Shown piece by piece: positions 1 to 64,000 of a stretch of DNA of 64,000 nucleotides (positions are counted from its first letter, which is position 1; each line of letters starts with the position of its first letter). Source of the DNA: a virus; IMG/VR virus record IMGVR_UViG_3300045988_162372; one strand, given 5' to 3'. The notes under the pieces are model-generated. The model worked only from the letters and a program-made list of their open reading frames with translations, was not told where the DNA came from and did no database searches. The position numbers were made by a program, and so were the translations under genes.

Positions 1-1042
1 TATAATCATTAAATTCATCCTGTTCCTTGTTGTTCATAATTTCATCTACCATATTAGCCAACAATCTTTCACCATTTTTTGTTCCTAGAAATACTTCTTG
101 TAAGAATTCATTAAATTCATAACAATGTTTTAATGCAAGCTGCATAAAGAAGAAATTAACACCTACGTCATACACATCAGCATTTATCTTTTCAAACATT
201 GCTGTAATCCTCTTCCACAACGGTATTCCAATTCTTATATCCCAATTCTCAGCCAATTTAAAATCTGATTTTTTGAGGATATATTCAGCCTTTTCTTTTT
301 CTTCTGGTAAACCATGACTGATAGCAAGCTCTAATAGACCCTTGATTGTTTCACAGAACAAAATAGGGAACATAATTCCTTTTGCTTCTATTGTCACCAT
401 ATTCTCTTGGGATTGTATATATACATCCACATTTCCACCTTCAGTATTTTCGTTTTGGTTTAAAGTATCCTTTTCTGAATATAGCAGAATATCATTATAC
501 TTCATTATTTTATTATATAATGATGGTAGGTCTGGATTTATCTTATACAAACTCGAAAGATATATTTCGATGTCTTCAGATATGACAACTGATGCTCCGC
601 TTATTAAAGCATTAAGCATTCTTCTTTTATATATTTCATCTGTAAGATTTTTCATGTCATCAATACTGTCAAACGAGAAATCAAGAGTTTCTTCTGGCAC
701 TAATCTTTGTTGTTTTATATCAATTCCATTGACTATATTAGCCTGAATGTCTATTGTGTCCTGTGGGACAGGCATTATTCTGTTTATCACCTCTATACAA
801 AGATTCTCCAATGCAGGAATACTATTTGCTTCGTTCTTCCTACACGATGTAATCAACATAGGTAATTCGTTTTTTACAGTTTCAATACTTCCAATGCCAT
901 CTGTTAAGTCAGTATATTCCTTATTGATTAATTTGAATAAGAACTTGCTTTCATCTTCAGGTGGCAATGCAGGGGAATCACCTATTGATGTTTCATTTTT
1001 ATTGATCGCATCAACAATATGTTTTGGTAGTTCTAAACTCAT
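1..1042 (-). CDS. hypothetical protein; its 3' end runs off the window, so it is absent from the supplied ORF track
   Basis: Codon-by-codon check of the minus frame from ATG 1040-1042 (MSLELPKHIVDAINKNETSIG...) finds no stop down to position 2. Its ATG overlaps the upstream stop as ATGA. The + ORFs at 342-1055 are its antisense shadows. Confidence 0.6.
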   Translation of the reverse strand, partial: MSLELPKHIVDAINKNETSIGDSPALPPEDESKFLFKLINKEYTDLTDGIGSIETVKNELPMLITSCRKNEANSIPALENLCIEVINRIMPVPQDTIDIQANIVNGIDIKQQRLVPEETLDFSFDSIDDMKNLTDEIYKRRMLNALISGASVVISEDIEIYLSSLYKINPDLPSLYNKIMKYNDILLYSEKDTLNQNENTEGGNVDVYIQSQENMVTIEAKGIMFPILFCETIKGLLELAISHGLPEEKEKAEYILKKSDFKLAENWDIRIGIPLWKRITAMFEKINADVYDVGVNFFFMQLALKHCYEFNEFLQEVFLGTKNGERLLANMVDEIMNNKEQDEFNDY

Positions 1043-1353
1043 AATATTTTTTTAAGGTTATATCTTTTTATGACTTCCGCAAAGTTCATCAATTCAGAAT
1101 TTGCTTTTTTATTTTCTATGATATATTTTCTTTTTAGTTCACCAATACTAATCAGTTTACTTTCATTAGTGTCTTTTGCGTCTATTTCAATGGTTGCATC
1201 ATTCAAATTAACACCGCTTTTTAATGCTTGTTGCTTGGAAGTATCAATAGCTTTTTTAACATCCCCGTTAGCGGCTTGTACATCAGCTTTTAGCGTTACA
1301 CCTTCTTTCAAAGCTGATTTATATTGTTCTTCTGTAATCTTAAATTGTTTCAT
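1039..1353 (-). CDS. small protein with an N-terminal KITEEQY leader motif
   Basis: Track ORF 1039..1359 starts at TTG; the first ATG at 1353 gives MKQFKITEEQYKSALKEG. It is translationally coupled to the next gene. Confidence 0.6.
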   Translation of the reverse strand: MKQFKITEEQYKSALKEGVTLKADVQAANGDVKKAIDTSKQQALKSGVNLNDATIEIDAKDTNESKLISIGELKRKYIIENKKANSELMNFAEVIKRYNLKKIL

Positions 1354-1395
1354 AATCAAGAAATAATATATAAATAAATAGGTTATTTCATAAGA

Positions 1396-1426
1396 AAAAG
1401 CCTCTTTAAATTATAAAGAGGCTTTT
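1396..1426 (-). terminator. intrinsic terminator hairpin
   Basis: aaaagcctcttta/taaagaggctttt forms a 13-bp stem with a 5-nt loop. It has U-runs on both strands and sits between two minus-strand genes. Confidence 0.6.
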
Positions 1427-1444
1427 ATATATTATTAATTTATA

Positions 1445-2080
1445 TCATTTGAATTTAGGTGAAGTAAAAGGTTTTTTCAAATAACCTATACTTGTTATCG
1501 GCTTATCTATCTTTTGTTTTTCGTCATCAGAATGGGAAATTATATCTTGAAAAATCTCATTTATTTTATTTCTCTTTATACTTTCATTCTGATTCACGTC
1601 ATCTTGTGATATATCTTCTTCATTTCCGTTCATTTCGTCTGAGTTCAAATTAGGATTTTCATAATCATCTTCAGTTTCATCGGATTTTATTTTTGAAAGA
1701 ACATCTGTTATGTCTTTATTGCTTAATCCTTTTACCGCTTGTTTGTTAATCATCCCCATAACATATTTACTCAAATCGACATCAGGAGAAGGCAGTTCTT
1801 CATTGTAAGAACGTAAAGATTGACTTAATTTGCCTGCAAGTTGTTGTATATACCTTTTAGGGTCACTTTCTTCATCGGCTTCCACACCTGCGTCAAAATC
1901 AGCTTGATAAGGATTTTGTTCCATTCCTTCATCTCCCATTATTTCTTCCTCACCTGCATTCATATCTCCCATACCTTGATTTGCAACTGGTTCTTGTTGC
2001 GCCATCATATCATCCATTGCAGGTTCTGGTGTATTAACCTTTATCACCTTTCTTTCTTCTACTTCACTTGCTTCACTCAA
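1445..2080 (-). CDS. acidic D/E-rich protein; start uncertain (TTG at 2080, first ATG at 2017); possibly a frameshift extension of the upstream gene
   Basis: 211-aa ORF in the -1 frame relative to 2077..3600. It has no ATG at its 5' end and is preceded by an A10 tract. Confidence 0.5.
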   Translation of the reverse strand: MSEASEVEERKVIKVNTPEPAMDDMMAQQEPVANQGMGDMNAGEEEIMGDEGMEQNPYQADFDAGVEADEESDPKRYIQQLAGKLSQSLRSYNEELPSPDVDLSKYVMGMINKQAVKGLSNKDITDVLSKIKSDETEDDYENPNLNSDEMNGNEEDISQDDVNQNESIKRNKINEIFQDIISHSDDEKQKIDKPITSIGYLKKPFTSPKFK

Positions 2081-3600
2081 CTTTTTTTTTTCGCACCAAA
2101 ATGAGCGAGAACAGCATCAGCAATCAAATCAACGATTTTATCTGTATAAGGAGCGTTAGAACCTATCTGTTTTCCATAAGGTTCTTCACCTTGTGCAGAC
2201 TCATCATCCCATTCATGACCGATTTTTGACACTTCCTTGTTGGGTGGTGTTGTCATTGCCTGTTTCTGATATGCAGGATGTTTCCCAAAATCATTTAAGA
2301 CCATTGTAGATTCATTGCAATTTCTTTTCTTAGATTCTCCATATAAATCCTCATCGTCAGCAAACCCCCATTCTTCATCGTCGGGAATTCTGTCAAATTC
2401 ATAGTCAGCAGGGCTGTACGCCGTACTTTCTGGGTCTAATCTTGGGTCATCTATATGTGGAAAACCTGCATCAGGGAATGGAAGTTCTTCATCATCAATC
2501 TCGAAGCTATATTCATCATCTTCGTCTGGCATACCCGCAACATCATTAACATCAATGTTTTCCTCATTTACGGAAGGATTTTCTTCAAAAGGTTGCCCAT
2601 CGCCAATTTCGCCGTTACCAGGAGTCGGGCAATTTTGATTATCTGAATTATGAACCACATCGCACCCTTCTTCTACTTTTTGGCAATCTCCACATTCAGC
2701 ATACGGCGCAGTATCGCCTATTTCAGTTCCATGAGATTTATCCATATAATCAGCACTTCCATTCCAAGCCAATACTTGTTCTTCAGTTACCTTGATACGA
2801 ATAGGTTTCTTTTTGGATTCATTCATTTTTACGGCATTAGCACCACTAGGACGTTTGTCTGCTACTGAATTATCGGGAACATATTTTGCCTTGTCAGTAT
2901 ATACTTCGCCTTTTTCTCCTTTCTCATTTTTATCTGATTGCATATCAGCATCAGTCGCTTTTCCATCCTTATCATAAGGTTTTCCTGCCTTCTCATGATC
3001 TGAGAGTTCTTTCTTGAAATCCTTATCACCACTAGCCACAGCAGTATCAGTATAAGGGCTATTCACTTGTTTATCTGAAGGATTCTTCGCAGGTGCTTCT
3101 GGAAGAGTGTGTTTCATTGTGAAACTTTTTTCAGAATGTTCTTCATTAAGCAGAGCGTCAACATTTCTTGTAATTTGATTGAAACGTTCAATTTCTGCCC
3201 TCATCTCCTTAGTTTCATTAACCTGCCAATCAGATTGCGAAGATTTCATGACATCCTCACATATTGTTTGTTTATTGGAAGTATAAGCCTCATTCAATGA
3301 CATCATCTTCAAATCAAACTGCTTTGATGCCAAAGCGTAAGTGGGATATTCATATTCTTTTTTATTGTTAATACCTCCAATATAATTGTAATCTTCTGCT
3401 AATGGTTCTGTATCTTTAGGGGGTGCAACTTTAATATAAAATTTATTACACTCTCTAATAATGCCGTATGTTTTCCCATCAGCACCTTTCATATGGTATT
3501 CCAATATTGGTTTGTTGCTAACCGTTGAAACTGTATTGCTATTACCGAAATTAATCAGTTTTTGCATCAACTCTAACTCTTTATCTGCAATATTGCTCAT
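2077..3600 (-). CDS. large acidic hypothetical protein
   Basis: 507-aa ORF with an ATG start and a D/E/P-rich C-terminal half. It carries an internal IRIKVTEEQVLAW copy of the leader motif. Confidence 0.75.
   Translation of the reverse strand: MSNIADKELELMQKLINFGNSNTVSTVSNKPILEYHMKGADGKTYGIIRECNKFYIKVAPPKDTEPLAEDYNYIGGINNKKEYEYPTYALASKQFDLKMMSLNEAYTSNKQTICEDVMKSSQSDWQVNETKEMRAEIERFNQITRNVDALLNEEHSEKSFTMKHTLPEAPAKNPSDKQVNSPYTDTAVASGDKDFKKELSDHEKAGKPYDKDGKATDADMQSDKNEKGEKGEVYTDKAKYVPDNSVADKRPSGANAVKMNESKKKPIRIKVTEEQVLAWNGSADYMDKSHGTEIGDTAPYAECGDCQKVEEGCDVVHNSDNQNCPTPGNGEIGDGQPFEENPSVNEENIDVNDVAGMPDEDDEYSFEIDDEELPFPDAGFPHIDDPRLDPESTAYSPADYEFDRIPDDEEWGFADDEDLYGESKKRNCNESTMVLNDFGKHPAYQKQAMTTPPNKEVSKIGHEWDDESAQGEEPYGKQIGSNAPYTDKIVDLIADAVLAHFGAKKKS
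2082..2091 (-). other. A10 homopolymer (T10 on the + strand) at a gene junction; candidate slippage site
   Basis: The minus strand reads GCG AAA AAA AAA AGT TGA. A -1 shift, or one extra A in the mRNA, reads AAG TTG AGT GAA into ORF 1445..2080. Confidence 0.4.
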
Positions 3601-3660
3601 TATATTCTTTAATAAACTATAGTTATTTTAATTATAAATAGTTTCAAAATTCGTTATTTA

Positions 3661-5922
3661 TCAACTAATGGTCTTGCTTTTATTATATGTATTATTTATA
3701 ATGTCCCATATCTTATCAAGATAACCCATTCTTCTGATTATCTTGTAAATAACATTTCCGCTTCCCATTTCACCAGAACGCTTAAGACTCTCTTTCCGTA
3801 TTCCTTTTATTTTATCCAATAGTTTTTTAACATTCTTACCTATCATATCTATCTTATGGTTATCTGTTTCTTTTTTTAGGTCTTTTTCGTAACTGTCTAT
3901 CAGTGTCATAAACTTAGCTGCCTGTTCTTTGACATAGACTTCATTTATCTTAGCATCATCAATGTTTTTTGGTTCTTTAATCCATTCATTCTTGTCAAGC
4001 GAATAGACACCACCCGCCTCTAATTTATCGTCTTTATCTTGAACATATAATTCAACAGGAAAACCGTATATTGTTAAATCTTCATGGTCTCGTTTCCATA
4101 GTTCCTTTTTACTGTTAAAATAATCTTCTACAAATTCTTTTTTCTTGTATATCTTGCTGAAGTCTATAATGATATGCACATCAATGTCAGAATATTTAGA
4201 CCAATTATAATTTGCAATAGAACCTGTAAGAATTATATCCTCTGGTTTCACCCATCTTACAGAAAGTTCGTCTATAAAATCATCAGCTATGTCAAGAAGT
4301 CTTAATCGTACCCGTGAATTAAGTTTATCATTAACCCATATCTTAGGATTAAGTTCATCTTGTACTTCAAACGATTTCAAACTTATGTCAGAGCTTGACA
4401 CTTCATTTATTCTATTAACTGATTCAAGCACCCCTTGTTGGCGTAGATAATCTTCTCCAACAGTCTGACGCAGTATTTGTAATATAACAACATCATCCAC
4501 CCTATATTCTCCGATTTGATTAAGCAGTTTGTTATGCTCCCCTATATAGTTTGCAAAATCATATATATCACCATTACATTTCTTTAATATATTGCTGAAT
4601 GTTTCTTGATTATACCAATCTAGTTCTTCAATTCTAAAATTCCTACCTTGAATACTAACAGAACTATCACGGGAGGTTACTTCGCCCCCATTCATGAATT
4701 CAAATGTATGATTTTCAAATTCAGATTTATCAACTTCAATAGAAAATACAACGCCTCTTGCAAAATTATCTTTGAAAGATGTGAAAAACCAGTTAACTCC
4801 ATAAGTCTCCCCAGTCCTTTTTCCATGACGAGCATTTATTTCTCCATCAAGCAATATATCTTCCAACGCAAATATATCAGTTCCATGATATAGTCTTATT
4901 TTTTGTGGAAGACTATCATAATTTTCAGGTTTCCATTCATTTATATGTTGCACAGATTCATTTGTCGGATTGGATAATATATTCATTATTTCTTGTTTTG
5001 TATGAAAAATGGGGTTTTCTTCTTTGTCAAACAAATAAACACCTTCAATAGCATTAGGCATTACAATACCCCTATACCCTATTTTTGGAAATTTTGTACC
5101 ATATCTCTTACTATTTTGCGCAATCTCGCCTTTAAATGCATTCCAATAAGGTTTGGAAGACGTATAAGGATCATCTTTTCCTGGATATGTAAATTCCTTA
5201 ACAAAGTCAAAGTCAAGTACAACTTTATTCTTATCTATATGGTCTGAATTAATTTTCAAAACCGCCATAGGTGATTTTTTATCATCATTATACATGCCAG
5301 CGTAAGATTTAGCAATAGCGAAATCAGATGTAAGGAAAACAAATCCGTCATTTTTTGCATTAAAAATTGAATTGTCTTGCATTTTTCTAAGACCTTTGGT
5401 TAAAATGCCATATAAATGCTTCATAACAGTACCATGATATAATGGATTGGCGATTTGGATTGTATGCGGATTTTTTACTGTATCATTAATTGTTACAGCC
5501 TTACCATTTACAATAATTTTATCAAATGCCTTTGATTGTTCACTTTGTAGGAATTGCTTAAATTCAGGTGATGCTGTTACATTATATGATGTATTTTCAA
5601 TATCTAAACTCAAGCCATCATCATCATAATCAACCATACCTATTATGACTTTGGGAAAACTAATGAAATAATCATATATTGCATTAATAACATCTCCACT
5701 ATTATGGAATTCATTTTTTAATGCCCCATCATTATAAAAGAAATGTTCTTTTACAGATGGAAAAGCATCGCATAATTCTTTAATCAAACGCATTAAAGTA
5801 TTACTATATCCGTCTTCCTCATTCAAAATATACACATTTCCTTTGAAGATGACTACCATATCATCAACATCCAAAGCATTGAAGTTACCATTTACATATC
5901 TTAATTCGCAAATATCAGCCAT
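3661..5922 (-). CDS. multidomain (polyvalent-type) protein: two ART-like LYHGT modules plus a C-terminal pol-beta-type nucleotidyltransferase
   Basis: Contains LYHGTVMKHLYG...GFVFLTSD and RLYHGTDIFALE...VNWFFTS. The C-terminus has TGSIANYNWSKYSDIDVHII, which fits the GS-x10-DxD NTase signature. Confidence 0.8.
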   Translation of the reverse strand: MADICELRYVNGNFNALDVDDMVVIFKGNVYILNEEDGYSNTLMRLIKELCDAFPSVKEHFFYNDGALKNEFHNSGDVINAIYDYFISFPKVIIGMVDYDDDGLSLDIENTSYNVTASPEFKQFLQSEQSKAFDKIIVNGKAVTINDTVKNPHTIQIANPLYHGTVMKHLYGILTKGLRKMQDNSIFNAKNDGFVFLTSDFAIAKSYAGMYNDDKKSPMAVLKINSDHIDKNKVVLDFDFVKEFTYPGKDDPYTSSKPYWNAFKGEIAQNSKRYGTKFPKIGYRGIVMPNAIEGVYLFDKEENPIFHTKQEIMNILSNPTNESVQHINEWKPENYDSLPQKIRLYHGTDIFALEDILLDGEINARHGKRTGETYGVNWFFTSFKDNFARGVVFSIEVDKSEFENHTFEFMNGGEVTSRDSSVSIQGRNFRIEELDWYNQETFSNILKKCNGDIYDFANYIGEHNKLLNQIGEYRVDDVVILQILRQTVGEDYLRQQGVLESVNRINEVSSSDISLKSFEVQDELNPKIWVNDKLNSRVRLRLLDIADDFIDELSVRWVKPEDIILTGSIANYNWSKYSDIDVHIIIDFSKIYKKKEFVEDYFNSKKELWKRDHEDLTIYGFPVELYVQDKDDKLEAGGVYSLDKNEWIKEPKNIDDAKINEVYVKEQAAKFMTLIDSYEKDLKKETDNHKIDMIGKNVKKLLDKIKGIRKESLKRSGEMGSGNVIYKIIRRMGYLDKIWDIINNTYNKSKTIS

Positions 5923-5958
5923 ATTTAATCTTTTTAATATAAAATAAATAGCAAAAAA

Positions 5959-5990
5959 TTTGGCTATATCAACAATAAGTCATATCTTTG
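5959..5990 (+). promoter_or_regulatory. Bacteroides-type promoter
   Basis: TTTG at 5959-5962, a 20-nt spacer, then TATCTTTG at 5983-5990. It lies 30 nt upstream of the clpX-like ATG. Confidence 0.7.
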
Positions 5991-6019
5991 CAACATCAAA
6001 GCACTAAAAAATATTATAT

Positions 6020-7141
6020 ATGCAAAAAGAAAATACAGTTACAGAAAATGCAAAGGAAATAAAAGACGTTTTGCCAAAGGTAGGATTAACTCCTAAGCAG
6101 CTTCATGACCAGCTTAATGAATACATCATTGGTCAGGATGAAGCAAAGAAAACTCTATGTGTTGGGATGTATAATCATTGGAAAAGAGTTTTAATGAATA
6201 AAATGGGACTAACCATTGATAACGAAACTTTGAAAGATGTAAATATAGAAAAATCAAATATACTGCTACTTGGTAATACAGGTACAGGAAAAACTTATAT
6301 TATTAAAACTCTTGCGAAAATGTTGGGTTTGCCTTGCTATATTGGTGACGCAACTAGACTTACTAGTGCAGGGTATGTAGGTGATGACATAGAAACTGTT
6401 ATCACTGGGCTTTTACAAGAATGCAATTACAATGTGCAAGCTGCTGAAATGGGAATTATTTGTATTGACGAAGCAGATAAGCTATCACGAAAAGGAGATA
6501 ATCCTTCTCTGACAAGAGATGTTGGTGGTGAAAGTGTGCAACAAGGAATCCTAAAGATTGTAGAAGGTGGCGTTGTAGGTGTACCTCCCTTTGGTGGTAG
6601 AAAACATCCTGAACAACCGTTGCTTTATGTTGATACAACAAATATTCTTTTCATTTTTATGGGAGCTTTTGAAGGATTGGATAAGATTATATCTAAACGT
6701 TGTAATACTTGTCGTATTGGTTTTAATCAGCAACCTACAGTAAAGAATACGGAAGATATAATGAACAATGTAACGCCAGAAGATTTGAAGAAATATGGAT
6801 TTATCCCAGAATTGATAGGTCGTTTCCCAATCATTACATCAACCAAAGATTTAACTAAAAAAGATTTAGTCAGAATTTTGAAAGAACCTAAAAATGCGAT
6901 TATTAAACAATATCAAAAGCTATTAGCCCTTGATGATATTACATTGAATTTTTTAGACAAGGCACTTGAAAAGATTGCTGAATATGCATTGGAAACAAAA
7001 ACTGGTGCAAGAGGGTTGAAAAGAATTATGGAACAAGTATTGAACAATGTTATGTACGATTTTTCTGATTATAAAGGAAAGACTATTACCATAGATACAA
7101 AATATGTTGTCAATACTCTAAAATATAAAAAAGCTGCTTAA
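6020..7141 (+). CDS. clpX: ClpX-like AAA+ unfoldase lacking the N-terminal zinc-binding domain
   Basis: Motifs seen: IIGQDEAKKTL, Walker A GNTGTGKT, pore loop GYVG, Walker B ICIDEADK, GGRKH loop, IGF tripeptide (CRIGFNQ) and sensor GARGLKR. There is no Cys cluster at the N-terminus. Confidence 0.9.
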   Translation: MQKENTVTENAKEIKDVLPKVGLTPKQLHDQLNEYIIGQDEAKKTLCVGMYNHWKRVLMNKMGLTIDNETLKDVNIEKSNILLLGNTGTGKTYIIKTLAKMLGLPCYIGDATRLTSAGYVGDDIETVITGLLQECNYNVQAAEMGIICIDEADKLSRKGDNPSLTRDVGGESVQQGILKIVEGGVVGVPPFGGRKHPEQPLLYVDTTNILFIFMGAFEGLDKIISKRCNTCRIGFNQQPTVKNTEDIMNNVTPEDLKKYGFIPELIGRFPIITSTKDLTKKDLVRILKEPKNAIIKQYQKLLALDDITLNFLDKALEKIAEYALETKTGARGLKRIMEQVLNNVMYDFSDYKGKTITIDTKYVVNTLKYKKAA

Positions 7142-7239
7142 CAGCAACTACCATAAGGCTTCATATCTCAGCAATCATCTATGTGTAGTGCATAGCAGCT
7201 TTATAATTAAATATCATAAAGGAATACAAAGTTATATAA

Positions 7240-7662
7240 ATGAATAATAAAGACAGAAAAGTTAAACAAGTAATAGTTATCAGGAAAGATTTGAAAATGA
7301 GAACTGGCAAAGCAATAGCACAAGGTTCTCATGCATCATTAGGTGCATTGCTTACTGTGTTTGATAAAATGGAATATCCAGATGATAGGGTTAAATATAC
7401 TCTATCCTTTAATAAGGATTCTGTATTGGATAAATGGCTTAATGGCATATTTACCAAAATATGTGTTTATGTCAATAGTGAAAAAGAATTGGATGAATTA
7501 TATAATAATATAAAAAGTAACTCCCCACAAATACCTTGTGTACTTATTGAAGATGTGGGTTTAACAGAGTTTCATAACGTTAAAACGAAAACTTGTATAG
7601 GTATAGGCCCTTGGTGGAATGATGAAATTGATGAATATACAAAAAATTTACCACTTCTTTAA
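7240..7662 (+). CDS. pth2: peptidyl-tRNA hydrolase, PTH2 family
   Basis: KQVIVIRKDLKMRTGKAIAQGSHASLGA matches the PTH2 core (VVRxDLxMxxGKxxAQxxHA). Its 140-aa size is typical for the family. Confidence 0.8.
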   Translation: MNNKDRKVKQVIVIRKDLKMRTGKAIAQGSHASLGALLTVFDKMEYPDDRVKYTLSFNKDSVLDKWLNGIFTKICVYVNSEKELDELYNNIKSNSPQIPCVLIEDVGLTEFHNVKTKTCIGIGPWWNDEIDEYTKNLPLL

Positions 7663-7704
7663 AAATAAGCGATATTTATCGCAAATTATTATATATTTTT
7701 AATC

Positions 7705-8040
7705 ATGAATAAACTTAAATTAGATAATATCATTGAAGATGGTAAATATAAAGGGAAAAAGGTTTCAGAATTAGCTTTAAATAAAAAAGTAATTTTTGAA
7801 CTATTAAAGAATGGATATAATTTCGATGATGAAGTGTTGCTGCAAGCAGGTATAAAGAAAACTGTTAGGGACATTAGAACAAGGACTGAGGTTGTAGAAC
7901 ATGAAAAAGATACAAAAGTATATCCAAAAGAGACTGCGAGCATTTCAAAAATATTGAAAGATTTGGAAACTGTCGTTAATCAAAGTCAATACTATGATAG
8001 CAACAGTGACGGGGTTTTAAAAGATTTATCAGATGAATAG
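7705..8040 (+). CDS. hypothetical protein
   Basis: 111-aa ORF with an ATG start, on the same strand as its operon neighbours. Confidence 0.55.
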   Translation: MNKLKLDNIIEDGKYKGKKVSELALNKKVIFELLKNGYNFDDEVLLQAGIKKTVRDIRTRTEVVEHEKDTKVYPKETASISKILKDLETVVNQSQYYDSNSDGVLKDLSDE

Positions 8041-8057
8041 TATAAGAAAGGAAATAT

Positions 8058-8987
8058 ATGGCTAATAATATTATAGGATTTGCTGGTAGGGCAAGAAGCG
8101 GAAAATCAACTTTAGCTCAAGTATTACATAATGAAGAAGGATATCAAATATTGACAATTGCAAATTATTTAAAAAAACTATGTTGTAAATTGTTGGGGGA
8201 TATATCCTTAACTCAATTAAATGAGTTAAAAAACAATGATACTGATATCACTAACCTATTAAAGATTGATGATAATTTCATACACATCATCAATGAAGCA
8301 ACTGGCATAGGTTATGAAGTGATTAAAAATGAATTGATTAATTTACCTTACGGAATTCCAACTGTAAGGGCAATGCTTCAAATTGTAGGAACTGATATTA
8401 TCAGAAAATATTACCCTGATTGGCATATTATCCAATTGGTTAATGAAATAGAAAGTTTACCAGATGATGTAAACATTGTAGTTGATGATGTACGTTTTCC
8501 AAATGAAAGAAAGGAAATAGAAAGATTGGGAGGTATTGTTATTTTTATTATGCGACCTACAATGCTTTCAATGGTTTATAATCATCCTTCTGAAATAAGT
8601 CTTCAATGGTTTAACTTCATGGAAAAAAGGATTATTATTAACTATTCAAATCAATATGAATTTATTAGTAATTTTCTTGAAATGAAAACAAATGATTTCA
8701 GAAGAATGCCTTTAAGACAAGAGAAATATTTAGAAAGTGTAAAGGGTATAAATCATTTGTATGGACTACAATATACAGACATTGAATTACTGAATCATAT
8801 TGTAAGTAATTTAACAGAAAATAATCTAATAAATAAACCTAGTTATTATCCGTATATATCTTTGACATGTAGTAACAGTTTTCAAAAGACAATAATAGCT
8901 ATGGAAGCCAATATCAAACATGGTGGAGAAAATAAAATTGATATTCTAGATCCATTTATAATTGAAAATTTAAAATTATATTTATAA
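8058..8987 (+). CDS. P-loop deoxynucleoside-monophosphate-kinase-like protein with a C-terminal extension
   Basis: GFAGRARSGKST P-loop, LQIVGTDIIRKYYPDW and VVDDVRFPNERKEIERLGG resemble phage T5-type dNMP kinases. Confidence 0.7.
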   Translation: MANNIIGFAGRARSGKSTLAQVLHNEEGYQILTIANYLKKLCCKLLGDISLTQLNELKNNDTDITNLLKIDDNFIHIINEATGIGYEVIKNELINLPYGIPTVRAMLQIVGTDIIRKYYPDWHIIQLVNEIESLPDDVNIVVDDVRFPNERKEIERLGGIVIFIMRPTMLSMVYNHPSEISLQWFNFMEKRIIINYSNQYEFISNFLEMKTNDFRRMPLRQEKYLESVKGINHLYGLQYTDIELLNHIVSNLTENNLINKPSYYPYISLTCSNSFQKTIIAMEANIKHGGENKIDILDPFIIENLKLYL

Positions 8988-8998
8988 ACAGAACAATT

Positions 8999-9565
8999 AT
9001 GAAAAATTTTCCAGTAAAAGTAGACGGTAAAGAATATTGGATTTCACGTTCAATAGCAGTATGTGTGTTTGTATTTAAAATAAAAGGCAATAAACTGTAT
9101 GCCTTAATTGAACGCAGAGGAAAAGGTGCTGCTGATGAACAAGGAAAGCTATGCACCTGCTCAGGGTATCTAGACTTCAACGAATGTGATAGAGAAGCTA
9201 CCACAAGAGAATTAATGGAAGAGTGTGGGTTTATTGCAAAAGAAGAACGTTTACAATTTATGTATATCAATTCAGACCCCAAAGCGGATAAAAGACAGAA
9301 TGTAACAATACATTATGTTTATTTTGCGAAAGGTAACGAAGACTTTAATGAGAAGAAAGCTATTGGGGGAGAAGTAGATGAGGTTGCCGATGTAAAATGG
9401 ATGGAGATCGGAAATTTTGATAAAGATAAGGTGCTATATGTTAATATTTATGATATAATGGCTGAAGATTGGGCATTTAATCATGACCATATCATGATAG
9501 ACCATTTATCTAAATTCTTTAAACTGAAATATAATGGGCAAGAAAAAGAAAAAGAATCTGATTGA
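8999..9565 (+). CDS. Nudix hydrolase
   Basis: Nudix box: SGYLDFNECDREATTRELMEECGF (Gx5Ex7REUxEExGU). Confidence 0.85.
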   Translation: MKNFPVKVDGKEYWISRSIAVCVFVFKIKGNKLYALIERRGKGAADEQGKLCTCSGYLDFNECDREATTRELMEECGFIAKEERLQFMYINSDPKADKRQNVTIHYVYFAKGNEDFNEKKAIGGEVDEVADVKWMEIGNFDKDKVLYVNIYDIMAEDWAFNHDHIMIDHLSKFFKLKYNGQEKEKESD

Positions 9566-9755
9566 CGAAGACTGTATTAAGGCTTTCAGAAAAGCAAACA
9601 GAGAAATTGAAATGGAAAGAAACGGCGGAAGATGGATTGCAATAGATAGACCACACCGTAACAAAAAGAAGTATTACAGAAAAGAAAAACATAAAAATAA
9701 TGGGGATTCTAAAAATCTCCATTATTTTGCGTTTGTGTATATTGTCAAAAAATAA
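9534..9755 (+). CDS. doubtful small basic ORF
   Basis: 73-aa K/R-rich ORF overlapping the Nudix 3' end. A terminator-like hairpin lies inside its 3' part. Confidence 0.25.
   Translation: MGKKKKKNLIDEDCIKAFRKANREIEMERNGGRWIAIDRPHRNKKKYYRKEKHKNNGDSKNLHYFAFVYIVKK
9700..9728 (+). terminator. possible terminator after the Nudix operon
   Basis: atggggat/atctccat forms an 8-bp stem (one G-U pair) with a 7-nt loop, followed by tatttt. Confidence 0.4.
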
Positions 9756-10437
9756 GTGCCTTTAATTTTTCAATGTCAGTAGAGATACGACCTCCTATAT
9801 CTTTTATATTCATTGTACTTTCTCTTGAAGTAAGCACAAGCATTGCATCAATTCTTCCGTTCTTTGTTAATGGTATCGCAAAAATAGAATTACTCCCGTT
9901 GTGTACTAATTTTTTACATAATCTTGCACCTACAGTTCCTTTATATTCTTTAATGTTTTCAATATAAAGATAACCATTTTTGTCCATTTCATTAAAAATG
10001 TCATAATATTCACTAGTTCTCTGTTTTTGATAATAATCCGAGATTGGCATGATTGAATCATTAGTAAAATCATATTGTTCATAAACTAAAGACATATATA
10101 AAAATGATACTTTGTTTATGTTCTCGGTTGAATTATGCATTTCCATTAAACATACCCTGTCTACACCATATCGCAGCCTGATATTTTCAAGTATAGGCGG
10201 AATCATCTGGTCTGCTAATAACCTTTTGTCTATAGAAGCAAAATGCTCTTGTCTGTCATTTTTTTGCAATGTCTCAATAACGTGTTCTAAATTAATAGGG
10301 TTAATTATTACAGAATATATTATTATAATTAGCAGTGTACAATATGTTGATACTGCAACCCCATTTCTTTTCACAGCACCAACGAACTTACTGAAAGCGG
10401 ATGCTATAGTTCCTAAAATTGTTTGTTTTTCATCCAT
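9745..10437 (-). CDS. N-terminally membrane-anchored hypothetical protein
   Basis: 230-aa ORF with a hydrophobic segment (VSTYCTLLIIIIYSVII) followed by a globular domain. It lies directly downstream of the tail fibre gene. Confidence 0.65.
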   Translation of the reverse strand: MDEKQTILGTIASAFSKFVGAVKRNGVAVSTYCTLLIIIIYSVIINPINLEHVIETLQKNDRQEHFASIDKRLLADQMIPPILENIRLRYGVDRVCLMEMHNSTENINKVSFLYMSLVYEQYDFTNDSIMPISDYYQKQRTSEYYDIFNEMDKNGYLYIENIKEYKGTVGARLCKKLVHNGSNSIFAIPLTKNGRIDAMLVLTSRESTMNIKDIGGRISTDIEKLKALIF

Positions 10438-10529
10438 TATTGTCTGTATTTGTTTATAATAAATAGTATATTGAAAAAATAAAACGGCAGATATTTTCTA
10501 CCGTTTTATCCATGTAAAGTATATCTATT

Positions 10530-13500
10530 TTACTCAAAAGTAATTGTTGGGAATTTATTTGCATCATAATTTATACAATAATCGCTTCCCTGTATAGCAT
10601 CTATACAAACAACAACTACTTGATTTTCATCTTTGCTACCACAAACTGACACTATATCCGAAGGTAATATCTTTTCACCATTATGGATTAAATTAATAAA
10701 GTTTACTTTAATCTTTTCTGGACTGAATAAGTTAGCTTCTTCAGCTTGGGCTTCACTTTCTGTATTAGTATAATCTTCACATATTAAGAAACCACTCCAT
10801 AAAGGATTGCTATCCCACTCATCAACTGTACAGTTAATAATATTGACAGTTACTCCACTTGCATTAGATTTATTACTTAATCTTAATGCGTTAGATATTC
10901 TTTCAAAGTAACAGTTATTCAAAGTAATAGTTGCATTATTTTGTGTTCCAAATATTAATATCGCATTATTTGAGAAGCTACCCTCAAATCTACAATTATC
11001 AAAGATTATATTTTTAGGCAACTTAGAATTATCAGATGATAAACCAATTTCAATACCATTATAAACATTACTTGAATTAAATGTCATATCTTTAAAGATT
11101 ATATTTTCAGTATCATTAATGTTTATTACAGAATTTGAAGTTGATTTAGGAAAGTCACCAGTTACTTGTAAATTATTTATATTAACATTTTCCGCTTTGA
11201 TTCGCATTCTTGCATTATTAGTTAATGTAGAATCATTTAAGATTACAGACTTTGCCGTAATAGATGGGCTATTCGTTATATTAGCATTACTTATTGAATA
11301 CGCTTTAGCTTCATCGTTTAATTCCTGAGAACCATCATAGGTTTCAACTACTTCTGAATTTGATTTTTCTAAATTATCTACTTTTGATTCTAATAATTCA
11401 ACTTTTGCAGACAAGATAGGAATGTTGGATTTTAAATCATTAACAGTTTGATACAAACTTTCGATTTGAGTGTTAATTTTACTTATGATAGCAAATTCTT
11501 CAACTTTAGCTGCTTGGAATACGCTATATACGCCATCAGTAATTTTAATTGATACAGTATACAAACCTGTTGGTTGCATCATATAGTTTTGTCCCACAAT
11601 ATACAGAACATATGCTGCTCCGTTCCAAGCTACTGATATTGGCATCCAATTTGACAGCAACTGATAACCCTTTCCTAAGCAATCATCAAGAATTTCGGCT
11701 GTAGGTAATGTATAACTACCACTTGAGGTTTCTAATTGCAATGCTGCCTTAATATCATCCTCAGAGCTTTCCTTAGTTAAAGCAAACAGTTTTCGTGTAT
11801 CTACTTTAACACCTTGGTAGTACATACCTTTCTTTTGAATTTTTCCATCCAAAACCTTACCTTGTTTAGCTGACAAAGGTAATGTAGCTTCGTCACTAGT
11901 CAAATTGTCAACAACCATCTCTTCGCTCATAACGCTATGTGTTACGCTATTCTTTGCGAGAGTTCCACTTGTATTTTGAATATTGATTTCATTCAAGGTA
12001 TAACCTGCGAGGCTATCAAGTACATAATAAACAGTAGTAATATTACCCAATATTCTAATGGAAACTGGCACAGTTCCATTATTAATATCGCCAATAACGC
12101 TTCTGTTTTCGCTTATAACCGCCCTCAAATTATCAATTCCACCAATAGCCGTTGAAATAGCTTCACTATCAGCATCACCCGCACTATTCAATGCATTCAA
12201 ATCGATTTCATAAGGAGCTTTGAATTGTTCCAAGTCAGCCTTAATTTCATCAATGTCAGCTTGTTCTGCTTTTGTTGCGATAGCAGCATCAACTTCATCT
12301 TTGGTTTGATACAATGAATCGTTTTCCAATTCACTTACCTTAGTAGGAACGGTAATCTCTTGAACATCGCTAAGCAATGCTAATTCAGCGTCATCATTAT
12401 AGGTAGGTCTTTCGTCCTTTCCATTCAGATTGATTGAAACTTGAGTAGAACCTAAATCAACCTTATCCCACTTAGATACCATTGCGATATTAACTGCGCT
12501 TCCGCTTGTTGTATTTCCAAGCAAAGTATCATGATTATTCAGCACAATAGCCTTACGGTTCGGATTTTCCTCAGTTGTAACATCAGTATAAGCTACCTTA
12601 TTAGCCAATTCAGTTTCAATTTCCGTATCCTTAGCAATTCTTGCTTGAGTTTCTGCTTCAATGTTTCCTTGCAATTCAGTATCTTTTGCTGAACGGGCTT
12701 CAATTTCAGCGTTCAAAGCTTCAGTGGTTGCCTTTTCTGCAATTTGGGTAGTAAGAGAAGCTACAATATCATCATTGTCTGACAATTTATTTGCAATTTC
12801 TTCCAACGTATCCAATGCTTCAGGTGCTGCACCAACTACCGCTTGGATTCTAGCATCAACTTCGCTTGAAGTTTGGTATTGAGCATCATTTTCCAATTCG
12901 CTAACTTTTGTAGGAATTTTGATAGCATCAATCTTCTCATTCAACGCATTAACCTGGAAGTCAACATCAGATTGATTAGCCTTCAACGCAACTTCATCCT
13001 TGGTTGCTAAATTAGAAATATCTTGATGTTCTTTCAAAAATCCTTGAGTATTTACCCATTCCTCAGTTGCATAACCGTCCAATGAAGGCATATCAGTAGC
13101 AAATGCCAAATCGCTACTTGTTACTTTGATGTTAGAATTACCTTCAGCAATCGTACCATCCAAGTTGATAATAATTTCATACTTGGTAGGCATGTCATTA
13201 GTTGTATCAAGACCAATAACAACCATCTTGATTTGGTTTGCAGATTCAAATGCAATATATTGAATCGGCATCTTATAGTAATAAGGATTTCCACTCAATT
13301 GAATACCGAATTTCAAGTAGAATTGACCTTCCCTTACAATAAGACCTTTTAATTCAGCAGCATCAGCAACGCTAAACCAACCAAAGATTTCTTTTTGAGT
13401 ATATACCTTATCTTGCAAAGTTCTAATCGGGAAATTAAATTCAATAGGAAGTTTAATTTCTTCGATATCCTTCATCAATGCGATTTCTTCATCATCATTG

Positions 13501-15170
13501 TATGTAGGTCTTTTTTCAGAACCATTTAAATTAATAGGAATAGATGCAGAACCGAAATCAGCCTTATTCCATTTAGAAATCATTGCCAAGTTGTATCCTA
13601 CACCGCTTGTATCAATACCGCTAATAGTATCATGATTATTCAATTGAATAGTCTTACGGTTCGGGTTTTCTTTTGTTGCAATATCAACAAGTCCAACCTT
13701 TTCTGCAAGTTTTTCATCAATATTAACAATTTTAAGTCCCTCCGCTGATACTTCTATGTATTGTTGTGTCGTTGCATCAATTTTAAGAGAAAACTCGTTA
13801 GAGGTCAAAGAAATACCATTTCCTGCGGTGTAAGTATCAACTAAGTTAGAAACATTCACAGTGACAGTTTGTTCACCATCAGTTGTTTCAAATACGAAGT
13901 CAATTGTCTTAGATTCTTCATTATATGAAACTGATTTTACAAATTGGTCTTTAGGAATGTCAATAGTTCCGACGATCGCATCACCTACTTTCAACGTATA
14001 TTGCAAATCGTTTGTTTTTTCCAATACGATAGTTGCTCCAAGACCTTGTACATCTTCAAGCAATGCAATTTCTTTCTCGTCATTGTATGTAGGTCTTTCA
14101 TCCTTACCGTTCAAATTAATAGAAACCTGTGCAGAACCAAGGTCTACTTTGTCCCATTTAGAAACCATTGCAATGTTCACAGAAGTTCCGTTCTTTGTAT
14201 TACCAAGGATTGTATCATGGTTTTTTAATATGATAGCCTTACGTCCAGGATTCTCAGAAGTCGCAACATCAGTATATTCAACTTTGGTAGGCAATACCTC
14301 ATTGATAGCAGAGATTGCATCAGCATTTGCTTTTTCGGCTGTTCTCGCTGTCTCTGCTTCTAATTGTAAATCATTTTGTAATTGTGTATCTTTAACAGTT
14401 CTTGCATTAGTTTCTTCTGTTAATTCATCTTTTGTAGCAAATTTGTCTTCGGCTTCTTGTATGTGAGCAGATATTTTAGCGTCAACCTCATCAGCATTTT
14501 GATATTGTGCGTCATTTTCAAGTTCTGAAACTTTGGTAGGAACAACAATACCATCTACTTTTTCTTGCAAGGCAGTAATGGATTCCTCATTCTTTGTAAT
14601 TGCAGGGCGAATTTCGTTATCAATACCACCATTAATCGTATTGATACTGGTTTCTAACACATTATTAATCTGGTCAAATGCTTTTGCAGTTTCTTGACCA
14701 AAATTAGCTAATGTTTCATTCAGATTTTTAAGGAGAGTATCTAATCCACTAATTTTAATACCATTTTCAGATACAGACAGATATTTTTCAGAAGAAGGAT
14801 CAATTTTTATGAAAAATTGGTTTTTATCAACTCCTAAACCTTGTCCTGCTGTATAAACATCTACCAATTCATGTACGTCGACAGATACTTTCTTTTCTCC
14901 CTCATCAGATTCGAATGTAAATTCAATAGATTGTGTGTCAGGGTTGTAAACAACATTTTTTAATTTTAACTGTGATGTGATTGAGATCACGCCAGCTTCT
15001 CTGCCATTAACCATCAACACATAATTGTCATCATTTGGAACAATGTTAATTGTACCTAATATACTATTTAATTCGTCTATACTTACATTTGAGGAAGCTA
15101 TTGTTATGAGAGTTCCACTGTCATCAACGAACCCCCATCTATTCAAATTATAATCTCTTATGTCAGGCAT
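10530..15170 (-). CDS. tail fibre / tailspike with internal repeat modules and a C-terminal right-handed beta-helix (depolymerase-like) domain
   Basis: 1546 aa. PTKVSELEND(A/S)xYQ occurs 3 times, and a ~67-aa module (ENPxRKxIxLxNHDT...INLNGxxxRPTYND) occurs 3 times. The C-terminus has repetitive N-rich rungs (NIIFDNCRFEG, LNNCYFE, INCTVDEW). Confidence 0.9.
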   Translation of the reverse strand: MPDIRDYNLNRWGFVDDSGTLITIASSNVSIDELNSILGTINIVPNDDNYVLMVNGREAGVISITSQLKLKNVVYNPDTQSIEFTFESDEGEKKVSVDVHELVDVYTAGQGLGVDKNQFFIKIDPSSEKYLSVSENGIKISGLDTLLKNLNETLANFGQETAKAFDQINNVLETSINTINGGIDNEIRPAITKNEESITALQEKVDGIVVPTKVSELENDAQYQNADEVDAKISAHIQEAEDKFATKDELTEETNARTVKDTQLQNDLQLEAETARTAEKANADAISAINEVLPTKVEYTDVATSENPGRKAIILKNHDTILGNTKNGTSVNIAMVSKWDKVDLGSAQVSINLNGKDERPTYNDEKEIALLEDVQGLGATIVLEKTNDLQYTLKVGDAIVGTIDIPKDQFVKSVSYNEESKTIDFVFETTDGEQTVTVNVSNLVDTYTAGNGISLTSNEFSLKIDATTQQYIEVSAEGLKIVNIDEKLAEKVGLVDIATKENPNRKTIQLNNHDTISGIDTSGVGYNLAMISKWNKADFGSASIPINLNGSEKRPTYNDDEEIALMKDIEEIKLPIEFNFPIRTLQDKVYTQKEIFGWFSVADAAELKGLIVREGQFYLKFGIQLSGNPYYYKMPIQYIAFESANQIKMVVIGLDTTNDMPTKYEIIINLDGTIAEGNSNIKVTSSDLAFATDMPSLDGYATEEWVNTQGFLKEHQDISNLATKDEVALKANQSDVDFQVNALNEKIDAIKIPTKVSELENDAQYQTSSEVDARIQAVVGAAPEALDTLEEIANKLSDNDDIVASLTTQIAEKATTEALNAEIEARSAKDTELQGNIEAETQARIAKDTEIETELANKVAYTDVTTEENPNRKAIVLNNHDTLLGNTTSGSAVNIAMVSKWDKVDLGSTQVSINLNGKDERPTYNDDAELALLSDVQEITVPTKVSELENDSLYQTKDEVDAAIATKAEQADIDEIKADLEQFKAPYEIDLNALNSAGDADSEAISTAIGGIDNLRAVISENRSVIGDINNGTVPVSIRILGNITTVYYVLDSLAGYTLNEINIQNTSGTLAKNSVTHSVMSEEMVVDNLTSDEATLPLSAKQGKVLDGKIQKKGMYYQGVKVDTRKLFALTKESSEDDIKAALQLETSSGSYTLPTAEILDDCLGKGYQLLSNWMPISVAWNGAAYVLYIVGQNYMMQPTGLYTVSIKITDGVYSVFQAAKVEEFAIISKINTQIESLYQTVNDLKSNIPILSAKVELLESKVDNLEKSNSEVVETYDGSQELNDEAKAYSISNANITNSPSITAKSVILNDSTLTNNARMRIKAENVNINNLQVTGDFPKSTSNSVININDTENIIFKDMTFNSSNVYNGIEIGLSSDNSKLPKNIIFDNCRFEGSFSNNAILIFGTQNNATITLNNCYFERISNALRLSNKSNASGVTVNIINCTVDEWDSNPLWSGFLICEDYTNTESEAQAEEANLFSPEKIKVNFINLIHNGEKILPSDIVSVCGSKDENQVVVVCIDAIQGSDYCINYDANKFPTITFE
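12368..12569 (-). repeat. tail-fibre intragenic repeat, copy 3 (~200 bp)
   Basis: Aligns by eye with 13469-13670 and 14053-14255. Example shared string: ...gtaggtctttc.tcctt.cc.ttca.att.at.gaaac.... Confidence 0.75.
13469..13670 (-). repeat. tail-fibre intragenic repeat, copy 2 (most diverged)
   Basis: Encodes ENPNRKTIQLNNHDTISG...INLNGSEKRPTYNDDEEIALMKD. Confidence 0.7.
14053..14255 (-). repeat. tail-fibre intragenic repeat, copy 1
   Basis: Encodes ENPGRKAIILKNHDTILG...INLNGKDERPTYNDEKEIALLED. Confidence 0.75.
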
Positions 15171-15233
15171 TTTAAATATTTATAGATAAGAAATAATTAT
15201 TATTACCTATAAATATTAAGAAACATTTAATAC

Positions 15234-15265
15234 AAATAAAAAAAAGAGACTGATTTAAGTCTCTT
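15234..15265 (-). terminator. intrinsic terminator between the endolysin and tail fibre genes
   Basis: aagagact/agtctctt forms an 8-bp stem with a 6-nt loop. The A-rich run on the + strand (ataaaaaaaa, ending in eight consecutive A) gives a long U-run on the minus-strand RNA. The stem overlaps the stop codon. Confidence 0.65.
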
Positions 15266-15692
15266 ACGAAGCCGCAATAACATGATAAACCTTTATTACT
15301 TCATGGTAATACCGTTCAGTTTTTCTTTTTGAAAAATTAGGCCCTCCGTTCCATATTCTAATAGCTTTTTCAATATTGTTTTCAGGATTATAATACCTCT
15401 GTATTATGTAAAACATTTCAACTGAACTTTCTTTATTGTAGCGATGTTTATAAGTATATTTTCTTTTTCCAATTATTCGATTACATTCATCAACTACTGG
15501 TTTTGAAATCTGTAGAAATCCTACATAAGTTCCACAACTAGATACTGCCTTTGTGTTATGTCTGCTTTCTACATGCGCTATTGCATTTACTAAATCATCC
15601 CATACATCATTTTCATTCGCTGCGTTCCCTGTACAAATATTGCACATAAAGAACAAAAATACTAAAATTACGTTTAAAACTCTTTTTCTCAT
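15264..15692 (-). CDS. secreted lytic transglycosylase (endolysin candidate)
   Basis: N-terminal signal/anchor MRKRVLNVILVFLFFMCNICTG, then the SLT-type motif HVESRHNTKAVSSCGTYVGFLQIS. Confidence 0.75.
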   Translation of the reverse strand: MRKRVLNVILVFLFFMCNICTGNAANENDVWDDLVNAIAHVESRHNTKAVSSCGTYVGFLQISKPVVDECNRIIGKRKYTYKHRYNKESSVEMFYIIQRYYNPENNIEKAIRIWNGGPNFSKRKTERYYHEVIKVYHVIAAS

Positions 15693-15708
15693 CTTGTCAA
15701 TTTAGTCA

Positions 15709-16083
15709 TTATTTTAACAGATTGACAGATAAAATTCCTTCTTTTGATATTTTATTATTAAACCAGTCTCTTATAATTTGTTTAAAGAATTTTTTTCTGT
15801 CATCCTCTTTTGTAATCATTTTTTGAAATTTATCATCCAGCATCATTAAAAGTTCTCTTGCTTGGAATGTTTTTAACGGTTGTCCATTATTGCTCAACAA
15901 GACCGCCGTTTTGATTTTTACAGGATATCCATCCTTACCAATATCATCACTTTCAGTCTTCGCAAAGTTCTTATCTAAATAATCTTTAACTAAAAGAACT
16001 TTCTCTGTAGTTGGATAAAAAGATTCCGTGAGTATATTCTTGATCACATAATCTTCAGTATTTTCATCAATGACTACTTTCAT
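15709..16083 (-). CDS. hypothetical protein
   Basis: The track ORF runs to 16161, which lies across a -7 box at 16136-16143. The first ATG downstream of that box is 16083 (MKVVIDENTEDY). Confidence 0.6.
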   Translation of the reverse strand: MKVVIDENTEDYVIKNILTESFYPTTEKVLLVKDYLDKNFAKTESDDIGKDGYPVKIKTAVLLSNNGQPLKTFQARELLMMLDDKFQKMITKEDDRKKFFKQIIRDWFNNKISKEGILSVNLLK

Positions 16084-16135
16084 TATTTCCAAATTATACC
16101 AATTATTATATAAATAGTAGAACGGAAATTTTCTG

Positions 16136-16143
16136 CAAAGATA
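16136..16143 (-). promoter_or_regulatory. -7 box TATCTTTG (minus strand); no canonical -33
   Basis: The + strand shows caaagata inside ttctgcaaagatacag. It sits in the loop of an imperfect hairpin (gaacgga...tccgttc) just downstream of the clpC-like stop. Confidence 0.45.
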
Positions 16144-16186
16144 CAGAAAAATCCGTTCCAAAACAAGTACAGACTGTTAAAAAATA

Positions 16187-18727
16187 TTAATTATATAATT
16201 CTTTCTTTGTAAATATATGGTTTTTAGAAACATTATTATTCAAAATATATTCGGTAACAATATCTTCGACATCTGTCTCAATTTGTCTAATAATTGTTCT
16301 CGCACCGTATTTATTTCCTTCTATTTTGTTATATATTTTATCAATCATATCATTATCAATAAAATTATCTTCCAAATAATAATCAGCGTTATTCAGCCTC
16401 TTTTCAAAATTTTTCAGTTCTAATCTTACAATATCCTTAAGGTTGTCATCGGATAATTTATTAAAATAAACAATCTTGTTTATACGGTTAATAAATTCGG
16501 GCTTAAATTTTCTCTTTATCGCTTTTTTGATTATGTTTTCATTGTTATCTACTGTATTCTTATTAAAACCAATGCCATCTCCTTTCTCATCAATTTCTTT
16601 CGCCCCCACATTCGATGTCATTATAATGATAACATTTTTGAAATCAACCGCATAACCAGTATTATCGGTCAATCTTCCGTCGTCGAATAATTGTAAGAAC
16701 ACATTATGTACTTCTTCATTAGCTTTTTCGATTTCATCAAGCAATAAAACGCAGTGTTTTTTCTTTTTAATTGCTTCAGTCAAAATACCTCCATTATCAT
16801 AGCCGACATAACCACTGGCTGCACCGTATAATTTGTTTACACTCATCTTATCCGCATATTCACTCATGTCCAATCGAACTAGATAATTCTCATCCCCAAA
16901 TACTTCTTTTGCAATTTTCTTAGCAAGAAGTGTTTTACCAGTACCTGTACTTCCAGTAAATAAAAATACGGCAGGTTTATTTGGATTTGAAATGCCTAAT
17001 TTCTGTTTCTTTATAGCATTACATACAACATCTACAGCTTCGTCTTGACCAATGACGCTTTCTTTAATATGCTCGTTAATACTTTTCAATTTATCCAAAT
17101 CATTGATGGAAAGATTTTGTATTGACACTCCTGACATTTCAGAAACAGTTCCTCTTAAATCATTGTCAGTTACATTATACGGCACTTTGTTTAAGTTTTG
17201 TTCTTTTTCCAAAATGGATAATTGTGTCTTAAGCTGTATCTCTTTTCTTATAAGCTCATCATATCTATCATAATCCTTATAAGTTAGATTGTCAACCTTT
17301 TGTTTTTCAATTTCATTTAATTTCAATTTGTTTTTTAATTCACTGACTTTTGCACTATCCTTTTGATTTAACGAAATTTTAGCTCCAACTTTATCAAGAA
17401 CATTAATTGCTGAATCTGGCAACACATTATCAGTTATATAACGTTTGCATAATTTCACACAATCTTCAACAATTTTATCATCATATTTTACATTATGGAA
17501 GTTTTCCATTTTGTATTTAATATTATTAACTATCTTGACAGATCTCTCCAAAGACGGAACTTCCATCGTTATTTTTTGAAATCTTCTTTTAAACGATTGA
17601 TTATTTTCAATACAATTCTTATAGCCTTTATTGCTTGCTGTACAAATAAATTGGATATTTTTCTCCATCAAAATTGTATCCAACATAGTTTCAATGTCAA
17701 CCTCACCAAATTTTGACTTATCATTCAATATTGATTGTATATCATCAATGAAAAAAATATAATTCCCATCTTTTTTTGCGTCACTGACAATACTATTGAA
17801 TTTACTTTCAAATGAGCCTCTAAAACCAGTTCCTGATAACAAAGATGAGAAATCCAATTGCATAAGTTTTTTCTTCAAGAAAGGCTTAGGAACATTCTCA
17901 TTGACAATCATATTAGCTATATGACGAATGGTGGAAGTTTTGCCGCATCCGCTTTCGCCAATCACGACAACATTATTTTTATATCTTTTTTGAAGATTTG
18001 TAAATATATCAAAAATTACATCATCATTTTCAAACACCTCATCAATTTTTCCCTCTAACGCCAACGTATTCAAGTTAATCAAGTTTTTATCAACCTCATT
18101 AGTAGAAGGTTTGGATTTTGGCTTTTGCATAACAAGTGTCTTTATTTTAGATGAAGAACTGCTATTTTCATTTTTTTCTCTTTGTTTAGTATGTTTATAT
18201 TCCTCTAACATTTCATTTGTAGCCTTTATAATAGCAAGTTCTTTTTGTTTTTTATCCCGTTTTTGGTCTTTTGTAAAAGGTTCGTTTTTATATGATACTA
18301 TATTTTCCTTAACTTGTTCCTCAGTTACGCCTAACAATCTAAACGATTTTTTAACAGTTTCGTCTGTTTCTAAAAGACTATATAATATATTTGCCGAATT
18401 AATAACATCATCATCTACCTGCGCTTCTGCCGTTTTAAATGCGTTTTGAAGAAGATTGTCTATTATAGGTTGTTCTGTTGAAACCAATTGTGAAGAATTA
18501 TCAGAAAGGTATTGATAATACCATGTTTTCAACATTTCAATGGTTTCGTTAAACATTATCTTGTTAATTGTCTTATATGCAATACAATCTTCATTACTCA
18601 GGATTGATAATAAAAAGTATTCGGGTGTTACCTTATTGGAAGGATATTCTTTAAGTAAGCTTTCTGTAATGTAATCCATCACCAAATGAAGCTCATCTGT
18701 AATTTTCTTGTTTCCTAATTTGTCCAT
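16187..18727 (-). CDS. clpC: ClpC/ClpA-class double-ring AAA+ unfoldase
   Basis: Clp N-domain repeats. D1 has Walker A GESGCGKTS and Walker B IFFIDDIQ. D2 has GSTGTGKT, LLLDEIEKA and TSNVGA followed by GDGIGFNKN, an IGF-type ClpP-docking loop as in ClpC and ClpA. Confidence 0.9.
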   Translation of the reverse strand: MDKLGNKKITDELHLVMDYITESLLKEYPSNKVTPEYFLLSILSNEDCIAYKTINKIMFNETIEMLKTWYYQYLSDNSSQLVSTEQPIIDNLLQNAFKTAEAQVDDDVINSANILYSLLETDETVKKSFRLLGVTEEQVKENIVSYKNEPFTKDQKRDKKQKELAIIKATNEMLEEYKHTKQREKNENSSSSSKIKTLVMQKPKSKPSTNEVDKNLINLNTLALEGKIDEVFENDDVIFDIFTNLQKRYKNNVVVIGESGCGKTSTIRHIANMIVNENVPKPFLKKKLMQLDFSSLLSGTGFRGSFESKFNSIVSDAKKDGNYIFFIDDIQSILNDKSKFGEVDIETMLDTILMEKNIQFICTASNKGYKNCIENNQSFKRRFQKITMEVPSLERSVKIVNNIKYKMENFHNVKYDDKIVEDCVKLCKRYITDNVLPDSAINVLDKVGAKISLNQKDSAKVSELKNKLKLNEIEKQKVDNLTYKDYDRYDELIRKEIQLKTQLSILEKEQNLNKVPYNVTDNDLRGTVSEMSGVSIQNLSINDLDKLKSINEHIKESVIGQDEAVDVVCNAIKKQKLGISNPNKPAVFLFTGSTGTGKTLLAKKIAKEVFGDENYLVRLDMSEYADKMSVNKLYGAASGYVGYDNGGILTEAIKKKKHCVLLLDEIEKANEEVHNVFLQLFDDGRLTDNTGYAVDFKNVIIIMTSNVGAKEIDEKGDGIGFNKNTVDNNENIIKKAIKRKFKPEFINRINKIVYFNKLSDDNLKDIVRLELKNFEKRLNNADYYLEDNFIDNDMIDKIYNKIEGNKYGARTIIRQIETDVEDIVTEYILNNNVSKNHIFTKKELYN

Positions 18728-18803
18728 ACTTTATTTTCTTTAACAGTCTAATCTTAAAGATATATAAAAACTATGCTGATTTCAACATTAATAGTGGTAT
18801 TCA

Positions 18804-18835
18804 TTTGGAAATTTCAAAAATAAATAGTATCTTTG
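18804..18835 (+). promoter_or_regulatory. Bacteroides-type promoter
   Basis: TTTG at 18804-18807, a 20-nt spacer, then TATCTTTG at 18828-18835, upstream of the KTSC/thyA block. Confidence 0.7.
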
Positions 18836-18860
18836 CATTGTTAAAAACTTATATAGAAAT

Positions 18861-19406
18861 ATGGTAGTATATAATAGGTATGTGAATAACAAAGACCACA
18901 CATGGTATGACAGTAGCAATGTGGTATATAGCCTATGTTATGACAACAATGAGGCTACAAAGAATCTAAAGATAGTATTCAAGAACGGAAGGACTTATCT
19001 TTATAAAAATGTAGATGTAAATGATTATATTGGTTTTAGAAGCGGAGAAAGCACAGGAAAAACAGTTAATCAATACATCGTTAAGAAATATCAAGGCGTA
19101 AGGCTTCCTGATACTGATATGGAAAAACTTGATGAACTAAAAGAAGAGTTTATCAACGACAATAAAATTACAGAAGAAGCATTTACTAATCTTGCCTATC
19201 ATTTGTCAGTTAATGATATTACTGGTGATTTCGCTTTGAAACTGAATGGTAAGACAATATACAGAGGCGTTGAAGGACAAGTTTCTATTCTTAATCTTCT
19301 TAAATGTATGAATATAAATTTCTCGATGAGTGAAGATTACGAACCAGAAGACGATAATATCGAAGATAACGAATTAAAGAAAGAAGAGGAAAAAAACAAT
19401 GAATAA
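18861..19406 (+). CDS. KTSC-domain protein
   Basis: YDSSNVVYSLCYDNNEATKNLKIVFKNGRTYLYKNVDVNDYIGF fits the KTSC pattern (S..i..i.Yd...L.V.F..G..Y.Y..V). Confidence 0.65.
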   Translation: MVVYNRYVNNKDHTWYDSSNVVYSLCYDNNEATKNLKIVFKNGRTYLYKNVDVNDYIGFRSGESTGKTVNQYIVKKYQGVRLPDTDMEKLDELKEEFINDNKITEEAFTNLAYHLSVNDITGDFALKLNGKTIYRGVEGQVSILNLLKCMNINFSMSEDYEPEDDNIEDNELKKEEEKNNE

Positions 19407-20541
19407 TGTAGATAAGCAATATTTAGACCTGCTCCAAGATATAATGGATAATGGAGTGTATAAAGAAACACGTAGTGGGGCTGTACGGTCTGTTTTTGGA
19501 CGTATGATGCGTTTTAATTTACAAGATGGACTTCCTATACTTACAACTAAGAAAGTATTCACAAAAGGCTTTATTTATGAATTACTATTTTTCTTAAAGG
19601 CTGAAAGAAATATTAAATATCTTGTAGATAACAATGTACATATATGGGATGATGATGCTTATAGATGGTTCAATAACCTACCTCAGAAAGAATTCCCTAT
19701 TACTCGTAAATTAGAAGAAAGTTTTACATATGTTATAAGAGATAAAAATGGAAATATTCTTTGTGAATATAATGATATGAAGGAACTCATTTCTGGTATC
19801 GAAAAAAATAAATTTTTGTATCATACGCAACAAGAAGATGAGATAGGAATTTCATTTATACGGAATGATACCTCACAATTACGTTTCTCATGCTTATATA
19901 AATTTGGTGATATTGGGCCGATCTATGGCTACCAGTGGCGTAATTGGAACGGTATAGACCAAATACAGAATATTATTAATACATTAAAAACAAATCCAAA
20001 TGATAGAAGAATAATTCTTTCCTCTTGGAATGTTGGAGAATTACGTTTTATGGCTCTTCCTCCCTGTCATTATTTCGCTCAGTTTTATGCACGTTCGTTA
20101 ACAAATATGGAACGTTTAGATTGGCTATGTGAGCATAGTAATGGAGAATATGATGAATGGAAAAGTGCTACAGTTGAAAAATTGGATGAACTTAATGTTC
20201 CCAAATACGGATTAAGCTGCATGTTAAATTGTCGCTCACAAGATGTTCCTCTTGGAACTGTTGGCAATTGGGTAAGTTATAGTATTCTTACCAATATGAT
20301 TGCCCAGTGTGTAAATATGATTCCTGATGAATTTATATGGATTGGAGGAGATTGTCATATTTATGAAAATCAAATTGAAGGAGTAAAAGAACAACTGACA
20401 AGAAATCCTCATAAATACAATCTTCCTAAATTGTGGCTTAACCCTGCTATTAAGAACATTGATGATTTTACCTTTGATGATATTAAGATTGAAGGATATG
20501 AAAGTTATCCAAGTATTAAATTTCCTTTAAGTGTTGGATAA
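19399..20541 (+). CDS. thyA: thymidylate synthase (ThyA family) with two insertions
   Basis: Motifs seen: RSGAVRSVFG..MRFNLQDGLPILTTKK, IYGYQWRNW, DRRIILSSWNVGE, catalytic ALPPCH, CRSQDVPLG..GN and GGDCHIYENQ. At 380 aa it is much longer than E. coli ThyA. Confidence 0.9.
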   Translation: MNNVDKQYLDLLQDIMDNGVYKETRSGAVRSVFGRMMRFNLQDGLPILTTKKVFTKGFIYELLFFLKAERNIKYLVDNNVHIWDDDAYRWFNNLPQKEFPITRKLEESFTYVIRDKNGNILCEYNDMKELISGIEKNKFLYHTQQEDEIGISFIRNDTSQLRFSCLYKFGDIGPIYGYQWRNWNGIDQIQNIINTLKTNPNDRRIILSSWNVGELRFMALPPCHYFAQFYARSLTNMERLDWLCEHSNGEYDEWKSATVEKLDELNVPKYGLSCMLNCRSQDVPLGTVGNWVSYSILTNMIAQCVNMIPDEFIWIGGDCHIYENQIEGVKEQLTRNPHKYNLPKLWLNPAIKNIDDFTFDDIKIEGYESYPSIKFPLSVG

Positions 20542-20579
20542 TAATAAAAGAACAAATAACATAGTTTAAAAATAAAGTT

Positions 20580-21032
20580 ATGAATATTACAGATTTAAAG
20601 AACGAAAGCAAAGAATTGAATAAAAAGTTGTATGAGTATGTTCGCCAAGTAATACGTGAAATACAAACATACAACAAAATGACAGATGAAGAGATTGCTG
20701 ATTTTCTCAAAACGGATGTTGAAACACTTCACAAGATACTTACGACAGATGTCAATAATTTGGCGGGATTATGTTTCATACCAATAAGTATTATTTCAGA
20801 TATAATTGTGTTATCTTGTAATGGGATAAATCTTAATTTTAATGCAATGTTTGATTATGAACCAAAATATACTGTTCAGGAAATCAAACAATATATTTCT
20901 GACAAACATTTTAAATATAAAAAAGAAAAGTTGGAAGAATTGGCTGATTTATTGGGAATTAATTTAGATAATACTGAAGAGGTTGAGGAACTCATCAATA
21001 GACTTAAAGATATTAAACAAAATGATAACTAA
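20580..21032 (+). CDS. hypothetical protein, possible HTH
   Basis: 150-aa ORF. MTDEEIADFLKTDVETLHKIL looks helix-turn-helix-like. Confidence 0.55.
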   Translation: MNITDLKNESKELNKKLYEYVRQVIREIQTYNKMTDEEIADFLKTDVETLHKILTTDVNNLAGLCFIPISIISDIIVLSCNGINLNFNAMFDYEPKYTVQEIKQYISDKHFKYKKEKLEELADLLGINLDNTEEVEELINRLKDIKQNDN

Positions 21033-21966
21033 TTTATTTATAGGATTTGTACCACGCATTGAAAGATTAACAGAAAGTCAATTATCCCAATTACTTTTGA
21101 ACGAAGAACTTCATTATCCAAGATATCTGGAAGAAATGACCGATATCATCCTTCAATGGTGTAAGGATGATATCTCTTCCTTATTGAATAATAATGAAAA
21201 CAATGGAGATTTTTTACATTTTTTCAAGAATAGCCAGTATGCCGACAGATTATCCTTATCGATCAATATATCTGAAGGAAATATGTTTTCAAACATAAAA
21301 GCACAATATTACAATGAATATGGCACTTTGGGGTTCAATAAAACCGATAAGAAGTTAAATTGCCCGAATATCTATCTAAATATTACATTAGATAAAAATG
21401 GAATATGTAATGAACATTTATTAAAAACAAGTATTTCGCATGAGCTTATGCATTTATATGATGATTGGAAGTCTCTTTCACAGGGAAACGAACCAATAAA
21501 TACTAATCAAGATTTGATAGCAGCTCATAATATGATGTTTCAAAACACAGATAAATTATTACAAAATATTGGAAAGTTACTTTATTTGAGTAATAAATTC
21601 GAGAAAAAAGCTTTTATTACACAAGTATACAATGAATTGAAAGCAGTTGGATGCACTGATGAAAATTATAGAGAAAAATATAAAGAGACTATAACATATA
21701 AAAATTATAATAAATTAAAAAATGTAATAAAGCAAGAAATTACATCAAGTAGTGATAATGAGTTAAAGAATATCAATCATGTTTTGAATACCGAATATAA
21801 GGAAACCCATCTACCAAAGATTTCAAATAATAAATTTGATGTGGAAATATATAAAAACAAAGTTAATAAATTCATAGATAGTGTCTGTCATGATTTTATT
21901 AAAAAATACGGAGGAATTCTAACAGCGTATTTAAATGATTTCAAAATGTTTAATAATAAAATTTAA
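21022..21966 (+). CDS. HExxH (zincin-like) protein, paralog of 52272..53222
   Basis: The track start 20983 is TTG; the ATG at 21022 overlaps the upstream stop. The motif ISHELMHLYDDW is followed by NKFEKKAF, and the same order occurs in 52272..53222. Confidence 0.65.
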   Translation: MITNLFIGFVPRIERLTESQLSQLLLNEELHYPRYLEEMTDIILQWCKDDISSLLNNNENNGDFLHFFKNSQYADRLSLSINISEGNMFSNIKAQYYNEYGTLGFNKTDKKLNCPNIYLNITLDKNGICNEHLLKTSISHELMHLYDDWKSLSQGNEPINTNQDLIAAHNMMFQNTDKLLQNIGKLLYLSNKFEKKAFITQVYNELKAVGCTDENYREKYKETITYKNYNKLKNVIKQEITSSSDNELKNINHVLNTEYKETHLPKISNNKFDVEIYKNKVNKFIDSVCHDFIKKYGGILTAYLNDFKMFNNKI

Positions 21967-21971
21967 CAGCT

Positions 21972-23795
21972 ATGGCAAAAAAGAAAATAGATTTAGGATA
22001 TACACCAAGTACATACCAGCAAAATGTATTTGATTTTGTTCAACATGGTACAGGAAATGCAGTTATTTCAGCCCTTGCAGGTAGCGGCAAAACCACGGTG
22101 ATAGTTTCTTGCATGAAACTTGTTCCAAAATCCCAAAAATGCTTATTTCTTGCGTTTAATAAAAGCATTGTCAATACCCTACAAGAGAAAGTAAAAAACT
22201 ACAGTAATTGTTATGTTAAAACAATGCATAGTTTAGGTTTTGCCATATTGCGAAGAAATCTTGGAGATAACATTGAGAAAAATGATTATAAATATAGGAG
22301 TTATATAAAAAGCAACATTAATGAATTAACCAGTATACAGGATGAACATTTAACGACATCGCAAGTAAATGAATATATTGATAGTATAACGAAATTGGTT
22401 GATTTCGCAAGGTTTAATTTAGCACAATCTGAAAATGATATTGAGAAAATCGCCAGAAAATATGATATACCTATCAACTTTGACGAAGCATCTGTTGTCA
22501 AAAAAGTATTAAAATGGGGAAAAGAAAATACGACTGTTATTGATTATACCGATATGGTATGGCTTCCAGTTGAACTCTCCTTACGCCCAATTGGATTACA
22601 ATATGATTGGATATTTGCTGATGAGGTTCAAGATTTCTCATTAGTATATAATCAATTAATGTTTAAATGCTTTAAAAGAGGAACACGTTTTATCTGTGTG
22701 GGTGATGAAAGGCAATCCATTAATGTCTTCGCAGGAAGCAGCCCAGAAGCATTTCAATATCTTTGTAATTACCCTAATACTCATACATTTGAATTACCTA
22801 TTACATACCGTTGCCCTACATCAGTTGTTGATATGGCAAAGGAATATGTTGGGAATATTCAAGCAAGAGAAGATGCACCAGATGGAGAAATCAGATATGA
22901 TTGCAAGATTAAAGATTTAAAAGATGGCGATATGGTATTAGCCCGTACAAAAGCACCACTTTTAAAACTCTATACAAAACTTTTACGCAAAAAAGTACAA
23001 TGTTATATCAAAGGCTCTGATATTGGCTTAAACCTCATTAAAATGCTTGAAAATATTGATAAAGAAGAATTAAACCAAGACTTAACAAAAGATGGGGTAT
23101 TTGTCCGCTTGTTTGATAATCTTTTCACAGAGAGAAACAAGTTAATGCGAAATTACGGACTTTCCAAAGACGATGCAACTTTAACAAGTAATATCATGGA
23201 AAGATATGATTCAATCAATAGTTTGTTGACTCTATCAGAAAGATTAACAACAAAAACAAAATTAATAAAAAATATAGAAAATATCTTCAAAGAAGAGAAT
23301 AATGGTATCATTCTTTCTACAATACATAAGGCAAAAGGATTAGAAGCTGACAACGTATATATTTTATGCCGTTCCTCAATGCCATCAAAATTAGCACACA
23401 GTGATTGGGAAAGACAGCAGGAAGAAAATCTGATATATGTTGCAATCACTCGTCCAAAACAAATATTAGGATTTATATCAGAGAAAGAGATACCTGCAAG
23501 TGGTTCTTCGCAAGAGCCGTTAGTTATACTAAATGATTTACGAAGTATTGAAAAACAAGTTTGTTCAATTCTTGGAAAAGAGCCAGTTCCAGAAGATGAC
23601 AATATTGAACTCGCAAAAATGAGGGTTAAAAATGCGACAAAGATAGATGAACATTCCTCTGAATTACCTCAAAACACCATCAAATTAAATGAAACTAAAC
23701 ATATTAAGCCAGATGACAAATTATTAGATATGCTGTCTTCTTATCTTGGGAATGGTGGAGATATGGAAAGTCTGTCGAAATTCTTAGGGAAATAA
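21972..23795 (+). CDS. UvrD/PcrA-like superfamily 1 helicase
   Basis: Walker A ALAGSGKTT, IFADEVQDFS, TIHKAKGLEADNVYIL and LIYVAITRPKQIL. Confidence 0.9.
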   Translation: MAKKKIDLGYTPSTYQQNVFDFVQHGTGNAVISALAGSGKTTVIVSCMKLVPKSQKCLFLAFNKSIVNTLQEKVKNYSNCYVKTMHSLGFAILRRNLGDNIEKNDYKYRSYIKSNINELTSIQDEHLTTSQVNEYIDSITKLVDFARFNLAQSENDIEKIARKYDIPINFDEASVVKKVLKWGKENTTVIDYTDMVWLPVELSLRPIGLQYDWIFADEVQDFSLVYNQLMFKCFKRGTRFICVGDERQSINVFAGSSPEAFQYLCNYPNTHTFELPITYRCPTSVVDMAKEYVGNIQAREDAPDGEIRYDCKIKDLKDGDMVLARTKAPLLKLYTKLLRKKVQCYIKGSDIGLNLIKMLENIDKEELNQDLTKDGVFVRLFDNLFTERNKLMRNYGLSKDDATLTSNIMERYDSINSLLTLSERLTTKTKLIKNIENIFKEENNGIILSTIHKAKGLEADNVYILCRSSMPSKLAHSDWERQQEENLIYVAITRPKQILGFISEKEIPASGSSQEPLVILNDLRSIEKQVCSILGKEPVPEDDNIELAKMRVKNATKIDEHSSELPQNTIKLNETKHIKPDDKLLDMLSSYLGNGGDMESLSKFLGK

Positions 23796-23798
23796 CAA

Positions 23799-23835
23799 AA
23801 ACGGATGGTTACTGTTAATGGTTAACCATCCGTTT
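23799..23835. terminator. bidirectional terminator between convergent genes
   Basis: aaacggatggtta/taaccatccgttt forms a 13-bp stem with an 11-nt loop, flanked by A-runs and T-runs. Confidence 0.7.
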
Positions 23836-23850
23836 CTCAATTAGAATATT

Positions 23851-24249
23851 TCAAAGATTTGTTGTTTTGATATTCTTAATCTGTTCATTTAGGTCTGAGA
23901 ATTGTTTTAAAAAATCAACCTCATTAAATTTCTCATCAGTATGAGCGTTTATTTTTGTAACTGCATCTGCAATATCTTGTTTAGTTGCAACGCATGGATT
24001 AACTCCACAACTCATATTGTTGATTATTTCATTTTTGACATTCTCAATATGGCAATTCACTCCACAAATACCATTTTTAACATCCTGCATAGAATTGTTT
24101 ATGGTTGTTTCTATTGTATCCTTTACAACGTCAGTATCAACCGAGATATTGGAAAACTTACTGTCAAGATAATCCTCTATCTGCTCAGTTCTGGTAATCA
24201 ATTCTACGTCAGAATCATAATCATATCTTCTATAGCTTTCCTTTCTCAT
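23851..24249 (-). CDS. hypothetical protein
   Basis: 132-aa ORF with an ATG start, in an operon with 24257..24589. Confidence 0.55.
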   Translation of the reverse strand: MRKESYRRYDYDSDVELITRTEQIEDYLDSKFSNISVDTDVVKDTIETTINNSMQDVKNGICGVNCHIENVKNEIINNMSCGVNPCVATKQDIADAVTKINAHTDEKFNEVDFLKQFSDLNEQIKNIKTTNL

Positions 24250-24256
24250 TTGTTTA

Positions 24257-24589
24257 TTATATCCTTCCTAATATTTGATTTATTAAATTTTGAATATTGG
24301 CCAACACTCCAGTGTGATTATCAACTTTAGTTTCTATTGATTCCACTTTCGGTTGAATTGTTTCAACAACATAATTGTTATGTTCTTCAATTTTACGGAG
24401 GATTGCAGTTTCGGCAGTATCAACATTGGTATTGATACTTATTTCTGCATCGTTGATTTCTTTTGTTAATCTTTTTTCAACTTCCGCAAGATGTGTATGT
24501 TCATGTTCCCTCCAATCACGGGTTTCTTCTAACCAAGTTTTCAAGTAATCTTGTTCCTTGAAACCATATACATTCATATTATTATTCAT
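24257..24589 (-). CDS. hypothetical coiled-coil-like protein
   Basis: 110-aa ORF with an ATG start. Confidence 0.55.
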   Translation of the reverse strand: MNNNMNVYGFKEQDYLKTWLEETRDWREHEHTHLAEVEKRLTKEINDAEISINTNVDTAETAILRKIEEHNNYVVETIQPKVESIETKVDNHTGVLANIQNLINQILGRI

Positions 24590-24690
24590 TCTGTCTGTAC
24601 TTTTGTTCTTTATAACAATAAATATCTGACATAATTATATGTTTAAGGAGTTTTTCCTGAATATTTATATTTTAGATAATATTTTTGATT

Positions 24691-25248
24691 ATGAAAGACT
24701 TAAAAACTTTAATATACGAGGCAATTAACGAATTTGTAAATGAGTATCGCTATCAAGATAGTGCAACGCCATTGAATAGTAGGTCAGATGTTCACAGAAA
24801 CTTGGGGGTTAATCCCCTCACAGTTGACAATGGAGGACATACACCTAATGATGTATTATCTCAACCATCTACTTTTGATAGAAACGGCGCAACGTTCAAG
24901 AGTTCGGACAATATTGTATTGTCGGATAATAAATTTACTATTTATAAAATTAAAAATTTCAATACTGATAAAATTTCATCTACAATGGATTTGTTCGGAA
25001 GAGGGGCAAACGGAGAAAAAAGTTTTCGTAAAGAAATTGATATTATGAATGGTGCTGCTGCAAGAAATGGAAGACATCTCACATACCGCACAATAACATC
25101 GGCTTCAAATGAAGCAAAATCAAAATCCACTGGGCATATGTCAGGAACGTTTTGGGAATTTAGCTACGATATGGGTAATACATGGTACATTATGAAACCT
25201 AATGGAACTCAAAATATGACACCAAGCAAATTAATCAGAAAGCAATAA
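24691..25248 (+). CDS. hypothetical protein
   Basis: The track start 24685 is TTG; the ATG at 24691 gives MKDLKTLIYEAINEFVNE. Confidence 0.6.
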   Translation: MKDLKTLIYEAINEFVNEYRYQDSATPLNSRSDVHRNLGVNPLTVDNGGHTPNDVLSQPSTFDRNGATFKSSDNIVLSDNKFTIYKIKNFNTDKISSTMDLFGRGANGEKSFRKEIDIMNGAAARNGRHLTYRTITSASNEAKSKSTGHMSGTFWEFSYDMGNTWYIMKPNGTQNMTPSKLIRKQ

Positions 25249-25267
25249 AAGTAATATAAATTGAAGC

Positions 25268-26389
25268 ATGAAGATATTTTGCAAAATTCCAAAGAATACA
25301 TTTATTGTTAGTGAGAACCAAATGAAAAATATATTATTTGAGGGCAACAAACAAAGACAATTGGATATTATATTAAAGAATAATCCTGCTGATGACGTAC
25401 ATTTTGTCAACAGTACATGGATTAGAAGTACTGAAGATATTCTTTCATTTGAAGAGATGTTGGCAGATGCTAAAAAGAACTATGAGGAATACGGAGATAT
25501 GGAATATCCAGATACAACGATAGATGACTATTTGAATGCTGAAAAGACTGGTAAAATTACTGTTTATAGTTCATATCCAATTAAACCAGGTATATTTGTT
25601 AGCCCATCAAGAATGTGTGCTTATGATTATGCAGGTGCAAACGGAAATAAAGTCTATTCAAAAGTTGTTCCAGTTAACGACGTTGCATGGCTTGATCAAG
25701 GGCAAGGGCAATATGCACCGTTAAGCGAGGGTGAAACAATTATTCTTAATTCCCTCCAAATCAAACAAATCAACGAAGCAATGAATGACACTTTTTCGTA
25801 TGAAGAATTAGGGAGTATCAGAGCATTGTCAAAACGTGTCGCATATTGCAAACAGCATTTAGGAAATCCAATAGGTAACGGTTCTTCAAGAATGGTATTT
25901 CAAATTGACGATGAAAAAGTTTTGAAATTAGCTAAAAATCAAAAAGGAATAGCACAAAACAATGTTGAAGCCGATTGGGGTGCGCAGAATTATGGAGTTT
26001 TACCGAATTTATACAAAGTTGCAGACGATGATAGCTATCTTGTGACAGAATATGTATTACCTGCAAAACCCCAAGATTTTCAGGTTTGTTTAGGTATGTC
26101 ATTTGAAGATTTTTGTAATTTTGTTAAGAAATGTTTTAAATCATATGCAAGCTCAAGGCAGTCATTTGGGGTTTCAAGCAATATAGATGATGATAAATTC
26201 TCAGAAATATTGGAAAACAACGAATGGCTAAATCAATTCTATACTTACCTAAGTGATTATCAACCTCCTCTTGGAGATTTGACTAGAATTGCTAATTATG
26301 GCATGTGTCAAAGAGATGAACAACCTGAAATTGTTTTATTGGATTCAGGTCTTTCTCAACAAGTTTGGAATGATTATTATCGAAGATAA
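25268..26389 (+). CDS. two-domain protein; the C-terminal half is protein-kinase-like
   Basis: In order: IGNGSSRMVFQI (G-loop-like), VLKLAK (Lys), YLVTEYV (hinge-like), GDLTRIANYG (catalytic-loop-like) and VLLDSG (DFG-like). Spacing is kinase-compatible. Confidence 0.6.
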   Translation: MKIFCKIPKNTFIVSENQMKNILFEGNKQRQLDIILKNNPADDVHFVNSTWIRSTEDILSFEEMLADAKKNYEEYGDMEYPDTTIDDYLNAEKTGKITVYSSYPIKPGIFVSPSRMCAYDYAGANGNKVYSKVVPVNDVAWLDQGQGQYAPLSEGETIILNSLQIKQINEAMNDTFSYEELGSIRALSKRVAYCKQHLGNPIGNGSSRMVFQIDDEKVLKLAKNQKGIAQNNVEADWGAQNYGVLPNLYKVADDDSYLVTEYVLPAKPQDFQVCLGMSFEDFCNFVKKCFKSYASSRQSFGVSSNIDDDKFSEILENNEWLNQFYTYLSDYQPPLGDLTRIANYGMCQRDEQPEIVLLDSGLSQQVWNDYYRR

Positions 26390-26431
26390 CAATATTTATA
26401 TTAAATAATGTACATTATATAATACAAAAAT

Positions 26432-26905
26432 ATGGCAAAAACAGTTATAAGACTTAACGAGGATGAACTTAAGGGTATGATAAAAAATATCCTCAAAGAA
26501 AATATTGAAAACGGAAACCTTGATGAAGGATTCTGGGATAGTGTAAAAGGATTTTTTGGTGGCGCACAAGGCTCAAAAGATGCACAAGGTGTAAAAAATA
26601 CAGCTAACAAAGTTGGTAACGCAATGTCCAATGCGGCACAAAAAGTAGGAAATGCTGCTAATAAAGCAGTACAAGGGGTTAAAAACGCAGGTAATGCAGT
26701 TAAACAAAATGTACAAAACCGTATGCAAGATGCAAGAAATTACAGTGCGGCTGCTGATATTGAGAATGCATTGGGTGTATTGAACAAGTATGCAAAACTA
26801 TTTGGTAGTAAAAATAGCACTGCAAATGGATACAATATGGCAAAAAAAGGTTTGGAAAATCTTGTTACCGCTTTAAGAAATAGCGAAGTGAACTACACAA
26901 GATAA
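26432..26905 (+). CDS. small protein with the leader motif and degenerate ~11-residue repeats
   Basis: N-terminus MAKTVIRLNEDELKGMIKNILKE, then AQGVKNTANKVGNAMSNAAQKVGNAANKAVQGVKNAGNAVKQNVQN. Confidence 0.65.
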   Translation: MAKTVIRLNEDELKGMIKNILKENIENGNLDEGFWDSVKGFFGGAQGSKDAQGVKNTANKVGNAMSNAAQKVGNAANKAVQGVKNAGNAVKQNVQNRMQDARNYSAAADIENALGVLNKYAKLFGSKNSTANGYNMAKKGLENLVTALRNSEVNYTR

Positions 26906-26931
26906 TATAGAAACAATATAATAATATAATT

Positions 26932-26968
26932 TCCTTGCCATACTGAATGGTGAGGATTATATTTTTTT
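26932..26968 (+). terminator. intrinsic terminator
   Basis: tccttgccat/atggtgagga forms a 10-bp stem (2 G-U pairs) with a 5-nt loop, then ttatattttttt. Confidence 0.6.
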
Positions 26969-26980
26969 AACTATACATAT

Positions 26981-27011
26981 TTTGATATACCAATAAAAAG
27001 TATTATTTTTG
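26981..27011 (+). promoter_or_regulatory. Bacteroides-type promoter
   Basis: TTTG at 26981-26984, a 19-nt spacer, then TATTTTTG at 27004-27011. Confidence 0.55.
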
Positions 27012-27039
27012 CAGTGTTAAATTTTTAATATATGATATT

Positions 27040-27261
27040 ATGGAGTATTTATGGATTTATTTATCAGGCGTTGTAGTTTATTTAGTATTTGTTGTATGGT
27101 TCAATTATCAATTCGACCATAATCATAATCTAAAAAACGTTACAAGCAAGGAATGGAAAGAGGATTTAAGATTATTACCTTTTTCATGGCTATCAGTAGT
27201 CTTAGGTATTATTGTAACGGTGTGGAGATTTTGCGGAGGGCAACCGTCTAACAAAGAATAA
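27040..27261 (+). CDS. small membrane protein
   Basis: 73 aa with two hydrophobic helices (IYLSGVVVYLVFVVWF and FSWLSVVLGIIVTVW). Confidence 0.5.
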   Translation: MEYLWIYLSGVVVYLVFVVWFNYQFDHNHNLKNVTSKEWKEDLRLLPFSWLSVVLGIIVTVWRFCGGQPSNKE

Positions 27262-27264
27262 TGT

Positions 27265-27810
27265 ATGGATACATCGAAAACATTATACGAAATTGAGGTA
27301 GCATTAGCTAAAAGCAGCCATTTCAATTTTGTAAAAAACATTATCGCATTCAATGTCAACGGGATAAGTTCTAAACTACCAATTTGGCATGAATGCGACA
27401 TGCTTGTATTATCAAAAAGTGGTTATTTAACTGAAATTGAAATTAAACGTAGTTGGATAGATTTTCTTGCTGATTTTAAGAAAGAGCATCATCACGAATC
27501 TGAGTTAATTAAATATTTCTATTATTGTGTACCTATATCTATTTTAGATAAGGTATATGATTATCTTTACGAAAATGATGTTAAATATACTGGTATCATC
27601 ACATATACAGAGGATTTGCTTATTAGGGTTCATCAAAAGAAATTAAAGCCGTTATTTGAAAGTGATGAAGTTGGATATGCCTCTCCTGCAATGGATAACT
27701 ATCGCAAACTATTTCTTGAAGAACAATTAGAATTAGCGAGATACGGAGCAATGAGAAGCATATTATTAAAAGAAAAAATTATTGACTTACAAAAACAATT
27801 AAAGAAATAA
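27265..27810 (+). CDS. PD-(D/E)xK nuclease-fold protein
   Basis: HECDMLVLSKSGYLTEIEIKRS fits the D...E-x-K signature. Confidence 0.6.
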   Translation: MDTSKTLYEIEVALAKSSHFNFVKNIIAFNVNGISSKLPIWHECDMLVLSKSGYLTEIEIKRSWIDFLADFKKEHHHESELIKYFYYCVPISILDKVYDYLYENDVKYTGIITYTEDLLIRVHQKKLKPLFESDEVGYASPAMDNYRKLFLEEQLELARYGAMRSILLKEKIIDLQKQLKK

Positions 27811-27813
27811 ACG

Positions 27814-28233
27814 ATGAAAAATATTAATTTTTACAACTTACAAAATATTGTCGAAATTTGTCTTTATCCTAAAAGACGAAATACATGGTTTAAACTATAT
27901 AGAAAACAAGGCTATCACTGGTGGAGAATATTTGGAAAAATACCATTGCTCAAATACTACGTGAAACAAGATTTGTATTCACTTGTTCTTAGACATGATT
28001 TGACTGAAAAAGATGTTTTAGGTATGGAATCTAATTGTTATATTGAAAATAATAAAGTATATTACAAGCCTCATATACACATCTATTTTGTCGGAGATGA
28101 TATGACAAGCTATCATGGAGCAGCATTTGAAAAATTTTTCCAAGATGAACAGGAAATGCAGGACTATTGTGATAAAATAGTTGCTGAGTGTGAGAAGAGA
28201 AATATACAAATTAAAAATATTGAAGAGATATGA
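27814..28233 (+). CDS. hypothetical protein
   Basis: 139-aa ORF with an ATGA overlap to the next gene. Confidence 0.55.
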   Translation: MKNINFYNLQNIVEICLYPKRRNTWFKLYRKQGYHWWRIFGKIPLLKYYVKQDLYSLVLRHDLTEKDVLGMESNCYIENNKVYYKPHIHIYFVGDDMTSYHGAAFEKFFQDEQEMQDYCDKIVAECEKRNIQIKNIEEI

Positions 28234-28970
28234 AATATATGGGGAATAAAAGACGTATAGTTAATGATATACTACCTATTATACTTGAATATAATACCAA
28301 TAATATATTTGTTGATTTGTTTTGTGGGAGTTGTTCTGTAATACAAAATGTACCAACAGAATACAAACGTATTGCTAATGATAAGAACAAATATTTAATT
28401 GAGATGTTCAAGTTATTAACTAATGGTAAGAAATATCCTAATTATATTGATAAAGAAACATATTCTCATTATAGAAATATTTACAATCAAGAAAGAAAAG
28501 GAATTATTAAACTTACTGATGAACAATATGCAGAAGTCGGATGGTATGGTTGGATGGGTTCTTTTAATGGAAGATTTTTCTCTGGCGGATATGCAGGACA
28601 TAATGTGATGCAAAATAATGGAAAACCAAGAGATTATATAACAGAACAAATTAACAACACTCTTTCGCAGATACCATATTTCAAAGGTCTAGAATTTTAT
28701 TCAAAAGATTATCAAGAGGTTGAAATTCCAGAAGATTCTATTGTATATTGTGATATACCTTATAGAGATACAAAACAATATGAAACAAGTAAAGACTTTG
28801 ATTATAAATGTTTTTATAATTGGTGTAAAGAAAATAAAGACAGATATAAGATATTTGTCTCAGAATACTCCATGCCTAATGATTTTAAATGTATATGGCA
28901 GAAAGAAGTAACAAATGCGATGAATACAACAAAAACTTATAAACCGATTGAAAAATTATTTAAAATATAA
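28230..28970 (+). CDS. DNA adenine methyltransferase, Dam (D12) class
   Basis: N-terminal KYMGNKRRI, motif I FVDLFCGSCSV and motif IV VYCDIPY. Confidence 0.8.
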   Translation: MKYMGNKRRIVNDILPIILEYNTNNIFVDLFCGSCSVIQNVPTEYKRIANDKNKYLIEMFKLLTNGKKYPNYIDKETYSHYRNIYNQERKGIIKLTDEQYAEVGWYGWMGSFNGRFFSGGYAGHNVMQNNGKPRDYITEQINNTLSQIPYFKGLEFYSKDYQEVEIPEDSIVYCDIPYRDTKQYETSKDFDYKCFYNWCKENKDRYKIFVSEYSMPNDFKCIWQKEVTNAMNTTKTYKPIEKLFKI

Positions 28971-28972
28971 AT

Positions 28973-29188
28973 TTATTTCTTCTTTGCAAAATAACCTCTT
29001 AGTGCAGCTTCTGCACTTTCTTTGGATTTGTAATCAGCAGCCCAATCACCATCTGCTTCATTGTGACCTTTTCCTTTATGTCCACGGATTTTCCATTTGT
29101 TGCCTTCTTTATGGATAACATTCTTTAATTCTTCTTTAATGATTCTCTTCAAATCACTTTCAGTTATAACAAAATTTTTTTTCACCAT
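28973..29188 (-). CDS. small protein with the leader motif
   Basis: The track ORF extends to 29314 across the divergent promoter. The ATG at 29188 gives MVKKNFVITESDLKRIIKEELKNV. Confidence 0.55.
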   Translation of the reverse strand: MVKKNFVITESDLKRIIKEELKNVIHKEGNKWKIRGHKGKGHNEADGDWAADYKSKESAEAALRGYFAKKK

Positions 29189-29216
29189 AGTTTTAACACT
29201 AATTTTCTTATAAATA

Positions 29217-29248
29217 TTTGCATATATCAAAAGAAATATGTATCTTTG
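29217..29248 (+). promoter_or_regulatory. Bacteroides-type promoter
   Basis: TTTG at 29217-29220, a 20-nt spacer, then TATCTTTG at 29241-29248. The track ATG at 29238 overlaps the -7 box, so the real start is downstream. Confidence 0.7.
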
Positions 29249-29276
29249 CAACAGAATTATAAATTGTAAATTGATT

Positions 29277-29888
29277 ATGGCTAATAAAGATTGGACTGGA
29301 AATGCAAACAGCATTTGGAAAACATTGGGTGCAAGTAATCATACTGATAAAGAACGTCAAAATGAAGACTACTATGCAACTGATCCAATAGCTGCTGAAT
29401 GGTTGTTAAAAATCGAAGAGATACCAAAGGATAAACCTATATGGGAATGTGCGGCAGGCGAAAAACATCTTTCAAAAGTATTTGAAGAACATGGCTATAA
29501 AGTACGTTCAAGCGACCTTATTGTAAGGATAGAAGACGTAGAACAGCTTGATTTTCTTACAAGCAATGAAACATGGGATGGAACAATAATCACAAATCCA
29601 CCATACAATCAGGCAGTAAATTTTATACAGAAAGCAATGGAGAGTATAACGGAAGGTAATAAAGTGATTATGTTTTTGAAAGTTCAGTTTCTTGAAGGAA
29701 AATCTAGAAAGAAACTTTTTGAAAAATACCCTCCTAAAACAGTATGGGTTTCTTCTTCTCGTATTACTTGTGCTAAAAATGGCGATTTTGAGTACATGAA
29801 GGCTAATGGGGGTTCTGCTGTTGCTTATGCCTTTTATGTGTGGCAAAAAGGGTATAAAGGAGATACTATTCTAAAATGGTTTAATTAA
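29277..29888 (+). CDS. DNA methyltransferase with an NPPY motif (N6-adenine type)
   Basis: Starts MANKDWTGN. Has ECAAGEKHL (SAM-binding-like) and TIITNPPYNQ (motif IV). Confidence 0.75.
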   Translation: MANKDWTGNANSIWKTLGASNHTDKERQNEDYYATDPIAAEWLLKIEEIPKDKPIWECAAGEKHLSKVFEEHGYKVRSSDLIVRIEDVEQLDFLTSNETWDGTIITNPPYNQAVNFIQKAMESITEGNKVIMFLKVQFLEGKSRKKLFEKYPPKTVWVSSSRITCAKNGDFEYMKANGGSAVAYAFYVWQKGYKGDTILKWFN

Positions 29889-29902
29889 AATGCGATATAA
29901 AA

Positions 29903-30469
29903 ATGATAGAAACTGAAATTATATACAACGATAGCACTGAGCGTGTAAAAGCCTATAAAGACTTCAATAAAGAAACACGCACAGTTACTTTTTATCTTGA
30001 TGATAAGAAAATGTTTCCAATTGATAAGGATGAGGATGGTTTTACTGAATATATTCCAACACCGTATGAATTGTTTGGTATTGAATGTGGTGATGGATGG
30101 AAGGGTTTAATTGAACCTATTATGGAATATATAAACAATTATAATAAAGACAAGAAAGAAGAAGATAAAATTATAATATTCCAGATTAAAGAAAAATTCG
30201 GAGGACTAAGATTCTACGTTGACCACGGAAACGAAGAACTTCATAATATGATAGATAAAGCTGAAGAAGAAAGCTATAAAGTTTGTGAATTTTGCGGAAG
30301 TAAAGAAGATGTAGGTCAAACGGCTAATGGATGGATTACAACTTTGTGTCACAACTGTGTTAAGAAAATAACACAAGAAAAAGAAGTACCTATCCGTTGG
30401 AGAAGAAATAGTGATGAAAAACTTTATATTGTAAAATTCAATGAAGATGATGAATTAATAGAAAAATAA
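29903..30469 (+). CDS. hypothetical protein with a C-terminal CxxC...CxxC
   Basis: 188 aa; contains CEFCGSKEDVGQTANGWITTLCHNC. Confidence 0.6.
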   Translation: MIETEIIYNDSTERVKAYKDFNKETRTVTFYLDDKKMFPIDKDEDGFTEYIPTPYELFGIECGDGWKGLIEPIMEYINNYNKDKKEEDKIIIFQIKEKFGGLRFYVDHGNEELHNMIDKAEEESYKVCEFCGSKEDVGQTANGWITTLCHNCVKKITQEKEVPIRWRRNSDEKLYIVKFNEDDELIEK

Positions 30470-30486
30470 AAAAATTAATAAATAAT

Positions 30487-31713
30487 ATGGGTTGTTTTAA
30501 TAAAATGGGCTTTTATAGTCACCTGCCAATAACAGCAGGTGATGAAATTGTGATGTTTATATGTGCTGATAATACACAGTCTAATAAAGGTAATAATAAT
30601 CCTATTTATATAGATGAGTTTTATGCTCCATTTTGTTTACCTATATATGGTACATATGACGAATATGGGTTTATTGAAAATATCGTAAAAGACACAAACA
30701 CTGATTTGCTTGAAAAGAAATTCGGCAAATCTGTAGAAGATATACTTAGATTAATATACGATTATGAAAGGGGTTATCCTACAGATATAGCTGAAAAATA
30801 TGTACACATGTTTAAAGATGTCATCGAAAAAAATAAAGTCCCAACATTGATACTTACAATGGAAAGGAAAGATGTATTCGATACAATGGTAAAACTTTCT
30901 GATAAACCATATTTTGATGCAAATGCTTGTAATCTATGGCATAATATAGGTGATTTTTGGCTCTCTCAATTAGGATTTATTAAAAAAGAAAAACTGGAAA
31001 AATATAATAATTTTCGATATGTTCTGGATAAATATGAGGGAGAATACTATGTTTCAAGCGATGGGCATTGTCCTCACATTATCAATAGTAAGACTTTGGC
31101 AGAATATCCTTGTTATAAAGGTTTTCAAGATTTAATCAGAAAGTGGAAGGAATTTACTGGTATTGAGCTTAAATTTAAGGATGAAAATTTATATGGCAAA
31201 AATATAATAGATTTGTCATTCGATATAACAAAAGAAGTATATTATACAAATTTTAAATATGAAAATAATGACATTATCACTAATGAAACAAATATTACAG
31301 ATGAAAATTTAATAAATATAATAAAAGATTATAAGAGACTTACGGAAAAAATAGGTAAGGGTAATTTTTTCACAGAAGATCATTATGTATTTGTTTATGA
31401 TGGGGAAACAAAATTTCCTAATGATATTATCCCATTCAATATGTATTGCTGTCTATTGTTTAGAGGCTCAATGCACTTGTATGATGATTATTATAATATT
31501 TTTACTGACGAATTTAAAGATATATGTTGCAAATTTGCTAAATTTAATTATACTTTAAGAGGTCTTTGCGGAAAATATGATGTATCCATGTATGGCAATC
31601 AGAGTGTTTCAGACAGATTTTATTTGAACAATTTTGCAAAGTTAAATAATTCATATTCACAAATCATTGAAAAATTATATAAACGATATGACGACATTGA
31701 AGAAACTGAATGA
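30487..31713 (+). CDS. hypothetical protein
   Basis: 408-aa ORF with an ATG start. Confidence 0.65.
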   Translation: MGCFNKMGFYSHLPITAGDEIVMFICADNTQSNKGNNNPIYIDEFYAPFCLPIYGTYDEYGFIENIVKDTNTDLLEKKFGKSVEDILRLIYDYERGYPTDIAEKYVHMFKDVIEKNKVPTLILTMERKDVFDTMVKLSDKPYFDANACNLWHNIGDFWLSQLGFIKKEKLEKYNNFRYVLDKYEGEYYVSSDGHCPHIINSKTLAEYPCYKGFQDLIRKWKEFTGIELKFKDENLYGKNIIDLSFDITKEVYYTNFKYENNDIITNETNITDENLINIIKDYKRLTEKIGKGNFFTEDHYVFVYDGETKFPNDIIPFNMYCCLLFRGSMHLYDDYYNIFTDEFKDICCKFAKFNYTLRGLCGKYDVSMYGNQSVSDRFYLNNFAKLNNSYSQIIEKLYKRYDDIEETE

Positions 31714-32569
31714 TAATGCACAGTGGCTTAATGCGGATTGTATTGAAACAATGCAATATATGAAAGAACATAACATACAAGTGGATTTAACTGTTACAAG
31801 TCCACCTTATGACAACCTTAGAACTTACGGGAATAAAACAGATTGGTCTTTCGACAAATTCAAAGAAATTACAAAACTTTTATATGATATAACTTCAGAT
31901 GGAGGAATTGTCGTTTGGGTGGTCGGTGATGCCACTATTAACGGTTCTGAAACTGGTTCGTCATTCAAACAAGCATTGTATTTTATGGAATGTGGTTTCA
32001 AACTACATGATACAATGATATATGAAAAGAATAGCAGTTCATTTCCTGCAAGACGAGATAGTAAAAGATATACACAAATATTTGAATATATGTTTGTCTT
32101 TGTTAAAGACAAAATTAAAACAGGGCATTTAATATGTGACAAAAAAAATATCTGGGCTGGTGTAACTAATTGGGGATGCAATACACAATATGATGTAAAC
32201 GGCAATAAAGTAGTTCGTAATGATATTAAACCAGTACCAGAATTTTCACCACGTACTAATATATGGAAATATTCAGTAGGCTTTAACGTAAATATAGGTA
32301 AACATAGTGCTGTTTTTCCTATTAAATTAGCTGAAGACCATATATTATCATGGAGCAATGAAGGTGATATTGTGTTTGACCCATTCTTGGGGAGCGGAAC
32401 AACTATGTTTGCAGCAATTAAAAATAATAGAAGATTTATTGGCTGTGAAATAAATGAAGATTATGTTAAATCCTATGAGGATAATTATAAACAATATTTA
32501 AAGAGATGGCAAAATGATATTAATAGAAAGAATAAAGAAGCTGTTTCAGAGAAAGAAGAAAATAACTGA
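31688..32569 (+). CDS. beta-class DNA methyltransferase (N4-C/N6-A family)
   Basis: The first ATG is 31688; the track start 31667 is TTG. Motif IV is VTSPPY, and motif I (FDPFLGSGTT) follows it, which is the beta-class order. Confidence 0.85.
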   Translation: MTTLKKLNDNAQWLNADCIETMQYMKEHNIQVDLTVTSPPYDNLRTYGNKTDWSFDKFKEITKLLYDITSDGGIVVWVVGDATINGSETGSSFKQALYFMECGFKLHDTMIYEKNSSSFPARRDSKRYTQIFEYMFVFVKDKIKTGHLICDKKNIWAGVTNWGCNTQYDVNGNKVVRNDIKPVPEFSPRTNIWKYSVGFNVNIGKHSAVFPIKLAEDHILSWSNEGDIVFDPFLGSGTTMFAAIKNNRRFIGCEINEDYVKSYEDNYKQYLKRWQNDINRKNKEAVSEKEENN

Positions 32570-33086
32570 GGAAACACGTTCTATCTCATATATTAAAAAT
32601 ATGATGATAATCAGAACTAATCAGCTTAGTTTCTATGAAGTTAAAAAATATTTAGATAACAATGATTATCTATATTTTGTTTTCTATGACAATCTAAGTG
32701 AATGTAGCCAATCAATTATTGTTTATAATATACCCGCAATGTATTTTATTGAACAATTAACTGAAATAAATAAAAATTTAAGATGTGAACTTTATACTTT
32801 TGATGAGACACATCATAGACTTGTTACAAATATATATTTTAAAGGAAAGCTCTTTAAAGGTGATATTATAGAAACCGATATTCAGAATGATTATTTAAGT
32901 GAAGTAATGAAACAATGTAAGTTTACTTTTACTTTTTTCAATCAAATAGCCCATATTAGACAAATCATTTCAAATAGGGATAAAAATTATAATGTAAACC
33001 AATTGTTAAATAACAGCATTGACAGTACCAGAAGTGAAAGAAACCGCAGAGAATCAAGAAATAAACTTTATTTCTCTGCAATTTAA
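32514..33086 (+). CDS. hypothetical protein; start uncertain (32514 or 32601)
   Basis: The ATG at 32514 overlaps the methyltransferase gene by 56 nt. An alternative ATG at 32601 lies after that gene's stop. Confidence 0.55.
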   Translation: MILIERIKKLFQRKKKITEETRSISYIKNMMIIRTNQLSFYEVKKYLDNNDYLYFVFYDNLSECSQSIIVYNIPAMYFIEQLTEINKNLRCELYTFDETHHRLVTNIYFKGKLFKGDIIETDIQNDYLSEVMKQCKFTFTFFNQIAHIRQIISNRDKNYNVNQLLNNSIDSTRSERNRRESRNKLYFSAI

Positions 33087-33106
33087 TAAAAATTAAGGTT
33101 TATGGT

Positions 33107-33137
33107 TTTGTTATATCAGAACAAAATAGTATCTTTG
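33107..33137 (+). promoter_or_regulatory. Bacteroides-type promoter of the lipoprotein cassette
   Basis: TTTG at 33107-33110, a 19-nt spacer, then TATCTTTG at 33130-33137. Confidence 0.7.
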
Positions 33138-33224
33138 CAATGTTTTTGAAGGATGACAATATTTATATAATGTTATATCAACAAGATAGAAACAGTTAAT
33201 AACTAATTTAAAATTATTTGAACG

Positions 33225-33407
33225 ATGAAAAAGATTTTATTTGCGGTATTTAGTTTAGTAGCCATTACAGTAGCTTCGTGCAGTAACGGCTCGGTTGCAG
33301 CAGACAAAGATGTTAAGGATTCTACAGCAGTAGATTCTGTCGTTGTAGTAGATTCAGTGGCTGTAGCCGATTCAGTTTCAACTGATTCTACGGTCGTATT
33401 TGAATAA
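33225..33407 (+). CDS. small lipoprotein (moron-like cassette)
   Basis: Signal peptide plus lipobox (MKKILFAVFSLVAITVASC), then a D/S/V-rich tail with DSxxV repeats. The segment looks more G+C-rich than its flanks. Confidence 0.7.
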   Translation: MKKILFAVFSLVAITVASCSNGSVAADKDVKDSTAVDSVVVVDSVAVADSVSTDSTVVFE

Positions 33408-33427
33408 ACGGATATGACTGAAAATTT

Positions 33428-33468
33428 TCCGCAGTCCCTATTATAAAGGAATTGCGGATTTTTTTTGG
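33428..33468 (+). terminator. intrinsic terminator
   Basis: tccgcag.../...ttgcgga stem followed by a T8 run. Confidence 0.7.
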
Positions 33469-33486
33469 ATATATCATTAAAATTTA

Positions 33487-34596
33487 TTATTTTTGATGTA
33501 TCTTCGCAAATTCGCTCCTTTCATGTGGATTATAAAGTGTTGGTGCTATAACTCCCAATGTAAATGGCATAATACTTGCAACGCCTAATGCCTGTAAAGC
33601 AAGACAAACATCATCCAATGTCGCACCGCTTGAAAGATTATCATCAAATACTATGACATGTTTTCCTGCTATTTTATACTGTATATCCTTGTATTTTGGG
33701 TTAATGGTAAATATGCCTTCAATAGAGCGTCTTTCTTTGTCATCAATTGACTTTATTTGCCAATTCTTTACTTTGCCAGTTTCTTTATCAATTGTCGGAT
33801 CAAGCCCTTTTTGCCCCTTTCTTAGATTTTTAATATCTTGGTTATACAAATCCACTTGTTGTTTCTTTTGAAGAATATTGTTAGGTAATCTTCCCCTATT
33901 CCCTTTTCTTTGGGAAAGATAAGATGATATTTCGTTTTGTAATTCATCTATTTTACGCCTAACATCTCTTATATCCTCATCTTTCTTCCATTTATTAACT
34001 TTCATCTGTAATCTATGAATTTGATTATCATCCAATCCTGCATTTCTCGCAGCATCAACATTTACATAGATGTTTCTTACATTCTTCACTAATAGTTCAG
34101 GTTGTAGTTTAATCCCTTCACTTTGAGGATACATATTAATCAGTTTACCAGTTATCTCTCTATTAAACTGTGAAGAAGATTGAGGAAAAGTAATAATATC
34201 AACAGGATTGTTTCCTATTATATATTTAATCAGCATAACTGAACGATTTATGAACTGTTGCATTGTCTTTTCATCCCTGATTACAGTTCTTTTCTGCATA
34301 TCAATCCCATGTTTTAACGCCTTATTCACATCCATATTTTTAATATTATATAGATTATAGGACATTACGTTTGATTTTGGTAATAATACCTTTCTAACCT
34401 TCAATGATTTATCTGGGTTGAATAATGTATCATCAATTTTGCTATTAGCACCAGGACGATAAGAAACCATACGGTTATCAGTACCTTTTACAGTCTTGAA
34501 ATCCAATGCTTCATTATCAAGCGTTTCAAACAAAAGGTCTATATTTTCTTGCAAATATCTATATTGTGCTTCTGTGATTTTAATCGTTTTTCCCAT
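33487..34596 (-). CDS. protein with a C-terminal type-I phosphoribosyltransferase (ComF-like) domain and the N-terminal leader motif
   Basis: PRPP-binding motif HVIVFDDNLSSGATLDDV lies about 38 aa from the C-terminus. The N-terminus is MGKTIKITEAQYRYLQENI. Confidence 0.7.
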   Translation of the reverse strand: MGKTIKITEAQYRYLQENIDLLFETLDNEALDFKTVKGTDNRMVSYRPGANSKIDDTLFNPDKSLKVRKVLLPKSNVMSYNLYNIKNMDVNKALKHGIDMQKRTVIRDEKTMQQFINRSVMLIKYIIGNNPVDIITFPQSSSQFNREITGKLINMYPQSEGIKLQPELLVKNVRNIYVNVDAARNAGLDDNQIHRLQMKVNKWKKDEDIRDVRRKIDELQNEISSYLSQRKGNRGRLPNNILQKKQQVDLYNQDIKNLRKGQKGLDPTIDKETGKVKNWQIKSIDDKERRSIEGIFTINPKYKDIQYKIAGKHVIVFDDNLSSGATLDDVCLALQALGVASIMPFTLGVIAPTLYNPHERSEFAKIHQK

Positions 34597-34648
34597 TATA
34601 TTAATAACATTTAACTATATAGATATAAATAGTTTCAGATATTATCTG

Positions 34649-34656
34649 TATCTTTG
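34649..34656 (+). promoter_or_regulatory. -7 box TATCTTTG upstream of the recombinase gene; the -33 is only TTTC
   Basis: ctgTATCTTTGcattg lies 108 nt upstream of ATG 34764. Confidence 0.5.
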
Positions 34657-34763
34657 CATTGTTAAAAGAATAAGAAACTATGCAACAATTTTTCTAACAA
34701 ATAATTAAAATATATAGTAATTTTTATATTAATGAGATATTTATATATAAAAGATAATAAATT

Positions 34764-35360
34764 ATGAAATCAAGCAAAGTAAAACAAATATTAAATGTAA
34801 CGCAACAAACCTTAAGCAACTATGTTGCCAAAGGGATATTGCATCCAGTGAAATTATCAAAAACACACTATGAATATGACGAGAATGAGGTTTATGCCTT
34901 GCTTGGTAAAAACAAGAACAATGACAGAATTTCTGTAACTTATGCAAGGGTTTCACTTCCAAAGCAAAAGGATGACTTGGAAAGACAAATTGAAAGGCTC
35001 TATTCCTATGCCATAAGCAACGGATATAATATTTCTGAACAGCTTTCCGACATAAAAAGCGGAATGGAATTTGAAAAACGCAAGAATTTCATGAAGCTGC
35101 TCAATATGGTTTGCGAAAATAGAGTCAAGACAGTAATTGTTGAAAATAAGGACAGGCTTGTACGTTTTGGATTCAATCTCTTGAAAGAGGTTTTCAAATT
35201 ACATGGTACGGAAATTCTGGTAATGTCTGATATTCCCAACAAATCTTATGAGCAAGAATTGACAGATGACCTTATTTCAATCATTCATTATTATTCAATG
35301 AAAAGTTATTCAAACAGAAGAAAATTGAACAATGCAGAAAAGATATTGAAAGGAGAATAA
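34764..35360 (+). CDS. tnpA: IS607-family serine recombinase (MerR-type HTH plus resolvase core)
   Basis: N-terminal HTH KVKQILNVTQQTLSNYVAKGIL, catalytic region VTYARVSLPKQKDDLERQ, and VIVENKDRLVRFG. Confidence 0.9.
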   Translation: MKSSKVKQILNVTQQTLSNYVAKGILHPVKLSKTHYEYDENEVYALLGKNKNNDRISVTYARVSLPKQKDDLERQIERLYSYAISNGYNISEQLSDIKSGMEFEKRKNFMKLLNMVCENRVKTVIVENKDRLVRFGFNLLKEVFKLHGTEILVMSDIPNKSYEQELTDDLISIIHYYSMKSYSNRRKLNNAEKILKGE

Positions 35361-35366
35361 ACAATC

Positions 35367-36995
35367 ATGATTACACGTAAGATAAAAATAACATATTGTA
35401 GCGATTTTGATTTTATCAAAGATAAGGTCAAAAGCTACTCCTATGCTATGAGGCTTATGTGTAAGATGATTGACGAATCTTCCGACAACAACTTTATTGC
35501 AAAATTCAAGACAAGGTTTAATCTTACAGACATCGAATATCGCTCGCTTGTTGCGGATGTAAAAGCGAAAATTACTTCAATGGAAACAACCAATGAGAGC
35601 AAGAAGAAGAAAATCGAAGAATTGAACAAGAGATTGTACGAGGACAAGATTTTGACAAAGAGGGAAAAATATAAGATATTTAACAAGGTTGCATTCCTTA
35701 CCAAATCGTTAGAGAATAATCTTGTCTTTGGCGGAAGAAATCTCCTGCAAAAGATAACAAGGGAATACAATAAAAAGTCGGACAAGGACGAAAAACTATT
35801 GAACGAATACTTGACAGAATACAGGAATAAAAGGAATGGAATACCTTGCTTTATCACTGGTGAAGCAAATCAGAAAGGCAATAGATTCTTTGATTTTTCG
35901 GGCTTGGGCAATAGTAAAGTGATTTATAAACCCTTTAAGGGAAAGAGGATTGAAATTGAATTCAAATTGCCAAAGAAGTTCAAAAATGATTTTTTGAAAC
36001 TCTCTGAAATGGTAGGAAAGAAGGAGATTTCCCTCACGGTTTCGCTTGGTTTGGAATACATTTATTTCACTTTTGATGAGGAAAAACTGAATGGGTACGC
36101 CATTGACGAAATTGAAAGGAGATTGGATGTCAAGGAAATCAAGAGACAAGGTTATCCGAAAGAGATTGAAACATTGAAAATAAAGGAGGTTTATAAGGAG
36201 TATTACGACAGACAAAGGGAAAGGAAACTTGTTGGAAAGATTAAAGACAGATGTGTTGCGGTTGATTTGAATCCTACAAACATTGGTTTTTCCATATTGG
36301 ATAAAACAGATGAAAACATCAGTATAATCCATTGCGGATGGTTTGATATGGAAAGGTTTTGCGTTAAAACTGGCAATGCTTCAGACAGTAAAGAACAAAG
36401 ATATCTAAACAACAAACGCAAATATGAATTGACTGTTGTTTTGAAAAAACTGTTTAATATCGCAAGATATTACAAATGCTCGCAATTCATAATGGAAGAT
36501 TTGGATGGTGATTTTAAAAACAAGGGAAAAGAGACCAATAGGAAGGTTAAGAATGTATGGAATAGAAACTTGATTGAAAATATCATAAGGAGGAGATGCA
36601 ATGAAAACGGTATAGAATTGATAAAGATAAATCCTGTGTATTCCAGTTTCATAGGAAACATCCAATACGGCTATGTGGATGCGGTAAACGCTTCCATTGA
36701 AATTGGAAGGCGTGGATTATTTAAATATACAAAGGGTACATTTTATCCGCATATCAGATACAAGGATTTGGACACTGTGGAAGCCAAATTTGGCGTAGAT
36801 GTTCCGAATGGTACTTCATCTGATTGGGTAACAATGTACAAGTCCTTAAAAGATTTATTTCCAGATGGAAATGAATTTTCACACAGATTGAGGACGGCAT
36901 TGAATGACATTCCAAAGAATAAGTATTCAATGTTCAGCATGAGTTCACATTATAGTAAAGTAAACTATATAAGATTTAATATTAAAAACTATTAA
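35367..36995 (+). CDS. tnpB: TnpB-like RuvC nuclease, 542 aa, apparently without the zinc-ribbon (TNB) insert
   Basis: RuvC-I is CVAVDLNPTNIGF (D300), RuvC-II is QFIMEDLDG (E377) and RuvC-III is YVDAVNASIEIGRRG (D438). Between INPVYSSFIG and D438 there are only ~8 residues and no CxxC pairs. Confidence 0.8.
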   Translation: MITRKIKITYCSDFDFIKDKVKSYSYAMRLMCKMIDESSDNNFIAKFKTRFNLTDIEYRSLVADVKAKITSMETTNESKKKKIEELNKRLYEDKILTKREKYKIFNKVAFLTKSLENNLVFGGRNLLQKITREYNKKSDKDEKLLNEYLTEYRNKRNGIPCFITGEANQKGNRFFDFSGLGNSKVIYKPFKGKRIEIEFKLPKKFKNDFLKLSEMVGKKEISLTVSLGLEYIYFTFDEEKLNGYAIDEIERRLDVKEIKRQGYPKEIETLKIKEVYKEYYDRQRERKLVGKIKDRCVAVDLNPTNIGFSILDKTDENISIIHCGWFDMERFCVKTGNASDSKEQRYLNNKRKYELTVVLKKLFNIARYYKCSQFIMEDLDGDFKNKGKETNRKVKNVWNRNLIENIIRRRCNENGIELIKINPVYSSFIGNIQYGYVDAVNASIEIGRRGLFKYTKGTFYPHIRYKDLDTVEAKFGVDVPNGTSSDWVTMYKSLKDLFPDGNEFSHRLRTALNDIPKNKYSMFSMSSHYSKVNYIRFNIKNY

Positions 36996-37007
36996 ATATG
37001 TTAATTT

Positions 37008-37748
37008 ATGTATCTGACAAAAGAAATCATTTTAGGAAGAGAAGAGAATTATGATGCAACCAAACTGAACTGTTGGGACTTCTGCAAAGGTGCTGACATT
37101 CGTGAAGGTATTAATATGAAATTTGGAAATATGCTTACTGATTTTCCGTTTGAAGTGAATGGGGTAAAATTCAAATGCAGTGAAATGTTATATCTTTGTG
37201 GACAATATTCAGATGGAAGTAAAACAAATAGCCAAATACAAAAAATGATTTGTGAATGTAATAACGGTTTCGCCGCCAAGAAATTCATTCGTAACAAATA
37301 TATTGATAATGTAAGAAAAGATTTTAACGATTTCAGAATACAATGGATGTTCTGGGTTGTATGGCAAAAGGTGATTGGCAATGAGGATTTTAAAAATTTA
37401 CTTCTTTCTGTACCAGATGATGCAATTATTATAGAAAACTCAAGTTGGCAAACAAGTACGACTGCTACTATATGGGGATGCAAGAATATGGAATTGAGAA
37501 GAATTAGACAGAATGTGAAACTTGAAATTGAGAACATCAGCACTCATATGACAAAAAAAGATGTCGAACATCTTGTTAGTGTTGAAACAAACAAAGTGAA
37601 TCAAGTCGGTGTATTCACAGGTCAAAATAATTTGGGGAAAATACTTATGCTTTGCAGGGAAGCTATTAAGAATAATATAATTCCAAAAATTGATTACAAT
37701 TTATTGTCTAAATATGATATATTTCTGATGAACAAGCGTTTGTTCTAA
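37008..37748 (+). CDS. NADAR (YbiA/DUF1768)-like protein
   Basis: LTDFPFEVNGVKFKCSEMLYLCGQY, RIQWMFWVVWQKV..NEDFKNLL and IIENS....IWGC match the NADAR motif order (SNF..F...G..F.S.EH..Q..K, W....M....KF, E....D..WG). Confidence 0.7.
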   Translation: MYLTKEIILGREENYDATKLNCWDFCKGADIREGINMKFGNMLTDFPFEVNGVKFKCSEMLYLCGQYSDGSKTNSQIQKMICECNNGFAAKKFIRNKYIDNVRKDFNDFRIQWMFWVVWQKVIGNEDFKNLLLSVPDDAIIIENSSWQTSTTATIWGCKNMELRRIRQNVKLEIENISTHMTKKDVEHLVSVETNKVNQVGVFTGQNNLGKILMLCREAIKNNIIPKIDYNLLSKYDIFLMNKRLF

Positions 37749-37789
37749 TATATTTATAATATAATAATGGATTGTTTCATATTGAACTT

Positions 37790-38167
37790 ATGACGAAATA
37801 TACTATATCAGAGAGTAGGTTAAAAGAACTCGTTGTGGAAGAAGTAAAAAGCGTTGTTACTAAAAGACGCTTAATGAATGTTGTCTATAAGGCAACACAA
37901 CAACTTACCAGTCGTTTATACAATGATGACCATTGGCAAGGAGTGAATGATGTTCGTGACGCATTAGGAAAATTGGGCATTGAGTCAGATATTTATCCTA
38001 TCGACGGAGGCTATCGACAAAATAAAGATGGAGATGCATTCTGGAAAGAATATCAAGTACAACTTCAATATGGAGGTGTAGTCGTAAATGGCATTCTTAA
38101 CTGTCATGCGGCAGGTAGTGTTGAAGATCCATTTGATAGATATGATATGACGCTTCAATTATGGTAA
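37790..38167 (+). CDS. small protein with the leader motif
   Basis: The track start 37772 is TTG; the ATG at 37790 gives MTKYTISESRLKELVVEEVKSV. Confidence 0.6.
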   Translation: MTKYTISESRLKELVVEEVKSVVTKRRLMNVVYKATQQLTSRLYNDDHWQGVNDVRDALGKLGIESDIYPIDGGYRQNKDGDAFWKEYQVQLQYGGVVVNGILNCHAAGSVEDPFDRYDMTLQLW

Positions 38168-38209
38168 AATAATAATTATTTTTCAAGTAGTTTCTTATTT
38201 TATTATTAT

Positions 38210-38971
38210 ATGAATATATCCCCTTTTAAAAGTTTTAAAGAAATGGTAAATGAAGCCGTTGAAAATATGAATGGCAACGGTATGTATTATAAGTTCCAAA
38301 TAGATAATGCTTTTAGATATAAAGCTGTTACTATTCTGGCTCAAAATGGTTATCTTGTACATGGAACTGATGCTGAATTTGATAGTTTTGATAGTTCCAA
38401 AATAAGAGGTGGAACAAGAGGTAATTATGGTTACGGTGCTTATTTTACAAATGCTGCATATAAATGTGAAGAATATGGTCGAAACTTTATATTTCTATAT
38501 GCAAGAGATTTCAATTTTTTAAATTTGGCACAAAAGGTAGCTGATAATGATATATATAAAGATATCAATAAACAAGTAGATTATATTAGACAGAATATCG
38601 CCTATTTTGAGGAAATGCTTTATAGTGTTCGTACTGTAAAGGAATATGAATATGCTGAAAAAGAATTAAAAACGTATAAGGAACAATTAGATGACATATT
38701 ACCAGATAGTAAAACAGAAGCGTTTATTGAACAGTATAATTTAATACTAAGAAAAAATCCTGATATTGATTACCGTAATATGACAAAGAAATTAGACAAT
38801 ATCTTCACTAATGCAATGGGTGCTGATTTTGTTGCTAATATGTTTCTTAAAGCAGGATATGACGGTTATACAATAGACTTTGAATATGTTATTTTCAATT
38901 TTGAAAAATTAAATCAGAATATTGTAAAGGATAAAAACGCATTACTCGAAAAGCTGATGAATAACAATTAA
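38210..38971 (+). CDS. ART-like (ADP-ribosyltransferase-fold, polyvalent-protein type) protein
   Basis: YLVHGTDAEFDSFDSSKIRGG followed by YGYGAYFTNAAYKCEEYG. The same two-motif pattern occurs in 3661..5922 and 56862..57671. Confidence 0.6.
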   Translation: MNISPFKSFKEMVNEAVENMNGNGMYYKFQIDNAFRYKAVTILAQNGYLVHGTDAEFDSFDSSKIRGGTRGNYGYGAYFTNAAYKCEEYGRNFIFLYARDFNFLNLAQKVADNDIYKDINKQVDYIRQNIAYFEEMLYSVRTVKEYEYAEKELKTYKEQLDDILPDSKTEAFIEQYNLILRKNPDIDYRNMTKKLDNIFTNAMGADFVANMFLKAGYDGYTIDFEYVIFNFEKLNQNIVKDKNALLEKLMNNN

Positions 38972-38991
38972 TCGAATCAATAATTTTTATT

Positions 38992-39465
38992 ATGCAAAGC
39001 ACAGTAACATTTATAGGATATAAGAAAGAAAGTTTGTTTCCAATATTGGAATATCTTGCTGATAATGGTAATAATCAACAGCTTGTAACACTTGATGTTG
39101 ATGAATTTTTCTTTGGTAGAGATTTAATTTTCGACACACTAAAAATTTCCAATCTGCACATTAATAATGATAAAGATGGATATATACATACAGCCTCATT
39201 TACATGTACTTCTCACGTTGCAAAAAATCTATTAAAGTTGTTCTACTATATCAAACAACTTGGTGATGGCGGTCATAGTTACACAATCAAAATTAACAAA
39301 GAAAAATTTTCTTGGGATGGCGATGGTTCTGATAGAATTATTAAGATAAATGGACAGGATTGCAAAAGTTGGAAGCAAATGGAAAAGAATTTCACTATTT
39401 ATTTAAAAAAAGAAGATTCTTTGAATGAAGAATATATAATTGAGAATAGTTATAGAATAGAATAA
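38992..39465 (+). CDS. hypothetical protein
   Basis: 157-aa ORF with an ATG start. Confidence 0.55.
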   Translation: MQSTVTFIGYKKESLFPILEYLADNGNNQQLVTLDVDEFFFGRDLIFDTLKISNLHINNDKDGYIHTASFTCTSHVAKNLLKLFYYIKQLGDGGHSYTIKINKEKFSWDGDGSDRIIKINGQDCKSWKQMEKNFTIYLKKEDSLNEEYIIENSYRIE

Positions 39466-39484
39466 TTCTTAAAAAAAAATATAA

Positions 39485-39700
39485 ATGATTAGTACAATAA
39501 TTGCTTGTGTTATTGCAAATATTCTAACAGCAGCTATCGTTGCAGGTATTGCTTATTACTTCTATAAGAAAAACGAATTAACAATTAAAAATACCATCAA
39601 TGAGGTAAAAGATAAGATAAACAACATATCAGGCACTGTAGAAACTGTTACTGATACAATTAATAGTATCAAAGAAAAGTTAGAAAAACTTCCTTTCTAA
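39485..39700 (+). CDS. small membrane-anchored protein
   Basis: 71 aa; N-terminal TM segment (IIACVIANILTAAIVAGIAYYF), then a coiled-coil-like tail. Confidence 0.5.
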   Translation: MISTIIACVIANILTAAIVAGIAYYFYKKNELTIKNTINEVKDKINNISGTVETVTDTINSIKEKLEKLPF

Positions 39701-39724
39701 AAAGTTTGGCTTTTATATTTTATG

Positions 39725-39762
39725 TTCCTGTACTATTTGAAAAATAATAGTACAGGAATTTT
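39725..39762 (+). terminator. strong intrinsic terminator
   Basis: ttcctgtactatt/aatagtacaggaa forms a 13-bp perfect stem with an 8-nt loop, followed by tttt. Confidence 0.8.
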
Positions 39763-39805
39763 ACATTTTTAACGTGTAGTTCTTGTATATGTCAGATATT
39801 AGCAG

Positions 39806-39813
39806 TATATTTG
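39806..39813 (+). promoter_or_regulatory. -7 box TATATTTG; the -33 is CTTG
   Basis: agcagTATATTTGcaaag lies 35 nt upstream of ATG 39848. Confidence 0.5.
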
Positions 39814-39847
39814 CAAAGAAATAAAGTAATTAAACAACTATACTAAT

Positions 39848-40174
39848 ATGTTAACAAAAGAACAATTTCACAAAATTTTTGAACTTATCAAAAAACAGAA
39901 AGAAGTTGAAGATAAATTCGATAAAGGTATGGAAATGGCATTTCCTGAATGTATTGCACCAATAATGCCAGATGGTATTCTATGGGATGCTCTTATAGAT
40001 ACATTGTCTTACGCAATGAATGATACTGATAAATTCATCGAATGGTGGGTATACGAAGACCAAATGAAGGGCAGATTGACTGTTAGGGATAATGATGTGG
40101 AATATACTTTTCATAATGCTGATGAATTATATGACTATCTGGTTAAGAATAATAAGCAAAATAATGCATCATGA
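39848..40174 (+). CDS. hypothetical protein
   Basis: 108-aa ORF with an ATGA overlap to the next gene. Confidence 0.55.
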   Translation: MLTKEQFHKIFELIKKQKEVEDKFDKGMEMAFPECIAPIMPDGILWDALIDTLSYAMNDTDKFIEWWVYEDQMKGRLTVRDNDVEYTFHNADELYDYLVKNNKQNNAS

Positions 40175-40422
40175 CAATATTAGTAATAATTGGAATAACG
40201 TTGTTGGTGACTTTAGGGATGAGTACGTTATTACTATGGTATGATGTACATCATCAAAAACATAGCAAACCTGTATATTCAAAAGAAGTGTTGGAAAAGT
40301 TAATTCAAGATTTAAAACAAGAAATTAACTATAAAATTGCTAATGATGATGATTTTAGATTGGAATTATGTTTGGATTATCTTGAATATTATGAAAATGA
40401 GTTAAAAAAATATCAAAAATAA
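40171..40422 (+). CDS. small membrane protein
   Basis: 83 aa; N-terminal TM segment ILVIIGITLLVTLGMSTLLLW. Confidence 0.5.
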   Translation: MTILVIIGITLLVTLGMSTLLLWYDVHHQKHSKPVYSKEVLEKLIQDLKQEINYKIANDDDFRLELCLDYLEYYENELKKYQK

Positions 40423-40429
40423 TGAAAGT

Positions 40430-40642
40430 ATGATTGAAAAGAAAGAAGCTAAAACATATATAGTTAGACTATATTGCAATAATTGCGGAAATGAGATGAA
40501 AAGTACTGGGGTTGTGCTTACATCATATCCTGAACAATATCCTTACGAATGTCCTAATTGTGGATGGAAAACAACCGCTACAGAATTATACCCTAAAGTT
40601 GAATATCAAGAAATGGATTATGAAGAAGATAATGTTCAATGA
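40430..40642 (+). CDS. zinc-ribbon mini-protein
   Basis: 70 aa; contains CNNCGN...CPNCGW. Confidence 0.6.
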   Translation: MIEKKEAKTYIVRLYCNNCGNEMKSTGVVLTSYPEQYPYECPNCGWKTTATELYPKVEYQEMDYEEDNVQ

Positions 40643-41267
40643 TAGGCACGGGCTTACCCAAGCCGTACTTGAAGGCAGGAAGACGCAGACAAGGAGACTT
40701 ATTAAGTGCCGCAAAACGTTTAAAGGAGAATGGGTAGCAGGATTCAATATCCACATAAGACCATCTGATAAGAAAGTAGTTGGATTGCCTTGTATGTATG
40801 ATGCTGACGAAAGCGAGTTTGATGGAGGTGAGATATTGCCAAAATACAATGTTGGCGAGGTGGTTGCTGTGGCGCAAAGCTATCGTGATTGCGGAGGAAT
40901 AAATAAGGACGGTAGGCCAAATTGGGATGTAATATATGAATCTGTTGGTACAGACAATGATGGTTGGGACAATAAGATGTTCGTTCGTGCAGACCTTATG
41001 CCCCATCAGATTCAAATAACAAATATTAAAATCGAACGTCTGCAAGATATTTCTGATGAGGATTGTCTGAAGGAAGGAATTCTTCATCGTTTTACTATGC
41101 AGGATGGAACAAAAATATATCATACACCTCATGTAAATGGAAATTATGATTTATCAACTGATGATATAAGAGAGGCTTTTGCTTACCTCATTAATAAAAC
41201 TTGTGGAAAAAAGACATGGGAAAATAATCCTTATGTGTTTGTTTATGAATTTAAATTAGTCAAATAA
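40620..41267 (+). CDS. ASCH-domain-like protein
   Basis: The track ORF starts at 40512 inside the previous gene. ATG 40620 or 40632 gives MFNDRHGLTQAVLEGRKTQTRRLIK, an ASCH-type N-terminus, plus GEVVAVAQSY. Confidence 0.6.
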   Translation: MKKIMFNDRHGLTQAVLEGRKTQTRRLIKCRKTFKGEWVAGFNIHIRPSDKKVVGLPCMYDADESEFDGGEILPKYNVGEVVAVAQSYRDCGGINKDGRPNWDVIYESVGTDNDGWDNKMFVRADLMPHQIQITNIKIERLQDISDEDCLKEGILHRFTMQDGTKIYHTPHVNGNYDLSTDDIREAFAYLINKTCGKKTWENNPYVFVYEFKLVK

Positions 41268-41275
41268 AAAAAAAA

Positions 41276-41494
41276 ATGGAAGACAGTAAAATATATACAA
41301 GAAAAGCAGCTTGGGATAAACTTAGAAAATATGACTATCTTGCAAAAGATGATGACTTTATTGAAGTTACAGTATGGAAAAATGGAGAAGGATATGATAT
41401 TAGCATGAAAGATGGCGTTTTATTTTCTTTGACAATAGGTCAACTGGAAGCGATTAATTATCTTACTAAAAAATTAGATTATGAAAAAGAATAG
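41276..41494 (+). CDS. hypothetical protein
   Basis: 72-aa ORF. Its ATG is embedded at the end of an A11 run that starts in the previous stop codon. Confidence 0.5.
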   Translation: MEDSKIYTRKAAWDKLRKYDYLAKDDDFIEVTVWKNGEGYDISMKDGVLFSLTIGQLEAINYLTKKLDYEKE

Positions 41495-41568
41495 AAAATA
41501 ATAAGCAATTCTCTATTAGATATAATTTAATATTTTATAAACAAAAAAAAAACAGTAAAAAAAAAAAG

Positions 41569-42111
41569 ATGAAAACAAAAAACATTATCATTAGTGCAAT
41601 TACAGTAGTTGTAATAGGTTTAGGGGTACTTTTAGCTGGAACATACTTTTCAGTTAATAATGAAGAAAAACAGCTTCGCAATTTGGCTGAAGCACAACGT
41701 GGCAAAATTGAAACACAATATGATGCAATGTGGAAAATAATTCAACAAAAAGCAAAAGTAACTGACGAATATAAAGAATCGTTTAAAGATATATTTGTAG
41801 GTATCATTGATGGTCGTTACTCACAAGGTGATGGAAGTTTGATGAAATGGATACAAGAGTCTAACCCTAACTTTGATTCGACTATGTATAAGGATTTAAT
41901 GGCAACCATCGATATCAAACGAACTGAATTTATGAATACACAGAATAGAATGCTTGATATTATTCGTGAACATAAGAATTTGTGTATGATTGCACCTAAA
42001 TGTTGGTTTGTAAGTAATGATAGTGAAATAGAATATACAATTGTTTCTTCAACTAAATCTAAGGCTACTATGCAAACAGGGATTGAGGATGATGTTGAAT
42101 TGTTCAATTAA
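41569..42111 (+). CDS. LemA-like membrane-anchored protein
   Basis: N-terminal TM segment, then NNEEKQLRNLAEAQRGKIETQYDAMWKII, which resembles LemA architecture. The call is tentative. Confidence 0.45.
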   Translation: MKTKNIIISAITVVVIGLGVLLAGTYFSVNNEEKQLRNLAEAQRGKIETQYDAMWKIIQQKAKVTDEYKESFKDIFVGIIDGRYSQGDGSLMKWIQESNPNFDSTMYKDLMATIDIKRTEFMNTQNRMLDIIREHKNLCMIAPKCWFVSNDSEIEYTIVSSTKSKATMQTGIEDDVELFN

Positions 42112-42122
42112 GTTAATAATTT

Positions 42123-43259
42123 ATGGAAATAGCTATTCTTTCAATACCATTTATAACAGCATTAGTTTTATTGTTGTTTTTTAGAAAAGAAACTGTGTGG
42201 TGGGAGTATGTAATTTTACTTGCTCCTTCCATTTTAATGTATTTTTTGATTAGGTTTGTTATTGTTAGTGCTGAAACGTCTTCCACTGAATATTTAGGTG
42301 CTTATGCATCAAAAATATATCACTATGATGAATGGGACGAATGGATACATAGAACTTGCACCAGACAGGTATATGCAGGCACTGATTCAAAAGGCCATGC
42401 AAAATATCGTACAGAAACATATGATTGTTCTTATAGAGAATATCATCCAGAAAGATGGGAAATTGAAGATAATAATGGAGCAACATTTCCTATAAGTGAA
42501 ACTGAATATAAGAATCTTGTAAAGTTATGGCAAACGCCACAACATTTTATAGATATGCATAGGGACTATTTTAGAATAGACGGTGATGCTCAGTATTATG
42601 AGTGGAATAAACAGAAAGAAACAATTCGAGATATAACATATCCGAAAACATATAAAAACAAGATAAAAGTTTCTAAATCCATATTCAATTTTGAAGAAAT
42701 AAGTAAAAAAGAAGCATCAGGATATGGATTATATGAATATCCGTCGGTATCTGAAAATTATAGACAGAATTCGATAATTGGTTATAAATTAAATGATAAG
42801 AAAGCAGTAAATGAGTTTAATTATATAAATTCCGTTTTTGGAGAAAAATACCAATTTAGAACTTTCCTTTTATTTTATTATAATAAGGATATTTTGGTTT
42901 CTGAAAAGCAACGAAGCTATTGGGTTGGAGGAAATAAGAATGAGTTTATTATTTGTATAGGTTTAGATTCGATTACAAATAAAATACAATGGGCTAATTG
43001 TTTTTCATGGATGGATGAACCACGTCTTGAAATATATACGGAACAATATATAAATGATCAAGATAGTCTTGATATTACAGATTTAGGCTTATTTCTTGAA
43101 AAGCAAATTCCTTCTGAGTGGAAACGAAAAGAATTTAAAGATTTTGATTATTTGAAAATAGAATTAACAACAGGTCAATATATAGGAATATTGATTTTTA
43201 TCTTATTATATAATATTGGAATATCTATTTTTATTATTAAGAATGATTTTAAAAATTAA
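42123..43259 (+). CDS. integral membrane protein (N-terminal and C-terminal TM segments)
   Basis: 378 aa; contains ILSIPFITALVLLLFF, WWEYVILLAPSILMYFLIRFVIV and a C-terminal YIGILIFILLYNIGISIFII. Confidence 0.65.
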   Translation: MEIAILSIPFITALVLLLFFRKETVWWEYVILLAPSILMYFLIRFVIVSAETSSTEYLGAYASKIYHYDEWDEWIHRTCTRQVYAGTDSKGHAKYRTETYDCSYREYHPERWEIEDNNGATFPISETEYKNLVKLWQTPQHFIDMHRDYFRIDGDAQYYEWNKQKETIRDITYPKTYKNKIKVSKSIFNFEEISKKEASGYGLYEYPSVSENYRQNSIIGYKLNDKKAVNEFNYINSVFGEKYQFRTFLLFYYNKDILVSEKQRSYWVGGNKNEFIICIGLDSITNKIQWANCFSWMDEPRLEIYTEQYINDQDSLDITDLGLFLEKQIPSEWKRKEFKDFDYLKIELTTGQYIGILIFILLYNIGISIFIIKNDFKN

Positions 43260-43473
43260 TTTATGAACAGCTATATAAACATATATGGTGTCACAAAAGA
43301 AATGAATGAGATTTTAAACATCATTCCACCATAAAGGATGGGGTTTTCTTGGACAAAATAAAAAAAAAAATAAAATGAAAAAAGGTGAAGTTGAAAAAGT
43401 AATACGCAGCATTATGTGATTTTCAGTCTGATATTGTATATTTATTAGTAAATAATTTTTAAAACTAAAACTA

Positions 43474-43869
43474 ATGAGAAAATACCTTTTATTATTACTC
43501 ATAACACTAATAACAATTTTTACTTTCTCAGGGTGCGAAAAACATAGTGATGGTGATAGAGAAGAAATTCTCATCAACATTAACGGTGAATGGAACATCC
43601 GTTATGAAAACCGATTAGATGGTGAAATTGTGTTTGACAATTATGAAACATTTATGATGTTATCAAATCAAGGGCCTATTCTTTATGGAGATATAACAAT
43701 GCTTCCAAATAGATCAAATGTATTGTCTATCTATTATATAGAGAATGAAGAAGGAGAAGAATATGAGTATAGTGGATATTGTACTATCACGCCATATAAC
43801 GCAGATAGTATTAGTGTAAATAATCTTCCATATTATGAGAATAAAGATGTAACTCTTGTAAGAAAATGA
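43474..43869 (+). CDS. lipoprotein
   Basis: MRKYLLLLLITLITIFTFSGC contains a lipobox. Confidence 0.65.
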   Translation: MRKYLLLLLITLITIFTFSGCEKHSDGDREEILININGEWNIRYENRLDGEIVFDNYETFMMLSNQGPILYGDITMLPNRSNVLSIYYIENEEGEEYEYSGYCTITPYNADSISVNNLPYYENKDVTLVRK

Positions 43870-44447
43870 TTGGATCACATAATACATATACCTATTTAAA
43901 ATCAGATACAGATATTTACAACCATAACACAAGATTTTGGAGATGCCAAGATTGCAATATTAGTAAGCAATACCAAATGGGTGTCAGATATTTTGACATT
44001 AGAGTTTTTCGTACAAAAAATAAATATGGAAAAGACGTATGGCAAGCTGCACATGGATTAGTTAACTTGGAAAAACAGTGGTTATCCATTAAATCAATCT
44101 GTAATATGTTTAAAAACACCTATAAAAATTCCAAGTTTAGACTTGTCCTTGAAAAAGGTGATGAGGAGGATGAAAAAATATTTAAAGAGGAATCATTGGA
44201 AAATGTAGATACTTGTCCTTCATTGATTTCTGTAATAATTAAGAAACCGTGGACTGTTTTATACAATAGAGAAAACTTAATTTTCCATGATTATTCTTAT
44301 GAGGAATGGAAATTCACTGATATTATACAGAATTTGACTAATTTTCCTATCAAGGAAAATGCAGCAAAGGTCAATCCTACCATAACAAAAGAAATGCTTG
44401 AAAGCTCAAATGAAGTATGGTTTATGGATTATGTTTGTGGTGCTTAA
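43866..44447 (+). CDS. PLC-like phosphodiesterase (PI-PLC X-domain-like)
   Basis: GSHNTYTY and GVRYFDIRVF resemble the PI-PLC X-box (GTHDS ... GIRYxDIR). Confidence 0.5.
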   Translation: MIGSHNTYTYLKSDTDIYNHNTRFWRCQDCNISKQYQMGVRYFDIRVFRTKNKYGKDVWQAAHGLVNLEKQWLSIKSICNMFKNTYKNSKFRLVLEKGDEEDEKIFKEESLENVDTCPSLISVIIKKPWTVLYNRENLIFHDYSYEEWKFTDIIQNLTNFPIKENAAKVNPTITKEMLESSNEVWFMDYVCGA

Positions 44448-44535
44448 CATATTTTATTACTTAAAATTTTGATATTGCAAAGTATTATCGTATCTTTGCA
44501 ATGTTTTTAGAAAGAGAGAAAGATTTGTGGTGCTT
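44434..44535 (+). repeat. exact 12-nt direct repeat pair flanking the metK promoter
   Basis: tttgtggtgctt occurs at 44434-44445 (the last codons of the upstream gene) and again at 44524-44535. Confidence 0.8.
44468..44498 (+). promoter_or_regulatory. Bacteroides-type promoter of metK
   Basis: TTTG at 44468-44471, a 19-nt spacer, then TATCTTTG at 44491-44498. This leaves a leader of about 145 nt. Confidence 0.7.
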
Positions 44536-44648
44536 GCAACTCTCTATAATCAAATGCTAAAATTTCCAATTCTTTTATAGAGTTTGGAATTTTAAACACC
44601 TTGTGATTTAAAAATAAAATTATTAACAATTAAAATTCTAAACTAAAA

Positions 44649-45824
44649 ATGGAAAAGAAAACGATTACAAGTGAATTTGTAAGTTATGGCCATCCTGACA
44701 AAATCGCAGACCAAATCGCCGATGCTATTCTTGATGAATATCTTAAAATGGATGAAAATACCCGTGCGGGTATTGAAGTAATGGTGAAAGATAATGTTGT
44801 TGTATTGGGTGGTGAGATTTCATCAAAAGCGGCAGTAAATTATGACACCATTGTACGGAATGTGTTTAATGACATTAAATTCCCTGACAATCATCATTTA
44901 AATCCTGACAATATCAAGATTATTAATTTGATTGGAAAACAATCACCTGAAATCCATCAAGGGGTTGATAAAAGTGAAACTATCATTGGGGCTGGCGACC
45001 AGGGATTTATGGTTGGTTATGCAAGCAATGAAACAGAGGTATTAATGCCTTTGGGATATTATATTGCTAAGAAGATTTGTCAATGTATTGCCAATTACAA
45101 AGCATTGCAGCTTGGCCCAGATACTAAATCACAAGTCATTGTAGATTATGATGAACATGGAAATGCTGAAATATCTTCCATCCTTGTTTCAACAATGCAT
45201 CAATGCAGTATTGAGAAAGTACGTGAAGTTGTAAAACAAATTATATTGACTAACCAAATGGGTCTTGAAACTGAATTGTTTAACAAATACATTTTGGAAA
45301 AGAATATAAGGATTGATATAAATCCTTGCGGAACTTGGAATATTGGAGGCCCAGTATCAGATTGTGGCGTGACAGGTAGAAAACTTGTTGTAGATAGTTA
45401 TGGCGGTTATTGTAACATAGGTGGCGGAAATATTTCTGGTAAAGATCTATCAAAAGTTGATAAATCTGCTGCTTATATGGCACGTTACCTTGCAAAGAAC
45501 ATAGTTGCATCGGGTATTTGTAATAAAGCTAAGGTTGAACTCTCTTATATGATTGGTATCCCAGAACCGTCTTCCATCAATATTGAAATGGATAAGAATC
45601 AAGAGTTTGTTGAATATTTGAAACAATGGATAAAGGCAAACATTGATTTGACACCGTATGGTATTATCACCCATTTTCATGGAGGATATCCTCGTAATTA
45701 TTATCTTTCCAAAAATGGTCACTACGGTGTGAATACGATTGGTAATATAAATCTATACAGAATGTATCCGTGGGAAAGTATAGACCAAGCAGATGCAATA
45801 CGTGATTATTTTAATAAAAAATAA
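44649..45824 (+). CDS. metK: S-adenosylmethionine synthetase
   Basis: Motifs seen: GHPDKIADQI, GAGDQGFMVGYA, GGPVSDCGVTGRKLVVDSYGG and GGGNISGKDLSKVDKSAAY. Confidence 0.95.
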   Translation: MEKKTITSEFVSYGHPDKIADQIADAILDEYLKMDENTRAGIEVMVKDNVVVLGGEISSKAAVNYDTIVRNVFNDIKFPDNHHLNPDNIKIINLIGKQSPEIHQGVDKSETIIGAGDQGFMVGYASNETEVLMPLGYYIAKKICQCIANYKALQLGPDTKSQVIVDYDEHGNAEISSILVSTMHQCSIEKVREVVKQIILTNQMGLETELFNKYILEKNIRIDINPCGTWNIGGPVSDCGVTGRKLVVDSYGGYCNIGGGNISGKDLSKVDKSAAYMARYLAKNIVASGICNKAKVELSYMIGIPEPSSINIEMDKNQEFVEYLKQWIKANIDLTPYGIITHFHGGYPRNYYLSKNGHYGVNTIGNINLYRMYPWESIDQADAIRDYFNKK

Positions 45825-45845
45825 TATATTATCCTAACTATTGCG

Positions 45846-46109
45846 ATGAAAATTGTATTAACACTTAACGAAGCTAAGAATCTTTCAGTCGAAGATTTTT
45901 CAGAAATCATTAAACAACTGCAAGATTATACGACTAAAACAGAAGAGGATGGTTGGCTTGACATTACCAACAACGACAATGTTTACAAGATGGTGGTCAA
46001 TACTTATATTGACATTGATGTTTCTGACAATAATCAAGTTGTAGAATGTCTACATACATATTATTATAAGAAATTTATTGATGAGAATAAATTGAATATT
46101 AAGTATTGA
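45846..46109 (+). CDS. hypothetical protein
   Basis: 87-aa ORF with an ATG start. Confidence 0.5.
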   Translation: MKIVLTLNEAKNLSVEDFSEIIKQLQDYTTKTEEDGWLDITNNDNVYKMVVNTYIDIDVSDNNQVVECLHTYYYKKFIDENKLNIKY

Positions 46110-46121
46110 TTATATATTTAA

Positions 46122-46165
46122 GAGCCACAATACGTTATTATAACATAATATTACTATTGTGGCTC
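46122..46165 (+). terminator. terminator-like hairpin
   Basis: gagccacaata/tattgtggctc forms an 11-bp perfect stem with a 22-nt loop, followed by attgtttgtt. Confidence 0.5.
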
Positions 46166-46205
46166 ATTGTTTGTTATACTTATTATATATAATATTATAC
46201 AAATT

Positions 46206-48323
46206 ATGAATTTAGAAGAAACTATAAAAAGAATGGAGCTTCTATCCAAATATGATACCAAGAAAGCTCTGAATGAATGGGGAGAACCTGACTGTAAGGG
46301 GTGGCTTAATATTGGAGTTGTACCTGACAGCAATCCGTTTTTTGGAAGACGAGAAAAAGACGGTAATGATATGTACATTATGGTTAATCCTAATGCAGAA
46401 CAGATTGATGATATGTCCACGTTCCGTTATAGAAATGTTACATATAATACAAAACCAGATGGAACTGGTTTATCAAATAATTTACCTGTTAATGATTTAC
46501 GAAGAGTAAAGATTTATCCAGAATATCGTGACACCTATTATGGAGACCTATTTTTAGGAAAACGTAAGGGCGAACAAGGGGAGATTATGCATAAGGAATT
46601 CATGTCTAATCTTAACATTTCAGGTGATAAAGTTATTCTAAAACATGATAGCAGTGTCAAAATTACAGACGGTGTTATTAAGAAAGGAAAGACAAATAGT
46701 TATTCTAACAACAGTGATATTGGAATATATTTTTGGGGTAGCAAGAAAATAGGTAGTGACCCATCTAACGGTCAAACATATACCTATATTTGTACAGTTC
46801 CATTATCAGATGTTTATGATTTTGAAACAAATCTTGAACGATTCCCAAGTCTTGACCAAGCAATGCAAGAGCATAAATATTGCGCACAATATTGGAATAA
46901 AGACAAATCAAACGCAATTGTTGTAAATACATTTTCTCGAACACCTATTCAAGCGATTAGGGATAATACAAACGGAAAAGTTTACAATGCAAATTGGGAG
47001 GAAATAGATATGCAAGTTGAAAGTAAGAAACCGAAAGGCAATTTCATTAATGAATACAAACCTAATACCTGCAACAAGGCTGATTTAGTATCCATTAATG
47101 AAGTAAACGCTAAAAGTATGCTTCAACGTCACGGAGATAGTGGTTTTATTGTTATTTCTCCTTGCAGGGGATTTGCAGATTTCAAACTTGACCCTAACGA
47201 TCCACAATCTAAACAAAAATTGTCAGAAATCAATAACCAACGTGTACGTGAAATGATACAACAAATCAAACATAGTGGATATTCTTATACTCCTGTATAT
47301 GGCGGTTTTATTGAAAATGCTGGTACTGAAGATGAGGAAAATGTATATGAACGTTCATTTGTCATTTACAACAAAAGACGTGATGGTTCTGAAGGTGATA
47401 TAAAGAAACTGATTGATTTTGGACAAGCATTAGCACAGCAATACAATCAGGATAGCTTCTTGGTGAAAGCTCGTGGAGAGAAACCTAAATACATTACTCA
47501 AAACGGTGATGTTGATATGGAATTTAGTGGTAATACCTCTTTCAACGATTTCTCGCAAGAATATTTCACTGATTTACATAAGAATACAGATAAATATGCA
47601 AAGGATAATAATCGTAAGCCTACACGTTTCTCATACGTGGAAAGTTATATCAATCCTGCGCCCCAATGCTATTCAGAACGTCATATAAGAAGTTTGAATG
47701 GGGAAATATTTCTTACTGAAACCAGTCGCAGACAAAAGGCTCAACAAGCTGTTAACGGGAAACTATCTAACTTAAAAAGTTTTGCAATCCTTACATCAGA
47801 CAATCCAATGGGCAAGAAACTTTCTTCATCAGAAAATGCTTCTAATTATGAAAGTCTTATGAAAGATTTAAAACTTGGTAATTTCTTGTATTTTCCAGTA
47901 AAAGGTAAATATAATGATATTGAACATTCTGTTATTATCTACAATATTTCATTAGATGATGCAATTTATCTCGGCGATACATATAATCAGGAAAGTATTA
48001 TATATTGTATACCTAATTTGCAAAACAGTTCTGTACATTATGAGTATTGGGAAAGAAGCGCAGAGGGAAAACCTTTAAGAAAAACTATTGAAAGAGATGA
48101 ATATGTTGATGCAACTAACGACAAAGATATGTTCACCCAAATCAGTAGGAAATTCAAAATTAGAATACCATTTTTTGAAAATATCGAAAAGGTATGTACA
48201 TTTATTAAGAGTAGAATGAAAACAGTCAATAATGCAGAAAAGTTATTGAATGAATCTATGAGTAACAAGTATACTGGTAAACATAAAATGATTTGTAGGT
48301 ATAAGTTGTATACACAGAAGTAA
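46206..48323 (+). CDS. large multidomain hypothetical protein with an internal duplication
   Basis: The track ORF begins at 46167; I prefer the ATG at 46206 (MNLEETIKRMELL). Two related segments are ...VISPCRGF...YSYTPVYGGF...ERSFVIYN and ...FAILTSDNPMG...FLYFPVKGKY...EHSVIIYN. Confidence 0.75.
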   Translation: MNLEETIKRMELLSKYDTKKALNEWGEPDCKGWLNIGVVPDSNPFFGRREKDGNDMYIMVNPNAEQIDDMSTFRYRNVTYNTKPDGTGLSNNLPVNDLRRVKIYPEYRDTYYGDLFLGKRKGEQGEIMHKEFMSNLNISGDKVILKHDSSVKITDGVIKKGKTNSYSNNSDIGIYFWGSKKIGSDPSNGQTYTYICTVPLSDVYDFETNLERFPSLDQAMQEHKYCAQYWNKDKSNAIVVNTFSRTPIQAIRDNTNGKVYNANWEEIDMQVESKKPKGNFINEYKPNTCNKADLVSINEVNAKSMLQRHGDSGFIVISPCRGFADFKLDPNDPQSKQKLSEINNQRVREMIQQIKHSGYSYTPVYGGFIENAGTEDEENVYERSFVIYNKRRDGSEGDIKKLIDFGQALAQQYNQDSFLVKARGEKPKYITQNGDVDMEFSGNTSFNDFSQEYFTDLHKNTDKYAKDNNRKPTRFSYVESYINPAPQCYSERHIRSLNGEIFLTETSRRQKAQQAVNGKLSNLKSFAILTSDNPMGKKLSSSENASNYESLMKDLKLGNFLYFPVKGKYNDIEHSVIIYNISLDDAIYLGDTYNQESIIYCIPNLQNSSVHYEYWERSAEGKPLRKTIERDEYVDATNDKDMFTQISRKFKIRIPFFENIEKVCTFIKSRMKTVNNAEKLLNESMSNKYTGKHKMICRYKLYTQK

Positions 48324-48343
48324 TATTATATTTTTTTAACATC

Positions 48344-48381
48344 AATAATCTCATTGTATTTGTTACTTTGAGATTATTTTT
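48344..48381 (+). terminator. intrinsic terminator
   Basis: aataatctca/tgagattatt forms a 10-bp stem followed by ttt. It overlaps the next promoter. Confidence 0.55.
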
Positions 48382-48390
48382 GTATATTTG
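48359..48390 (+). promoter_or_regulatory. Bacteroides-type promoter
   Basis: TTTG at 48359-48362, a 20-nt spacer, then TATATTTG at 48383-48390. Confidence 0.6.
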
Positions 48391-48417
48391 CAAATATTAA
48401 TAAACAGTTTATAAAAT

Positions 48418-48900
48418 ATGGTTAACATGACAGATTTCACAGATAATAAATTCTTTGCCCAATCAGATGGCCCTTGTGTTATGATCGATAGTAATAGTTA
48501 TAAAAAGTTAAAAGAACAAGCACATAAAAATCAACAAGATATTGAAGAAAAGGCAAAAATGAAATACCAAGAATACCTTGGCAAGAATGATATTAATGTC
48601 ACTTTTAAAATACCATCTCTTAATCTAATTGCTCGTGGTGCAGGAATAATTGTTCCTATTGAAGATGAATATTCAGAATATAGCTCACAATACAATTATG
48701 GTGAAAAAATAAGATATGGTATTGTTGAAAGACTTACAAATGACATTGAAGCTAATTTTAAAGATTGGAGAAAAGATGTAAGAAAATTGTTTAATGATTT
48801 ACATCAAGATATGCTACGAAAAATGGTAAGAAATACCTATACTATGATTATTCTTTATATTATTGTGATTATAGAAACAATATGTCTTATTTTCTTTTAA
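48418..48900 (+). CDS. hypothetical protein with a C-terminal TM segment
   Basis: 160 aa; C-terminal MIILYIIVIIETICLIFF. Confidence 0.55.
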   Translation: MVNMTDFTDNKFFAQSDGPCVMIDSNSYKKLKEQAHKNQQDIEEKAKMKYQEYLGKNDINVTFKIPSLNLIARGAGIIVPIEDEYSEYSSQYNYGEKIRYGIVERLTNDIEANFKDWRKDVRKLFNDLHQDMLRKMVRNTYTMIILYIIVIIETICLIFF

Positions 48901-48911
48901 ATATAAAATAT

Positions 48912-49496
48912 ATGGAAGTAATATTAAACAATTTATATGATAGAGAATTTTTCGAGAATGGTGGTATTATTAAAACGAAGAAAGACGAAGTAATTGATGA
49001 TTGTAAAACATTCATTAAATTAAAAATTACATCTGATGATATAGAAACTGCAAAAATTGGCAATAAAGATTATATTTATGACGATAAAGAACAACAGTTT
49101 TATTATTCAGATATGAGGAATTTTCTTGAGCCTAAAGATGCTTATGGGATTAAGAATGTAAATTTCTCTTTAATTGACCGAGATGACAGTAGATGGGAAG
49201 AATTTAAAAAAGAACGTTTGGAGAATGGTTTTGATGAATCTGAAACTTGGGCATTAGACAACACTATCGCACGTTTCATTCTACCACGATTAAAATGTTT
49301 CTATAATAATGGTGAACTGTTCAGTTATCCGTATGGTATGAAATCTGGCGATTGGAGTGCTATTGTTTCTAAAATGGTTAAAGCATTTGACTTGATTGTA
49401 AATGTAGATGCAGCTAAGAGAACCGAAGAAGAAGTGAAAGCCGTTGAAGAAGGATTAGATTTATTTAGAGAATATTTCTTTGATTTATGGAACTAA
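48912..49496 (+). CDS. hypothetical protein
   Basis: The ATG at 48912 follows the previous stop. The track start 48882 would overlap that gene by 19 nt. Confidence 0.55.
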   Translation: MEVILNNLYDREFFENGGIIKTKKDEVIDDCKTFIKLKITSDDIETAKIGNKDYIYDDKEQQFYYSDMRNFLEPKDAYGIKNVNFSLIDRDDSRWEEFKKERLENGFDESETWALDNTIARFILPRLKCFYNNGELFSYPYGMKSGDWSAIVSKMVKAFDLIVNVDAAKRTEEEVKAVEEGLDLFREYFFDLWN

Positions 49497-49507
49497 AATA
49501 TAAAATT

Positions 49508-49795
49508 ATGAATGATATACAATTTGCTAAAAGTATATTTGATTATTACAATATCCCATTTACTAATGTACAACTATTTGGAAATTGGGCTGTTAATAGT
49601 TTTGGTGACATCGTAAACTATAAGAAATATTATTGTTTATTCTCTTATGATATTACTAATTCTGAAATGTCAAGAGAAGATTGGATAGAACAAATTTCTC
49701 AAAAGAGTTTCTTTGATATAAAGAATTTCATTAAGGCGTATGATTTTGCACTTTCTTTTGCAAAAGAAGATAGTCTTCATTGTCAGTTAAAATGA
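49508..49795 (+). CDS. hypothetical protein; start at 49487 or 49508
   Basis: Two in-frame ATGs; 49508 lies after the upstream stop. Confidence 0.5.
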   Translation: MNDIQFAKSIFDYYNIPFTNVQLFGNWAVNSFGDIVNYKKYYCLFSYDITNSEMSREDWIEQISQKSFFDIKNFIKAYDFALSFAKEDSLHCQLK

Positions 49796-49836
49796 TATTT
49801 ATTTAATATAAAACTATTATTTGAAAAGATTTACAA

Positions 49837-50541
49837 ATGAATAAACTGACAGAAAACAAACTTCAACAACTTATAAAAGAAGCATTGGAAGAAATGGTAA
49901 CTGATGCTGAAGGTATGTACTCTCATGGATATGTACTTGTAGATGATGCAGATATGGCAGTTTTAGGTAATTATAGTAACCCTGATGATTTGCAAGACGC
50001 TATTAATGATGCAAAATCAATGGCTGAAGCTAATCCTTATGGTTCATACAGAGTATGTGGCTGTGATGAAAATGGGCAATATGATTATGACGAAACTTGT
50101 GTATTCTCTACATTTAATGAAGGAAAACAAAGATTCGCCAAATATCTTAATGAGAATATCAAAACAATACTCACTCAAGTTATTTCAGAGAATAAAGACA
50201 AAATCAAAGAAATAATCAAAGAAGCTAACCAAAGTCAAAAGACCGTTGGAAGAAAACAGAAAATTTCTGAAGCCATTGATGATATTGCAAGTCAATTTAT
50301 AGATTGGGCATTGAATGATTCCAATACACAAAGACGTATGGGTGGCCCAGTAAATGCTTTGCAAGCAATGCATGATTATTATTACAACAATGATGATGAC
50401 GCTCTCTATATTGCGGCAGAAGCTTTTGCAGAAGCCAAAGGTATTGAAGATGCTGAAAGTAATATTTATATGATTCTTGATGCTGCAAAGAAAGCTGCTG
50501 AATATTATTTCAACAGTAATCCTGATGAGGAACAAGTATGA
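49837..50541 (+). CDS. hypothetical protein with the leader motif
   Basis: MNKLTENKLQQLIKEALEEMV. Confidence 0.6.
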   Translation: MNKLTENKLQQLIKEALEEMVTDAEGMYSHGYVLVDDADMAVLGNYSNPDDLQDAINDAKSMAEANPYGSYRVCGCDENGQYDYDETCVFSTFNEGKQRFAKYLNENIKTILTQVISENKDKIKEIIKEANQSQKTVGRKQKISEAIDDIASQFIDWALNDSNTQRRMGGPVNALQAMHDYYYNNDDDALYIAAEAFAEAKGIEDAESNIYMILDAAKKAAEYYFNSNPDEEQV

Positions 50542-50579
50542 TATAGATGAATTCATAATAACAAATAAAGGAGGAAACG

Positions 50580-51149
50580 TTAATTATTTTCCTCCTTTTT
50601 ATTATATTTTGACGGTACAATTACCTCATTTATGTATTTTTTGTCAACAAATTCTGTCAGCCAAACATCATTATTTGATAAGAAAAATCTATCACCATCT
50701 TCTTTCATATGTTTTGCATTAATGACAAATATACAGGGTCTTCCATGACGTTTACCAACTTTTAATGCCGTTTCTTTATCCGATGATAAATGCACATATT
50801 GTCTTGTTGCTTTATTAATACCAGTATCTTCAATGCTTTCAATAAACCTTGTTGCAGTTCCGTGATACAAAATATCAGGTGGTGTACATTCTTTTAATTC
50901 TACATCCACATTGATTGAATGCCCTTGTCTTGCCCTAATTTTTGTTTTATCTTCTGAAAATTCGTATCTTTTTTTATCATTAGTCTCTACAATCTTATTT
51001 AATAATTCAAATGTAAAGTCTTGATTTTCAATTAAGTCGGATACTTCTCTATATCCATGTTCGTCAAATTGATAATCTTTATCATGTCGTAAAAGAAAGG
51101 AGAGCTTTTTGCCCATCCTTTCCAAATATTCTTGTGCATAATCTTCCAT
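50580..51149 (-). CDS. kptA: RNA 2'-phosphotransferase, Tpt1/KptA family
   Basis: Motifs seen: LSFLLRHD, KRYEF, IRARQGHSI, LYHGT and YVHLS. These fit the Tpt1 R-H-R-R signature positions. Confidence 0.85.
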   Translation of the reverse strand: MEDYAQEYLERMGKKLSFLLRHDKDYQFDEHGYREVSDLIENQDFTFELLNKIVETNDKKRYEFSEDKTKIRARQGHSINVDVELKECTPPDILYHGTATRFIESIEDTGINKATRQYVHLSSDKETALKVGKRHGRPCIFVINAKHMKEDGDRFFLSNNDVWLTEFVDKKYINEVIVPSKYNKKEENN

Positions 51150-51152
51150 GAC

Positions 51153-51569
51153 TTATTCCTCATAATACAATTTTAAAACTAATTCTTCTATTTCTAAGAA
51201 TTCACCCTTTTGAATGTCTCCAAAATATCCATATTCAATGATTGTCTTATATGGTTTATATATAACAGTATCTCCACCTTCATTCCATATTTTAATATCT
51301 CGTTGATAAATAGGATTAGACATATGACCTGTTATTGATTCAGCGTATGAACGCAACCAATCGGTAATGAATTTATTATTATTTTTATTATCATATTCTT
51401 TTTGGAGTTTTAATCTTGCATAAGATAGCTTATTATGTGGCATAGTCCATATTTCTTCCTCAACATGCTTTATACTTTTCACTCTAAATTTATATCTTTC
51501 TTCATCTGATATTCCAACATATATAATATCATTTTCTTTTAGAATATCTGTAAGTTTTTTATTTGTCAT
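51153..51569 (-). CDS. hypothetical protein
   Basis: 138-aa ORF that overlaps the upstream gene by 11 nt. Confidence 0.55.
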   Translation of the reverse strand: MTNKKLTDILKENDIIYVGISDEERYKFRVKSIKHVEEEIWTMPHNKLSYARLKLQKEYDNKNNNKFITDWLRSYAESITGHMSNPIYQRDIKIWNEGGDTVIYKPYKTIIEYGYFGDIQKGEFLEIEELVLKLYYEE

Positions 51570-52143
51570 TATTCAATTCTCCTTGTCTTTTATTAATATA
51601 TGCAGCCACTTCATAGCCAAGAGGGTGTAACTCTTTTAAACCTGCAAGTACCAAGAAACCGCTCATTCCGCTATGCCCTTGTTTGTAAAATAAATCACGG
51701 CATTCTTTCAATCTTTCATCTTTCGATTTAGCTTCGTCATTCAATATTTTGATTATATCCAACCAACAATCAAGTTCCATACCTCTGTATAAGTCATTCA
51801 ATCTGATTGGAACAATTCTATCCCAATAGTTTAATTTCTTTTCTGGAATGATACCTCTTGCTTTATCTTTATAATAAGTAGTCAGTTCAGGAATTCTTTC
51901 CTTATATGTTTTTAATTCTTGTTGGCGTTTTTCTTCCTCTTCTTTGGCATATTTGTAATACTCATCTCTTGTCATACCGACAATCTTTTGAAATATCTCA
52001 TCTAATGTTTCATAAGAGTAAATAGTATGATCATTAAATTCACCATAACTGGGAGCATATTCCTGTAAATCTCTATATGCAGATTCAATATTTTGTCCTG
52101 CTGAAAATTCAATCTTGTTCAATTTACTTTGTTCCATATTCAT
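51559..52143 (-). CDS. hypothetical protein
   Basis: The track start 52191 lies upstream of the -7 box. The ATG at 52143 (MNMEQSKLNK) is the first one after the promoter. Confidence 0.6.
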   Translation of the reverse strand: MNMEQSKLNKIEFSAGQNIESAYRDLQEYAPSYGEFNDHTIYSYETLDEIFQKIVGMTRDEYYKYAKEEEEKRQQELKTYKERIPELTTYYKDKARGIIPEKKLNYWDRIVPIRLNDLYRGMELDCWLDIIKILNDEAKSKDERLKECRDLFYKQGHSGMSGFLVLAGLKELHPLGYEVAAYINKRQGELNNDK

Positions 52144-52160
52144 TTTAGATTTATTTGTTG

Positions 52161-52192
52161 CAAATATACTAATTTTATTACAGATAGACAAA
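52161..52192 (-). promoter_or_regulatory. Bacteroides-type promoter (minus strand)
   Basis: The + strand shows caaatata at 52161-52168 (TATATTTG) and caaa at 52189-52192 (TTTG), with a 20-nt spacer. Confidence 0.6.
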
Positions 52193-52271
52193 TATTACCG
52201 TTATAAATTTATATAAATATTGAAGTGGGGAAAATAAGAAGCTATAATTAAGTATTAATATCACTTAATAA

Positions 52272-53222
52272 ATGAAAACAACTATTTTAGAAATATTAGA
52301 TTCAATTGATCAAGAAAGTATTATAGACGAAAGTGTCGAGGAAATTAATCAATTCATTTTTGAAGATAGGACAATTGCTGATGAAGTGAAAACAATTACT
52401 GATATCATTGGAGAAACTTTCTTTGAAGAAATAAAAAAGATAACTTCAAAACCTTATAAAAATGAAGGAGTTGATTACAAACAAGGTACATTCAAATTTA
52501 ACTTATTCAATATTACAATAGATGTGGTATGGGAATATTACGATATATATACAGATGAAGGGTTGCATTTAAATAAACGAGATTATATAAATGCAGATAT
52601 AGGGCGTAAAAGATTAAATATTTGCTTAATATCAATTGATAAAAGATTTAATAAAAAGGCTTTCTTTGAAAATCTACAACATGAAATTTCTCATTTCTTT
52701 GAAAGAGGCAAGCGAGGAAAACCGTATCATAATTTAGAGAAATATAATACGTCTATTACCAAGATGAACAATGCTCTTACAGATTATGAAGGTATTATAG
52801 CAAGTATAATATATATCAATCATAAGTTTGAACAAAGGGCATTTGGTAATGGTGCATACCAATATATGATGAAAAGTAATGATTACAACAATAATTTTGA
52901 CAATGCAATTAAAGATACCCAACTCTTCAAATGGCTTATACAAATCAAGAATGACTATGTGTTTATAAAGAATACACCACAAGGTCATCCGTTGTTAAAA
53001 GCTGCACTTAAACCTTATAATATAACCTATGATAAATTACTCGAAATAACAGAAGAAACAATTGATAACTTAATCAGAATGCTTGGCAGAATAAAATCCA
53101 AAGCACTTGATGATTATAGAGAACAAAACGAAGTACATTCAATGCAAGAACATATCATAAAAGAAGGTCTGGAAAAGAAGTGGGAAGAAATCATTAAAAT
53201 GAATGAAAAATATTTCTCATAA
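52272..53222 (+). CDS. HExxH (zincin-like) protein, paralog of 21022..21966
   Basis: LQHEISHFFERG followed by HKFEQRAF, the same motif order as its paralog. Confidence 0.65.
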   Translation: MKTTILEILDSIDQESIIDESVEEINQFIFEDRTIADEVKTITDIIGETFFEEIKKITSKPYKNEGVDYKQGTFKFNLFNITIDVVWEYYDIYTDEGLHLNKRDYINADIGRKRLNICLISIDKRFNKKAFFENLQHEISHFFERGKRGKPYHNLEKYNTSITKMNNALTDYEGIIASIIYINHKFEQRAFGNGAYQYMMKSNDYNNNFDNAIKDTQLFKWLIQIKNDYVFIKNTPQGHPLLKAALKPYNITYDKLLEITEETIDNLIRMLGRIKSKALDDYREQNEVHSMQEHIIKEGLEKKWEEIIKMNEKYFS

Positions 53223-53622
53223 TAAGAAATACAATTACCAATATAGAAATACCAAATAATAGTTTTTCAAATTTACCATCTGTTTTCACAAATGATGCAA
53301 ACGGTAATTTGACTTTTAATCCAATTGGATAAAACAATGGGCATCCCTGCTTGGTTATCATATCCAAAAACAAATGTACACAACAACCAATACAAAGATA
53401 TACATTGATAAAATAACATAGAATGAGAAATAACAAACTATGTGTCCAAGTTCTATGTTTTATCATTTTCGGTATGAATGGCAATGCTTTTCCAAACAAA
53501 CTATTCTTATGGTCAATATCTGGAAGTAATGAGCCAACGGATAATAATATACCTGATACAACATCTCCACAAAGAAATAGAGATGTTGCGATACCACAAC
53601 TTAAATGAGTTTTACCAGTCAT
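53194..53622 (-). CDS. membrane-bound metal-dependent hydrolase, YdjM/DUF457-like
   Basis: MTGKTHLSCGIA, LLPDIDH and HRTWTHSL, plus four hydrophobic helices. Confidence 0.7.
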   Translation of the reverse strand: MTGKTHLSCGIATSLFLCGDVVSGILLSVGSLLPDIDHKNSLFGKALPFIPKMIKHRTWTHSLLFLILCYFINVYLCIGCCVHLFLDMITKQGCPLFYPIGLKVKLPFASFVKTDGKFEKLLFGISILVIVFLIMRNIFHSF

Positions 53623-53656
53623 TGTTTGTTTTTCTTTTTAAGTAACTTCTGTGTAT

Positions 53657-53842
53657 CTAACATAATTCTTTCCTTTCTATATAATCCTTACATTTGGTAT
53701 ATCTCATAGGCTTGCCACAATAGCCATCATAAGCACATGTAAAACAAAGTGCTGTACGTCCCTTTTTGTCAGTATACCATTTCAACCTATCTTTTTCGGT
53801 ATATTGGAATTTTGAGTACATACTTATTTCTTTATCATTCAT
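53657..53842 (-). CDS. Cys-rich mini-protein
   Basis: 61 aa; contains CFTCAYDGYCGKPMRYTKC. Confidence 0.5.
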   Translation of the reverse strand: MNDKEISMYSKFQYTEKDRLKWYTDKKGRTALCFTCAYDGYCGKPMRYTKCKDYIERKELC

Positions 53843-54038
53843 CTTTTATAAACATCATATTACCTACATTAATATCCCAATCTTCATCTTTCATATCATT
53901 TTTCAAAGATTGTCTTTTAGCTGATTTGGATTTAAAAAAGCCTAAACATTCCCACCAATTTTCAGACTTTAATTTCTTTGGATGTATGTCATGTTTACAT
54001 CTAAATTTACATGGTTTTTTAATGAGAAAATTTTTCAT
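53835..54038 (-). CDS. small hypothetical protein
   Basis: 67-aa ORF that overlaps both neighbouring genes. Confidence 0.45.
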   Translation of the reverse strand: MKNFLIKKPCKFRCKHDIHPKKLKSENWWECLGFFKSKSAKRQSLKNDMKDEDWDINVGNMMFIKDE

Positions 54039-54508
54039 TTGTTTCTGATATTACCTAAATCTATTATTTGTTCTTTCAAACATAATGTTTCAGATATAAC
54101 ACTGGATTTGTTCCAATTAATATTATTGTCACCATAATGGCAAGTATCAAACCCAAGTATGAAATAACCGTCTGGTATTAATTTTCTACCCTCGTCTTCA
54201 TAAACATTTAAACGTACAGTCCAATCAGAAGCTTGGATTACCTCAGCTTTATTTAATAACCCACATCTAAGCTTCTTTATGTTACCAAACTCATCTTTAC
54301 TATTATATACAACATATTCAGAAAATGTCAATCCACCATGTACATTAATATTATTATATAGTTTATCGTCATATCTCACTCCATACGCTATATGCGTTGG
54401 TGGAATTGCTACATATCCATTATATTCTCCACAAGATAATGGTTCTAAAAAATGTGGAGTTGGTGATATAAACGCTATAATCTTATCATCTTCGTTCATT
54501 TTCTTCAT
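54035..54508 (-). CDS. hypothetical protein
   Basis: 157-aa ORF with an ATG start. Confidence 0.6.
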   Translation of the reverse strand: MKKMNEDDKIIAFISPTPHFLEPLSCGEYNGYVAIPPTHIAYGVRYDDKLYNNINVHGGLTFSEYVVYNSKDEFGNIKKLRCGLLNKAEVIQASDWTVRLNVYEDEGRKLIPDGYFILGFDTCHYGDNNINWNKSSVISETLCLKEQIIDLGNIRNK

Positions 54509-54632
54509 TCGTCTTATAAGGATTTAATATGCAAACACTACATTCGCAATGGATAGGATAGTAGAAATAAGTTCTTTCTAACTCTGTTTCCTTACCACAA
54601 ATATCACATTTCCCAAATTCAATTTCTCCCAT
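54486..54632 (-). CDS. unlisted 48-aa Cys-rich mini-ORF
   Basis: Hand translation gives MGEIEFGKCDICGKETELERTYFYYPIHCECSVCILNPYKTNEENERR. Its ATG is 2 nt after the upstream TAG, and its 3' end overlaps the next ATG. Confidence 0.45.
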   Translation of the reverse strand: MGEIEFGKCDICGKETELERTYFYYPIHCECSVCILNPYKTNEENERR

Positions 54633-54634
54633 AA

Positions 54635-55432
54635 CTATTCCTCCCAAGAAACTTTAATCGTATCGATTCTACCAAATAAAATACCTGATTTCTTTATTGC
54701 TTCATCTTTTGAAGTATAGGGATGTTTAGAAAATGTAACTCCGTCAATCCCCTTATACACATTCACCCATCCCTCTTTCTTTTCGGGGAGCATCATAAGG
54801 TCGTTATCTGAAGTTGAATCATGGAAACATTTTCCATCATTATAAAAACATTGTAAAATTTCTATGCCATCAACACGCTCTATAAGTGCTACAATTGGTG
54901 TATTATCCTTTCTATCAAAACAAATAATCCTTGCCTTACAACCATCACGAGTACAAACTGGTTTACCTTGTTTGGCAGCATCAAGGTTAAAAGGTTTTAA
55001 ATTCTTTTCAATGCTTTCAGAATTGAAGCATTTTGCATTTTCATCTCCAAAATATTCTATTTCTTGTTCCACATCTTCTTTGGTTTGTTTGATTTCTATA
55101 TCAATAATATCACTATCTCCATGCTCCAATAACAAAAGGTTATTGTTCCAATTGCAAATCAACTCATCTGTTGCTCTTATATAGGATTGCATCTGTTTTC
55201 CTTTATAAAGGAACTGCTCTCCGACCTTTTCAAGTTTCTTGAAGATAACATGTTTGCTGTCCAACCTTCTTATTTTTGAACATTCTCCAAATACTTTATC
55301 AGCTAAATCGCTTTTAGTACCACTTCTACATTCGGTAGTAAAAAGTGAGCATTCACCACAACTATCACCTTCTACACGTTGATACCACTCACCGTTGTAC
55401 TCGAATATCTCTCCTATCTTGTGTTCTTTCAT
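54635..55432 (-). CDS. hypothetical protein; shares a C-terminal domain with 55624..56256
   Basis: FNLDAAKQGKPVCTRDGCKARIICFDRKDNTPIVALIE aligns with FDIEKAKSGKAVRTRNGMEVRIICYNRENRDKKCIVALIK. Confidence 0.65.
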   Translation of the reverse strand: MKEHKIGEIFEYNGEWYQRVEGDSCGECSLFTTECRSGTKSDLADKVFGECSKIRRLDSKHVIFKKLEKVGEQFLYKGKQMQSYIRATDELICNWNNNLLLLEHGDSDIIDIEIKQTKEDVEQEIEYFGDENAKCFNSESIEKNLKPFNLDAAKQGKPVCTRDGCKARIICFDRKDNTPIVALIERVDGIEILQCFYNDGKCFHDSTSDNDLMMLPEKKEGWVNVYKGIDGVTFSKHPYTSKDEAIKKSGILFGRIDTIKVSWEE

Positions 55433-55637
55433 TTTTTATTCTATTTATTTCTTCATCAATAAAAATCTTTGTATCTCTTAATGAATAGGAATGAGCAAAA
55501 CCACATCCGTCTTCATCAACTGCTTCCCATACTATCCTATGTTCTGGCTGATAATATCCAATACAATGAATTTCGTAACCACGATAAATATAGAAACCAT
55601 TTCTAATCCGTTTTGCCTTATACTTATCCGTTCTCAT
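55389..55637 (-). CDS. small hypothetical protein
   Basis: 82-aa ORF that overlaps its neighbours on both sides. Confidence 0.5.
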   Translation of the reverse strand: MRTDKYKAKRIRNGFYIYRGYEIHCIGYYQPEHRIVWEAVDEDGCGFAHSYSLRDTKIFIDEEINRIKNERTQDRRDIRVQR

Positions 55638-56256
55638 CGGTTATAATCAAATCGTAATTCTTTCCAACACTGGAGCCAGTTCCATCTACATAATAGTTTT
55701 GTACTTGTTCATTACCATTCTTATTCTTGATAAGCGCAACAATACATTTCTTATCCCTATTCTCTCTATTATAACAGATTATTCTTACTTCCATACCATT
55801 ACGTGTACGGACAGCTTTTCCACTTTTTGCTTTTTCAATGTCAAATTTCTGTATTTTGGATGTTTCAATCATTCCTTCTTTTATAAGGTAAACAACCATC
55901 TTATAAAGGGCATTTAACATTTCTTTATCATTCTTTTCAATAACGTTTCTTTCATTCATAACATTGGAATGATAACCAACACACCAATCATAAGCTCGTT
56001 TGTTTATATTGAAATAGAGATGTTTTCCATCTATCCAGACATTGTTAGGTAAAGTATCTATCAGATTCTCTAAACAATATATAGGAAGTTTTTCATAATA
56101 TTCATAAGCAGAGAAGGTATTGTCATTATCTGCCTTAATTTCCCATTCACCCTCTTTTCTTATCTTATAATATGCATAAGGAGTAAATTTCATTTCCAAG
56201 CCTAAATCTCTAAGGGTTTGCATCTGTTCAATTGATAGAAAATTCAATGTTTCCAT
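55624..56256 (-). CDS. hypothetical protein (paralogous C-terminal domain)
   Basis: See 54635..55432. Confidence 0.65.
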   Translation of the reverse strand: METLNFLSIEQMQTLRDLGLEMKFTPYAYYKIRKEGEWEIKADNDNTFSAYEYYEKLPIYCLENLIDTLPNNVWIDGKHLYFNINKRAYDWCVGYHSNVMNERNVIEKNDKEMLNALYKMVVYLIKEGMIETSKIQKFDIEKAKSGKAVRTRNGMEVRIICYNRENRDKKCIVALIKNKNGNEQVQNYYVDGTGSSVGKNYDLIITDENG

Positions 56257-56360
56257 AATTTAAAGCTATAATTATTCACACTTACTTTTAAACTGAAATC
56301 ACAATAAATACAATCTCTGCATTCTTTATCAATTATTATAATATCATTATTGTTATTCAT
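56244..56360 (-). CDS. unlisted 38-aa Cys-containing mini-ORF
   Basis: Hand translation gives MNNNNDIIIIDKECRDCIYCDFSLKVSVNNYSFKLWKH. It has an ATGA overlap with the upstream stop and overlaps the next ATG, filling the gap between two genes. Confidence 0.4.
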   Translation of the reverse strand: MNNNNDIIIIDKECRDCIYCDFSLKVSVNNYSFKLWKH

Positions 56361-56701
56361 ATAATTCCTTTCTTTTGCAAATATTCAGCCATTTTGAATG
56401 CATTGAATAAGCCTAGTGGTTCATCAGAACAATCATATGCGTAATCCATTATTGTTTGGTCATCCGCATCTCCGTGTAACCAATCGTTGAAATTCTGCGT
56501 TAATCCATTGTTATATTCATCGTAATCTTCTTTATACTCAAAACATTCACGGTCATTCACGTCAATTCCGAAAATGTTTCGCATAATATATTTTGCTTCT
56601 CTTGTTGTTACAGGGCGTTTTGTAACAAGACCGTGTGAAAAATCGTTGGGAGTTAAAACCTTAATAGGAGATAAGCTGATTTTTGTTATCTTTTTCGACA
56701 T
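56357..56701 (-). CDS. hypothetical protein
   Basis: 114-aa ORF; first gene after the promoter at 56735. Confidence 0.6.
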   Translation of the reverse strand: MSKKITKISLSPIKVLTPNDFSHGLVTKRPVTTREAKYIMRNIFGIDVNDRECFEYKEDYDEYNNGLTQNFNDWLHGDADDQTIMDYAYDCSDEPLGLFNAFKMAEYLQKKGII

Positions 56702-56734
56702 AATAAAATATTTTTAAATCCATTAAACACGTTG

Positions 56735-56765
56735 CAAAGATATAAAAGAAAATACAAATCACAAA
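56735..56765 (-). promoter_or_regulatory. Bacteroides-type promoter (minus strand)
   Basis: The + strand shows caaagata at 56735-56742 and caaa at 56762-56765, with a 19-nt spacer. Confidence 0.7.
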
Positions 56766-56861
56766 ATAATTGATATTAAAATAAGTTAATAGATAAAGAA
56801 ATCTTCCAAATCAGAACAATAATACCATTTTTCTTTTTTATATTATTCTGAAATGGAAATA

Positions 56862-57671
56862 TCATTTCTTAATACACTCATACATATTGTCAGAAACAAG
56901 GGAATAATCGCCGTTATTATCATAGGCTGATTTAACTTGATTAGGAGAAAACACAATATATTCATTGACCTTTCTCATATTACCATCAACCACATTATAG
57001 ATGATGATACCGTCACAACCTTTTGCCTTAGCTTCTTTTACAAAATCCTCAGCAATACCGCTGCCATTGCCATTCAAGTTGTCAAACCTTCTTCCTTTTG
57101 CATCAATTACAAACGGTTTCACAATCCTTGCGTAAAGTCTTAATATTCCACCCTCATAACTTCTGCTCAACCATCTTTTAACCCAATCAACTCTTGTGTA
57201 ATCAGCATTTGTTTCATCACCAGTGTCCGTATTGACAAGCATGTTGCTCATTTCATTAGAATAAGGATTTGAATATTTCCTCTCAATCTTGAACAAACCT
57301 GTGGAAGCCAAATCCTTAATGAGAGTATTCAAATCGTTAAAGTCATAATCCTTGTCCATAATAGCTTTAATCTTTGGTTCGATAACATTGCCCTTATCAA
57401 TAAATCTCTTGGATGAAGAATAATCAGAAGCCAGTCTCTTGTCATCAGTAAGGAAGATAAGGCTCGTGTCAAACGTGTCAAATGTATTTGGCGTTCCATG
57501 ATACACCTCCTTTGGAGAACCGTCGTCGTTCACCACCTTACTACCTTGAAACCATCTCCAAAACGCATCATTCTGTTCGTTTGATTCAAATATATTGTTT
57601 AAATAATGAGATTGTTCTTCAGTTATTTTGAATATTCTCTTGATTTTATTTCCTTTAACTGATTTATCCAT
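56862..57671 (-). CDS. ART-like protein with the N-terminal leader motif
   Basis: Contains RIFKITEEQSHYLNNIFE, then VYHGTPNTFDTFD and LIFLTDDKRLASDYS. Confidence 0.6.
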   Translation of the reverse strand: MDKSVKGNKIKRIFKITEEQSHYLNNIFESNEQNDAFWRWFQGSKVVNDDGSPKEVYHGTPNTFDTFDTSLIFLTDDKRLASDYSSSKRFIDKGNVIEPKIKAIMDKDYDFNDLNTLIKDLASTGLFKIERKYSNPYSNEMSNMLVNTDTGDETNADYTRVDWVKRWLSRSYEGGILRLYARIVKPFVIDAKGRRFDNLNGNGSGIAEDFVKEAKAKGCDGIIIYNVVDGNMRKVNEYIVFSPNQVKSAYDNNGDYSLVSDNMYECIKK

Positions 57672-57719
57672 CTATTATATATACAAATTATATTATATAA
57701 TATAAATATGGAAATAAGG

Positions 57720-58079
57720 TTAATCATTCAAATTCTCCAATTCCCTTGTTATAGCCTTTGCAACACTGACAATATTCTTGGCATATCTATCCAATTCGTA
57801 ACTCACAATATATTCATTGGTAATATCGACCTTTGACAATACACCGACAATACATGAATGAAGAACAGAGGCAAATACATTATTAGTATTAACACTGTTA
57901 TCTTCAATGTTACCTTGATTAATTTTCGTTAAGAACATCTTACATTGATTGACAAATTGCTCGTCTGTAATGCCGTATTTCTTGGTATACACTTCTTTGA
58001 AGCTGGAATTGCTATCTACGGCATACGAGAAAAGGTTGTATGCCAAAAGTTTGAAATAGTCTTTTTCTTCTGCTTGCAT
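57720..58079 (-). CDS. hypothetical protein
   Basis: 119-aa ORF with an ATG start and its own promoter. Confidence 0.6.
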   Translation of the reverse strand: MQAEEKDYFKLLAYNLFSYAVDSNSSFKEVYTKKYGITDEQFVNQCKMFLTKINQGNIEDNSVNTNNVFASVLHSCIVGVLSKVDITNEYIVSYELDRYAKNIVSVAKAITRELENLND

Positions 58080-58113
58080 AATATTATAGTATTTGTATTT
58101 AATTGTTTAGATG

Positions 58114-58144
58114 CAAAGGTAAGAATAAAATATAGGTTTGCAAA
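58114..58144 (-). promoter_or_regulatory. Bacteroides-type promoter (minus strand)
   Basis: The + strand shows caaaggta at 58114-58121 (TACCTTTG) and caaa at 58141-58144, with a 19-nt spacer. Confidence 0.65.
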
Positions 58145-58204
58145 GAATATATAGTTAAAAAATATAATATCATAAAAAATTTTTGGATAATAAGAGGTTT
58201 GATA

Positions 58205-58239
58205 TTAAAAATGCGCACTATAAAAGAAATTAGTGCGCA
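58205..58239 (-). terminator. intrinsic terminator (minus orientation)
   Basis: tgcgcacta/tagtgcgca forms a 9-bp stem with a 10-nt loop. A 5-nt T-run follows on the minus strand. Confidence 0.6.
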
Positions 58240-58307
58240 AAAGAAAAAAACATCAAGAAGACTTTTCTGAAAATGCAAAAATTTCTGGAAAAATAATTTT
58301 TAAAAAT

Positions 58308-58337
58308 GACCCCCGAAGAAAATAAGGGGGGGGGGTC
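58308..58337. other. hairpin containing a G10 homopolymer
   Basis: gaccccc (58308-58314) pairs with gggggtc (58331-58337). The G10 run spans 58326-58335. Confidence 0.7.
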
Positions 58338-58454
58338 TATAGAAAATACAATATTATCTTTTTTTTAAGATACAGACTCTGTTTTCTAACTTTTTATTTT
58401 TTATCATTGATTTAGATGAGCAAGCGTTGCCCTGTATTTCACATATTTTAATAT

Positions 58455-58514
58455 CCCTTAACGTAAGGGGGGTTACATGCTAAGGGCTACATACCCACCC
58501 CTCCCTACGTAGGG
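58455..58514. repeat. pair of related GC-clamped palindromes
   Basis: cccttaacgtaaggg at 58455-58469 and the perfect 12-bp palindrome ccctacgtaggg at 58503-58514. Between them lie ttacatgc and ctacatac, and a cacgtg core follows at 58526-58531. Confidence 0.7.
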
Positions 58515-58544
58515 GTATATTGTTCCACGTGAAACGAAATGTTA

Positions 58545-58583
58545 ATAAAAATAAAAGGAACTGAAATAATATCAATTCCTTTT
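58545..58583 (-). terminator. terminator of the DUF932-like gene
   Basis: aaaaggaa/ttcctttt forms an 8-bp stem, followed on the minus strand by atttttatt. Confidence 0.6.
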
Positions 58584-58609
58584 ATTTGTTAAATATGGCT
58601 AAAATCTTT

Positions 58610-59734
58610 TTAAGCCACAAGCATTCTGTATGCGTTGTCAAGTTTGCGCAAGTCAGTTCCGTCAGTCAGGCTTTCAAACTTGTCCTCATTCGTCTTGTAC
58701 TTCTTTTCGTTTGAGAAGAAAGTGGTCAATCCGTTGAGAAGCCACAACTTTGTTCCCCGATAGCTGTCCTGTCCAATACCGCTTTCGATAGTGTTGCGCA
58801 AGGCTATGATGCGGTTTTTCATTGTAGTGGAAATTTCGTCTACCTTATCAAGTTTGTAGTCTGCTTTTGCAAGTGCTTTGAGTTCTTCATTCTTCTTGTC
58901 ACCAAGAGTGATGGCAGCAGTAAACTTCATAACATAGTTGTCATCTACTTTGTCTGCACACAAGTTTAGCAAAGACTGCTTAAAAGATTCCTTGAAAGCC
59001 TTGTGTCGTGCTAAAATGTCGATGGCGTGTTTCATATTTTCTTGATTCCACTCAAGGCGTGAATTGACGTTTGCCGTATGCTTGTAAATAAGTTTGTTTG
59101 AAGCGGTTTTCAACGCCATGTTAAGGGTGTTCTGACAAATAACACGGATGGGGGTGAAGAGTACAGTCACTGCACCACTTCCATCATGTGTGTTGGTGAA
59201 AAGTATGTAGTCATTGATAGGGTCATACCCGTTGTCATTCAAGAAAATGTCTGAAGGCAACTTTGCAGTCACGTACATACGTTCACCGTCACCCAAAATA
59301 CCTGCCGTTTCGATAACTGCTTTGTCATAGCCTTCAACACCCGAAGCAAGCAAGTCAATGAACTCAAAAGCCTTAGAATTCTGTACTACACCATACTTAG
59401 AGCCTACCACGCCAAGCGTAAGGTTTCTATCTGTGCGTACCGTTGCCATGTGTGATTGGATAATCATATCACGGGTAAGTGTTGTGCCTACTGACGGCAT
59501 ACCTTCCATAATAGAGTGGTACAAAGAGTCTGGGATGCGGATAAGATGTTCCTTTTCCACTTGATAGTCTGCGCCTACTGCGTCAATAGCCTCCTTGATA
59601 GTCACGGGTGAAGAGAAGTTCTTGCATCCTTGAATACCCTGCCAAGCAATAGGTTTAGCTTCGGTTCTTACTGCCACTTGTGTTCCACTTACTGCGTTCA
59701 TAACTGCTGCTGCATTGTTCATTGCTATTTCCAT
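58610..59734 (-). CDS. DUF932-like (phage/plasmid-like protein TIGR03299 type)
   Basis: LGVVGSKYGVVQN, ETAGILGDGERMYVTAKL and NTHDGSGAVTVLFTPIRVICQNTL match the motifs I recall for DUF932. Confidence 0.8.
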   Translation of the reverse strand: MEIAMNNAAAVMNAVSGTQVAVRTEAKPIAWQGIQGCKNFSSPVTIKEAIDAVGADYQVEKEHLIRIPDSLYHSIMEGMPSVGTTLTRDMIIQSHMATVRTDRNLTLGVVGSKYGVVQNSKAFEFIDLLASGVEGYDKAVIETAGILGDGERMYVTAKLPSDIFLNDNGYDPINDYILFTNTHDGSGAVTVLFTPIRVICQNTLNMALKTASNKLIYKHTANVNSRLEWNQENMKHAIDILARHKAFKESFKQSLLNLCADKVDDNYVMKFTAAITLGDKKNEELKALAKADYKLDKVDEISTTMKNRIIALRNTIESGIGQDSYRGTKLWLLNGLTTFFSNEKKYKTNEDKFESLTDGTDLRKLDNAYRMLVA

Positions 59735-59789
59735 AATGATAATGTATTAAAATGTTTCTACTTATGTTGTCTATCTCTTTTTGACGTTG

Positions 59790-59821
59790 CAAAGATACTA
59801 CTTAATTTTTTATCCTGCAAA
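59790..59821 (-). promoter_or_regulatory. Bacteroides-type promoter (minus strand)
   Basis: caaagata at 59790-59797 and caaa at 59818-59821, with a 20-nt spacer. The upstream string atttttcaattagaattttt recurs at 60221 and 61428. Confidence 0.7.
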
Positions 59822-59846
59822 TTTTTCAATTAGAATTTTTGTACGA

Positions 59847-60149
59847 TTAACTTTCTTTAATGAATACTTCTTCTTTAATTTTCTCAACCTCTTTTGGATT
59901 TAAGGGTATGCTTGCGGACTTTACTATTTTGAAAAGGACTATCATCCGTTGTGTGCCCATGTTGTTTGTCCACTTGTCAAGCGTCAAGGTGTTTTTTGTT
60001 TGTTTCAAGACGGGCAGGTAGGATCTGTTCGCCAAGTCCTTTATATAAAGTTGTGCATCCATCATTGAGGAAAAACGACTCTTTACAAGTCCTGTTGTTA
60101 CGTTATTCTTTGTAATGTCATACCGAACTACTGAAATCATCTGTGCCAT
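59847..60149 (-). CDS. small hypothetical protein, paralog of 61063..61362
   Basis: FKIVKSASIPLNPKEVEKIKEE aligns with FKIIKSAYIPAPPKEVKEIQTK. The two proteins are about the same length. Confidence 0.65.
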   Translation of the reverse strand: MAQMISVVRYDITKNNVTTGLVKSRFSSMMDAQLYIKDLANRSYLPVLKQTKNTLTLDKWTNNMGTQRMIVLFKIVKSASIPLNPKEVEKIKEEVFIKES

Positions 60150-60189
60150 AATCCTTATATGTTTTATATGTTATTTCCTTAATTCGATG

Positions 60190-60220
60190 CAAAGGTAACG
60201 CTTTTCTTTGTGTCTACAAA
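60190..60220 (-). promoter_or_regulatory. Bacteroides-type promoter (minus strand)
   Basis: caaaggta at 60190-60197 and caaa at 60217-60220, with a 19-nt spacer. Confidence 0.7.
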
Positions 60221-60307
60221 ATTTTTCAGATAGAATTTTTAGCAGGATAAGATTTTTTTAATTGATTGATATTGAATTGCTAAATGAAGTTAAATAAACG
60301 TCTGAAA

Positions 60308-60339
60308 TTTGGCTATGTCCAGGAAAATGCTTACCTTTG
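60308..60339 (+). promoter_or_regulatory. Bacteroides-type promoter of sRNA copy A
   Basis: TTTG at 60308-60311, a 20-nt spacer, then TACCTTTG at 60332-60339. No ORF lies downstream. Confidence 0.65.
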
Positions 60340-60344
60340 TAGTG

Positions 60345-60468
60345 TTGAAAGAGATAAGGAGGTAAGGGTAAAACCTTAGAGTTTAGACTCCTTTGGAATT
60401 AATTTTTATTTGTTAATAGGTTTAAAAATAAAGCAACAAACCTTAACATTGGAATGTTGCTTTTGCTT
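60345..60468 (+). ncRNA. candidate small RNA, copy A (ends approximate)
   Basis: A promoter, a conserved core (TAGTGTTGAAAGAGATAAGG...) and a hairpin TAAGG-GTAAAA-CCTTA at 60363-60378, then CTCC and a terminator at 60429-60464. It has no coding potential. Confidence 0.55.
60429..60464. terminator. bidirectional terminator
   Basis: aaagcaaca/tgttgcttt stem with U-runs on both strands, between sRNA A (+) and gene 60473..60808 (-). Confidence 0.65.
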
Positions 60469-60472
60469 TATG

Positions 60473-60808
60473 TTACTTTGTTATGGATATTTTCATACGT
60501 CTAATTTTAGGGTCGTTCACGAAAGATAACATGGTATTCGTATATCTTTCGACTGCACCGACTTCATACAATTCTTGAGGGAAAGTCTTATTTGCATAAT
60601 CGTACAGTTGACTAACCCTTTGCAAACTATATTTGTGAAGTTCTGCATTTTTCCTGCAAACGGCTTTGATGTAGTTCAGTCTGAAAATCAAAGCCTCCCA
60701 ACTTCTTTCAAAAAGTATGTATTTTTTACTTCTCAATTCGGCAAGCTGCTTTTTATTGAGCTTATTGCGACTTGACTTCTTAATCTTATATGTTTTTACC
60801 AACTGCAT
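60473..60808 (-). CDS. small basic hypothetical protein
   Basis: 111-aa ORF with an ATG start; last gene of a three-gene operon. Confidence 0.6.
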   Translation of the reverse strand: MQLVKTYKIKKSSRNKLNKKQLAELRSKKYILFERSWEALIFRLNYIKAVCRKNAELHKYSLQRVSQLYDYANKTFPQELYEVGAVERYTNTMLSFVNDPKIRRMKISITK

Positions 60809-60828
60809 AATCTTTTTCCTCCTTTGTT

Positions 60829-61056
60829 TTATTTCGTTTCAAACACTACTTTGTTATCACCGTCACGAAGTTGTATCTTAAGATTGATACCTTTGTTAAG
60901 GTCAGCAAGTTCCTGCAATTTGCGTTTATTTTCGTCCGTTGCAGCCAAAAGCGTACAATATATCTTACGGGTGACAGGATAACCTTCGTTTATATCAAAG
61001 GCTGTAAACTTGTTCAGACCATCATACTTTGCATAAGTGAAAAATTCTTTGTTCAT
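60829..61056 (-). CDS. small hypothetical protein
   Basis: 75-aa ORF with an ATG start. Confidence 0.55.
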   Translation of the reverse strand: MNKEFFTYAKYDGLNKFTAFDINEGYPVTRKIYCTLLAATDENKRKLQELADLNKGINLKIQLRDGDNKVVFETK

Positions 61057-61062
61057 ATCTTT

Positions 61063-61362
61063 TTATTTAAGTTCGTCTTTTAATTTAGTTTGTATCTCTT
61101 TTACTTCTTTCGGTGGTGCGGGTATGTATGCCGATTTTATTATCTTAAAATACCATAACACTGAAGTGTCACTTGCAGAACGACAAGCAAGCAATCTGTT
61201 TTTCGTTTGTCTCAATATCTTTACATTATGCTTGTTAGCTGATTTTACAAACTTCTTAATACAGGTTTGTGCTTCTACCATAGTGAAACATAAACTTTTT
61301 TGTACATAGCTTGAAACATAGTCCTTTGCTATCTCATATCTCATAATTCTTATATATTCCAT
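61063..61362 (-). CDS. small hypothetical protein, paralog of 59847..60149
   Basis: See 59847..60149. Confidence 0.65.
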   Translation of the reverse strand: MEYIRIMRYEIAKDYVSSYVQKSLCFTMVEAQTCIKKFVKSANKHNVKILRQTKNRLLACRSASDTSVLWYFKIIKSAYIPAPPKEVKEIQTKLKDELK

Positions 61363-61395
61363 ATCTTTATTATTCCTATGTTTTTAATTACACTG

Positions 61396-61427
61396 CAAAG
61401 ATAGTGTTTTATTCTGATACATGCAAA
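61396..61427 (-). promoter_or_regulatory. Bacteroides-type promoter (minus strand)
   Basis: caaagata at 61396-61403 and caaa at 61424-61427, with a 20-nt spacer. Confidence 0.7.
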
Positions 61428-61444
61428 TTTTCACATAGAAATTT

Positions 61445-61557
61445 TCTATTAAAAATTGTTAATAGATTAAAGACATTTTAACTAATTTATATTAGTTCCA
61501 ACGGAGACAATACTTTAGAATTTTACTTCTACTTCTTTCAAACTATCTTTCTTTTGA
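61445..61557 (-). ncRNA. candidate small RNA, copy C (ends approximate, most diverged)
   Basis: The minus strand reads TATTGTCAAAAGAAAGATAG..., then the hairpin TAGAA-GTAAAA-TTCTA (61516-61531), then AAGTATTGTCTCC. It has no ORF. Confidence 0.5.
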
Positions 61558-61562
61558 CAATA

Positions 61563-61593
61563 CAAAGGTAGCGAAAAAATCTTCCGCTACCAA
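61563..61593 (-). promoter_or_regulatory. Bacteroides-type promoter of sRNA copy C
   Basis: caaaggta at 61563-61570 and caaa at 61590-61593, with a 19-nt spacer. Confidence 0.65.
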
Positions 61594-61616
61594 ATTATTT
61601 TAGTTAAACGATGTTA

Positions 61617-61805
61617 TTAACTTGTTAAAAGATGATAAGACGTTGTTCCGAAAGTTTTGTTTTCAATCCTGCACACTCCTGCCTTAATTGTTCCCCTATT
61701 TATTTCGCCTACCAAAAACCAATAATAATCTTCAGTTATTGCATTAGCCCTACTTGCAGGGCTGATATACTTTGCTTCGGGGTGTATGTTAAAATGTATT
61801 CCCAT
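61617..61805 (-). CDS. doubtful small ORF
   Basis: 62-aa ORF with an ATG start. A ggtagggg/cccctacc hairpin (61828-61850) precedes it. Confidence 0.35.
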   Translation of the reverse strand: MGIHFNIHPEAKYISPASRANAITEDYYWFLVGEINRGTIKAGVCRIENKTFGTTSYHLLTS

Positions 61806-61860
61806 AATGTTGCCTACTATGTTAATGGTAGGGGTTATTTTCCCCTACCATTTGTTTTAT

Positions 61861-62196
61861 TTATTCCATCATTCTATTTTGTATGTCTTCTAAGGCTGTA
61901 TTTCCGCTGTTTAATATAGCTCCTTCAATTATCAACCTCCTAAGTTCGATAGTTTGTTTTTCTCTATCCACCATACTATCTTTTACTTTAATGAAAAGAC
62001 CTCCTTTTTTATTTTTCTTAACTTGAATGCTTGCATCCTTGCCACAATCTTTGTTGTAGTATTGTTCGGCATATCGCTGTGCTTCCGTTATATTGTCAAA
62101 CACACACAATATAAAATTGCTTGTTTGCAACGTCTGAAATGTGTTATCACAAATTTCTGACTCATAACGGGCTACATACGTGACTTTCATTTCCAT
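61861..62196 (-). CDS. small hypothetical protein
   Basis: The track start 62247 (non-ATG) lies inside the -7 box. The ATG at 62196 gives MEMKVTYVARYE. Confidence 0.6.
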   Translation of the reverse strand: MEMKVTYVARYESEICDNTFQTLQTSNFILCVFDNITEAQRYAEQYYNKDCGKDASIQVKKNKKGGLFIKVKDSMVDREKQTIELRRLIIEGAILNSGNTALEDIQNRMME

Positions 62197-62244
62197 ATCA
62201 CTTTCAATTTTAATTGTTAGACTTGTTATTTCCTTTTGACGTTG

Positions 62245-62276
62245 CAAAGGTAATACTTTTCTTTTTATTATCCAAA
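62245..62276 (-). promoter_or_regulatory. Bacteroides-type promoter (minus strand)
   Basis: caaaggta at 62245-62252 and caaa at 62273-62276, with a 20-nt spacer. Confidence 0.7.
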
Positions 62277-62412
62277 AATTATATGAAAATAAACGTTAAT
62301 AAATTGTGAATAAATGTTAGTCTTAAAATAAGGCTTTCTGTGGCTTTATTCCTGCAAAGATAATGAAGTTATCCATTTGTATATGAAAGTCGCTCAGAAC
62401 GCAAAAGAATAG

Positions 62413-62450
62413 GCAAAAACAAAGCCTCCACGTTTCACAACGGGAAGGCT
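62413..62450 (-). terminator. intrinsic terminator (minus orientation)
   Basis: agcctccacgtt/aacgggaaggct forms a stem with 10 of 12 positions paired, followed by ttgttttt on the minus strand. Confidence 0.55.
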
Positions 62451-62489
62451 CTTTCATTATTAACCATAAAAACAAAATAGAATTTTTTT

Positions 62490-62957
62490 TTATGCCTTGT
62501 ATGGATAACCGCCTGTATACTTTTCCACTTCTACCATAACATTATCAAAGTAATCAAGCATTTTCTTGCAAAGGTCTTTTTCAGACTTAAACTTGCTTTT
62601 TCTGAACTTCTTTCCGCCTTCGTCCACATATACCTGCTGAATTGACTTCATAGCATAGTATTTGTACTTTTCACTTTGTTTGTCGGCTTCATTCAGATAG
62701 ACGTGCCCAAAGGAATGTATTTCTACCTTATTTTCCTTATGATTGACACAGAAACAAATGTAAACAGAATTCATATCAATTCCATGCGGATAGTCCTCTT
62801 TGTTAAGTGCGTCAAGCCGAACAAACTGCATATAAGGGCAAAGGCTGCTCGGTTTTTCCTCAACCATAACTTGCTTTACAAACTTGTTATCGCTTGCAAT
62901 TTTCTTAATCTCCTTTGCTACTTTGGCAAATACTTCGTTATAAACACTTGTTTCCAT
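62490..62957 (-). CDS. hypothetical protein
   Basis: The track start 62990 lies in the -7 box. The ATG at 62957 gives METSVYNEVFAKV. Confidence 0.65.
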   Translation of the reverse strand: METSVYNEVFAKVAKEIKKIASDNKFVKQVMVEEKPSSLCPYMQFVRLDALNKEDYPHGIDMNSVYICFCVNHKENKVEIHSFGHVYLNEADKQSEKYKYYAMKSIQQVYVDEGGKKFRKSKFKSEKDLCKKMLDYFDNVMVEVEKYTGGYPYKA

Positions 62958-62987
62958 ATTGTTGTATGTCTTATTGTTTTTACTTTG

Positions 62988-63019
62988 CAAAGGTAAGGAG
63001 AATTTTTCTCCCTACCAAA
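62988..63019 (-). promoter_or_regulatory. Bacteroides-type promoter (minus strand)
   Basis: caaaggta at 62988-62995 and caaa at 63016-63019, with a 20-nt spacer. The -33 context ctaccaaatttt is shared with 61586 and 63463. Confidence 0.7.
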
Positions 63020-63038
63020 TTTTTTGTATTAAAAAGTG

Positions 63039-63410
63039 TTAATCATCTTCATTTTCTTCTTGTTCTTCTCTTTCGTCTATTTCTCGTTCAAAAGCCATAA
63101 CTACATTCAGTAACTGAATTCTATCATAGCAATAAGAGCGCACTTTGTGTTCTGTTTCCATGTCTGTGCCGTTTAGTCCATCCATAAGGTAGCCACACAA
63201 AGTAATACCTATTTTTTCTCTTACAATGCCCGTAAGCATATATGTCCTGCCGTCATAGTCCATAAAAGTATTGTCCTCAGAAGGGTTATCCAAAGTAAGC
63301 ATACCGCCTACGCCGCCTAACAAATCAGTCAGGGTTGACTGAATGTTGTTTATAACACTTCTTGCGCTTTTTGCAAGGCTTACCAAAATGATGTCGTTGT
63401 ATTCTTTCAT
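63039..63410 (-). CDS. hypothetical protein with an acidic tail
   Basis: The track start 63440 lies in the -7 box. The ATG at 63410 gives MKEYNDIILVSLAK. Confidence 0.65.
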   Translation of the reverse strand: MKEYNDIILVSLAKSARSVINNIQSTLTDLLGGVGGMLTLDNPSEDNTFMDYDGRTYMLTGIVREKIGITLCGYLMDGLNGTDMETEHKVRSYCYDRIQLLNVVMAFEREIDEREEQEENEDD

Positions 63411-63437
63411 ATTTCTATCTGTTTTGATTTTGTACTG

Positions 63438-63469
63438 CAAAGGTAAGCAATTTATTTCATGCTACCAAA
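63438..63469 (-). promoter_or_regulatory. Bacteroides-type promoter (minus strand)
   Basis: caaaggta at 63438-63445 and caaa at 63466-63469, with a 20-nt spacer. Confidence 0.7.
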
Positions 63470-63543
63470 TTTTAAACCATTTCTTATACTTGATTAACAA
63501 AAACATCTCATTTTGTTAAATCCATGTTAAAAGAGGAAAAATG

Positions 63544-63575
63544 TTTGGATAATCTGGATTTTCTTTGTATCTTTG
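63544..63575 (+). promoter_or_regulatory. Bacteroides-type promoter of sRNA copy B
   Basis: TTTG at 63544-63547, a 20-nt spacer, then TATCTTTG at 63568-63575. Confidence 0.65.
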
Positions 63576-63580
63576 TAGTG

Positions 63581-63705
63581 TCAAAAGATAAGGGGGCAGG
63601 GGTAACACTCTGAAGTATAATCTCCAAAGGGTTTAAGAAGAATTTGTTAATATAGTTTAACATAATAAAAAATGTCCTACAAACTTTTTCAGTCTGTAGG
63701 ACTTA
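63581..63705 (+). ncRNA. candidate small RNA, copy B (ends approximate)
   Basis: Reads TAGTGTCAAAAGATAAGG..., then the hairpin CAGGG-GTAACA-CTCTG (63597-63612), then AAGTATAATCTCC and TTTGTTAATA, as in copy A. A hairpin follows at 63674-63702. Confidence 0.55.
63674..63702. terminator. hairpin terminator; the U-run is stronger on the minus strand
   Basis: gtcctaca/tgtaggac forms an 8-bp stem flanked by aaaaaat and ttataaaaaaaaa. Confidence 0.55.
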
Positions 63706-63756
63706 TAAAAAAAAATGTTAAATAATAATCTAAAAACTGATGACTTATGTTATTTG

Positions 63757-63912
63757 TTGGGCTTATCTCTTATCATACTTGCAGGGTTTTAATATATCTA
63801 AATTAAACGGGCTTATCACTTAATTAACGCCATTTAGGGCGGAGGCTTATTTCGTTCCATATTATTACACATTTTAATCTAATCTAACGGGTTGATATTT
63901 CGTGCAGGTTTT
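63757..63912. repeat. iteron-like short direct repeats
   Basis: gggcttatc occurs at 63760 and 63809, and aggcttatt at 63843. The strings gggcttatc..ttgcagggtttt (63760-63790) and gggttgata..gtgcaggttttt (63889-63912) look related. Confidence 0.5.
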
Positions 63913-64000
63913 TCCCCTAAACATAGGGAAATCATTGTCATTCATTGAATAAAAATTCTCCATCCGTTTGTTTAGTTTTTTAGCTTCCTTTTGCGCCCTT
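63874..64000 (-). CDS. possible C-terminal end of a gene that begins beyond the window
   Basis: The minus frame stays open from the window edge to TAA at 63874-63876 (...RAQKEAKKLNKRMENFYSMNDNDFPMFRGKTCTKYQPVRLD). It is too short to judge. Confidence 0.3.
   Translation of the reverse strand, partial: RAQKEAKKLNKRMENFYSMNDNDFPMFRGKTCTKYQPVRLD

Follow-up and report, generated by a model that had tools for sequence, protein, structure and literature searches.

Why should a phage begin many unrelated proteins with the same short peptide? The question is raised by a 64,000-nucleotide stretch of viral DNA (IMGVR_UViG_3300045988_162372, here termed the window), in which an earlier note had listed eight N-termini and one internal copy sharing a leader and had suggested a sorting signal, be it one for virion packaging or ejection, a docking helix or a processing site. 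A sequence check finds all nine where the note had placed them, and the shared leader on many window proteins is a real observation. The window comes from a T4-like phage of 216–357 kb, whose host is probably Prevotella.

Window variants of the leader are 17–28 aa long. Strong copies occur in five ORFs (starts 1353−, 26432+, 29188−, 34596− and 37790+) and divergent copies in three (25268+, 49837+ and 57671−; termed flavour B, I-T-E-x-Q-[YF]-x-x-L-x-x-E), the latter accepted because the architecture of their homologues backs them. In all, the 64 kb hold five strong and up to ten candidate carriers (Table 1). A core regular expression has nine matches in the 86 window genes, seven of them inside the first 30 residues; N-terminal matches average 0.19 in shuffled proteins (maximum three in 2000 shuffles), so that the N-terminal enrichment exceeds what composition would produce. 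An HMM of nine window leaders scores its own members at 15.5–22.9 bits and the best non-member among the 60,049 six-frame residues of the window at 5.1 bits; when each leader is left out in turn, five of nine rank first, two rank third and two fail. With a family HMM whose sequences come mainly from outside the window, five window ORFs score 12.4–24.3 bits, noise reaches 7.4 bits and four window members fall under noise. The leader helix is amphipathic and basic (hydrophobic moment 1.52 versus a shuffle mean of 0.74).

Table 1. Leader copies and related features of the window (a slash marks the boundary after Glu)
Feature	Position	Strand	Carrier ORF	Family HMM (bits)	Promoter-like motif
Leader MKQFKITEEQYKSALKE	1303–1353	−	104 aa, 1039–1353, adjoins head module	16.0	1373–1380
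Leader MAKTVIRLNEDELKGMIKNILKE	26432–26500	+	157 aa, 26432–26905	19.0	26393–26400
Leader MVKKNFVITESDLKRIIKEELKNVIHKE	29105–29188	−	71 aa, 28973–29188	24.3	29209–29216
Leader MGKTIKITEAQYRYLQE	34546–34596	−	369 aa, PRTase-like, 33487–34596	12.4	34624–34631
Leader MTKYTISESRLKELVVEE	37790–37843	+	125 aa, 37790–38167	13.2	37751–37758
Divergent leader MNKLTENKLQQLIKEALEE	49837–49893	+	234 aa, 49837–50541	3.2 only	49796–49803
N-terminal extension plus leader MDKSVKGNKIKRIFKITEEQSHYLNNIFE	57585–57671	−	269 aa, ART-PolyVal, 56862–57671		57701–57708
Leader MKIFCKIPKNTFIVSENQMKNILFE	25268–25342	+	373 aa, two domains, 25268–26389		
Leader-like inter-domain linker LNSLQIKQINE/AM, ending h-x-E/A	25745–25777	+	inside 25268–26389		
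Half leader MKDLKTLIYEAINEFVNE	24691–24744	+	185 aa, 24691–25248, directly upstream of 25268		24662–24669
Internal leader-like module NESKKKPIRIKVTEEQVLAW, residues 260–279	2764–2823	−	507 aa, acidic, 2077–3600		
Doubtful copy ...RIERLTESQLSQLLLNEE, candidate added in this analysis	21022–21108	+	314 aa, 21022–21966	5.9 (under noise)	

The window copy nearest to the clade consensus, MKKIIRLTESDLHRIVKESVKRILKE, is that of ORF 28973–29188. The earlier note had also seen enzyme-like domains among the carriers. Its ART-like domain is borne out by a match of ORF 56862–57671 to ART-PolyVal (PF18760, E=1.2e-18); an AF2 model of this carrier was uninformative. Close homologues begin directly with MIFKLVESQLHLLYNIFE/T, and distant ART-PolyVal homologues lack the leader and begin at the FWxWFGxSKVV motif. 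The PRTase label of ORF 33487–34596 is weaker (PF00156, E=0.002, match at the PRPP loop), and the kinase-like label of ORF 25268–26389 applies to the C-terminal domain and comes from its fold only: for the AF2 model (pLDDT 81, falling below 50 at residues 162–170 in the inter-domain linker) every top PDB match has a kinase or phosphotransferase fold (E 8e-4 to 2e-2). Homologues of the neighbouring ORF 24691–25248 that are fused to a kinase-like domain (P0346, P0358) begin MEDIRKLVREALMEIVKE/G, as judged by eye and not by alignment, and its orthologue in locus L007 begins MKKNELKNIIKEEIIKLLDE. ORF 49837–50541 clusters with another carrier of that locus (2306–2851), and its cargo block (GGPVNALQAMHDYYYNNDDD) reappears, again by eye and not aligned, between the leader copies of the multi-leader protein P0248. 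The internal copy in ORF 2077–3600, whose HMM score of 1.7 bits is insignificant by itself, carries the [ND]-E-S-K ('NESK') prefix seen in the internal copies of multi-leader proteins. The copy in ORF 21022–21966 is doubtful, scoring 15.5 bits as a training member and 6.3 when left out; this ORF has no promoter-like motif and lies in a replication-gene operon.

Run on 80 related phage loci (1.03 M six-frame residues), an HMM trained on the window leaders only yielded dozens of further copies. Among 45 matches of at least 7 bits, 39 (87%) follow a Met at a distance of 4–12 residues, the background frequency being 13.8% (binomial p ~1e-27); one match, in a putative HNH-type protein of L056 with a seemingly HTH-like N-terminus, looks like a false positive. 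The claim that the leader sits on unrelated proteins holds: 70 carriers form 52 unrelated cargo clusters. The cargo includes enzymes (an ADP-ribosyltransferase and kinase-like, PRTase-like and NUDIX proteins) as well as many very small proteins, often acidic. Against 5.8e9 proteins, leader profile E-values reach 1e-14, and the 26-aa consensus is near-invariant over hundreds of proteins; in public data the carriers amount to thousands of clusters. The consensus matches no family of Pfam or PHROG, a consensus double-leader query matched none of 50,697 GenBank phage records, no cultured relative came to light, and four motif strings were not found in the literature searched. In leader codons the first two positions have high information and the third low, and Ser is drawn from both TCN and AGY; with third positions and Ser codon families free to vary and the residues retained, it is the peptide that is under purifying selection.

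The leader is also a modular element. Carriers form tandem arrays near the capsid gene in four loci (L025, L037, L018 and L091), and 86 proteins, among the top 150 representatives, have two leader copies. Leader-like linkers ending h-x-E/A connect the domains of multi-domain relatives; in homologues the kinase-like domain is always joined through ...h-x-E/A-M-D-D, the preceding part being a leader, an ART domain or another domain. Fused relatives combine ART with a kinase-like domain (P0315) or have a double kinase-like domain (P0304), and both gene fusion and gene fission occur at leader junctions.

What machinery does this phage have that might act on such a peptide? On the 216–357 kb contigs that contain window genes, the genes directly to the left encode Terminase_6N, Portal_T4, Peptidase_S77, an acidic 495-aa protein and Gp23; T4-type head assembly genes (portal gp20, gp21-family protease, scaffold-like protein, gp23) are thus present. 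The prohead protease is of the gp21 family (S77; PF03420, E=1.7e-19), 28% identical to T4 gp21 (E=1e-17) with the LGxLxHP and GVSSRGxGS blocks kept, and the capsid protein is 33% identical to gp23. The acidic protein occupies the gp22 position and is scaffold-like by position and composition only; it and ORF 2077–3600 have a 70-aa block in common (pairwise E=0.003). A promoter-like motif, TATTTAT[ATG], lies 23–45 nt upstream of the TerL, portal, protease, scaffold-like, capsid and tail-fibre genes, and it precedes seven of nine window carriers versus 10 of 77 other window genes (p=1e-4).

T4 gp21 protease cuts after the Glu of [LIV]-x-E, and the leader carries two or three such sites. In a logo of 180 leaders, L-T-E, V-K-E and L-K-E stand at 0, +9 and +17, and conservation collapses straight after the last Glu, the next residue being G, S or A; at the level of sequence, the leader thus ends in a protease motif of the [L/I]-x-E type. 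In 31 relatives the N-terminal extension of the capsid protein has a conserved [LI]-x-E/[AST]-T around residue 60, a site resembling ...FLTE/A of T4 gp23, from which a 65-residue propeptide is removed (PMC9958956). Other T4 sequences (NC_000866) have MKTYQEFIAE/A (IPII and IPIII), MKTFKEF...TITE/A (IPI), MELITE... (Alt), ...LLRE/S (gp24), ...LLIE/T (gp21) and MLKEQLIAE/A (gp22). The N-terminus of the scaffold-like protein weakly resembles the leader (hhalign P=6e-4, probability 29%), a likeness paralleled in T4 by the start of gp22 and the ...QEFIAE/A of the capsid-targeting sequence (CTS).

We give somewhat better than even chances to a T4-type role of the leader in the capsid targeting and processing of injected effectors. 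The short strand-like segment and the amphipathic, mostly basic helix would dock the protein into the scaffolding core during prohead assembly, and may do so by mimicking the N-terminal helix of the scaffold protein; the gp21-family protease would then cut after Glu within and at the end of the leader, and the freed cargo would remain in the head until it was ejected, together with the DNA, into the host cell. Multi-domain relatives would use this module as a cleavable linker. ART-PolyVal domains have been predicted to be packaged and injected, with T4 Alt as the prototype (PMC5512222). The context thus favours the sorting signal of the earlier note, through the protease family, the [LIV]-x-E sites, the T4-like leaders, the promoter-like motif and the ART cargo; because copies also lie inside proteins, at a C-terminus and, in chromosomes, beside an IS transposase, we infer such a signal as the best explanation and do not treat it as established. 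Several observations count against capsid loading: a bare cleavage site would require neither the length nor the very strong conservation of the leader; copies also occur internally and at a C-terminus; upstream of non-carrier genes in the regions that flank capsid genes, the promoter-like motif is just as frequent (35%); and the likeness to the scaffold-like protein is weak.

The closest known system is that of T4, whose internal proteins, otherwise unrelated, bear capsid-targeting propeptides of 10–19 aa (PMC9026906, PMC3012670). Like the CTS of IPI, IPII, IPIII and Alt, removed by gp21, the leader is a short peptide at the N-terminus of otherwise unrelated proteins, in a phage whose T4-type head module includes a gp21-family protease; further common traits are a Met-Lys-x-aromatic/hydrophobic start, an [LI]-x-E end followed by a small residue, and an ADP-ribosyltransferase (Alt in T4) among the cargo; as with the T-even IP genes, carriers are numerous and vary between related phages. 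The leader differs in having no significant homology to MKTYQEFIAE (the likeness, MK-x-[FY]... and ITE, is by eye, in peptides too short for a significance test), in its greater length with two or three candidate sites, in its use as an internal linker, and in its much larger scale. Moreover, many cargo tails are acidic here, a further point against capsid loading, whereas IPI–III are described as basic (PMC9026906). Some leader copies, unlike the CTS, are IS-borne in host chromosomes.

Other systems share single traits with this one. The giant phages phiKZ, 201phi2-1 and SPN3US belong to another lineage and have S/A/G-x-E as cleavage motif, and their proteins are not known to have a strongly conserved leader in common. 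Many of their head-internal proteins are cut after Glu by gp21-related proteases, and their propeptides hold several redundant sites (PMC9026906, PMC5694885). Polyvalent or MuF-type effectors (Iyer et al. 2017, PMC5512222) resemble the present proteins in the ART-PolyVal domain and predicted delivery with DNA, in matches of carrier domains to PHROG profiles 21376 and 13543 (1.6–1.9 kb long) and in the true multi-domain fusions of some relatives. Polyvalent proteins proper have 2–15 disparate effector domains per polypeptide, whereas window carriers have one or two and are mostly separate genes, each with its own leader; fusions run through leader-like linkers, proposed to be cleavable, and no MuF or portal fusion was seen. 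A RiPP precursor leader does not fit, with cargo of up to 373 aa in the window that includes folded enzymes and no RiPP enzyme family among neighbouring genes; nor does an RHH or HTH DNA-binding N-terminal domain, there being no Pfam match over the leader and conservation ending after one helix.

Leader copies are not confined to phages. Sixteen GTDB genome contigs have single copies in low-GC islets, two of these genomes being Prevotella/Segatella isolates, and four of the copies lie directly beside an IS1595 transposase with no phage visible around them, which counts against capsid loading. Phage and bacterial loci show 80–90% DNA similarity over the leader and 25–40 nt upstream.

These chromosomal copies would suit a leader that is a general partner-binding or self-association helix unrelated to the capsid, perhaps binding nucleic acid or some factor of host or phage, and working alike in phage- and chromosome-encoded proteins. 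The amphipathic, basic helix, the many proteins with internal or C-terminal copies and the strong conservation over 26 residues fit equally, yet such a helix leaves unaccounted for the stop of conservation at Glu plus a small residue, the h-x-E/A at domain junctions, the promoter-like motif in common with head genes and the tandem arrays beside the head module; nor does any Pfam DNA-binding or other domain match the leader, and we hold this reading unlikely. The DNA similarity between phage and bacterial loci, the tandem arrays, the fusions and fissions at leader junctions and the IS beside some copies could also mean that the shared 5' end is a by-product of duplication or recombination (paralogues, or shuffling at a promoter-plus-leader cassette) and that the peptide has little function. 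PeSL cassettes of T4-type phages, mobile regulatory cassettes in which a conserved segment flanks variable ORFs in plastic regions and favours modular shuffling, offer a precedent (PMC2839356), but the conserved segment here is mostly coding and under selection as a peptide, and the enzymes that bear the leader arose independently and have other homologues without it; we regard this by-product reading as improbable.

The Met-basic-hydrophobic start of the leader recalls ClpX N-terminal recognition motifs, and two ATPases are encoded in the window near the head module, one of them ClpX-like (6020–7141; AAA_2, ClpB_D2-small) and the other an 846-aa protein of the ATP-dependent-protease type (16187–18727). 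A tag for phage Clp-like AAA+ unfoldases, for unfolding and translocation into the head or for timed degradation, would accord with the speculation that ClpA/ClpX of jumbo phages may translocate proteins in virion assembly (PMC7824862). Internal and C-terminal copies are at odds with an N-degron, however, and the Glu-terminated boundaries indicate the prohead protease, so that this role seems quite improbable. Chance or composition, finally, would reduce the leader to a common helix N-cap (h-T-E-E-Q...), such as a K/E/I-rich, AT-rich proteome might contain; 'LTEEQ'-type motifs do start helices in many proteins, the L056 match resembles such a case, and some window members fall under noise. The shuffle and positional statistics, the profile E-values and the near-invariant consensus speak to the contrary, and for the core set this highly improbable origin is largely refuted; ORF 21022–21966 alone could still owe its copy to it.

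If the capsid-loading reading is true, the leader would be a tag like that of phage T4 on a much larger scale. A bolder version, which we consider a long shot, would make it a portable address label derived from the scaffold N-terminal helix, loading thousands of families, as single genes or as protease-cut [leader-cargo]n polyproteins, into the heads of a large clade of uncultured, Prevotella-associated T4-like jumbo phages; IS1595 would have captured leader-tagged genes, and host proteins would board incoming capsids. Were that so, host-encoded leader proteins would be saboteurs or hitch-hikers in the capsids of incoming phage.

The earlier note had reported a short conserved N-terminal peptide (the leader) on at least eight proteins with unrelated downstream sequence (carriers, named here by start position, with cargo being the remainder of each protein), and all eight quoted N-termini were found in the window sequence. 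A core regular expression gives nine hits in the 86 window genes, seven of these within the first 30 residues, where shuffled proteins average 0.19 such hits. An HMM built from nine leaders scores its members at 15.5-22.9 bits vs at most 5.1 bits for all else (60,049 six-frame residues). Because this test is circular, the nine were also left out one at a time; five then come out on top, two come third, and the other two fail. The decisive test of the leader's reality is that on independent sequence, namely 80 loci taken around homologues of the capsid gene (44-99% identity). As the earlier note had proposed, the leader was counted by HMM in these related genomes: the window-trained model gives 45 hits of at least 7 bits, 39 of them sitting 4-12 residues past a methionine vs a 13.8% background (p ~1e-27), and the hits yield the clade consensus MKKIIRLTESDLHRIVKESVKRILKE. 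The shared leader is confirmed as real, and is far more widespread than the window.

A family HMM, built mostly from sequences outside the window and then scored on it, recovers carriers 29188 (24.3 bits), 26432 (19.0), 1353 (16.0), 37790 (13.2) and 34596 (12.4), with a noise maximum of 7.4 bits. Carriers 25268, 49837 and 57671 have a shorter 'flavour B' of the leader, h-T/N-E-x-Q-[YFL]-x-x-L-x-x-E, and score below noise; they are still backed as leaders by their relatives. Close homologues of the ADP-ribosyltransferase (ART) carrier 57671 start MIFKLVESQLHLLYNIFE↓T (↓ marks a cut or junction), homologues of the kinase-like domain of 25268 start with clear leaders, and the cargo block of 49837 reappears, by eye, between the leader copies of the multi-leader protein P0248. 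ORF 21022, added in this analysis, is a doubtful carrier, scoring below noise, having no promoter-like motif and lying among replication genes. ORF 24691 has half a leader.

When 180 leaders are lined up by their first Glu, the resulting logo is M K K [IL] I R L T E(0) S D L H R I V K E(+9) S V x [RK] [IV] L x E(+17), so that [LIV]-x-E occurs three times in the leader; in the window variants it occurs twice, at a spacing of 8-13 residues. Conservation drops abruptly past E(+17), where the commonest next residue is G, S or A. The leader helix is amphipathic (hydrophobic moment 1.52 vs a shuffle mean of 0.74). Information in leader codons is high at the first two positions and low at the third, and leader Ser is encoded by TCN and AGY codons alike, so selection is on the peptide; conservation as a nucleotide-level RNA or DNA element is ruled out by the codon-position analysis. 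Neither Pfam nor PHROG gave a family spanning the leader, four of its motif strings were found in no paper of the literature searched, and a 28-aa leader and a 72-aa consensus of two leaders had no relevant match when compared with GenBank phages by tblastn. An AF2 model of the ART carrier (pLDDT 60) does not resolve the leader and was set aside.

The cargo is diverse: BLASTP places 70 carriers, encoded in the window or in related loci, in 52 cargo clusters. Among the cargos named in the earlier note, the ART-like one was identified as ART-PolyVal and the PRTase-like one gained weak support. The kinase-like one has a kinase/phosphotransferase fold in its AF2 model (pLDDT 81), whose top PDB matches are all kinases or aminoglycoside/choline kinases at E 8e-4 to 2e-2; searched by sequence, the kinase-like and PRTase-like carriers had no matches in PDB. 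NUDIX is a further identified cargo, and most others are small matchless proteins, frequently rich in D, E and Y. A leader profile of 44-aa N-termini, run on word-indexed candidates within a 5.8-billion-protein collection, found 434 proteins, none with a name, at E up to 10 and 1e-14 at best. An exhaustive search of 1.84 billion representatives gave 2,721 hits at E <=1e-3, a number that overstates pure leader hits because the 193-position profile unintentionally contained cargo columns; the best 150 representatives were checked separately, and 140 have a leader of at least 12 bits. Leader genes occur in tandem arrays near the capsid gene and elsewhere, and a 411-kb rumen contig has four in a row, at 36-44 bits each. 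Many predicted proteins of 30-40 aa are the leader alone (P0025, P0026, P0093, P0134 and others, and a case in locus L105); these could be calls cut short where a contig ends, or pseudogenes, or else real peptides made up of a leader and nothing more.

The leader behaves both as a module and as a linker. Distant ART-PolyVal homologues have no leader and begin at the motif FWxWFGxSKVV. The kinase-like domain (597 homologues) follows immediately after a leader, after an ART domain via ...MNESKSNINE↓AM..., or after other domains via ...YESKKRTICITEQQSKILKE↓AMDD..., the junction always being h-x-E↓A. In the AF2 model of the 25268 protein, the parts of low confidence are precisely residues 1-11 and the linker between the domains, 162-170. 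Two leader copies are present in 86 of the 140 leader-bearing proteins among the best 150 representatives, and internal copies have [N/D/Y]-E-S-[K/R] directly before them; P0147 is one example of a two-leader protein. The internal copy reported earlier in the acidic 507-aa ORF 2077-3600 is present in the sequence, reading KMNESKKKPIRIKVTEEQ with the prefix seen in other internal copies. That this ORF is a paralogue of the scaffold-like protein is a weakened idea, the BLASTP similarity being confined to a 70-aa block (E=0.003). In locus L009, a 329-aa protein ends in a leader-like segment, ...NNESKNGITIIITEKQLREIQKNHKY, and its gene overlaps the start of a leader gene; the counterparts of the pair are single fused proteins in other phages (P0365, P0366), and we read the pair as a gene fission or fusion at the leader junction. 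Residues 63-80 of the ORF 1039-1353 cargo, NESKLISIGELKRKYIIE, combine the NESK prefix with a degenerate stretch resembling the leader, and may be a vestigial second module.

The window is AT-rich (GC 29-34%). The protein of ORF 1039-1353 (104 aa) is found in identical form on metagenomic contigs of 243-357 kb, and related IMG/VR contigs span 216-282 kb. Directly left of the window, these contigs carry, in order, genes for a 374-aa protein, Terminase_6N, Portal_T4, two small proteins, Peptidase_S77, an acidic 495-aa protein and Gp23, an order that by annotation corresponds to 20-67-68-21-22-23 of the T4 head genes. The protease, a match to PF03420 at E=1.7e-19, shares 28% identity with T4 gp21 and retains the blocks LGxLxHP and GVSSRGxGS; between the capsid protein and T4 gp23 the identity is 33%, and the best isolate match of TerL is a Flavobacterium myovirus (27%). 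From this gene order and these similarities the source phage is assigned to the T4 superfamily, in which it is a distant member and has a genome of jumbo size. Its host is probably one of the Prevotellaceae, as some leader-bearing contigs were binned with MAGs of rumen Prevotella.

Around the head module, the portal product of L003, a close relative, is 1119 aa vs 684 aa in L001/L002, and the extra sequence may be an insertion, intein or other. L003 also has an inserted OrfB_IS605/Cas12f-like TnpB gene, and L004 a DUF723 gene inserted downstream of the protease gene. Two Clp-like AAA+ ATPases are encoded near the module, one ClpX-like (AAA_2 and ClpB_D2-small domains) and one of 846 aa that matches the PHROG family 'ATP-dependent protease' and whose gene found no match among GenBank phages by megablast; they might have a role in virion assembly or tagged-protein handling. 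A 753-aa product adjoining the module has weak PARP, Tpt1/KptA and nucleotidyltransferase matches; its gene has the structural-type promoter motif and lacks the leader, and it is a candidate multi-domain effector.

That motif, TATTTAT[ATG], lies 23-45 nt upstream of seven of the nine window carriers, and of 24691, vs 10 of the 77 other window genes (p=1e-4). It is also found, at 23-45 nt from the start codon, ahead of the genes for TerL, portal, protease, scaffold-like protein, capsid and tail fibre. In regions flanking the capsid gene it is found upstream of ~35% of genes vs roughly 2% by chance; there it is equally common at non-carriers and so does not discriminate, with no enrichment at carriers over neighbours (24/53 vs 306/867). 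The contrast between carriers and non-carriers is restricted to the largely non-structural window. In this phage clade, (A/C)TATTTAT(A/T) probably serves as the promoter of late or structural genes. The T4 counterpart is TATAAATA, and the clade motif is not identical to it.

Coordinates of features in the window, in related phage loci and in bacterial loci
Feature	Sequence	Coordinates	Strand
Leader gene with IS1595-family transposase	L093, bacterial contig	6559-7557
Leader gene with IS1595-family transposase	L103, bacterial contig	544-1548
Leader gene with IS1595-family transposase	L104, bacterial contig	4808-5794
Leader gene with IS1595-family transposase	L106, bacterial contig	6073-6498
Transposase remnant	L015, phage	5479-5577
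Transposase remnant	L021, phage	3053-3148
Transposase remnant	L091, phage	12368-12463
Promoter-like motif	window	1373-1380
Promoter-like motif	window	3633-3640
Promoter-like motif	window	15208-15215
Promoter-like motif	window	24662-24669
Promoter-like motif	window	26393-26400
Promoter-like motif	window	29209-29216
Promoter-like motif	window	34624-34631
Promoter-like motif	window	37751-37758
Promoter-like motif	window	49796-49803
Promoter-like motif	window	57701-57708
Promoter-like motif	L002	upstream of 11507
Promoter-like motif	L002	upstream of 13530
Promoter-like motif	L002	upstream of 15622
Promoter-like motif	L002	upstream of 17182
Promoter-like motif	L002	upstream of 18122
Promoter-like motif	L002	upstream of 19674
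S77 protease gene	L002	17182-17904
Portal gene, 1119 aa	L003	14225-17584
Portal gene, 684 aa	L001/L002	13530-15584
TnpB gene	L003	6259-7485
ClpX-like gene	window	6020-7141	+
846-aa Clp-like ATPase gene	window	16187-18727	-
753-aa candidate effector gene	window	3661-5922	-
329-aa protein gene	L009	17751-18740	-
Overlapping leader gene	L009	18724-19245	-
NESKLISIGELKRKYIIE stretch	window	1114-1167	-
Leader-only protein	L105	259-981

T4 internal proteins (IPs) carry N-terminal capsid-targeting propeptides of 10-19 residues, which attach to the scaffolding core and which gp21 cuts off after a Glu; across T-even phages the IPs differ widely and have the capsid targeting sequence (CTS) alone in common, and Alt, an ADP-ribosyltransferase, is packaged and processed like them (PMC9026906, PMC3012670, PMC9958956). 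In NC_000866 the cut sites, marked from published propeptide lengths for IPII/III, gp24, gp21 and gp23, are MKTYQEFIAE↓A, MAKINELLRE↓S, MNEPQLLIE↓T and ...GSFLTE↓AEIGG, and, inferred from Glu positions, IPI has MKTFKEFTSTTTPVSTITE↓A and Alt begins MELITE.... The window leaders MKQFKITE↓E, MTKYTISE↓S and ...VITE↓S are laid out like these propeptides, even with the same I-T-E, a likeness too short to prove homology. In the capsid proteins of 31 relatives [LI]-x-E↓[AST]-T is kept near residue 60 of an N-terminal extension, and h-[ST]-E occurs several times in the scaffold-like protein, the acidic 495-aa product in the gp22 position. This protein is similar to the leader over residues 28-50 (ENTESAVKTLLDEAVRD...LLSE in the rumen clade, ESLKDIVSEEVNKNLRKLISE in the window phage), as gp22 of T4, MLKEQLIAE↓A, resembles the CTS; by hhalign the leader and scaffold N-terminus match at P=6e-4 and a probability of just 29%, which is a hint and not evidence of homology.

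The leader also occurs in bacteria. An exact 13-residue pattern of it is on 16 GTDB genome contigs, mostly rumen Prevotellaceae MAGs, with two from isolates (Segatella bryantii DSM 11371 and Prevotella sp. MA2016), whose lineages are candidate hosts of the phages. These loci have essentially one leader gene each, one having a second, weaker copy, in low-GC islets (0.30-0.37) amid DNA of 0.45-0.6 GC; one islet includes a PRTase-like gene with half a leader. In four the leader gene lies tail to tail with an adjoining IS1595-family (ISXO2-like) transposase gene, and in five phage loci just the last ~33 codons of that transposase remain, 3′ of a carrier gene. This pattern suggests that the bacterial copies are leader-tagged IS passenger genes exchanged between phage and host via the IS. 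Together with the internal copies and the leader's very high conservation, such chromosomal copies keep alive a less likely reading in which its helix binds some other, non-capsid partner. The best supported is the sorting-signal reading of the earlier note, taken here as a T4-type capsid-targeting or processing tag, and we consider it somewhat more likely than not. Every step by which leader-tagged proteins would be packaged and cut we infer from resemblance. Homology of leader and CTS is not detectable; the leader is longer and, unlike the known T4 cases, serves as a putative cleavable linker, is used at much larger scale and is linked to an insertion sequence.

Should the leader prove to be a tag for loading the capsid, sequence alone could suffice to list the proteins that a phage injects, the earliest of its host-takeover and anti-defence factors, throughout a large clade of uncultured jumbo phages from gut and rumen. 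As many as 2,721 protein clusters, a count inflated by cargo homologues, would then be candidate effectors, many of them tiny and acidic, and cleavable multi-cargo precursors would be revealed. The CTS principle of T4 would reach another bacterial phylum, at far larger scale, and a defined 26-aa tag would be at hand to load foreign proteins into Bacteroidota phages. The IS-borne chromosomal copies raise the idea that host or mobile-element proteins may get into phage capsids.

What the first reader, a model, noticed from the sequence alone, without database searches (positions are those of the whole stretch)
34597..37007. IS607-type recombinase plus a zinc-ribbon-less, enlarged TnpB-like RuvC protein inside a phage
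Seen in sequence:
- A MerR-HTH/serine-recombinase gene (YARVS...DLERQ) is followed after 6 nt by a 542-aa ORF.
- That ORF has TnpB/Cas12-like RuvC motifs in the canonical order: VAVDLN D300, IMEDL E377, VDAVNAS D438.
- In TnpB, and as far as I recall in most Cas12 and Fanzor proteins, a CxxC...CxxC zinc ribbon (TNB/Nuc) sits between RuvC-II and RuvC-III.
- Here INPVYSSFIGNIQYGYVDAVNAS leaves about 8 residues and no cysteines at that position.
- The N-terminal 290 aa (WED/REC equivalent) is longer than in typical ~400-aa TnpB.
- An AGGAG lies 11 nt upstream of its ATG, which is unusual among the surrounding genes.
- Codon use and G+C look foreign to the phage.
- The stop is only 12 nt from the NADAR-like gene. 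A 3' guide (omega) RNA scaffold would therefore have to overlap coding sequence or lie elsewhere.

Inference: this may be a structurally divergent RNA-guided (or guide-independent) nuclease lineage, either mobilised in or domesticated by a phage.
Basis: partly seen in the sequence, partly recalled or inferred. Interest (0 to 1): 0.8.

Follow-up and report, generated by a model that had tools for sequence, protein, structure and literature searches.

The report
Phage transposon that docks on start codons
This is a mobile IS607-type insertion sequence in a giant gut phage: its TnpB-like nuclease really has no zinc ribbon and comes with a conserved guide-RNA-like structure, and the element sits exactly on a gene's start codon and supplies a new one.

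Summary
A full-length IS607 serine transposase (34764-35360) is followed by a 542-aa TnpB/Cas12-fold protein (35367-36995). Its D300/E377/D438 triad is invariant, and no zinc ribbon occurs in any of 228 relatives.

It is not an orphan lineage. The family has about 1,460 clusters and is almost confined to large phages. It includes the catalogued ISCaje4 TnpB of Campylobacter phage CP220. A 2023 survey already reported TnpB clades without zinc fingers.

New here:
- The element is exactly 34683-37016, defined by 12 independent insertion contexts and two empty-site comparisons.
- The last ~275 nt (36743-37016), mostly inside the ORF, form a seven-helix RNA with strong covariation. This is the expected omega-RNA, ending just before the variable flank that would be the guide.
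- The element lies between the ATG and codon 2 of the NADAR gene. Its right end provides a replacement ATG-TAT-CTG in frame. Seven of 12 contexts show this arrangement.

Domestication, guide-independence and "foreign G+C" are not supported. Nuclease activity and the proposed TAM (TATG) are inferred, not shown.

The parts
34649..34658 (+). Host (not element) DNA: Bacteroidetes-type -7 promoter box TATCTTTGCA of the interrupted NADAR gene
   Evidence: TAnnTTTGCA occurs 25 times in the window against 8.2 expected, with 0/100 shuffles reaching 25. Copies mostly lie about 15-60 nt upstream of an ATG, and many are preceded by TTTG about 20 nt upstream. This copy is 31 nt upstream of the ATG at 34680.
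34679..34682 (+). Left junction: TATG, holding the original start codon of the NADAR gene (ATG 34680-34682). It is the proposed TAM and carries the TG crossover dinucleotide.
   Evidence: An ATG, in most copies preceded by T, lies about 80 nt upstream of the tnpA ATG in all 8 copies that keep a left end. The joined flanks of L082 align with the empty site in the window, with the junction exactly after ATTATG. The closest NADAR homologues start MTKEII/MAKEII.
34683..37016 (+). The insertion sequence itself (2,334 bp): IS607-family, carrying tnpA plus a tnpB-like gene
   Evidence: It is 94% identical over about 2.39 kb to a copy in a different phage context, L001. Further copies are L082-L085, L193-L198, L002 and L324. 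The right end is sharp in all of them. The left end is set by the empty-site comparisons.
34683..34763 (+). Left end (LE), non-coding, AT-rich. It begins with a 5-codon mini-ORF read from the host ATG (ATG CAA CAA TTT TTC TAA).
   Evidence: Conserved block TTTTCTAACAAATAATTAAAATATATAGTAATTTTTATATTAATGAGATATTTATATATAA in win/L001/L082. The sequence was read. No TAnnTTTG box lies inside the element on the + strand.
34764..35360 (+). tnpA: IS607-type serine transposase (N-terminal MerR-like HTH plus resolvase catalytic domain; YARVS motif)
   Evidence: NCBIfam NF033518 transpos_IS607, E=4.5e-52 and 176 bits against a cutoff of 110. Pfam Resolvase 1.1e-18 and MerR_1 2.1e-6. PHROG 6620 transposase, 7.9e-52.
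35367..36995 (+). tnpB-like gene, 542 aa: WED/REC (aa 1-290), RuvC (aa 291-451) with no TNB zinc ribbon, and a C-terminal extension (aa 452-542). Catalytic codons: D300 at 36264-36266, E377 at 36495-36497, D438 at 36678-36680.
   Evidence: AlphaFold2 pLDDT 85.4, pTM 0.69. Foldseek PDB hits: Cas12f 2e-7, Cas12k 3.9e-7, RuvC, Fanzor2, TnpB. TIGR01766 gives 29.6 bits, below its cutoff of 32. No Pfam hit reaches even E=0.05, and none is to a TnpB/Cas12 model. Triad invariant and no CxxC in 228 relatives. Codons checked.
36743..37016 (+). Candidate omega-RNA scaffold with seven helices: H1 36743-49/36825-31; H2 36754-58/36819-23; H3 36766-78/36795-809; H4 36783-85/36792-94; H5 36842-49/36888-95; H6 36896-906/36924-34; H7 36937-50/36998-37011; single-stranded tail ATCTG 37012-37016.
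   Evidence: RNAalifold on 11 copies (50-94% protein identity) gives 60 pairs, 24 with compensatory changes. 94.8% of cells are paired, against 35-42% when partners are slid, and 0/500 shuffles reach any measure. Synonymous-codon identity rises from about 0.67 to 0.82-0.91 in the last ~90 codons while amino-acid identity falls to 0.62. Minimum free energy is -72.5 kcal/mol with z=-5.1 on the + strand, against z=-2.8 on the - strand.
37008..37016 (+). Element-borne replacement start ATG-TAT-CTG at the very right end, in frame with the interrupted gene
   Evidence: The terminal motif A[TC]G[TC]ATC[TC]G is kept in all 12 contexts. It is in frame with a 140-737-codon downstream ORF in 7 of the 12. 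The window protein MYLTKEIIL (246 aa) compares with homologues MTKEIIL/MAKEIIL (244 aa).
37017..37036 (+). Right flank, i.e. codons 2-8 of the NADAR gene (ACAAAAGAAATCATTTTAGG). It is the presumed guide portion of a read-through omega-RNA and matches the target in an empty site.
   Evidence: The sequence differs in every independent context immediately after the conserved ...ATCTG. The 20-nt length is assumed by analogy with TnpB (established knowledge), not measured.
37017..37748 (+). Interrupted host gene: NADAR-domain protein, now read from the element's ATG at 37008
   Evidence: Pfam NADAR 1.2e-9. Homologues were retrieved and read.

Best explanation
Window 34683-37016 is an autonomous IS607-family insertion sequence in a ~313-kb phage that uses Bacteroidetes-type promoters.

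Components:
- A serine transposase, TnpA.
- A 542-aa TnpB-superfamily RuvC nuclease. It belongs to a large, almost phage-restricted clade that has lost the zinc-ribbon TNB insert and gained a larger REC region and a ~90-aa C-terminal extension.
- A ~275-nt structured RNA (36743-37016), mostly encoded inside the 3' end of tnpB and ending at the element boundary.

Proposed mechanism. Steps 1 and 5 rest on direct sequence evidence; in step 1, assigning the crossover to the TG is inferred. Steps 2-4 are inferred by analogy with characterised TnpB/IS607 systems.
1. TnpA inserted the element by a crossover at a TG dinucleotide, directly after the ATG of the NADAR gene.
2. The captured host promoter transcribes mini-ORF, tnpA, tnpB and the downstream gene as one unit.
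3. The 3' part of that transcript folds into the scaffold. Its 3' extension into the flank (gene codons 2 onward) serves as the guide.
4. TnpB plus this RNA cleaves copies of the same gene that lack the element: TATG followed by the guide match. Examples are co-infecting related phages or excised sites. Recombinational repair then copies the element in, which is homing or retention. The occupied site reads TCTG instead of TATG before the guide match and would be spared.
5. The right end ends in ATG-TAT-CTG in frame, so the interrupted gene keeps a start codon and gains only Tyr-Leu. This makes the insertion tolerable in a densely coding phage genome.
For: Element identity and mobility:
- TnpA matches the IS607 equivalog model.
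- The same element, 94% identical over about 2.39 kb, sits in another phage context. In all there are 12 independent contexts.
- A syntenic related phage (L082) has the element at a different gene, and the window carries the empty site there. The junction falls exactly after ATTATG.
- The closest NADAR homologues are 244 aa and start MTKEIIL/MAKEIIL, against MYLTKEIIL here.
- Derivatives with tnpA deleted and a frameshifted copy exist, as expected of a decaying selfish element.

Nuclease:
- AlphaFold2 model pLDDT 85 with Cas12f, Cas12k, RuvC, Fanzor2 and TnpB as structural neighbours.
- The D/E/D triad is invariant in 227-228 of 228 relatives.

RNA:
- 60 pairs in 7 helices, 24 with compensatory changes.
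- 94.8% paired against 35-42% in slid controls, and 0/500 shuffles reach the observed values.
- Many G-U pairs and a better z-score on the + strand.
- Excess synonymous conservation confined to the last ~90 codons.
- No substitutions in the last ~600 nt of the element between sister phages whose tnpB is frameshifted.
- The conserved sequence stops at ...ATCTG, and the flank differs in every context.

Start-codon docking:
- 7 of 12 contexts are in frame with a long downstream ORF called from the element's ATG.
- The host promoter box and leader lie upstream of the left-junction ATG.
- No promoter box lies inside the element.

Phage restriction: 145 loci in IMG/VR, against 11 small MAG contigs across 185,579 species' genomes.
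Against: - No transcript, cleavage or TAM data exist. RNA guidance and nuclease activity are inferred.
- The TNB zinc ribbon is needed for DNA cleavage in characterised Cas12f/TnpB enzymes (established knowledge, not tested here), so its absence could mean a changed or lost activity.
- The RuvC-III Asp sits one residue further from the N-A-[AS] motif than in canonical D-x-N-A-A (D-A-V-N-A-S).
- The C-terminal extension does not fold confidently on its own (pLDDT 52.7), so the idea that it replaces the TNB domain is speculative.
- The proposed TAM (TATG) and the self site (TCTG) differ at essentially one position, a thin margin for self/non-self discrimination.
- Five of 12 close contexts and two distant ones (L004, L033) are not at the start of a long ORF. 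Start-codon docking may therefore reflect survivorship plus a short target preference rather than a dedicated mechanism.
- Part of the nucleotide conservation in the 3' region is explained by invariant amino acids (P461, W487, R509, S530).
Confidence: 0.75

Rival explanations
1. The protein is a guide-independent accessory factor or nuclease of the transposon, for example a structure-specific RuvC-like resolvase that helps TnpA. On this reading the conserved 3' structure is not a guide RNA but a cis element: a transposon end, a transcription or translation signal that couples tnpB to the downstream gene, or an mRNA-stability element.
For: The target-nucleic-acid-binding zinc ribbon is missing in all members. 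Bacterial RuvC resolvases are among the significant structural hits. Helix 7 encloses the tnpB stop codon and the replacement ATG at 37008, so it could regulate re-initiation. The RuvC-III Asp is shifted by one residue.
Against: The whole WED-REC-RuvC architecture of RNA-guided TnpB/Cas12 enzymes is present and is the best structural match. The structure is long (7 helices, about 275 nt), covaries, and ends exactly at the scaffold/flank boundary, as omega-RNAs do. A serine recombinase acts on double-stranded DNA and needs no hairpins (established knowledge of IS607). Many copies lack TnpA altogether (about 55 of 80 viral loci), so the protein is maintained without it.
Confidence: 0.12
2. The tnpB-like gene has been domesticated by the phage, for example as an RNA-guided repressor or regulator of the NADAR/ADP-ribosylation genes (TldR-like) or as an anti-competitor weapon. 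It would no longer be part of a mobile element.
For: The element sits in the same place in several related phage contigs (L087-L092). It is placed precisely between a promoter and a gene.
Against: The catalytic triad is intact, unlike TldRs. A full-length TnpA is present. Near-identical copies occupy unrelated sites in other phages. In the sister phages L088/L089 the gene is frameshifted at this very locus, which argues against selection for a host function.
Confidence: 0.05
3. Start-codon docking is only apparent. The transposase has a short AT-rich target preference (around TATG) that happens to resemble start-codon contexts. Only insertions that do not destroy genes survive in a dense phage genome, and the terminal ATG is part of the RNA scaffold or transposon end rather than an adaptation. 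This rivals only step 5 of the main explanation.
For: Five of 12 close contexts are intergenic or next to convergent genes. One copy has ACG instead of ATG (L195). The ATG lies inside helix 7. Other subfamilies end in different motifs without an ATG.
Against: Seven of 12 contexts are in frame at position +1 of a long ORF, where a rough estimate for random insertion is 8% or less. That figure is my own estimate, not a computed result. The two empty-site comparisons place the insertion exactly between codons 1 and 2. In L085 the upstream gene's overlapping ATGA stop/start is preserved.
Confidence: 0.35

Closest known systems
ISCaje4 of Campylobacter phage CP220 (catalogued as an IS200/IS605-family element; Timms et al. 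2010, PMC2853527)
   Same: A phage-borne insertion sequence with a resolvase-like TnpA fragment followed by a TnpB. Its TnpB is 31% identical over aa 151-450 and shares the clade signatures QYSSFIGN and ASIEIGRRG, with no CxxC between them.
   Different: It is shorter (465 aa, 1.7 kb) and its TnpA is truncated to 80 aa. It has a different host phylum and a different right end with no terminal ATG. The 2010 paper gives no omega-RNA, says nothing about zinc-finger loss and reports no target analysis.
Canonical TnpB/omega-RNA systems (ISDra2, IS607-family TnpBs; OMEGA)
   Same: The D-E-D RuvC triad in the same order, a WED-REC-RuvC fold, association with an IS607 serine TnpA, a structured RNA that overlaps the 3' end of tnpB and stops at the right end with the flank as presumptive guide, and a conserved short motif 5' of the left end as presumptive TAM.
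   Different: - No TNB zinc ribbon: 11 residues where others have about 33 or more.
- RuvC-III Asp offset by one residue.
- About 130-140 aa larger than the ~400-aa canonical TnpB, through a longer REC region and a C-terminal extension (the canonical size is from the literature and my own knowledge).
- Below the thresholds of the curated TnpB models.
- The RNA scaffold lies almost entirely inside coding sequence.
- The element lands on start codons.
Zinc-finger-less, virus-enriched TnpB branches in the Altae-Tran et al. 2023 classification (major clade RIIIr-4; PMC10691335)
   Same: [quoted passage not shown] It also says zinc fingers are lost in some large branches. All three properties fit this family.
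   Different: RIIIr-4 is described as having the RuvC-III Asp replaced by His and as including MazE/RHH-associated members. Here an Asp is invariant, although shifted by one residue, and no RHH gene is adjacent. Their sequences and figures were not available to me, so equivalence is unproven.
Cas12f / Cas12k (type V CRISPR effectors)
   Same: These are the best structural matches to the AlphaFold2 model.
   Different: There is no CRISPR array in the window. The protein has no zinc-ribbon TNB domain and is encoded by a transposon.
Free-standing and intron-borne homing endonuclease genes of phages (Seg/Mob of T4; IStron group I intron plus TnpB elements)
   Same: They are selfish nuclease genes that spread between co-infecting phages and have ways to avoid inactivating host genes. 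This comparison rests on established knowledge and the review PMC13565253.
   Different: Target recognition here would be RNA-guided. Gene function is preserved by supplying a new start codon rather than by splicing or intergenic placement.

Membership tests
IS607 family of insertion sequences | Serine-recombinase TnpA with an N-terminal MerR-like HTH | tested here: met
   NF033518 transpos_IS607, 176 bits against a cutoff of 110, covering profile positions 2-184 of 187. Pfam MerR_1 plus Resolvase.
IS607 family of insertion sequences | A discrete mobile unit found in different genomic contexts, with empty sites | tested here: met
   Twelve contexts with a sharp right end. An empty site for the L082 copy lies at window ~29277. 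IS-free NADAR homologues exist.
IS607 family of insertion sequences | No target-site duplication; crossover at a shared dinucleotide; no long terminal inverted repeats | tested here: inconclusive
   TG ends both the left flank (aTG|) and the element (cTG|), and no duplication is seen. Only weak AT-rich inverted matches link the ends. The crossover itself cannot be shown from sequence.
TnpB / Cas12 superfamily (RNA-guided RuvC nucleases) | Split RuvC domain with D...E...D in order | tested here: met
   D300 228/228, E377 228/228, D438 227/228. The RuvC-III Asp is one residue further from the N-A-[AS] motif than in canonical sequences.
TnpB / Cas12 superfamily (RNA-guided RuvC nucleases) | WED-REC-RuvC bilobed fold | tested here: met
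   AlphaFold2 pLDDT 85.4. Foldseek: Cas12f 2e-7, Cas12k 3.9e-7 (TM 0.43/0.40), and weaker Fanzor2 and ISFba1 TnpB hits. Viral TnpB-like proteins also match.
TnpB / Cas12 superfamily (RNA-guided RuvC nucleases) | TNB/Nuc insert (C4 zinc ribbon in TnpB, Cas12f and Fanzor) between RuvC-II and RuvC-III | tested here: not met
   The S427-E445 stretch is 19 residues with no CxxC in 228 members. PF07282 aligns only weakly, over model positions 4-28 of 60, in relatives. No Pfam hit for the window protein reaches even E=0.05, and none is to a TnpB/Cas12 model.
TnpB / Cas12 superfamily (RNA-guided RuvC nucleases) | Passes curated sequence models (Pfam OrfB_IS605/Cas12f1-like_TNB, TIGR01766) | tested here: not met
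   TIGR01766 scores 29.6 bits against a cutoff of 32. There is no Pfam TnpB-family hit.
TnpB / Cas12 superfamily (RNA-guided RuvC nucleases) | Cognate structured RNA at the 3' end of the gene, running to the transposon end with the flank as guide | tested here: met
   Seven helices and 24 compensatory pairs; 94.8% paired against 35-42% in slid controls. Synonymous-site conservation. Whether the RNA is expressed was not testable.
TnpB / Cas12 superfamily (RNA-guided RuvC nucleases) | RNA-guided, TAM-dependent DNA cleavage | not testable with these tools
   This needs biochemistry or an interference assay.
RIIIr-4 clade of Altae-Tran et al. 2023 | Lacks the C4 zinc finger and is enriched in viruses | tested here: met
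   the clade description is from PMC10691335.
RIIIr-4 clade of Altae-Tran et al. 2023 | RuvC-III catalytic Asp replaced by His | tested here: inconclusive
   Asp438 is invariant but offset by one residue. His is common (104/228) four residues upstream, at position 434. Their alignment was not available.
Fanzor | Eukaryotic or giant-virus host, with the RuvC-II Glu relocated next to the zinc finger | tested here: not met
   E377 is in the canonical position, there is no zinc finger, and the setting is a bacteriophage. The Fanzor description is from PMC13565253.
TldR (nuclease-dead TnpB-derived repressors) | Inactivated RuvC site and loss of transposon context | tested here: not met
   The triad is intact and the gene sits inside a mobile element with TnpA.

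The most novel reading that the evidence does not exclude
A phage-restricted TnpB clade has dispensed with the TNB zinc ribbon that is required for cleavage in characterised relatives. A C-terminal domain may take over that role, and its coding sequence is almost entirely shared with the omega-RNA scaffold. The clade's IS607 elements would act as RNA-guided homing elements between co-infecting giant phages. They would recognise the start codon itself as part of the TAM (TATG), use the first codons of the target gene as guide, and carry a replacement start codon so that the invaded gene stays functional.
Probability: 0.4. Interest if true: 0.7.

Novelty: new variant of a known kind. Interest (0 to 1): 0.5.

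Why it matters
If the protein is an active RNA-guided nuclease, it shows that the TNB zinc ribbon is dispensable in the TnpB/Cas12 scaffold. It would also offer a natural example of what replaces the ribbon, which is useful for understanding substrate loading and for engineering compact editors.

Start-codon docking with an element-borne replacement ATG would be a third way for a selfish nuclease element to live inside dense phage genomes without killing genes, alongside self-splicing introns/IStrons and intergenic placement. The clade's near-restriction to large phages makes it a candidate driver of gene conversion and competition between co-infecting phages.

If the protein turns out to be inactive or guide-independent, the locus is simply one more copy of a common phage insertion sequence.

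Tried and rejected
- Pattern scan of viral contigs with the right-end 16-mer TAAWTTATGTATCTGA. The 100 matches were chance hits with no TnpB nearby.
- Pattern scan of metagenome contigs with TWYAGCATGAGTTCRYAT.
- Search for close relatives in GTDB genomes: none found.
- Megablast of 34000-38000 against GenBank phages: no match.
- Rfam, at gathering and at E<=1 thresholds: no family matched.
- The covariance model of the 3' 180 nt (R1) found only the close subfamily plus one 37%-identity member (L033). The RNA of more distant subfamilies could therefore not be aligned with it.
- A second subfamily, with right ends ...TTGAATTTTGTATTTTA, was aligned. At 89% mean column identity it is too conserved for covariation, so I did not pursue it.
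- AlphaFold2 on the C-terminal 91 aa alone gave pLDDT 52.7. I ran no fold search on it, so the idea that it replaces the TNB domain remains untested.
- Terminal inverted or direct repeats between the two ends: only weak AT-rich matches, not interpreted.
- My first reading put the left end at about 34633-34650, from similarity among win/L001/L082. I rejected it because that similarity is the shared phage promoter.
- PF27229, a precomputed Pfam tag on some relatives, is not in the local Pfam copy and could not be identified.
- The supplementary data of PMC10691335 are not held, so the clade assignment could not be checked.

Full report
**What is there**

The window carries two co-oriented ORFs: 34764-35360 (198 aa) and, 6 nt later, 35367-36995 (542 aa).
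- The first is a full-length IS607-type serine transposase. It scores 176 bits against NCBIfam transpos_IS607 (cutoff 110), and matches Pfam MerR_1 plus Resolvase.
- The second has no convincing Pfam hit (none reaches even E=0.05, and none is to a TnpB/Cas12 model). It gives only a sub-threshold TIGR01766 (TnpB-related) match at aa 348-427.
- An AlphaFold2 model built on 25 relatives is confident (pLDDT 85.4, pTM 0.69).
- The model's best structural neighbours are Cas12f, Cas12k, bacterial RuvC, Fanzor2 and TnpB, plus TnpB-like proteins of phages and giant viruses.
- No CRISPR array is present in the window.

**The zinc ribbon is really absent, in the whole family**

- In 228 near-full-length relatives, D300 and E377 are present in 228/228 and D438 in 227/228.
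- The stretch from S427 to E445 (YSSFIGNIQxxYxDAxNASIE) is 19 residues long in 217/228.
- None has CxxC in that stretch, and none has two CxxC anywhere.
- Pfam's TNB model aligns to relatives only weakly, over its first 28 of 60 positions.
- Cas12X has about 33 residues where this protein has 11.
- The RuvC-III Asp is one residue further from the N-A-[AS] motif than in canonical D-x-N-A-A.
- The extra length comes from a longer helical REC region and a ~90-aa C-terminal extension. That extension has near-invariant P461, W487, R509 and S530.
- Folded alone, the extension is not predicted confidently, so its role is open.

**How common and how known**

- An exhaustive profile search finds 1,460 clusters at 50% identity, 550 of them below E=1e-30.
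- IMG/VR holds 145 loci, many on contigs of 100-500 kb and several with multiple copies.
- About a third of those loci have an IS607 TnpA directly upstream.
- One genome per 185,579 bacterial and archaeal species yields only 11 loci, all on small MAG contigs. The clade is therefore essentially phage-borne.
- Deposited relatives are in Prevotella Lak megaphages and in Campylobacter phages. There the gene is annotated as the TnpB of ISCaje4. Its sequence shows the same zinc-ribbon-less signature.
- The 2010 paper that named ISCaje4 says nothing more about it.
- Altae-Tran et al. 2023 already reported that zinc fingers are lost in some large TnpB branches. They also reported that a major clade, RIIIr-4, lacks the zinc finger, has an altered RuvC-III and is found in viruses.
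- I could not verify that this family is RIIIr-4. Their description mentions an Asp-to-His change, whereas Asp is invariant here, and their data are not held.

**Element boundaries**

- The source is a ~313-kb phage contig.
- A 94%-identical copy sits in a different phage context. Further copies at 54-88% identity give 12 independent contexts in all.
- In every context the conserved sequence ends in ...TT(T/A)A(T/C)G(T/C)ATC(T/C)G, after which the flanks differ. The right end in the window is therefore 37016.
- The left end first looked fuzzy, at about 34633-34650. That similarity turned out to be a promoter. TAnnTTTGCA occurs 25 times in the window against 8 expected, mostly about 15-60 nt upstream of an ATG and in many cases with a TTTG about 20 nt further up. 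This is the Bacteroidetes-type promoter pattern (my own knowledge of that consensus).
- All copies with a left end have an ATG, in most preceded by T, about 80 nt upstream of tnpA.

Two empty-site comparisons settle the boundary.
1. L082 is a syntenic relative of the window phage, and its copy sits at the orthologue of window gene ~29277-29888. Its joined flanks align colinearly with the window, and the junction falls exactly after ATTATG.
2. The closest homologues of the window's NADAR protein (94-98% identical) are 244 aa and begin MAKEIIL or MTKEIIL. The window protein is 246 aa and begins MYLTKEIIL.

The element is therefore 34683-37016 (2,334 bp). It is inserted between the ATG and codon 2 of the NADAR gene, with TG at both junctions and no duplication.

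**Start-codon docking**

- The last nine bases of the element, ATG-TAT-CTG, are in frame with the interrupted gene.
- In 7 of 12 contexts the gene caller starts a 140-737-codon ORF at that ATG (gene tables).
- Examples include a signal-peptide protein (MYL-KKVLFFILCLLS), a 5'-3' exonuclease and a methyltransferase-like gene.
- The other five contexts are intergenic, so none of the 12 insertions interrupts a long ORF internally.
- Two distant members with a similar right end do not show the pattern.
- No promoter box lies inside the element on its coding strand. This is consistent with transcription from the captured host promoter.
- Whether the pattern reflects a dedicated adaptation, or target preference plus survivorship, is not resolved.

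**The RNA**

- Among six close copies, synonymous-codon identity is about 0.67 along the ORF. It rises to 0.82-0.91 in the last ~90 codons, where amino-acid identity falls to 0.62.
- RNAalifold on 11 copies (50-94% protein identity) predicts seven helices with 60 pairs, 24 of them with compensatory changes.
- On the named structure, 94.8% of cells pair, against 35-42% when partners are slid. No shuffle out of 500 reaches any of the five measures.
- The many G-U pairs and the fold energies favour the sense strand: z = -5.1 against -2.8.
- The last helix pairs AGCATGAGTTCACAT with ATGTTAATTTATGT, leaving ATCTG single-stranded at the boundary.
- Sister phages with a frameshifted tnpB (one extra A in a poly-A run) have no substitution in the last ~600 nt of the element.
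- Rfam has no matching family.
- This is the layout of a TnpB omega-RNA: the scaffold overlaps the 3' end of the gene and stops at the transposon end, with the flank as guide.

**Most likely mechanism**

By analogy with characterised TnpB systems, read-through RNA would carry the first codons of the invaded gene as guide. The nuclease would then cut alleles that read TATG followed by that sequence, meaning empty sites in co-infecting relatives or after excision. Repair would copy the element in. The occupied site reads TCTG at the equivalent position. These steps are inferred; nothing here shows expression or cleavage.

- G+C is not foreign: 0.327 against 0.311 +/- 0.022.
- The "12-nt gap" is to an ATG that belongs to the element.
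- An omega-RNA overlapping coding sequence is normal, not a problem.
- The gene is not domesticated.
- AGGAG upstream of the ORF is real and such motifs are rare in this phage (4 of 64 long ORFs). It lies within the end of tnpA.

**Verdict**

The locus is a mobile IS607-family element of a common, phage-restricted TnpB clade without a zinc ribbon. That clade has been noticed in surveys and catalogued once, but not characterised. The covariation-supported RNA and the start-codon docking with a replacement ATG are the parts I could not find described in the literature I could search.

Noticed in passing
window, 25 sites, e.g. 5983, 18828, 29241, 33130, 39806, 48383 (+) and 59788, 61394, 62986, 63436 (-): A strongly over-represented promoter-like motif, TA(T/C)(C/A)TTTGCA, mostly about 15-60 nt upstream of an ATG and often with TTTG about 20 nt upstream (25 copies against 8 expected). 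It matches the Bacteroidetes -33/-7 pattern and suggests a Bacteroidota host, in line with relatives in Prevotella Lak phages.
   Followed up: partly
window 29238-29888: The mechanical ORF start at 29238 (MYLCNRIINCKLIM...) lies inside the promoter box (tATGTATCTTTGCA). The real start is probably the ATG about 39 nt downstream (MANKDWTG...). This site is the empty counterpart of the insertion seen in the related phage L082.
   Followed up: partly
L088 and L089 (sister phages, same insertion site; window equivalent ~35660): tnpB is split into 102-aa and 394-aa ORFs by one extra A in a poly-A run. The 40-42 substitutions relative to the window all lie upstream of about 36420 or in the flank. The last ~600 nt of the element are identical.
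   Followed up: yes
L085:3878-3995, L198:2848-3000, L083:3680-3694: Non-autonomous derivatives. L085 and L198 keep the left end and the last ~17-30 codons of tnpA but have lost the rest. L083 has lost the left end and tnpA altogether, and its tnpB ATG is itself preceded by GTTTATG.
   Followed up: partly
L001:21051-21629 and L195:6472-6711: The same phage contigs also carry canonical TnpB genes or fragments that do have the Cas12f1-like TNB (zinc-ribbon) domain. Both kinds of TnpB therefore coexist in one phage genome.
   Followed up: no
L063, L070, L073, L060 versus L074, L064 (distant subfamily; last ~110 nt before ...TTTTTATATTTTA): The same conserved nucleotide block, containing hairpins such as AAAAGT...ACTTTT, is coding in some members and lies downstream of an earlier stop codon in others. 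Each subfamily has its own conserved terminal motif (...TTTTGTATTTTA, ...TTTTTATATTTTA, ...TTTTTGTATAT). This suggests the 3' RNA is family-wide, although it diverges beyond the reach of the covariance model.
   Followed up: partly
window 37008-38971: The interrupted NADAR-domain gene is followed, two genes downstream, by a protein with a weak ADP-ribosyltransferase (ART-PolyVal) match. This may be an ADP-ribosylation/de-ribosylation module.
   Followed up: no
window 27814-32569: A cluster of several DNA methyltransferase-like genes (Pfam MethyltransfD12, Dam and N6_N4_Mtase hits in the gene tables of L087) lies upstream of the element.
   Followed up: no
window 33487-34596 (-): The divergent 369-aa neighbour has only a weak phosphoribosyltransferase-domain match at its C-terminus and no clear family.
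   Followed up: no
relatives P0036, P0044, P0046 and others: Some family members carry a precomputed Pfam tag, PF27229, that is absent from the local Pfam copy. A curated model for this family may therefore already exist in a newer Pfam release.
   Followed up: partly

Follow-up and report, generated by a model that had tools for sequence, protein, structure and literature searches.

ADP-ribosyltransferase (ART) domains of the ART-PolyVal clade (Pfam PF18760; Tox-ART-HYD2-like) belong to the polyvalent proteins of phages and conjugative elements, have a triad of His on strand 1, Tyr on strand 2 and Asp on strand 5, and are the commonest predicted protein-modifying enzyme domain of phage polyvalent effector proteins (Iyer et al., 2017; PMC5512222). 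In the DarT1-NADAR and YarT-YbiA systems, ART and NADAR genes lie side by side in one transcription unit (PMC11543638, PMC11125620), and NADARs reverse ADP-ribosylation of guanine or cytosine and serve as antitoxins of adjacent ARTs (PMC11543638, PMC11125620, PMC12945103). Jumbo phages with several ARTs have already been described (PMC9503650). Phage T4 likewise encodes several mono-ARTs, Alt, ModA and ModB, which modify host proteins and take over the cell, and Alt has been shown to be packaged and injected.

The window analysed here, the whole 64,000-nucleotide stretch of DNA from a large gut phage, is an accumulation of three ART clades, with five ART-superfamily domains in four genes (Table 1). 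Its 80 non-overlapping ORFs (19,372 aa) contain the motif [LV][YV]HGT five times, whereas 2,000 residue shuffles of the same proteome yielded 0.0075 on average and never more than 1; the shorter HG[TS] was seen 8 times, with 1.6 +/- 1.2 expected. All of the HGT and strand strings quoted in the original prediction are present where it placed them, and Pfam family matches, hhalign and a fold search of the 753-aa protein's modules assign all five sites to the ART superfamily, as it had proposed. Its inclusion of KptA in that superfamily was also borne out, as ORF 50580..51149 is a genuine KptA (Tpt1 structures matched at 2e-38). The spacing of about 40-60 residues that it gave is too long: the His lies 15, 24, 27, 33 or 33 residues from the aromatic-x-(T/S) strand. 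Nor do the modules form one expanding family, but three clades: ART-PolyVal twice, KptA-type twice and PARP-like once. We rejected a single family on the grounds that modules 1 and 2 of the 753-aa protein could not be aligned to the ART-PolyVal families by hhalign (for module 1, 36% probability with the 269-aa family and 0.7% with the focal one; for module 2, about 4% at most). Assignment to the polyvalent-protein type of ART holds for two of the four modules so described, and fails for the two in the 753-aa protein.

Table 1. Features of the window discussed in the text (positions are those of the window).
Feature	Position	Strand	Details
753-aa ORF	3661..5922	-	LYHGT at 161-165 with GFVFLTS at 193-199; LYHGT at 344-348 with NWFFTS at 377-382
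Pol-beta-type nucleotidyltransferase domain of 753-aa ORF, C-terminal, residues about 505-753	3664..4410	-	NTP_transf_2 28.3 bits (cut-off 21)
Module 2 of 753-aa ORF, PARP-like ART domain, residues about 325-440	4603..4950	-	H346, W378 and F379 invariant
Module 1 of 753-aa ORF, like the C-terminal NAD-binding lobe of KptA, residues about 150-310	4993..5475	-	motif residues H163, F196, I292
Nudix hydrolase gene	8999..9565	+	PF00293 35.2 bits (cut-off 21.1)
PRTase-like gene, 369 aa	33487..34596	-	PRPP-binding-type motif; divergent from the NADAR-ART operon
Bacteroides-type -7 promoter box TATCTTTG	34649..34656	+	upstream of the original NADAR start codon
IS607-family insertion	34683..37016	+	TnpA 34764..35360; TnpB-like ORF 35367..36995
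NADAR-domain gene (ADP-ribose N-glycosidase family)	37008..37748	+	first gene of the operon; Pfam NADAR 39.1 bits (cut-off 35.1)
orf131, 131 aa, unknown function	37772..38167	+	between NADAR and ART; position varies among relatives
Focal gene, 253 aa, predicted divergent stand-alone ART-PolyVal-type ADP-ribosyltransferase	38210..38971	+	Pfam PF18760, homologues, hhalign, BFVD; LVHGT at 49-53, GAYFT at 76-80
Predicted triad codon H51	38360..38362	+	
Predicted triad codon Y78	38441..38443	+	
Helical insert of focal protein, ~105 residues (about 110-214)	38537..38851	+	AF2, between strands 4 and 5 of the ART core
Predicted triad codon D218	38861..38863	+	
orf157, 157 aa, unknown function	38992..39465	+	conserved downstream partner of ART
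Terminator-like hairpin	39724..39759	+	14-bp stem, then T-rich tail; sole such site in 34500..40500
KptA/Tpt1 RNA 2'-phosphotransferase, genuine	50580..51149	-	PF01885 144 bits, profile positions 5-176 of 177; LYHGT at 94-98, VHLS at 119-122
Canonical stand-alone ART-PolyVal, 269 aa	56862..57671	-	PF18760 68.7 bits (cut-off 31.2); VYHGT at 56-60, IFLT at 72-75
Bacteroides-type promoter	58114..58144	-	upstream of the 119-aa ORF preceding the 269-aa ART gene

At the level of its family, the focal protein is homologous to ART-PolyVal. Taken singly it scores 22.1 bits against PF18760 (E 2.9e-4; gathering score 31.2), and this shortfall would fit a chance resemblance of the HGT pattern in an ORF that is no ART, as would the lack of a significant PDB fold match for its model. 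However, 24 of 26 focal-family homologues match PF18760 at E <= 0.01 (best 1.7e-7), and hhalign gives a probability of 95.5% (E 1.5e-8) between the focal family and that of the 269-aa ORF, a bona fide ART-PolyVal family, where control comparisons reached at most 0.7%. That alignment sets H51 on H58, AYFT on IFLT and GYDG on GCDG. The best match of the focal model in BFVD, the predicted structure of a relative named "PolyVal ADP-Ribosyltransferase", has E 3.6e-18, TM 0.67 and 36% identity. Profile and structure comparisons thus already contradict a chance resemblance, which the excess of the motif over its expectation also opposes and which we find scarcely credible.

Across 26 sequences of 31-91% identity, H51, Y78 and D218 do not vary. 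The original prediction had looked to an H-Y-E or R-S-E triad, whereas that of ART-PolyVal is H-Y-D (PMC5512222); in the focal family the site of the PARP Glu, E226, is variable (E, Q, V, I). An acidic residue in the third motif is conserved for the focal family and, in 21 of 25 sequences, for module 2, but not for module 1. The GGxR loop (residues 67-70) is invariant too and the YK..EYG helix invariant or nearly so, and the retention of these elements and the triad over such deep divergence argues for a working active site. In the AF2 model (pLDDT 87.7) a split beta-sheet of the ART type forms the predicted core, with H51 in strand 1 (E48-53), Y78 in strand 2 (E77-80) and D218 immediately before strand 5 (E219-222). 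Helices at 110-113, 117-139, 143-163, 167-182, 188-203 and 207-214 fill the interval between E103-105 and E219-222, making up an insert of ~40% of the protein that is found family-wide, also in copies embedded within giant proteins. This insert probably hampers fold comparison with the PDB: Foldseek found nothing there at E <= 0.001 (best, tankyrase at E 0.65; tankyrase and PARP2 together span E 0.65-2.8, the direction expected of an ART but too weak to count as evidence), and a PDB sequence-profile search with the focal family gave chance matches only.

The focal protein resembles described ART-PolyVals in the profile homology of its family, in the strand positions of H-Y-D, in the motifs (V/Y)HGT, YF(T/S), DG and (Y)xxF, in its phage origin and in having subfamily relatives inside proteins of 1,300-5,566 aa. 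It differs from them in its ~105-residue insert and invariant GGxR loop, and in a gene position within a NADAR-led operon rather than beside head or MuF genes. The focal and 269-aa proteins also both stand alone instead of forming parts of polyvalent proteins, the focal ART being a 253-aa ORF among small early-type genes. Expression and assay would be far simpler for two such small and apparently intact ART-PolyVals than for giant polyvalent proteins. In the 269-aa family alignment H58, D220-G221, Y238, F241, Q245 and S248 are invariant, and the 269-aa protein, like its close relatives, carries Phe (F73) in place of the strand-2 Tyr.

We suggest that ORF 38210..38971 is probably a stand-alone NAD+-dependent mono-ADP-ribosyltransferase of the ART-PolyVal (Tox-ART-HYD2-like, H-Y-D) clade that modifies a host macromolecule during infection; catalytic activity, target and timing we infer. 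H51 (strand 1, VHGT) and Y78 (strand 2, GAYFT) would hold NAD+, and D218, at the start of strand 5 in GYDG, would aid the transfer. The likeliest target-recognition elements may be the two subfamily-specific ones, the GGxR loop and the ~105-residue four-helix insert. On infection of a Bacteroidales host, the enzyme would put ADP-ribose on a host macromolecule, to the benefit of the phage. By analogy with Alt, ModA and ModB of T4, and from the published prediction for the clade, the target would most likely be protein; the literature that we searched held no biochemical study of any ART-PolyVal member. T4 is a functional working model here, as another phage with several mono-ARTs in one genome, but its enzymes belong to the R-S-E clade (Alt/VIP2) and have no family-level homology to those of the window.

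The large insert and the unconserved PARP-type Glu position could also be accommodated by a protein that binds NAD+ and transfers nothing to a macromolecule, acting as an NAD+ glycohydrolase or phosphorylase, some ART clades being NADases (PMC9503650), or as a silent ART-fold scaffold for a working insert. We regard this as very unlikely. The triad, GGxR loop and YK..EYG helix speak against it by their conservation, the clade groups with protein-modifying ARTs (PMC5512222), and a phage that carries an NAD+-using KptA would gain little by destroying NAD+.

The focal gene lies in a predicted transcription unit with a Bacteroides-type promoter, in the order NADAR, orf131, ART, orf157, orf71 and terminator, which the hairpin at 39724..39759 probably closes. 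An NCBIfam model of the NADAR family matches the NADAR protein below threshold (E 1.1e-19; 70 bits, cut-off 240), and a PDB sequence search with this protein gave no match. The promoter site has a -7 box only, identical in the window and in the related locus L029; the complete motif, TTTG-N17-21-TAnnTTTG, is present at 22 sites of the window, where 4.9 would be expected. By comparison with L029, against which we read the insertion junctions, an IS607-family element (NCBIfam transpos_IS607 176 bits, cut-off 110; TnpB-related domain 29.6 bits, against 32) sits at the NADAR start codon and separates the promoter from NADAR and ART. No IS607 homologue was found in ART loci L029-L046, and in the gene tables of L047-L051 the interval from the PRTase-like gene to the NADAR gene is free of ORFs. 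Several DNA methylase genes adjoin the unit.

NADAR directly precedes ART on the same strand, with gaps of 24-51 nt, in every relative of at least 50% identity (L029, L030 and L047-L051), in five further phage lineages. Small ORFs vary around the pair: orf131 is upstream of ART in the window and L029, downstream in L047, and the interval lacks it in L030 and L049-L051. Homologues of orf157, which matched no Pfam or PHROG family, immediately follow ART in L030 and L049-L051, whereas in L047 and L048 they come one ORF later, after orf131; the ART of L029 is instead fused to a C-terminal extension, and its 97%-identical homologue P0001 has a precomputed PF13711 match. The PRTase-like gene is syntenic with NADAR and ART in all seven loci, which form one collinear phage clade with the gene order of the whole region in common.

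This arrangement is reminiscent of DarT1-NADAR and YarT-YbiA, and NADAR and ART could be a writer and eraser acting on nucleic-acid bases, the ART marking host DNA or RNA at guanine or cytosine and the NADAR keeping phage nucleic acid or the producing cell clean. The conserved NADAR neighbour, a ready target hypothesis in itself, is easier to reconcile with a nucleic-acid target than with a protein one. Also in favour of the pair are its place directly upstream of ART on the same strand in every close relative, the single promoter box and single terminator of the unit, the base-directed chemistry of described NADARs and the adjoining methylase genes. We nevertheless consider such a pair unlikely. 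NADAR was not found beside ART in relatives at 31-41% identity, and we rejected a widely conserved ART-NADAR pair across unrelated contexts, the adjacency being confined to one clade; since that clade is collinear across the whole region, the adjacency may be inherited gene order. The pair is also loosely kept, with orf131 entering and leaving it and an IS607 element at the NADAR start codon in the window's phage. Phage NADARs have been suggested to act as counter-defence against host DarT1-type toxins (PMC11125620), and the published prediction for ART-PolyVal is protein modification (PMC5512222). The focal pair further differs from DarT1-NADAR and YarT-YbiA in having an ART-PolyVal in place of DarT or YarT, NADAR first in gene order and a lytic-type jumbo phage as its carrier. 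In its strongest form, the Bacteroidales jumbo-phage operon would provide phage-borne reversible base ADP-ribosylation, the ART writing on host or phage DNA or RNA and the NADAR erasing where a clean template is needed. We think this distinctly unlikely; if true, it would give ART-PolyVal its first enzyme directed at nucleic acid and would be the first offensive ART-NADAR pair encoded by a phage.

The original prediction had also called the window unusually rich in NAD/ADP-ribose chemistry. The NADAR and Nudix genes were confirmed, and the PRTase-like gene reached sub-threshold matches only (Pribosyltran 17.7 bits; models for ComF and PRPP synthase, E about 1e-3). Such richness is not unusual, as a jumbo phage that combines several ARTs with NADAR and Nudix genes fits a described pattern (PMC9503650). 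The genome biology here is ordinary: genes for ARTs, NADAR, Nudix and KptA are known to build up in jumbo phages.

The focal family is restricted to phage-like contigs. A profile search found 229 relatives, many within proteins of 1,300-5,566 aa; the polyvalent architecture of these giants is deduced from their length, as Pfam recognises nothing in them beyond the ART domain. When 185,579 species genomes of bacteria and archaea were scanned by motif, 98 pattern matches came up, 0 of them confirmed as the focal subfamily. DNA search and tblastn against a 50,697-record phage collection gave no match to the focal region; the phage is known from metagenomes only. A 216,649-bp IMG/VR contig served as stand-in for the whole phage, of ~216 kb; its proteins are 96-99% identical to those of the window over two compared regions, and 40% of the window's sampled 31-letter words occur in it.

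The remaining ART domains lie outside the ART-PolyVal clade. The KptA ORF matches phrog_5470 at 3.8e-60 and, at E 2.2e-38, the Tpt1 structure 7kw8, to which its motifs LRH, RxxQGHS, HGT, VHLS and RHGxP align. Module 1 of the 753-aa protein is related to it (hhalign 93%, E 3.2e-7, residues 161-232 to 94-151), and 19 of 25 family members of the 753-aa protein match PTS_2-RNA. Module 1 shares with Tpt1/KptA the NAD-binding C-lobe with LYHGT, (V/F)xL(S/T)S and xVxxIN. The N-lobe of Tpt1 binds RNA and holds most of the Arg-His-Arg-Arg catalytic residues. Residues 1-150 of the 753-aa protein contain no KptA N-lobe (0.1% probability against KptA and no Pfam match), and we rejected module 1 as a second complete KptA for want of this RNA-binding lobe. 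Its triad, H-F-I, resembles the H-H-h of KptA in that the third residue is not a conserved acidic one, with Phe in place of the second His. We class module 1 as KptA-like, not KptA.

In further distinction from KptA, module 1 shares its polypeptide with another ART module and a nucleotidyltransferase. Module 2 scores 26.1 bits against Pfam PARP (PF00644; cut-off 26.7) over residues 323-382, and 22 of the 25 family members match PARP (best E 2.3e-8). W378/F379 hold its Tyr position, and E414, at the start of predicted strand 5 in AF2, is the likely third-residue position, acidic in the 21 sequences noted above. Foldseek with a joint model of both modules returned, for the pair as a whole, only ART-superfamily structures from the PDB, with Tpt1/KptA among the top matches at probability 1.00. 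The nucleotidyltransferase domain has an invariant GS...DxD motif, matches phrog_36119 at 1e-47 and is weakly similar to the AMPylation domain of DrrA (E 0.03). The 753-aa protein, which unites two different ART modules with a nucleotidyltransferase, is conserved in many gut phages of 170-430 kb.

HGT-motif modules had been singled out in the original prediction as ADP-ribosyltransferase (ART)-like, and all of its open reading frames (ORFs) and motif strings were found in the window. Across 80 non-overlapping window ORFs (19,372 residues) the pattern [LV][YV]HGT had five matches, two of them in the 753-aa ORF and one each in the focal, KptA and 269-aa ORFs; the residue-shuffled window proteome gave a mean of 0.0075 and a maximum of 1. 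An aromatic-x-(T/S) strand followed all five sites, at 15-33 residues from the His rather than the 40-60 predicted. These modules are, as proposed, ART-superfamily domains, five in four genes; they fall into three clades, however, and the set is an accumulation from these clades, not the expansion of a single family that had been envisaged.

Features of the window, with nucleotide positions
Feature	Position	Strand	Remarks
753-aa protein	3661..5922	-	two HGT motifs
Pol-beta-type nucleotidyltransferase	3664..4410	-	residues about 505-753 of the 753-aa protein
Thymidylate-synthase-family protein	19399..20541		380 aa
Promoter box TATCTTTG	34649..34656		
IS607-family element, window only	about 34683..37016	+	TnpA 34764..35360 (176 bits), then TnpB-like 542-aa ORF 35367..36995
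NADAR gene	37008..37748	+	first gene of unit NADAR - orf131 - ART - orf157 - orf71
orf131	37772..38167		131 aa
Focal ART	38210..38971	+	253 aa
Terminator-like hairpin	39724..39759	+	sole one of region, after orf71
S-adenosylmethionine (SAM) synthetase	44649..45824		
SAM-lyase-domain protein	46167..48323		718 aa
Genuine KptA/Tpt1	50580..51149	-	144 bits
Canonical stand-alone ART-PolyVal	56862..57671	-	269 aa; Pfam PF18760 68.7 bits

The focal protein scored 22.1 bits (E 2.9e-4) against Pfam ART-PolyVal (PF18760), below the gathering score of 31.2, and had 32 homologues in metagenomic protein collections. Twenty-four of the 26 that we aligned (31-91% identity) matched PF18760 at E <= 0.01 (best 1.7e-7), in keeping with the suggested kinship with polyvalent-protein ARTs. 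Profile-profile comparison with the 269-aa ORF family gave 95.5% probability (E 1.5e-8; controls with an unrelated domain at most 0.7%), pairing H51 with H58, AYFT with IFLT, and GYDG with GCDG. We conclude, on sequence evidence, that the focal protein is homologous to ART-PolyVal. Invariant in the alignment were H51 (VHGT), G67-G68-x-R70, G74, G76, Y78-F79 (GYGAYFT), Y84-K85, G90, D218-G219, and N230-F231-x-K233.

The AlphaFold2 model of the focal protein (pLDDT 87.7) has the ART strand order: H51 is on strand 1 and Y78 on strand 2, and D218 comes directly before strand 5. The protein thus has a strictly conserved triad at the expected structural positions, including the anticipated acidic residue, but the triad is H-Y-D and not the predicted H-Y-E or R-S-E; it is the same as the His/Tyr/Asp configuration given by Iyer et al. 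for polyvalent-protein ARTs (PMC5512222). Strands 4 and 5 are separated by a ~105-residue bundle of long helices (about 110-214); this insert and the GGxR loop (residues 67-70) are conserved and subfamily-specific. Among predicted viral structures the top match was a "PolyVal ADP-Ribosyltransferase" (E 3.6e-18, TM 0.67, 36% identity). Solved structures gave no significant match to the model (tankyrase best, E 0.65), and a profile search of PDB sequences with the focal family gave none; the fold therefore rests on homology, not on an independent structural match.

Of the other ART genes, the 269-aa ORF belongs to a family with invariant H58, D220-G221, Y238, F241, Q245, and S248, with Phe in place of the strand-2 Tyr both here and in close relatives, and the KptA ORF matched Tpt1 structures at E 2.2e-38 and keeps the motifs of both lobes. 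Homologues of the 753-aa protein number 83; most are 750-1,050 aa long, and their contigs reach 428 kb. For its N-terminal region (residues 1-150) no relatives could be detected. Module 1 (about 150-310) aligned by profile with the C-terminal NAD-binding lobe of the window KptA (93%, E 3.2e-7), and no counterpart of the KptA N-lobe accompanies it in the protein. With motif residues H163, F196 (His in KptA), and I292, module 1 is of H-H-h type with Phe in second position. Module 2 (about 325-440) scored 26.1 bits against Pfam PARP (threshold 26.7) and has invariant H346, E372, N377-W378-F379, S394, F407, and N411. The expected acidic third residue is probably borne by module 2, where E414, at the start of predicted strand 5, is acidic in 21 of 25 family members, but not by module 1. 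Pfam matches among these 25 were PARP in 22, PTS_2-RNA in 19, and NTP_transf_2 in 24.

A model of residues 140-500, covering both modules (pLDDT 81.7), had only ART-superfamily proteins among its 50 best PDB matches, which were not split by module: Rhs toxin TreX, Tpt1/KptA, DarT1, Scabin, and the A subunits of the cholera, pertussis, and heat-labile toxins, with E from 2e-3 to 4e-2 and most probabilities at 0.9-1.0. The sole PDB sequence similarity of the nucleotidyltransferase was weak (E 0.03), to the Legionella DrrA/SidM AMPylation domain around the GS...DxD motif. A metagenomic protein of 459 aa (P0090) naturally fuses a module-2-type domain, with LYQGT for LYHGT, to a focal-type ART-PolyVal, so these domains move between proteins, much as domains do in polyvalent proteins.

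The focal ART lies in a predicted co-transcribed unit with a gene of the ADP-ribose-removing NADAR family. Loci with relatives 50-96% identical (L029, L030, L047-L051) share one order, a divergent PRTase-like gene followed by NADAR, ART, and orf157, with a NADAR-ART gap of 24-51 nt; no NADAR adjoined the ART of relatives 31-41% identical. This pairing could be functional, by analogy with DarT1-NADAR and YarT-YbiA (PMC11543638, PMC11125620), and could equally be inherited gene order. We suggest that the focal protein would bind NAD+ and, in infected cells, attach ADP-ribose to a macromolecule of the host. Our default is a protein target, the analogy being with T4 Alt/ModA/ModB; such a target is also what has been predicted in print for the ART-PolyVal clade. 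The NADAR neighbor would favor action on nucleic acid, which we consider unlikely, and we give slightly less credence still to a NADase or a non-catalytic protein. We found no biochemical assay of any ART-PolyVal in the literature accessible to search.

The unit has been rearranged. The IS607-family element has its insertion point precisely at the start codon of NADAR, so that the new start reads MYL instead of M and the promoter box is now upstream of the element; neither the close relative L029 nor the other syntenic loci carry it. On an unrelated contig (L053, 1667..3365) an IS607-type pair, a resolvase-type TnpA and a Cas12f1-like TnpB, adjoins a distant focal-ART homologue, and such elements seem common in these phages. 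The small orf131 precedes the ART in the window and L029 (3564..3959), follows it in L047 (4754..5134), and does not occur there in other relatives, thus behaving like a small mobile or often relocated gene. The ART of L029, the 96%-identical relative (4001..5107; 368 aa), has a C-terminal extension of ~115 residues where the window has the separate 157-aa orf157, indicating that the 3' end of the gene is a swap point; a homologue 97% identical to it (P0001) has a precomputed PF13711 match.

Searched with the family profile, 1.84 billion representative proteins yielded 229 focal relatives at E <= 0.001, many matched over the whole domain with insert and embedded in proteins of 1,300-5,566 residues. 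When 185,579 species genomes of bacteria and archaea were scanned by motif, no member was confirmed. The subfamily therefore looks virus-restricted, in both stand-alone and giant-protein forms. ARTs are encoded by >40% of jumbo phages, with at least 10 in Bacillus phage G, and NADAR, Nudix, and KptA co-occur with them in large phages (PMC9503650). Because of this, and because a 36%-identical focal relative is already named PolyVal ART in UniProt-derived data, the window's ART set is of an already known type; modestly new are the helical-insert/GGxR ART-PolyVal subfamily, its NADAR-led operon, and the protein combining KptA-lobe, PARP-like, and nucleotidyltransferase domains.

None of the window's ART-domain proteins lies within a polyvalent protein or beside head genes. 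The window (31% G+C) has 22 copies of the Bacteroides promoter motif TTTG-N17-21-TAnnTTTG against 4.9 expected, which agrees with a Bacteroidales phage. A 216,649-bp IMG/VR contig contains 40% of the window's sampled 31-letter words and has proteins 96-99% identical to the window's (two regions compared), with all ART-clan and NADAR matches of that contig in the window-equivalent region. Further window genes encode Nudix, PTH2, dNMP kinase, thymidylate synthase, UvrD helicase, three DNA methylases, SAM synthetase, ClpX- and ClpB-like ATPases, and a tail-fibre protein. The thymidylate-synthase-family protein exceeds the 266-position Pfam profile by about 100 residues. Just downstream of the SAM synthetase is the protein with a SAM lyase domain (38 bits) and DUF3293 (55 bits), making SAM-making and SAM-destroying genes neighbors.
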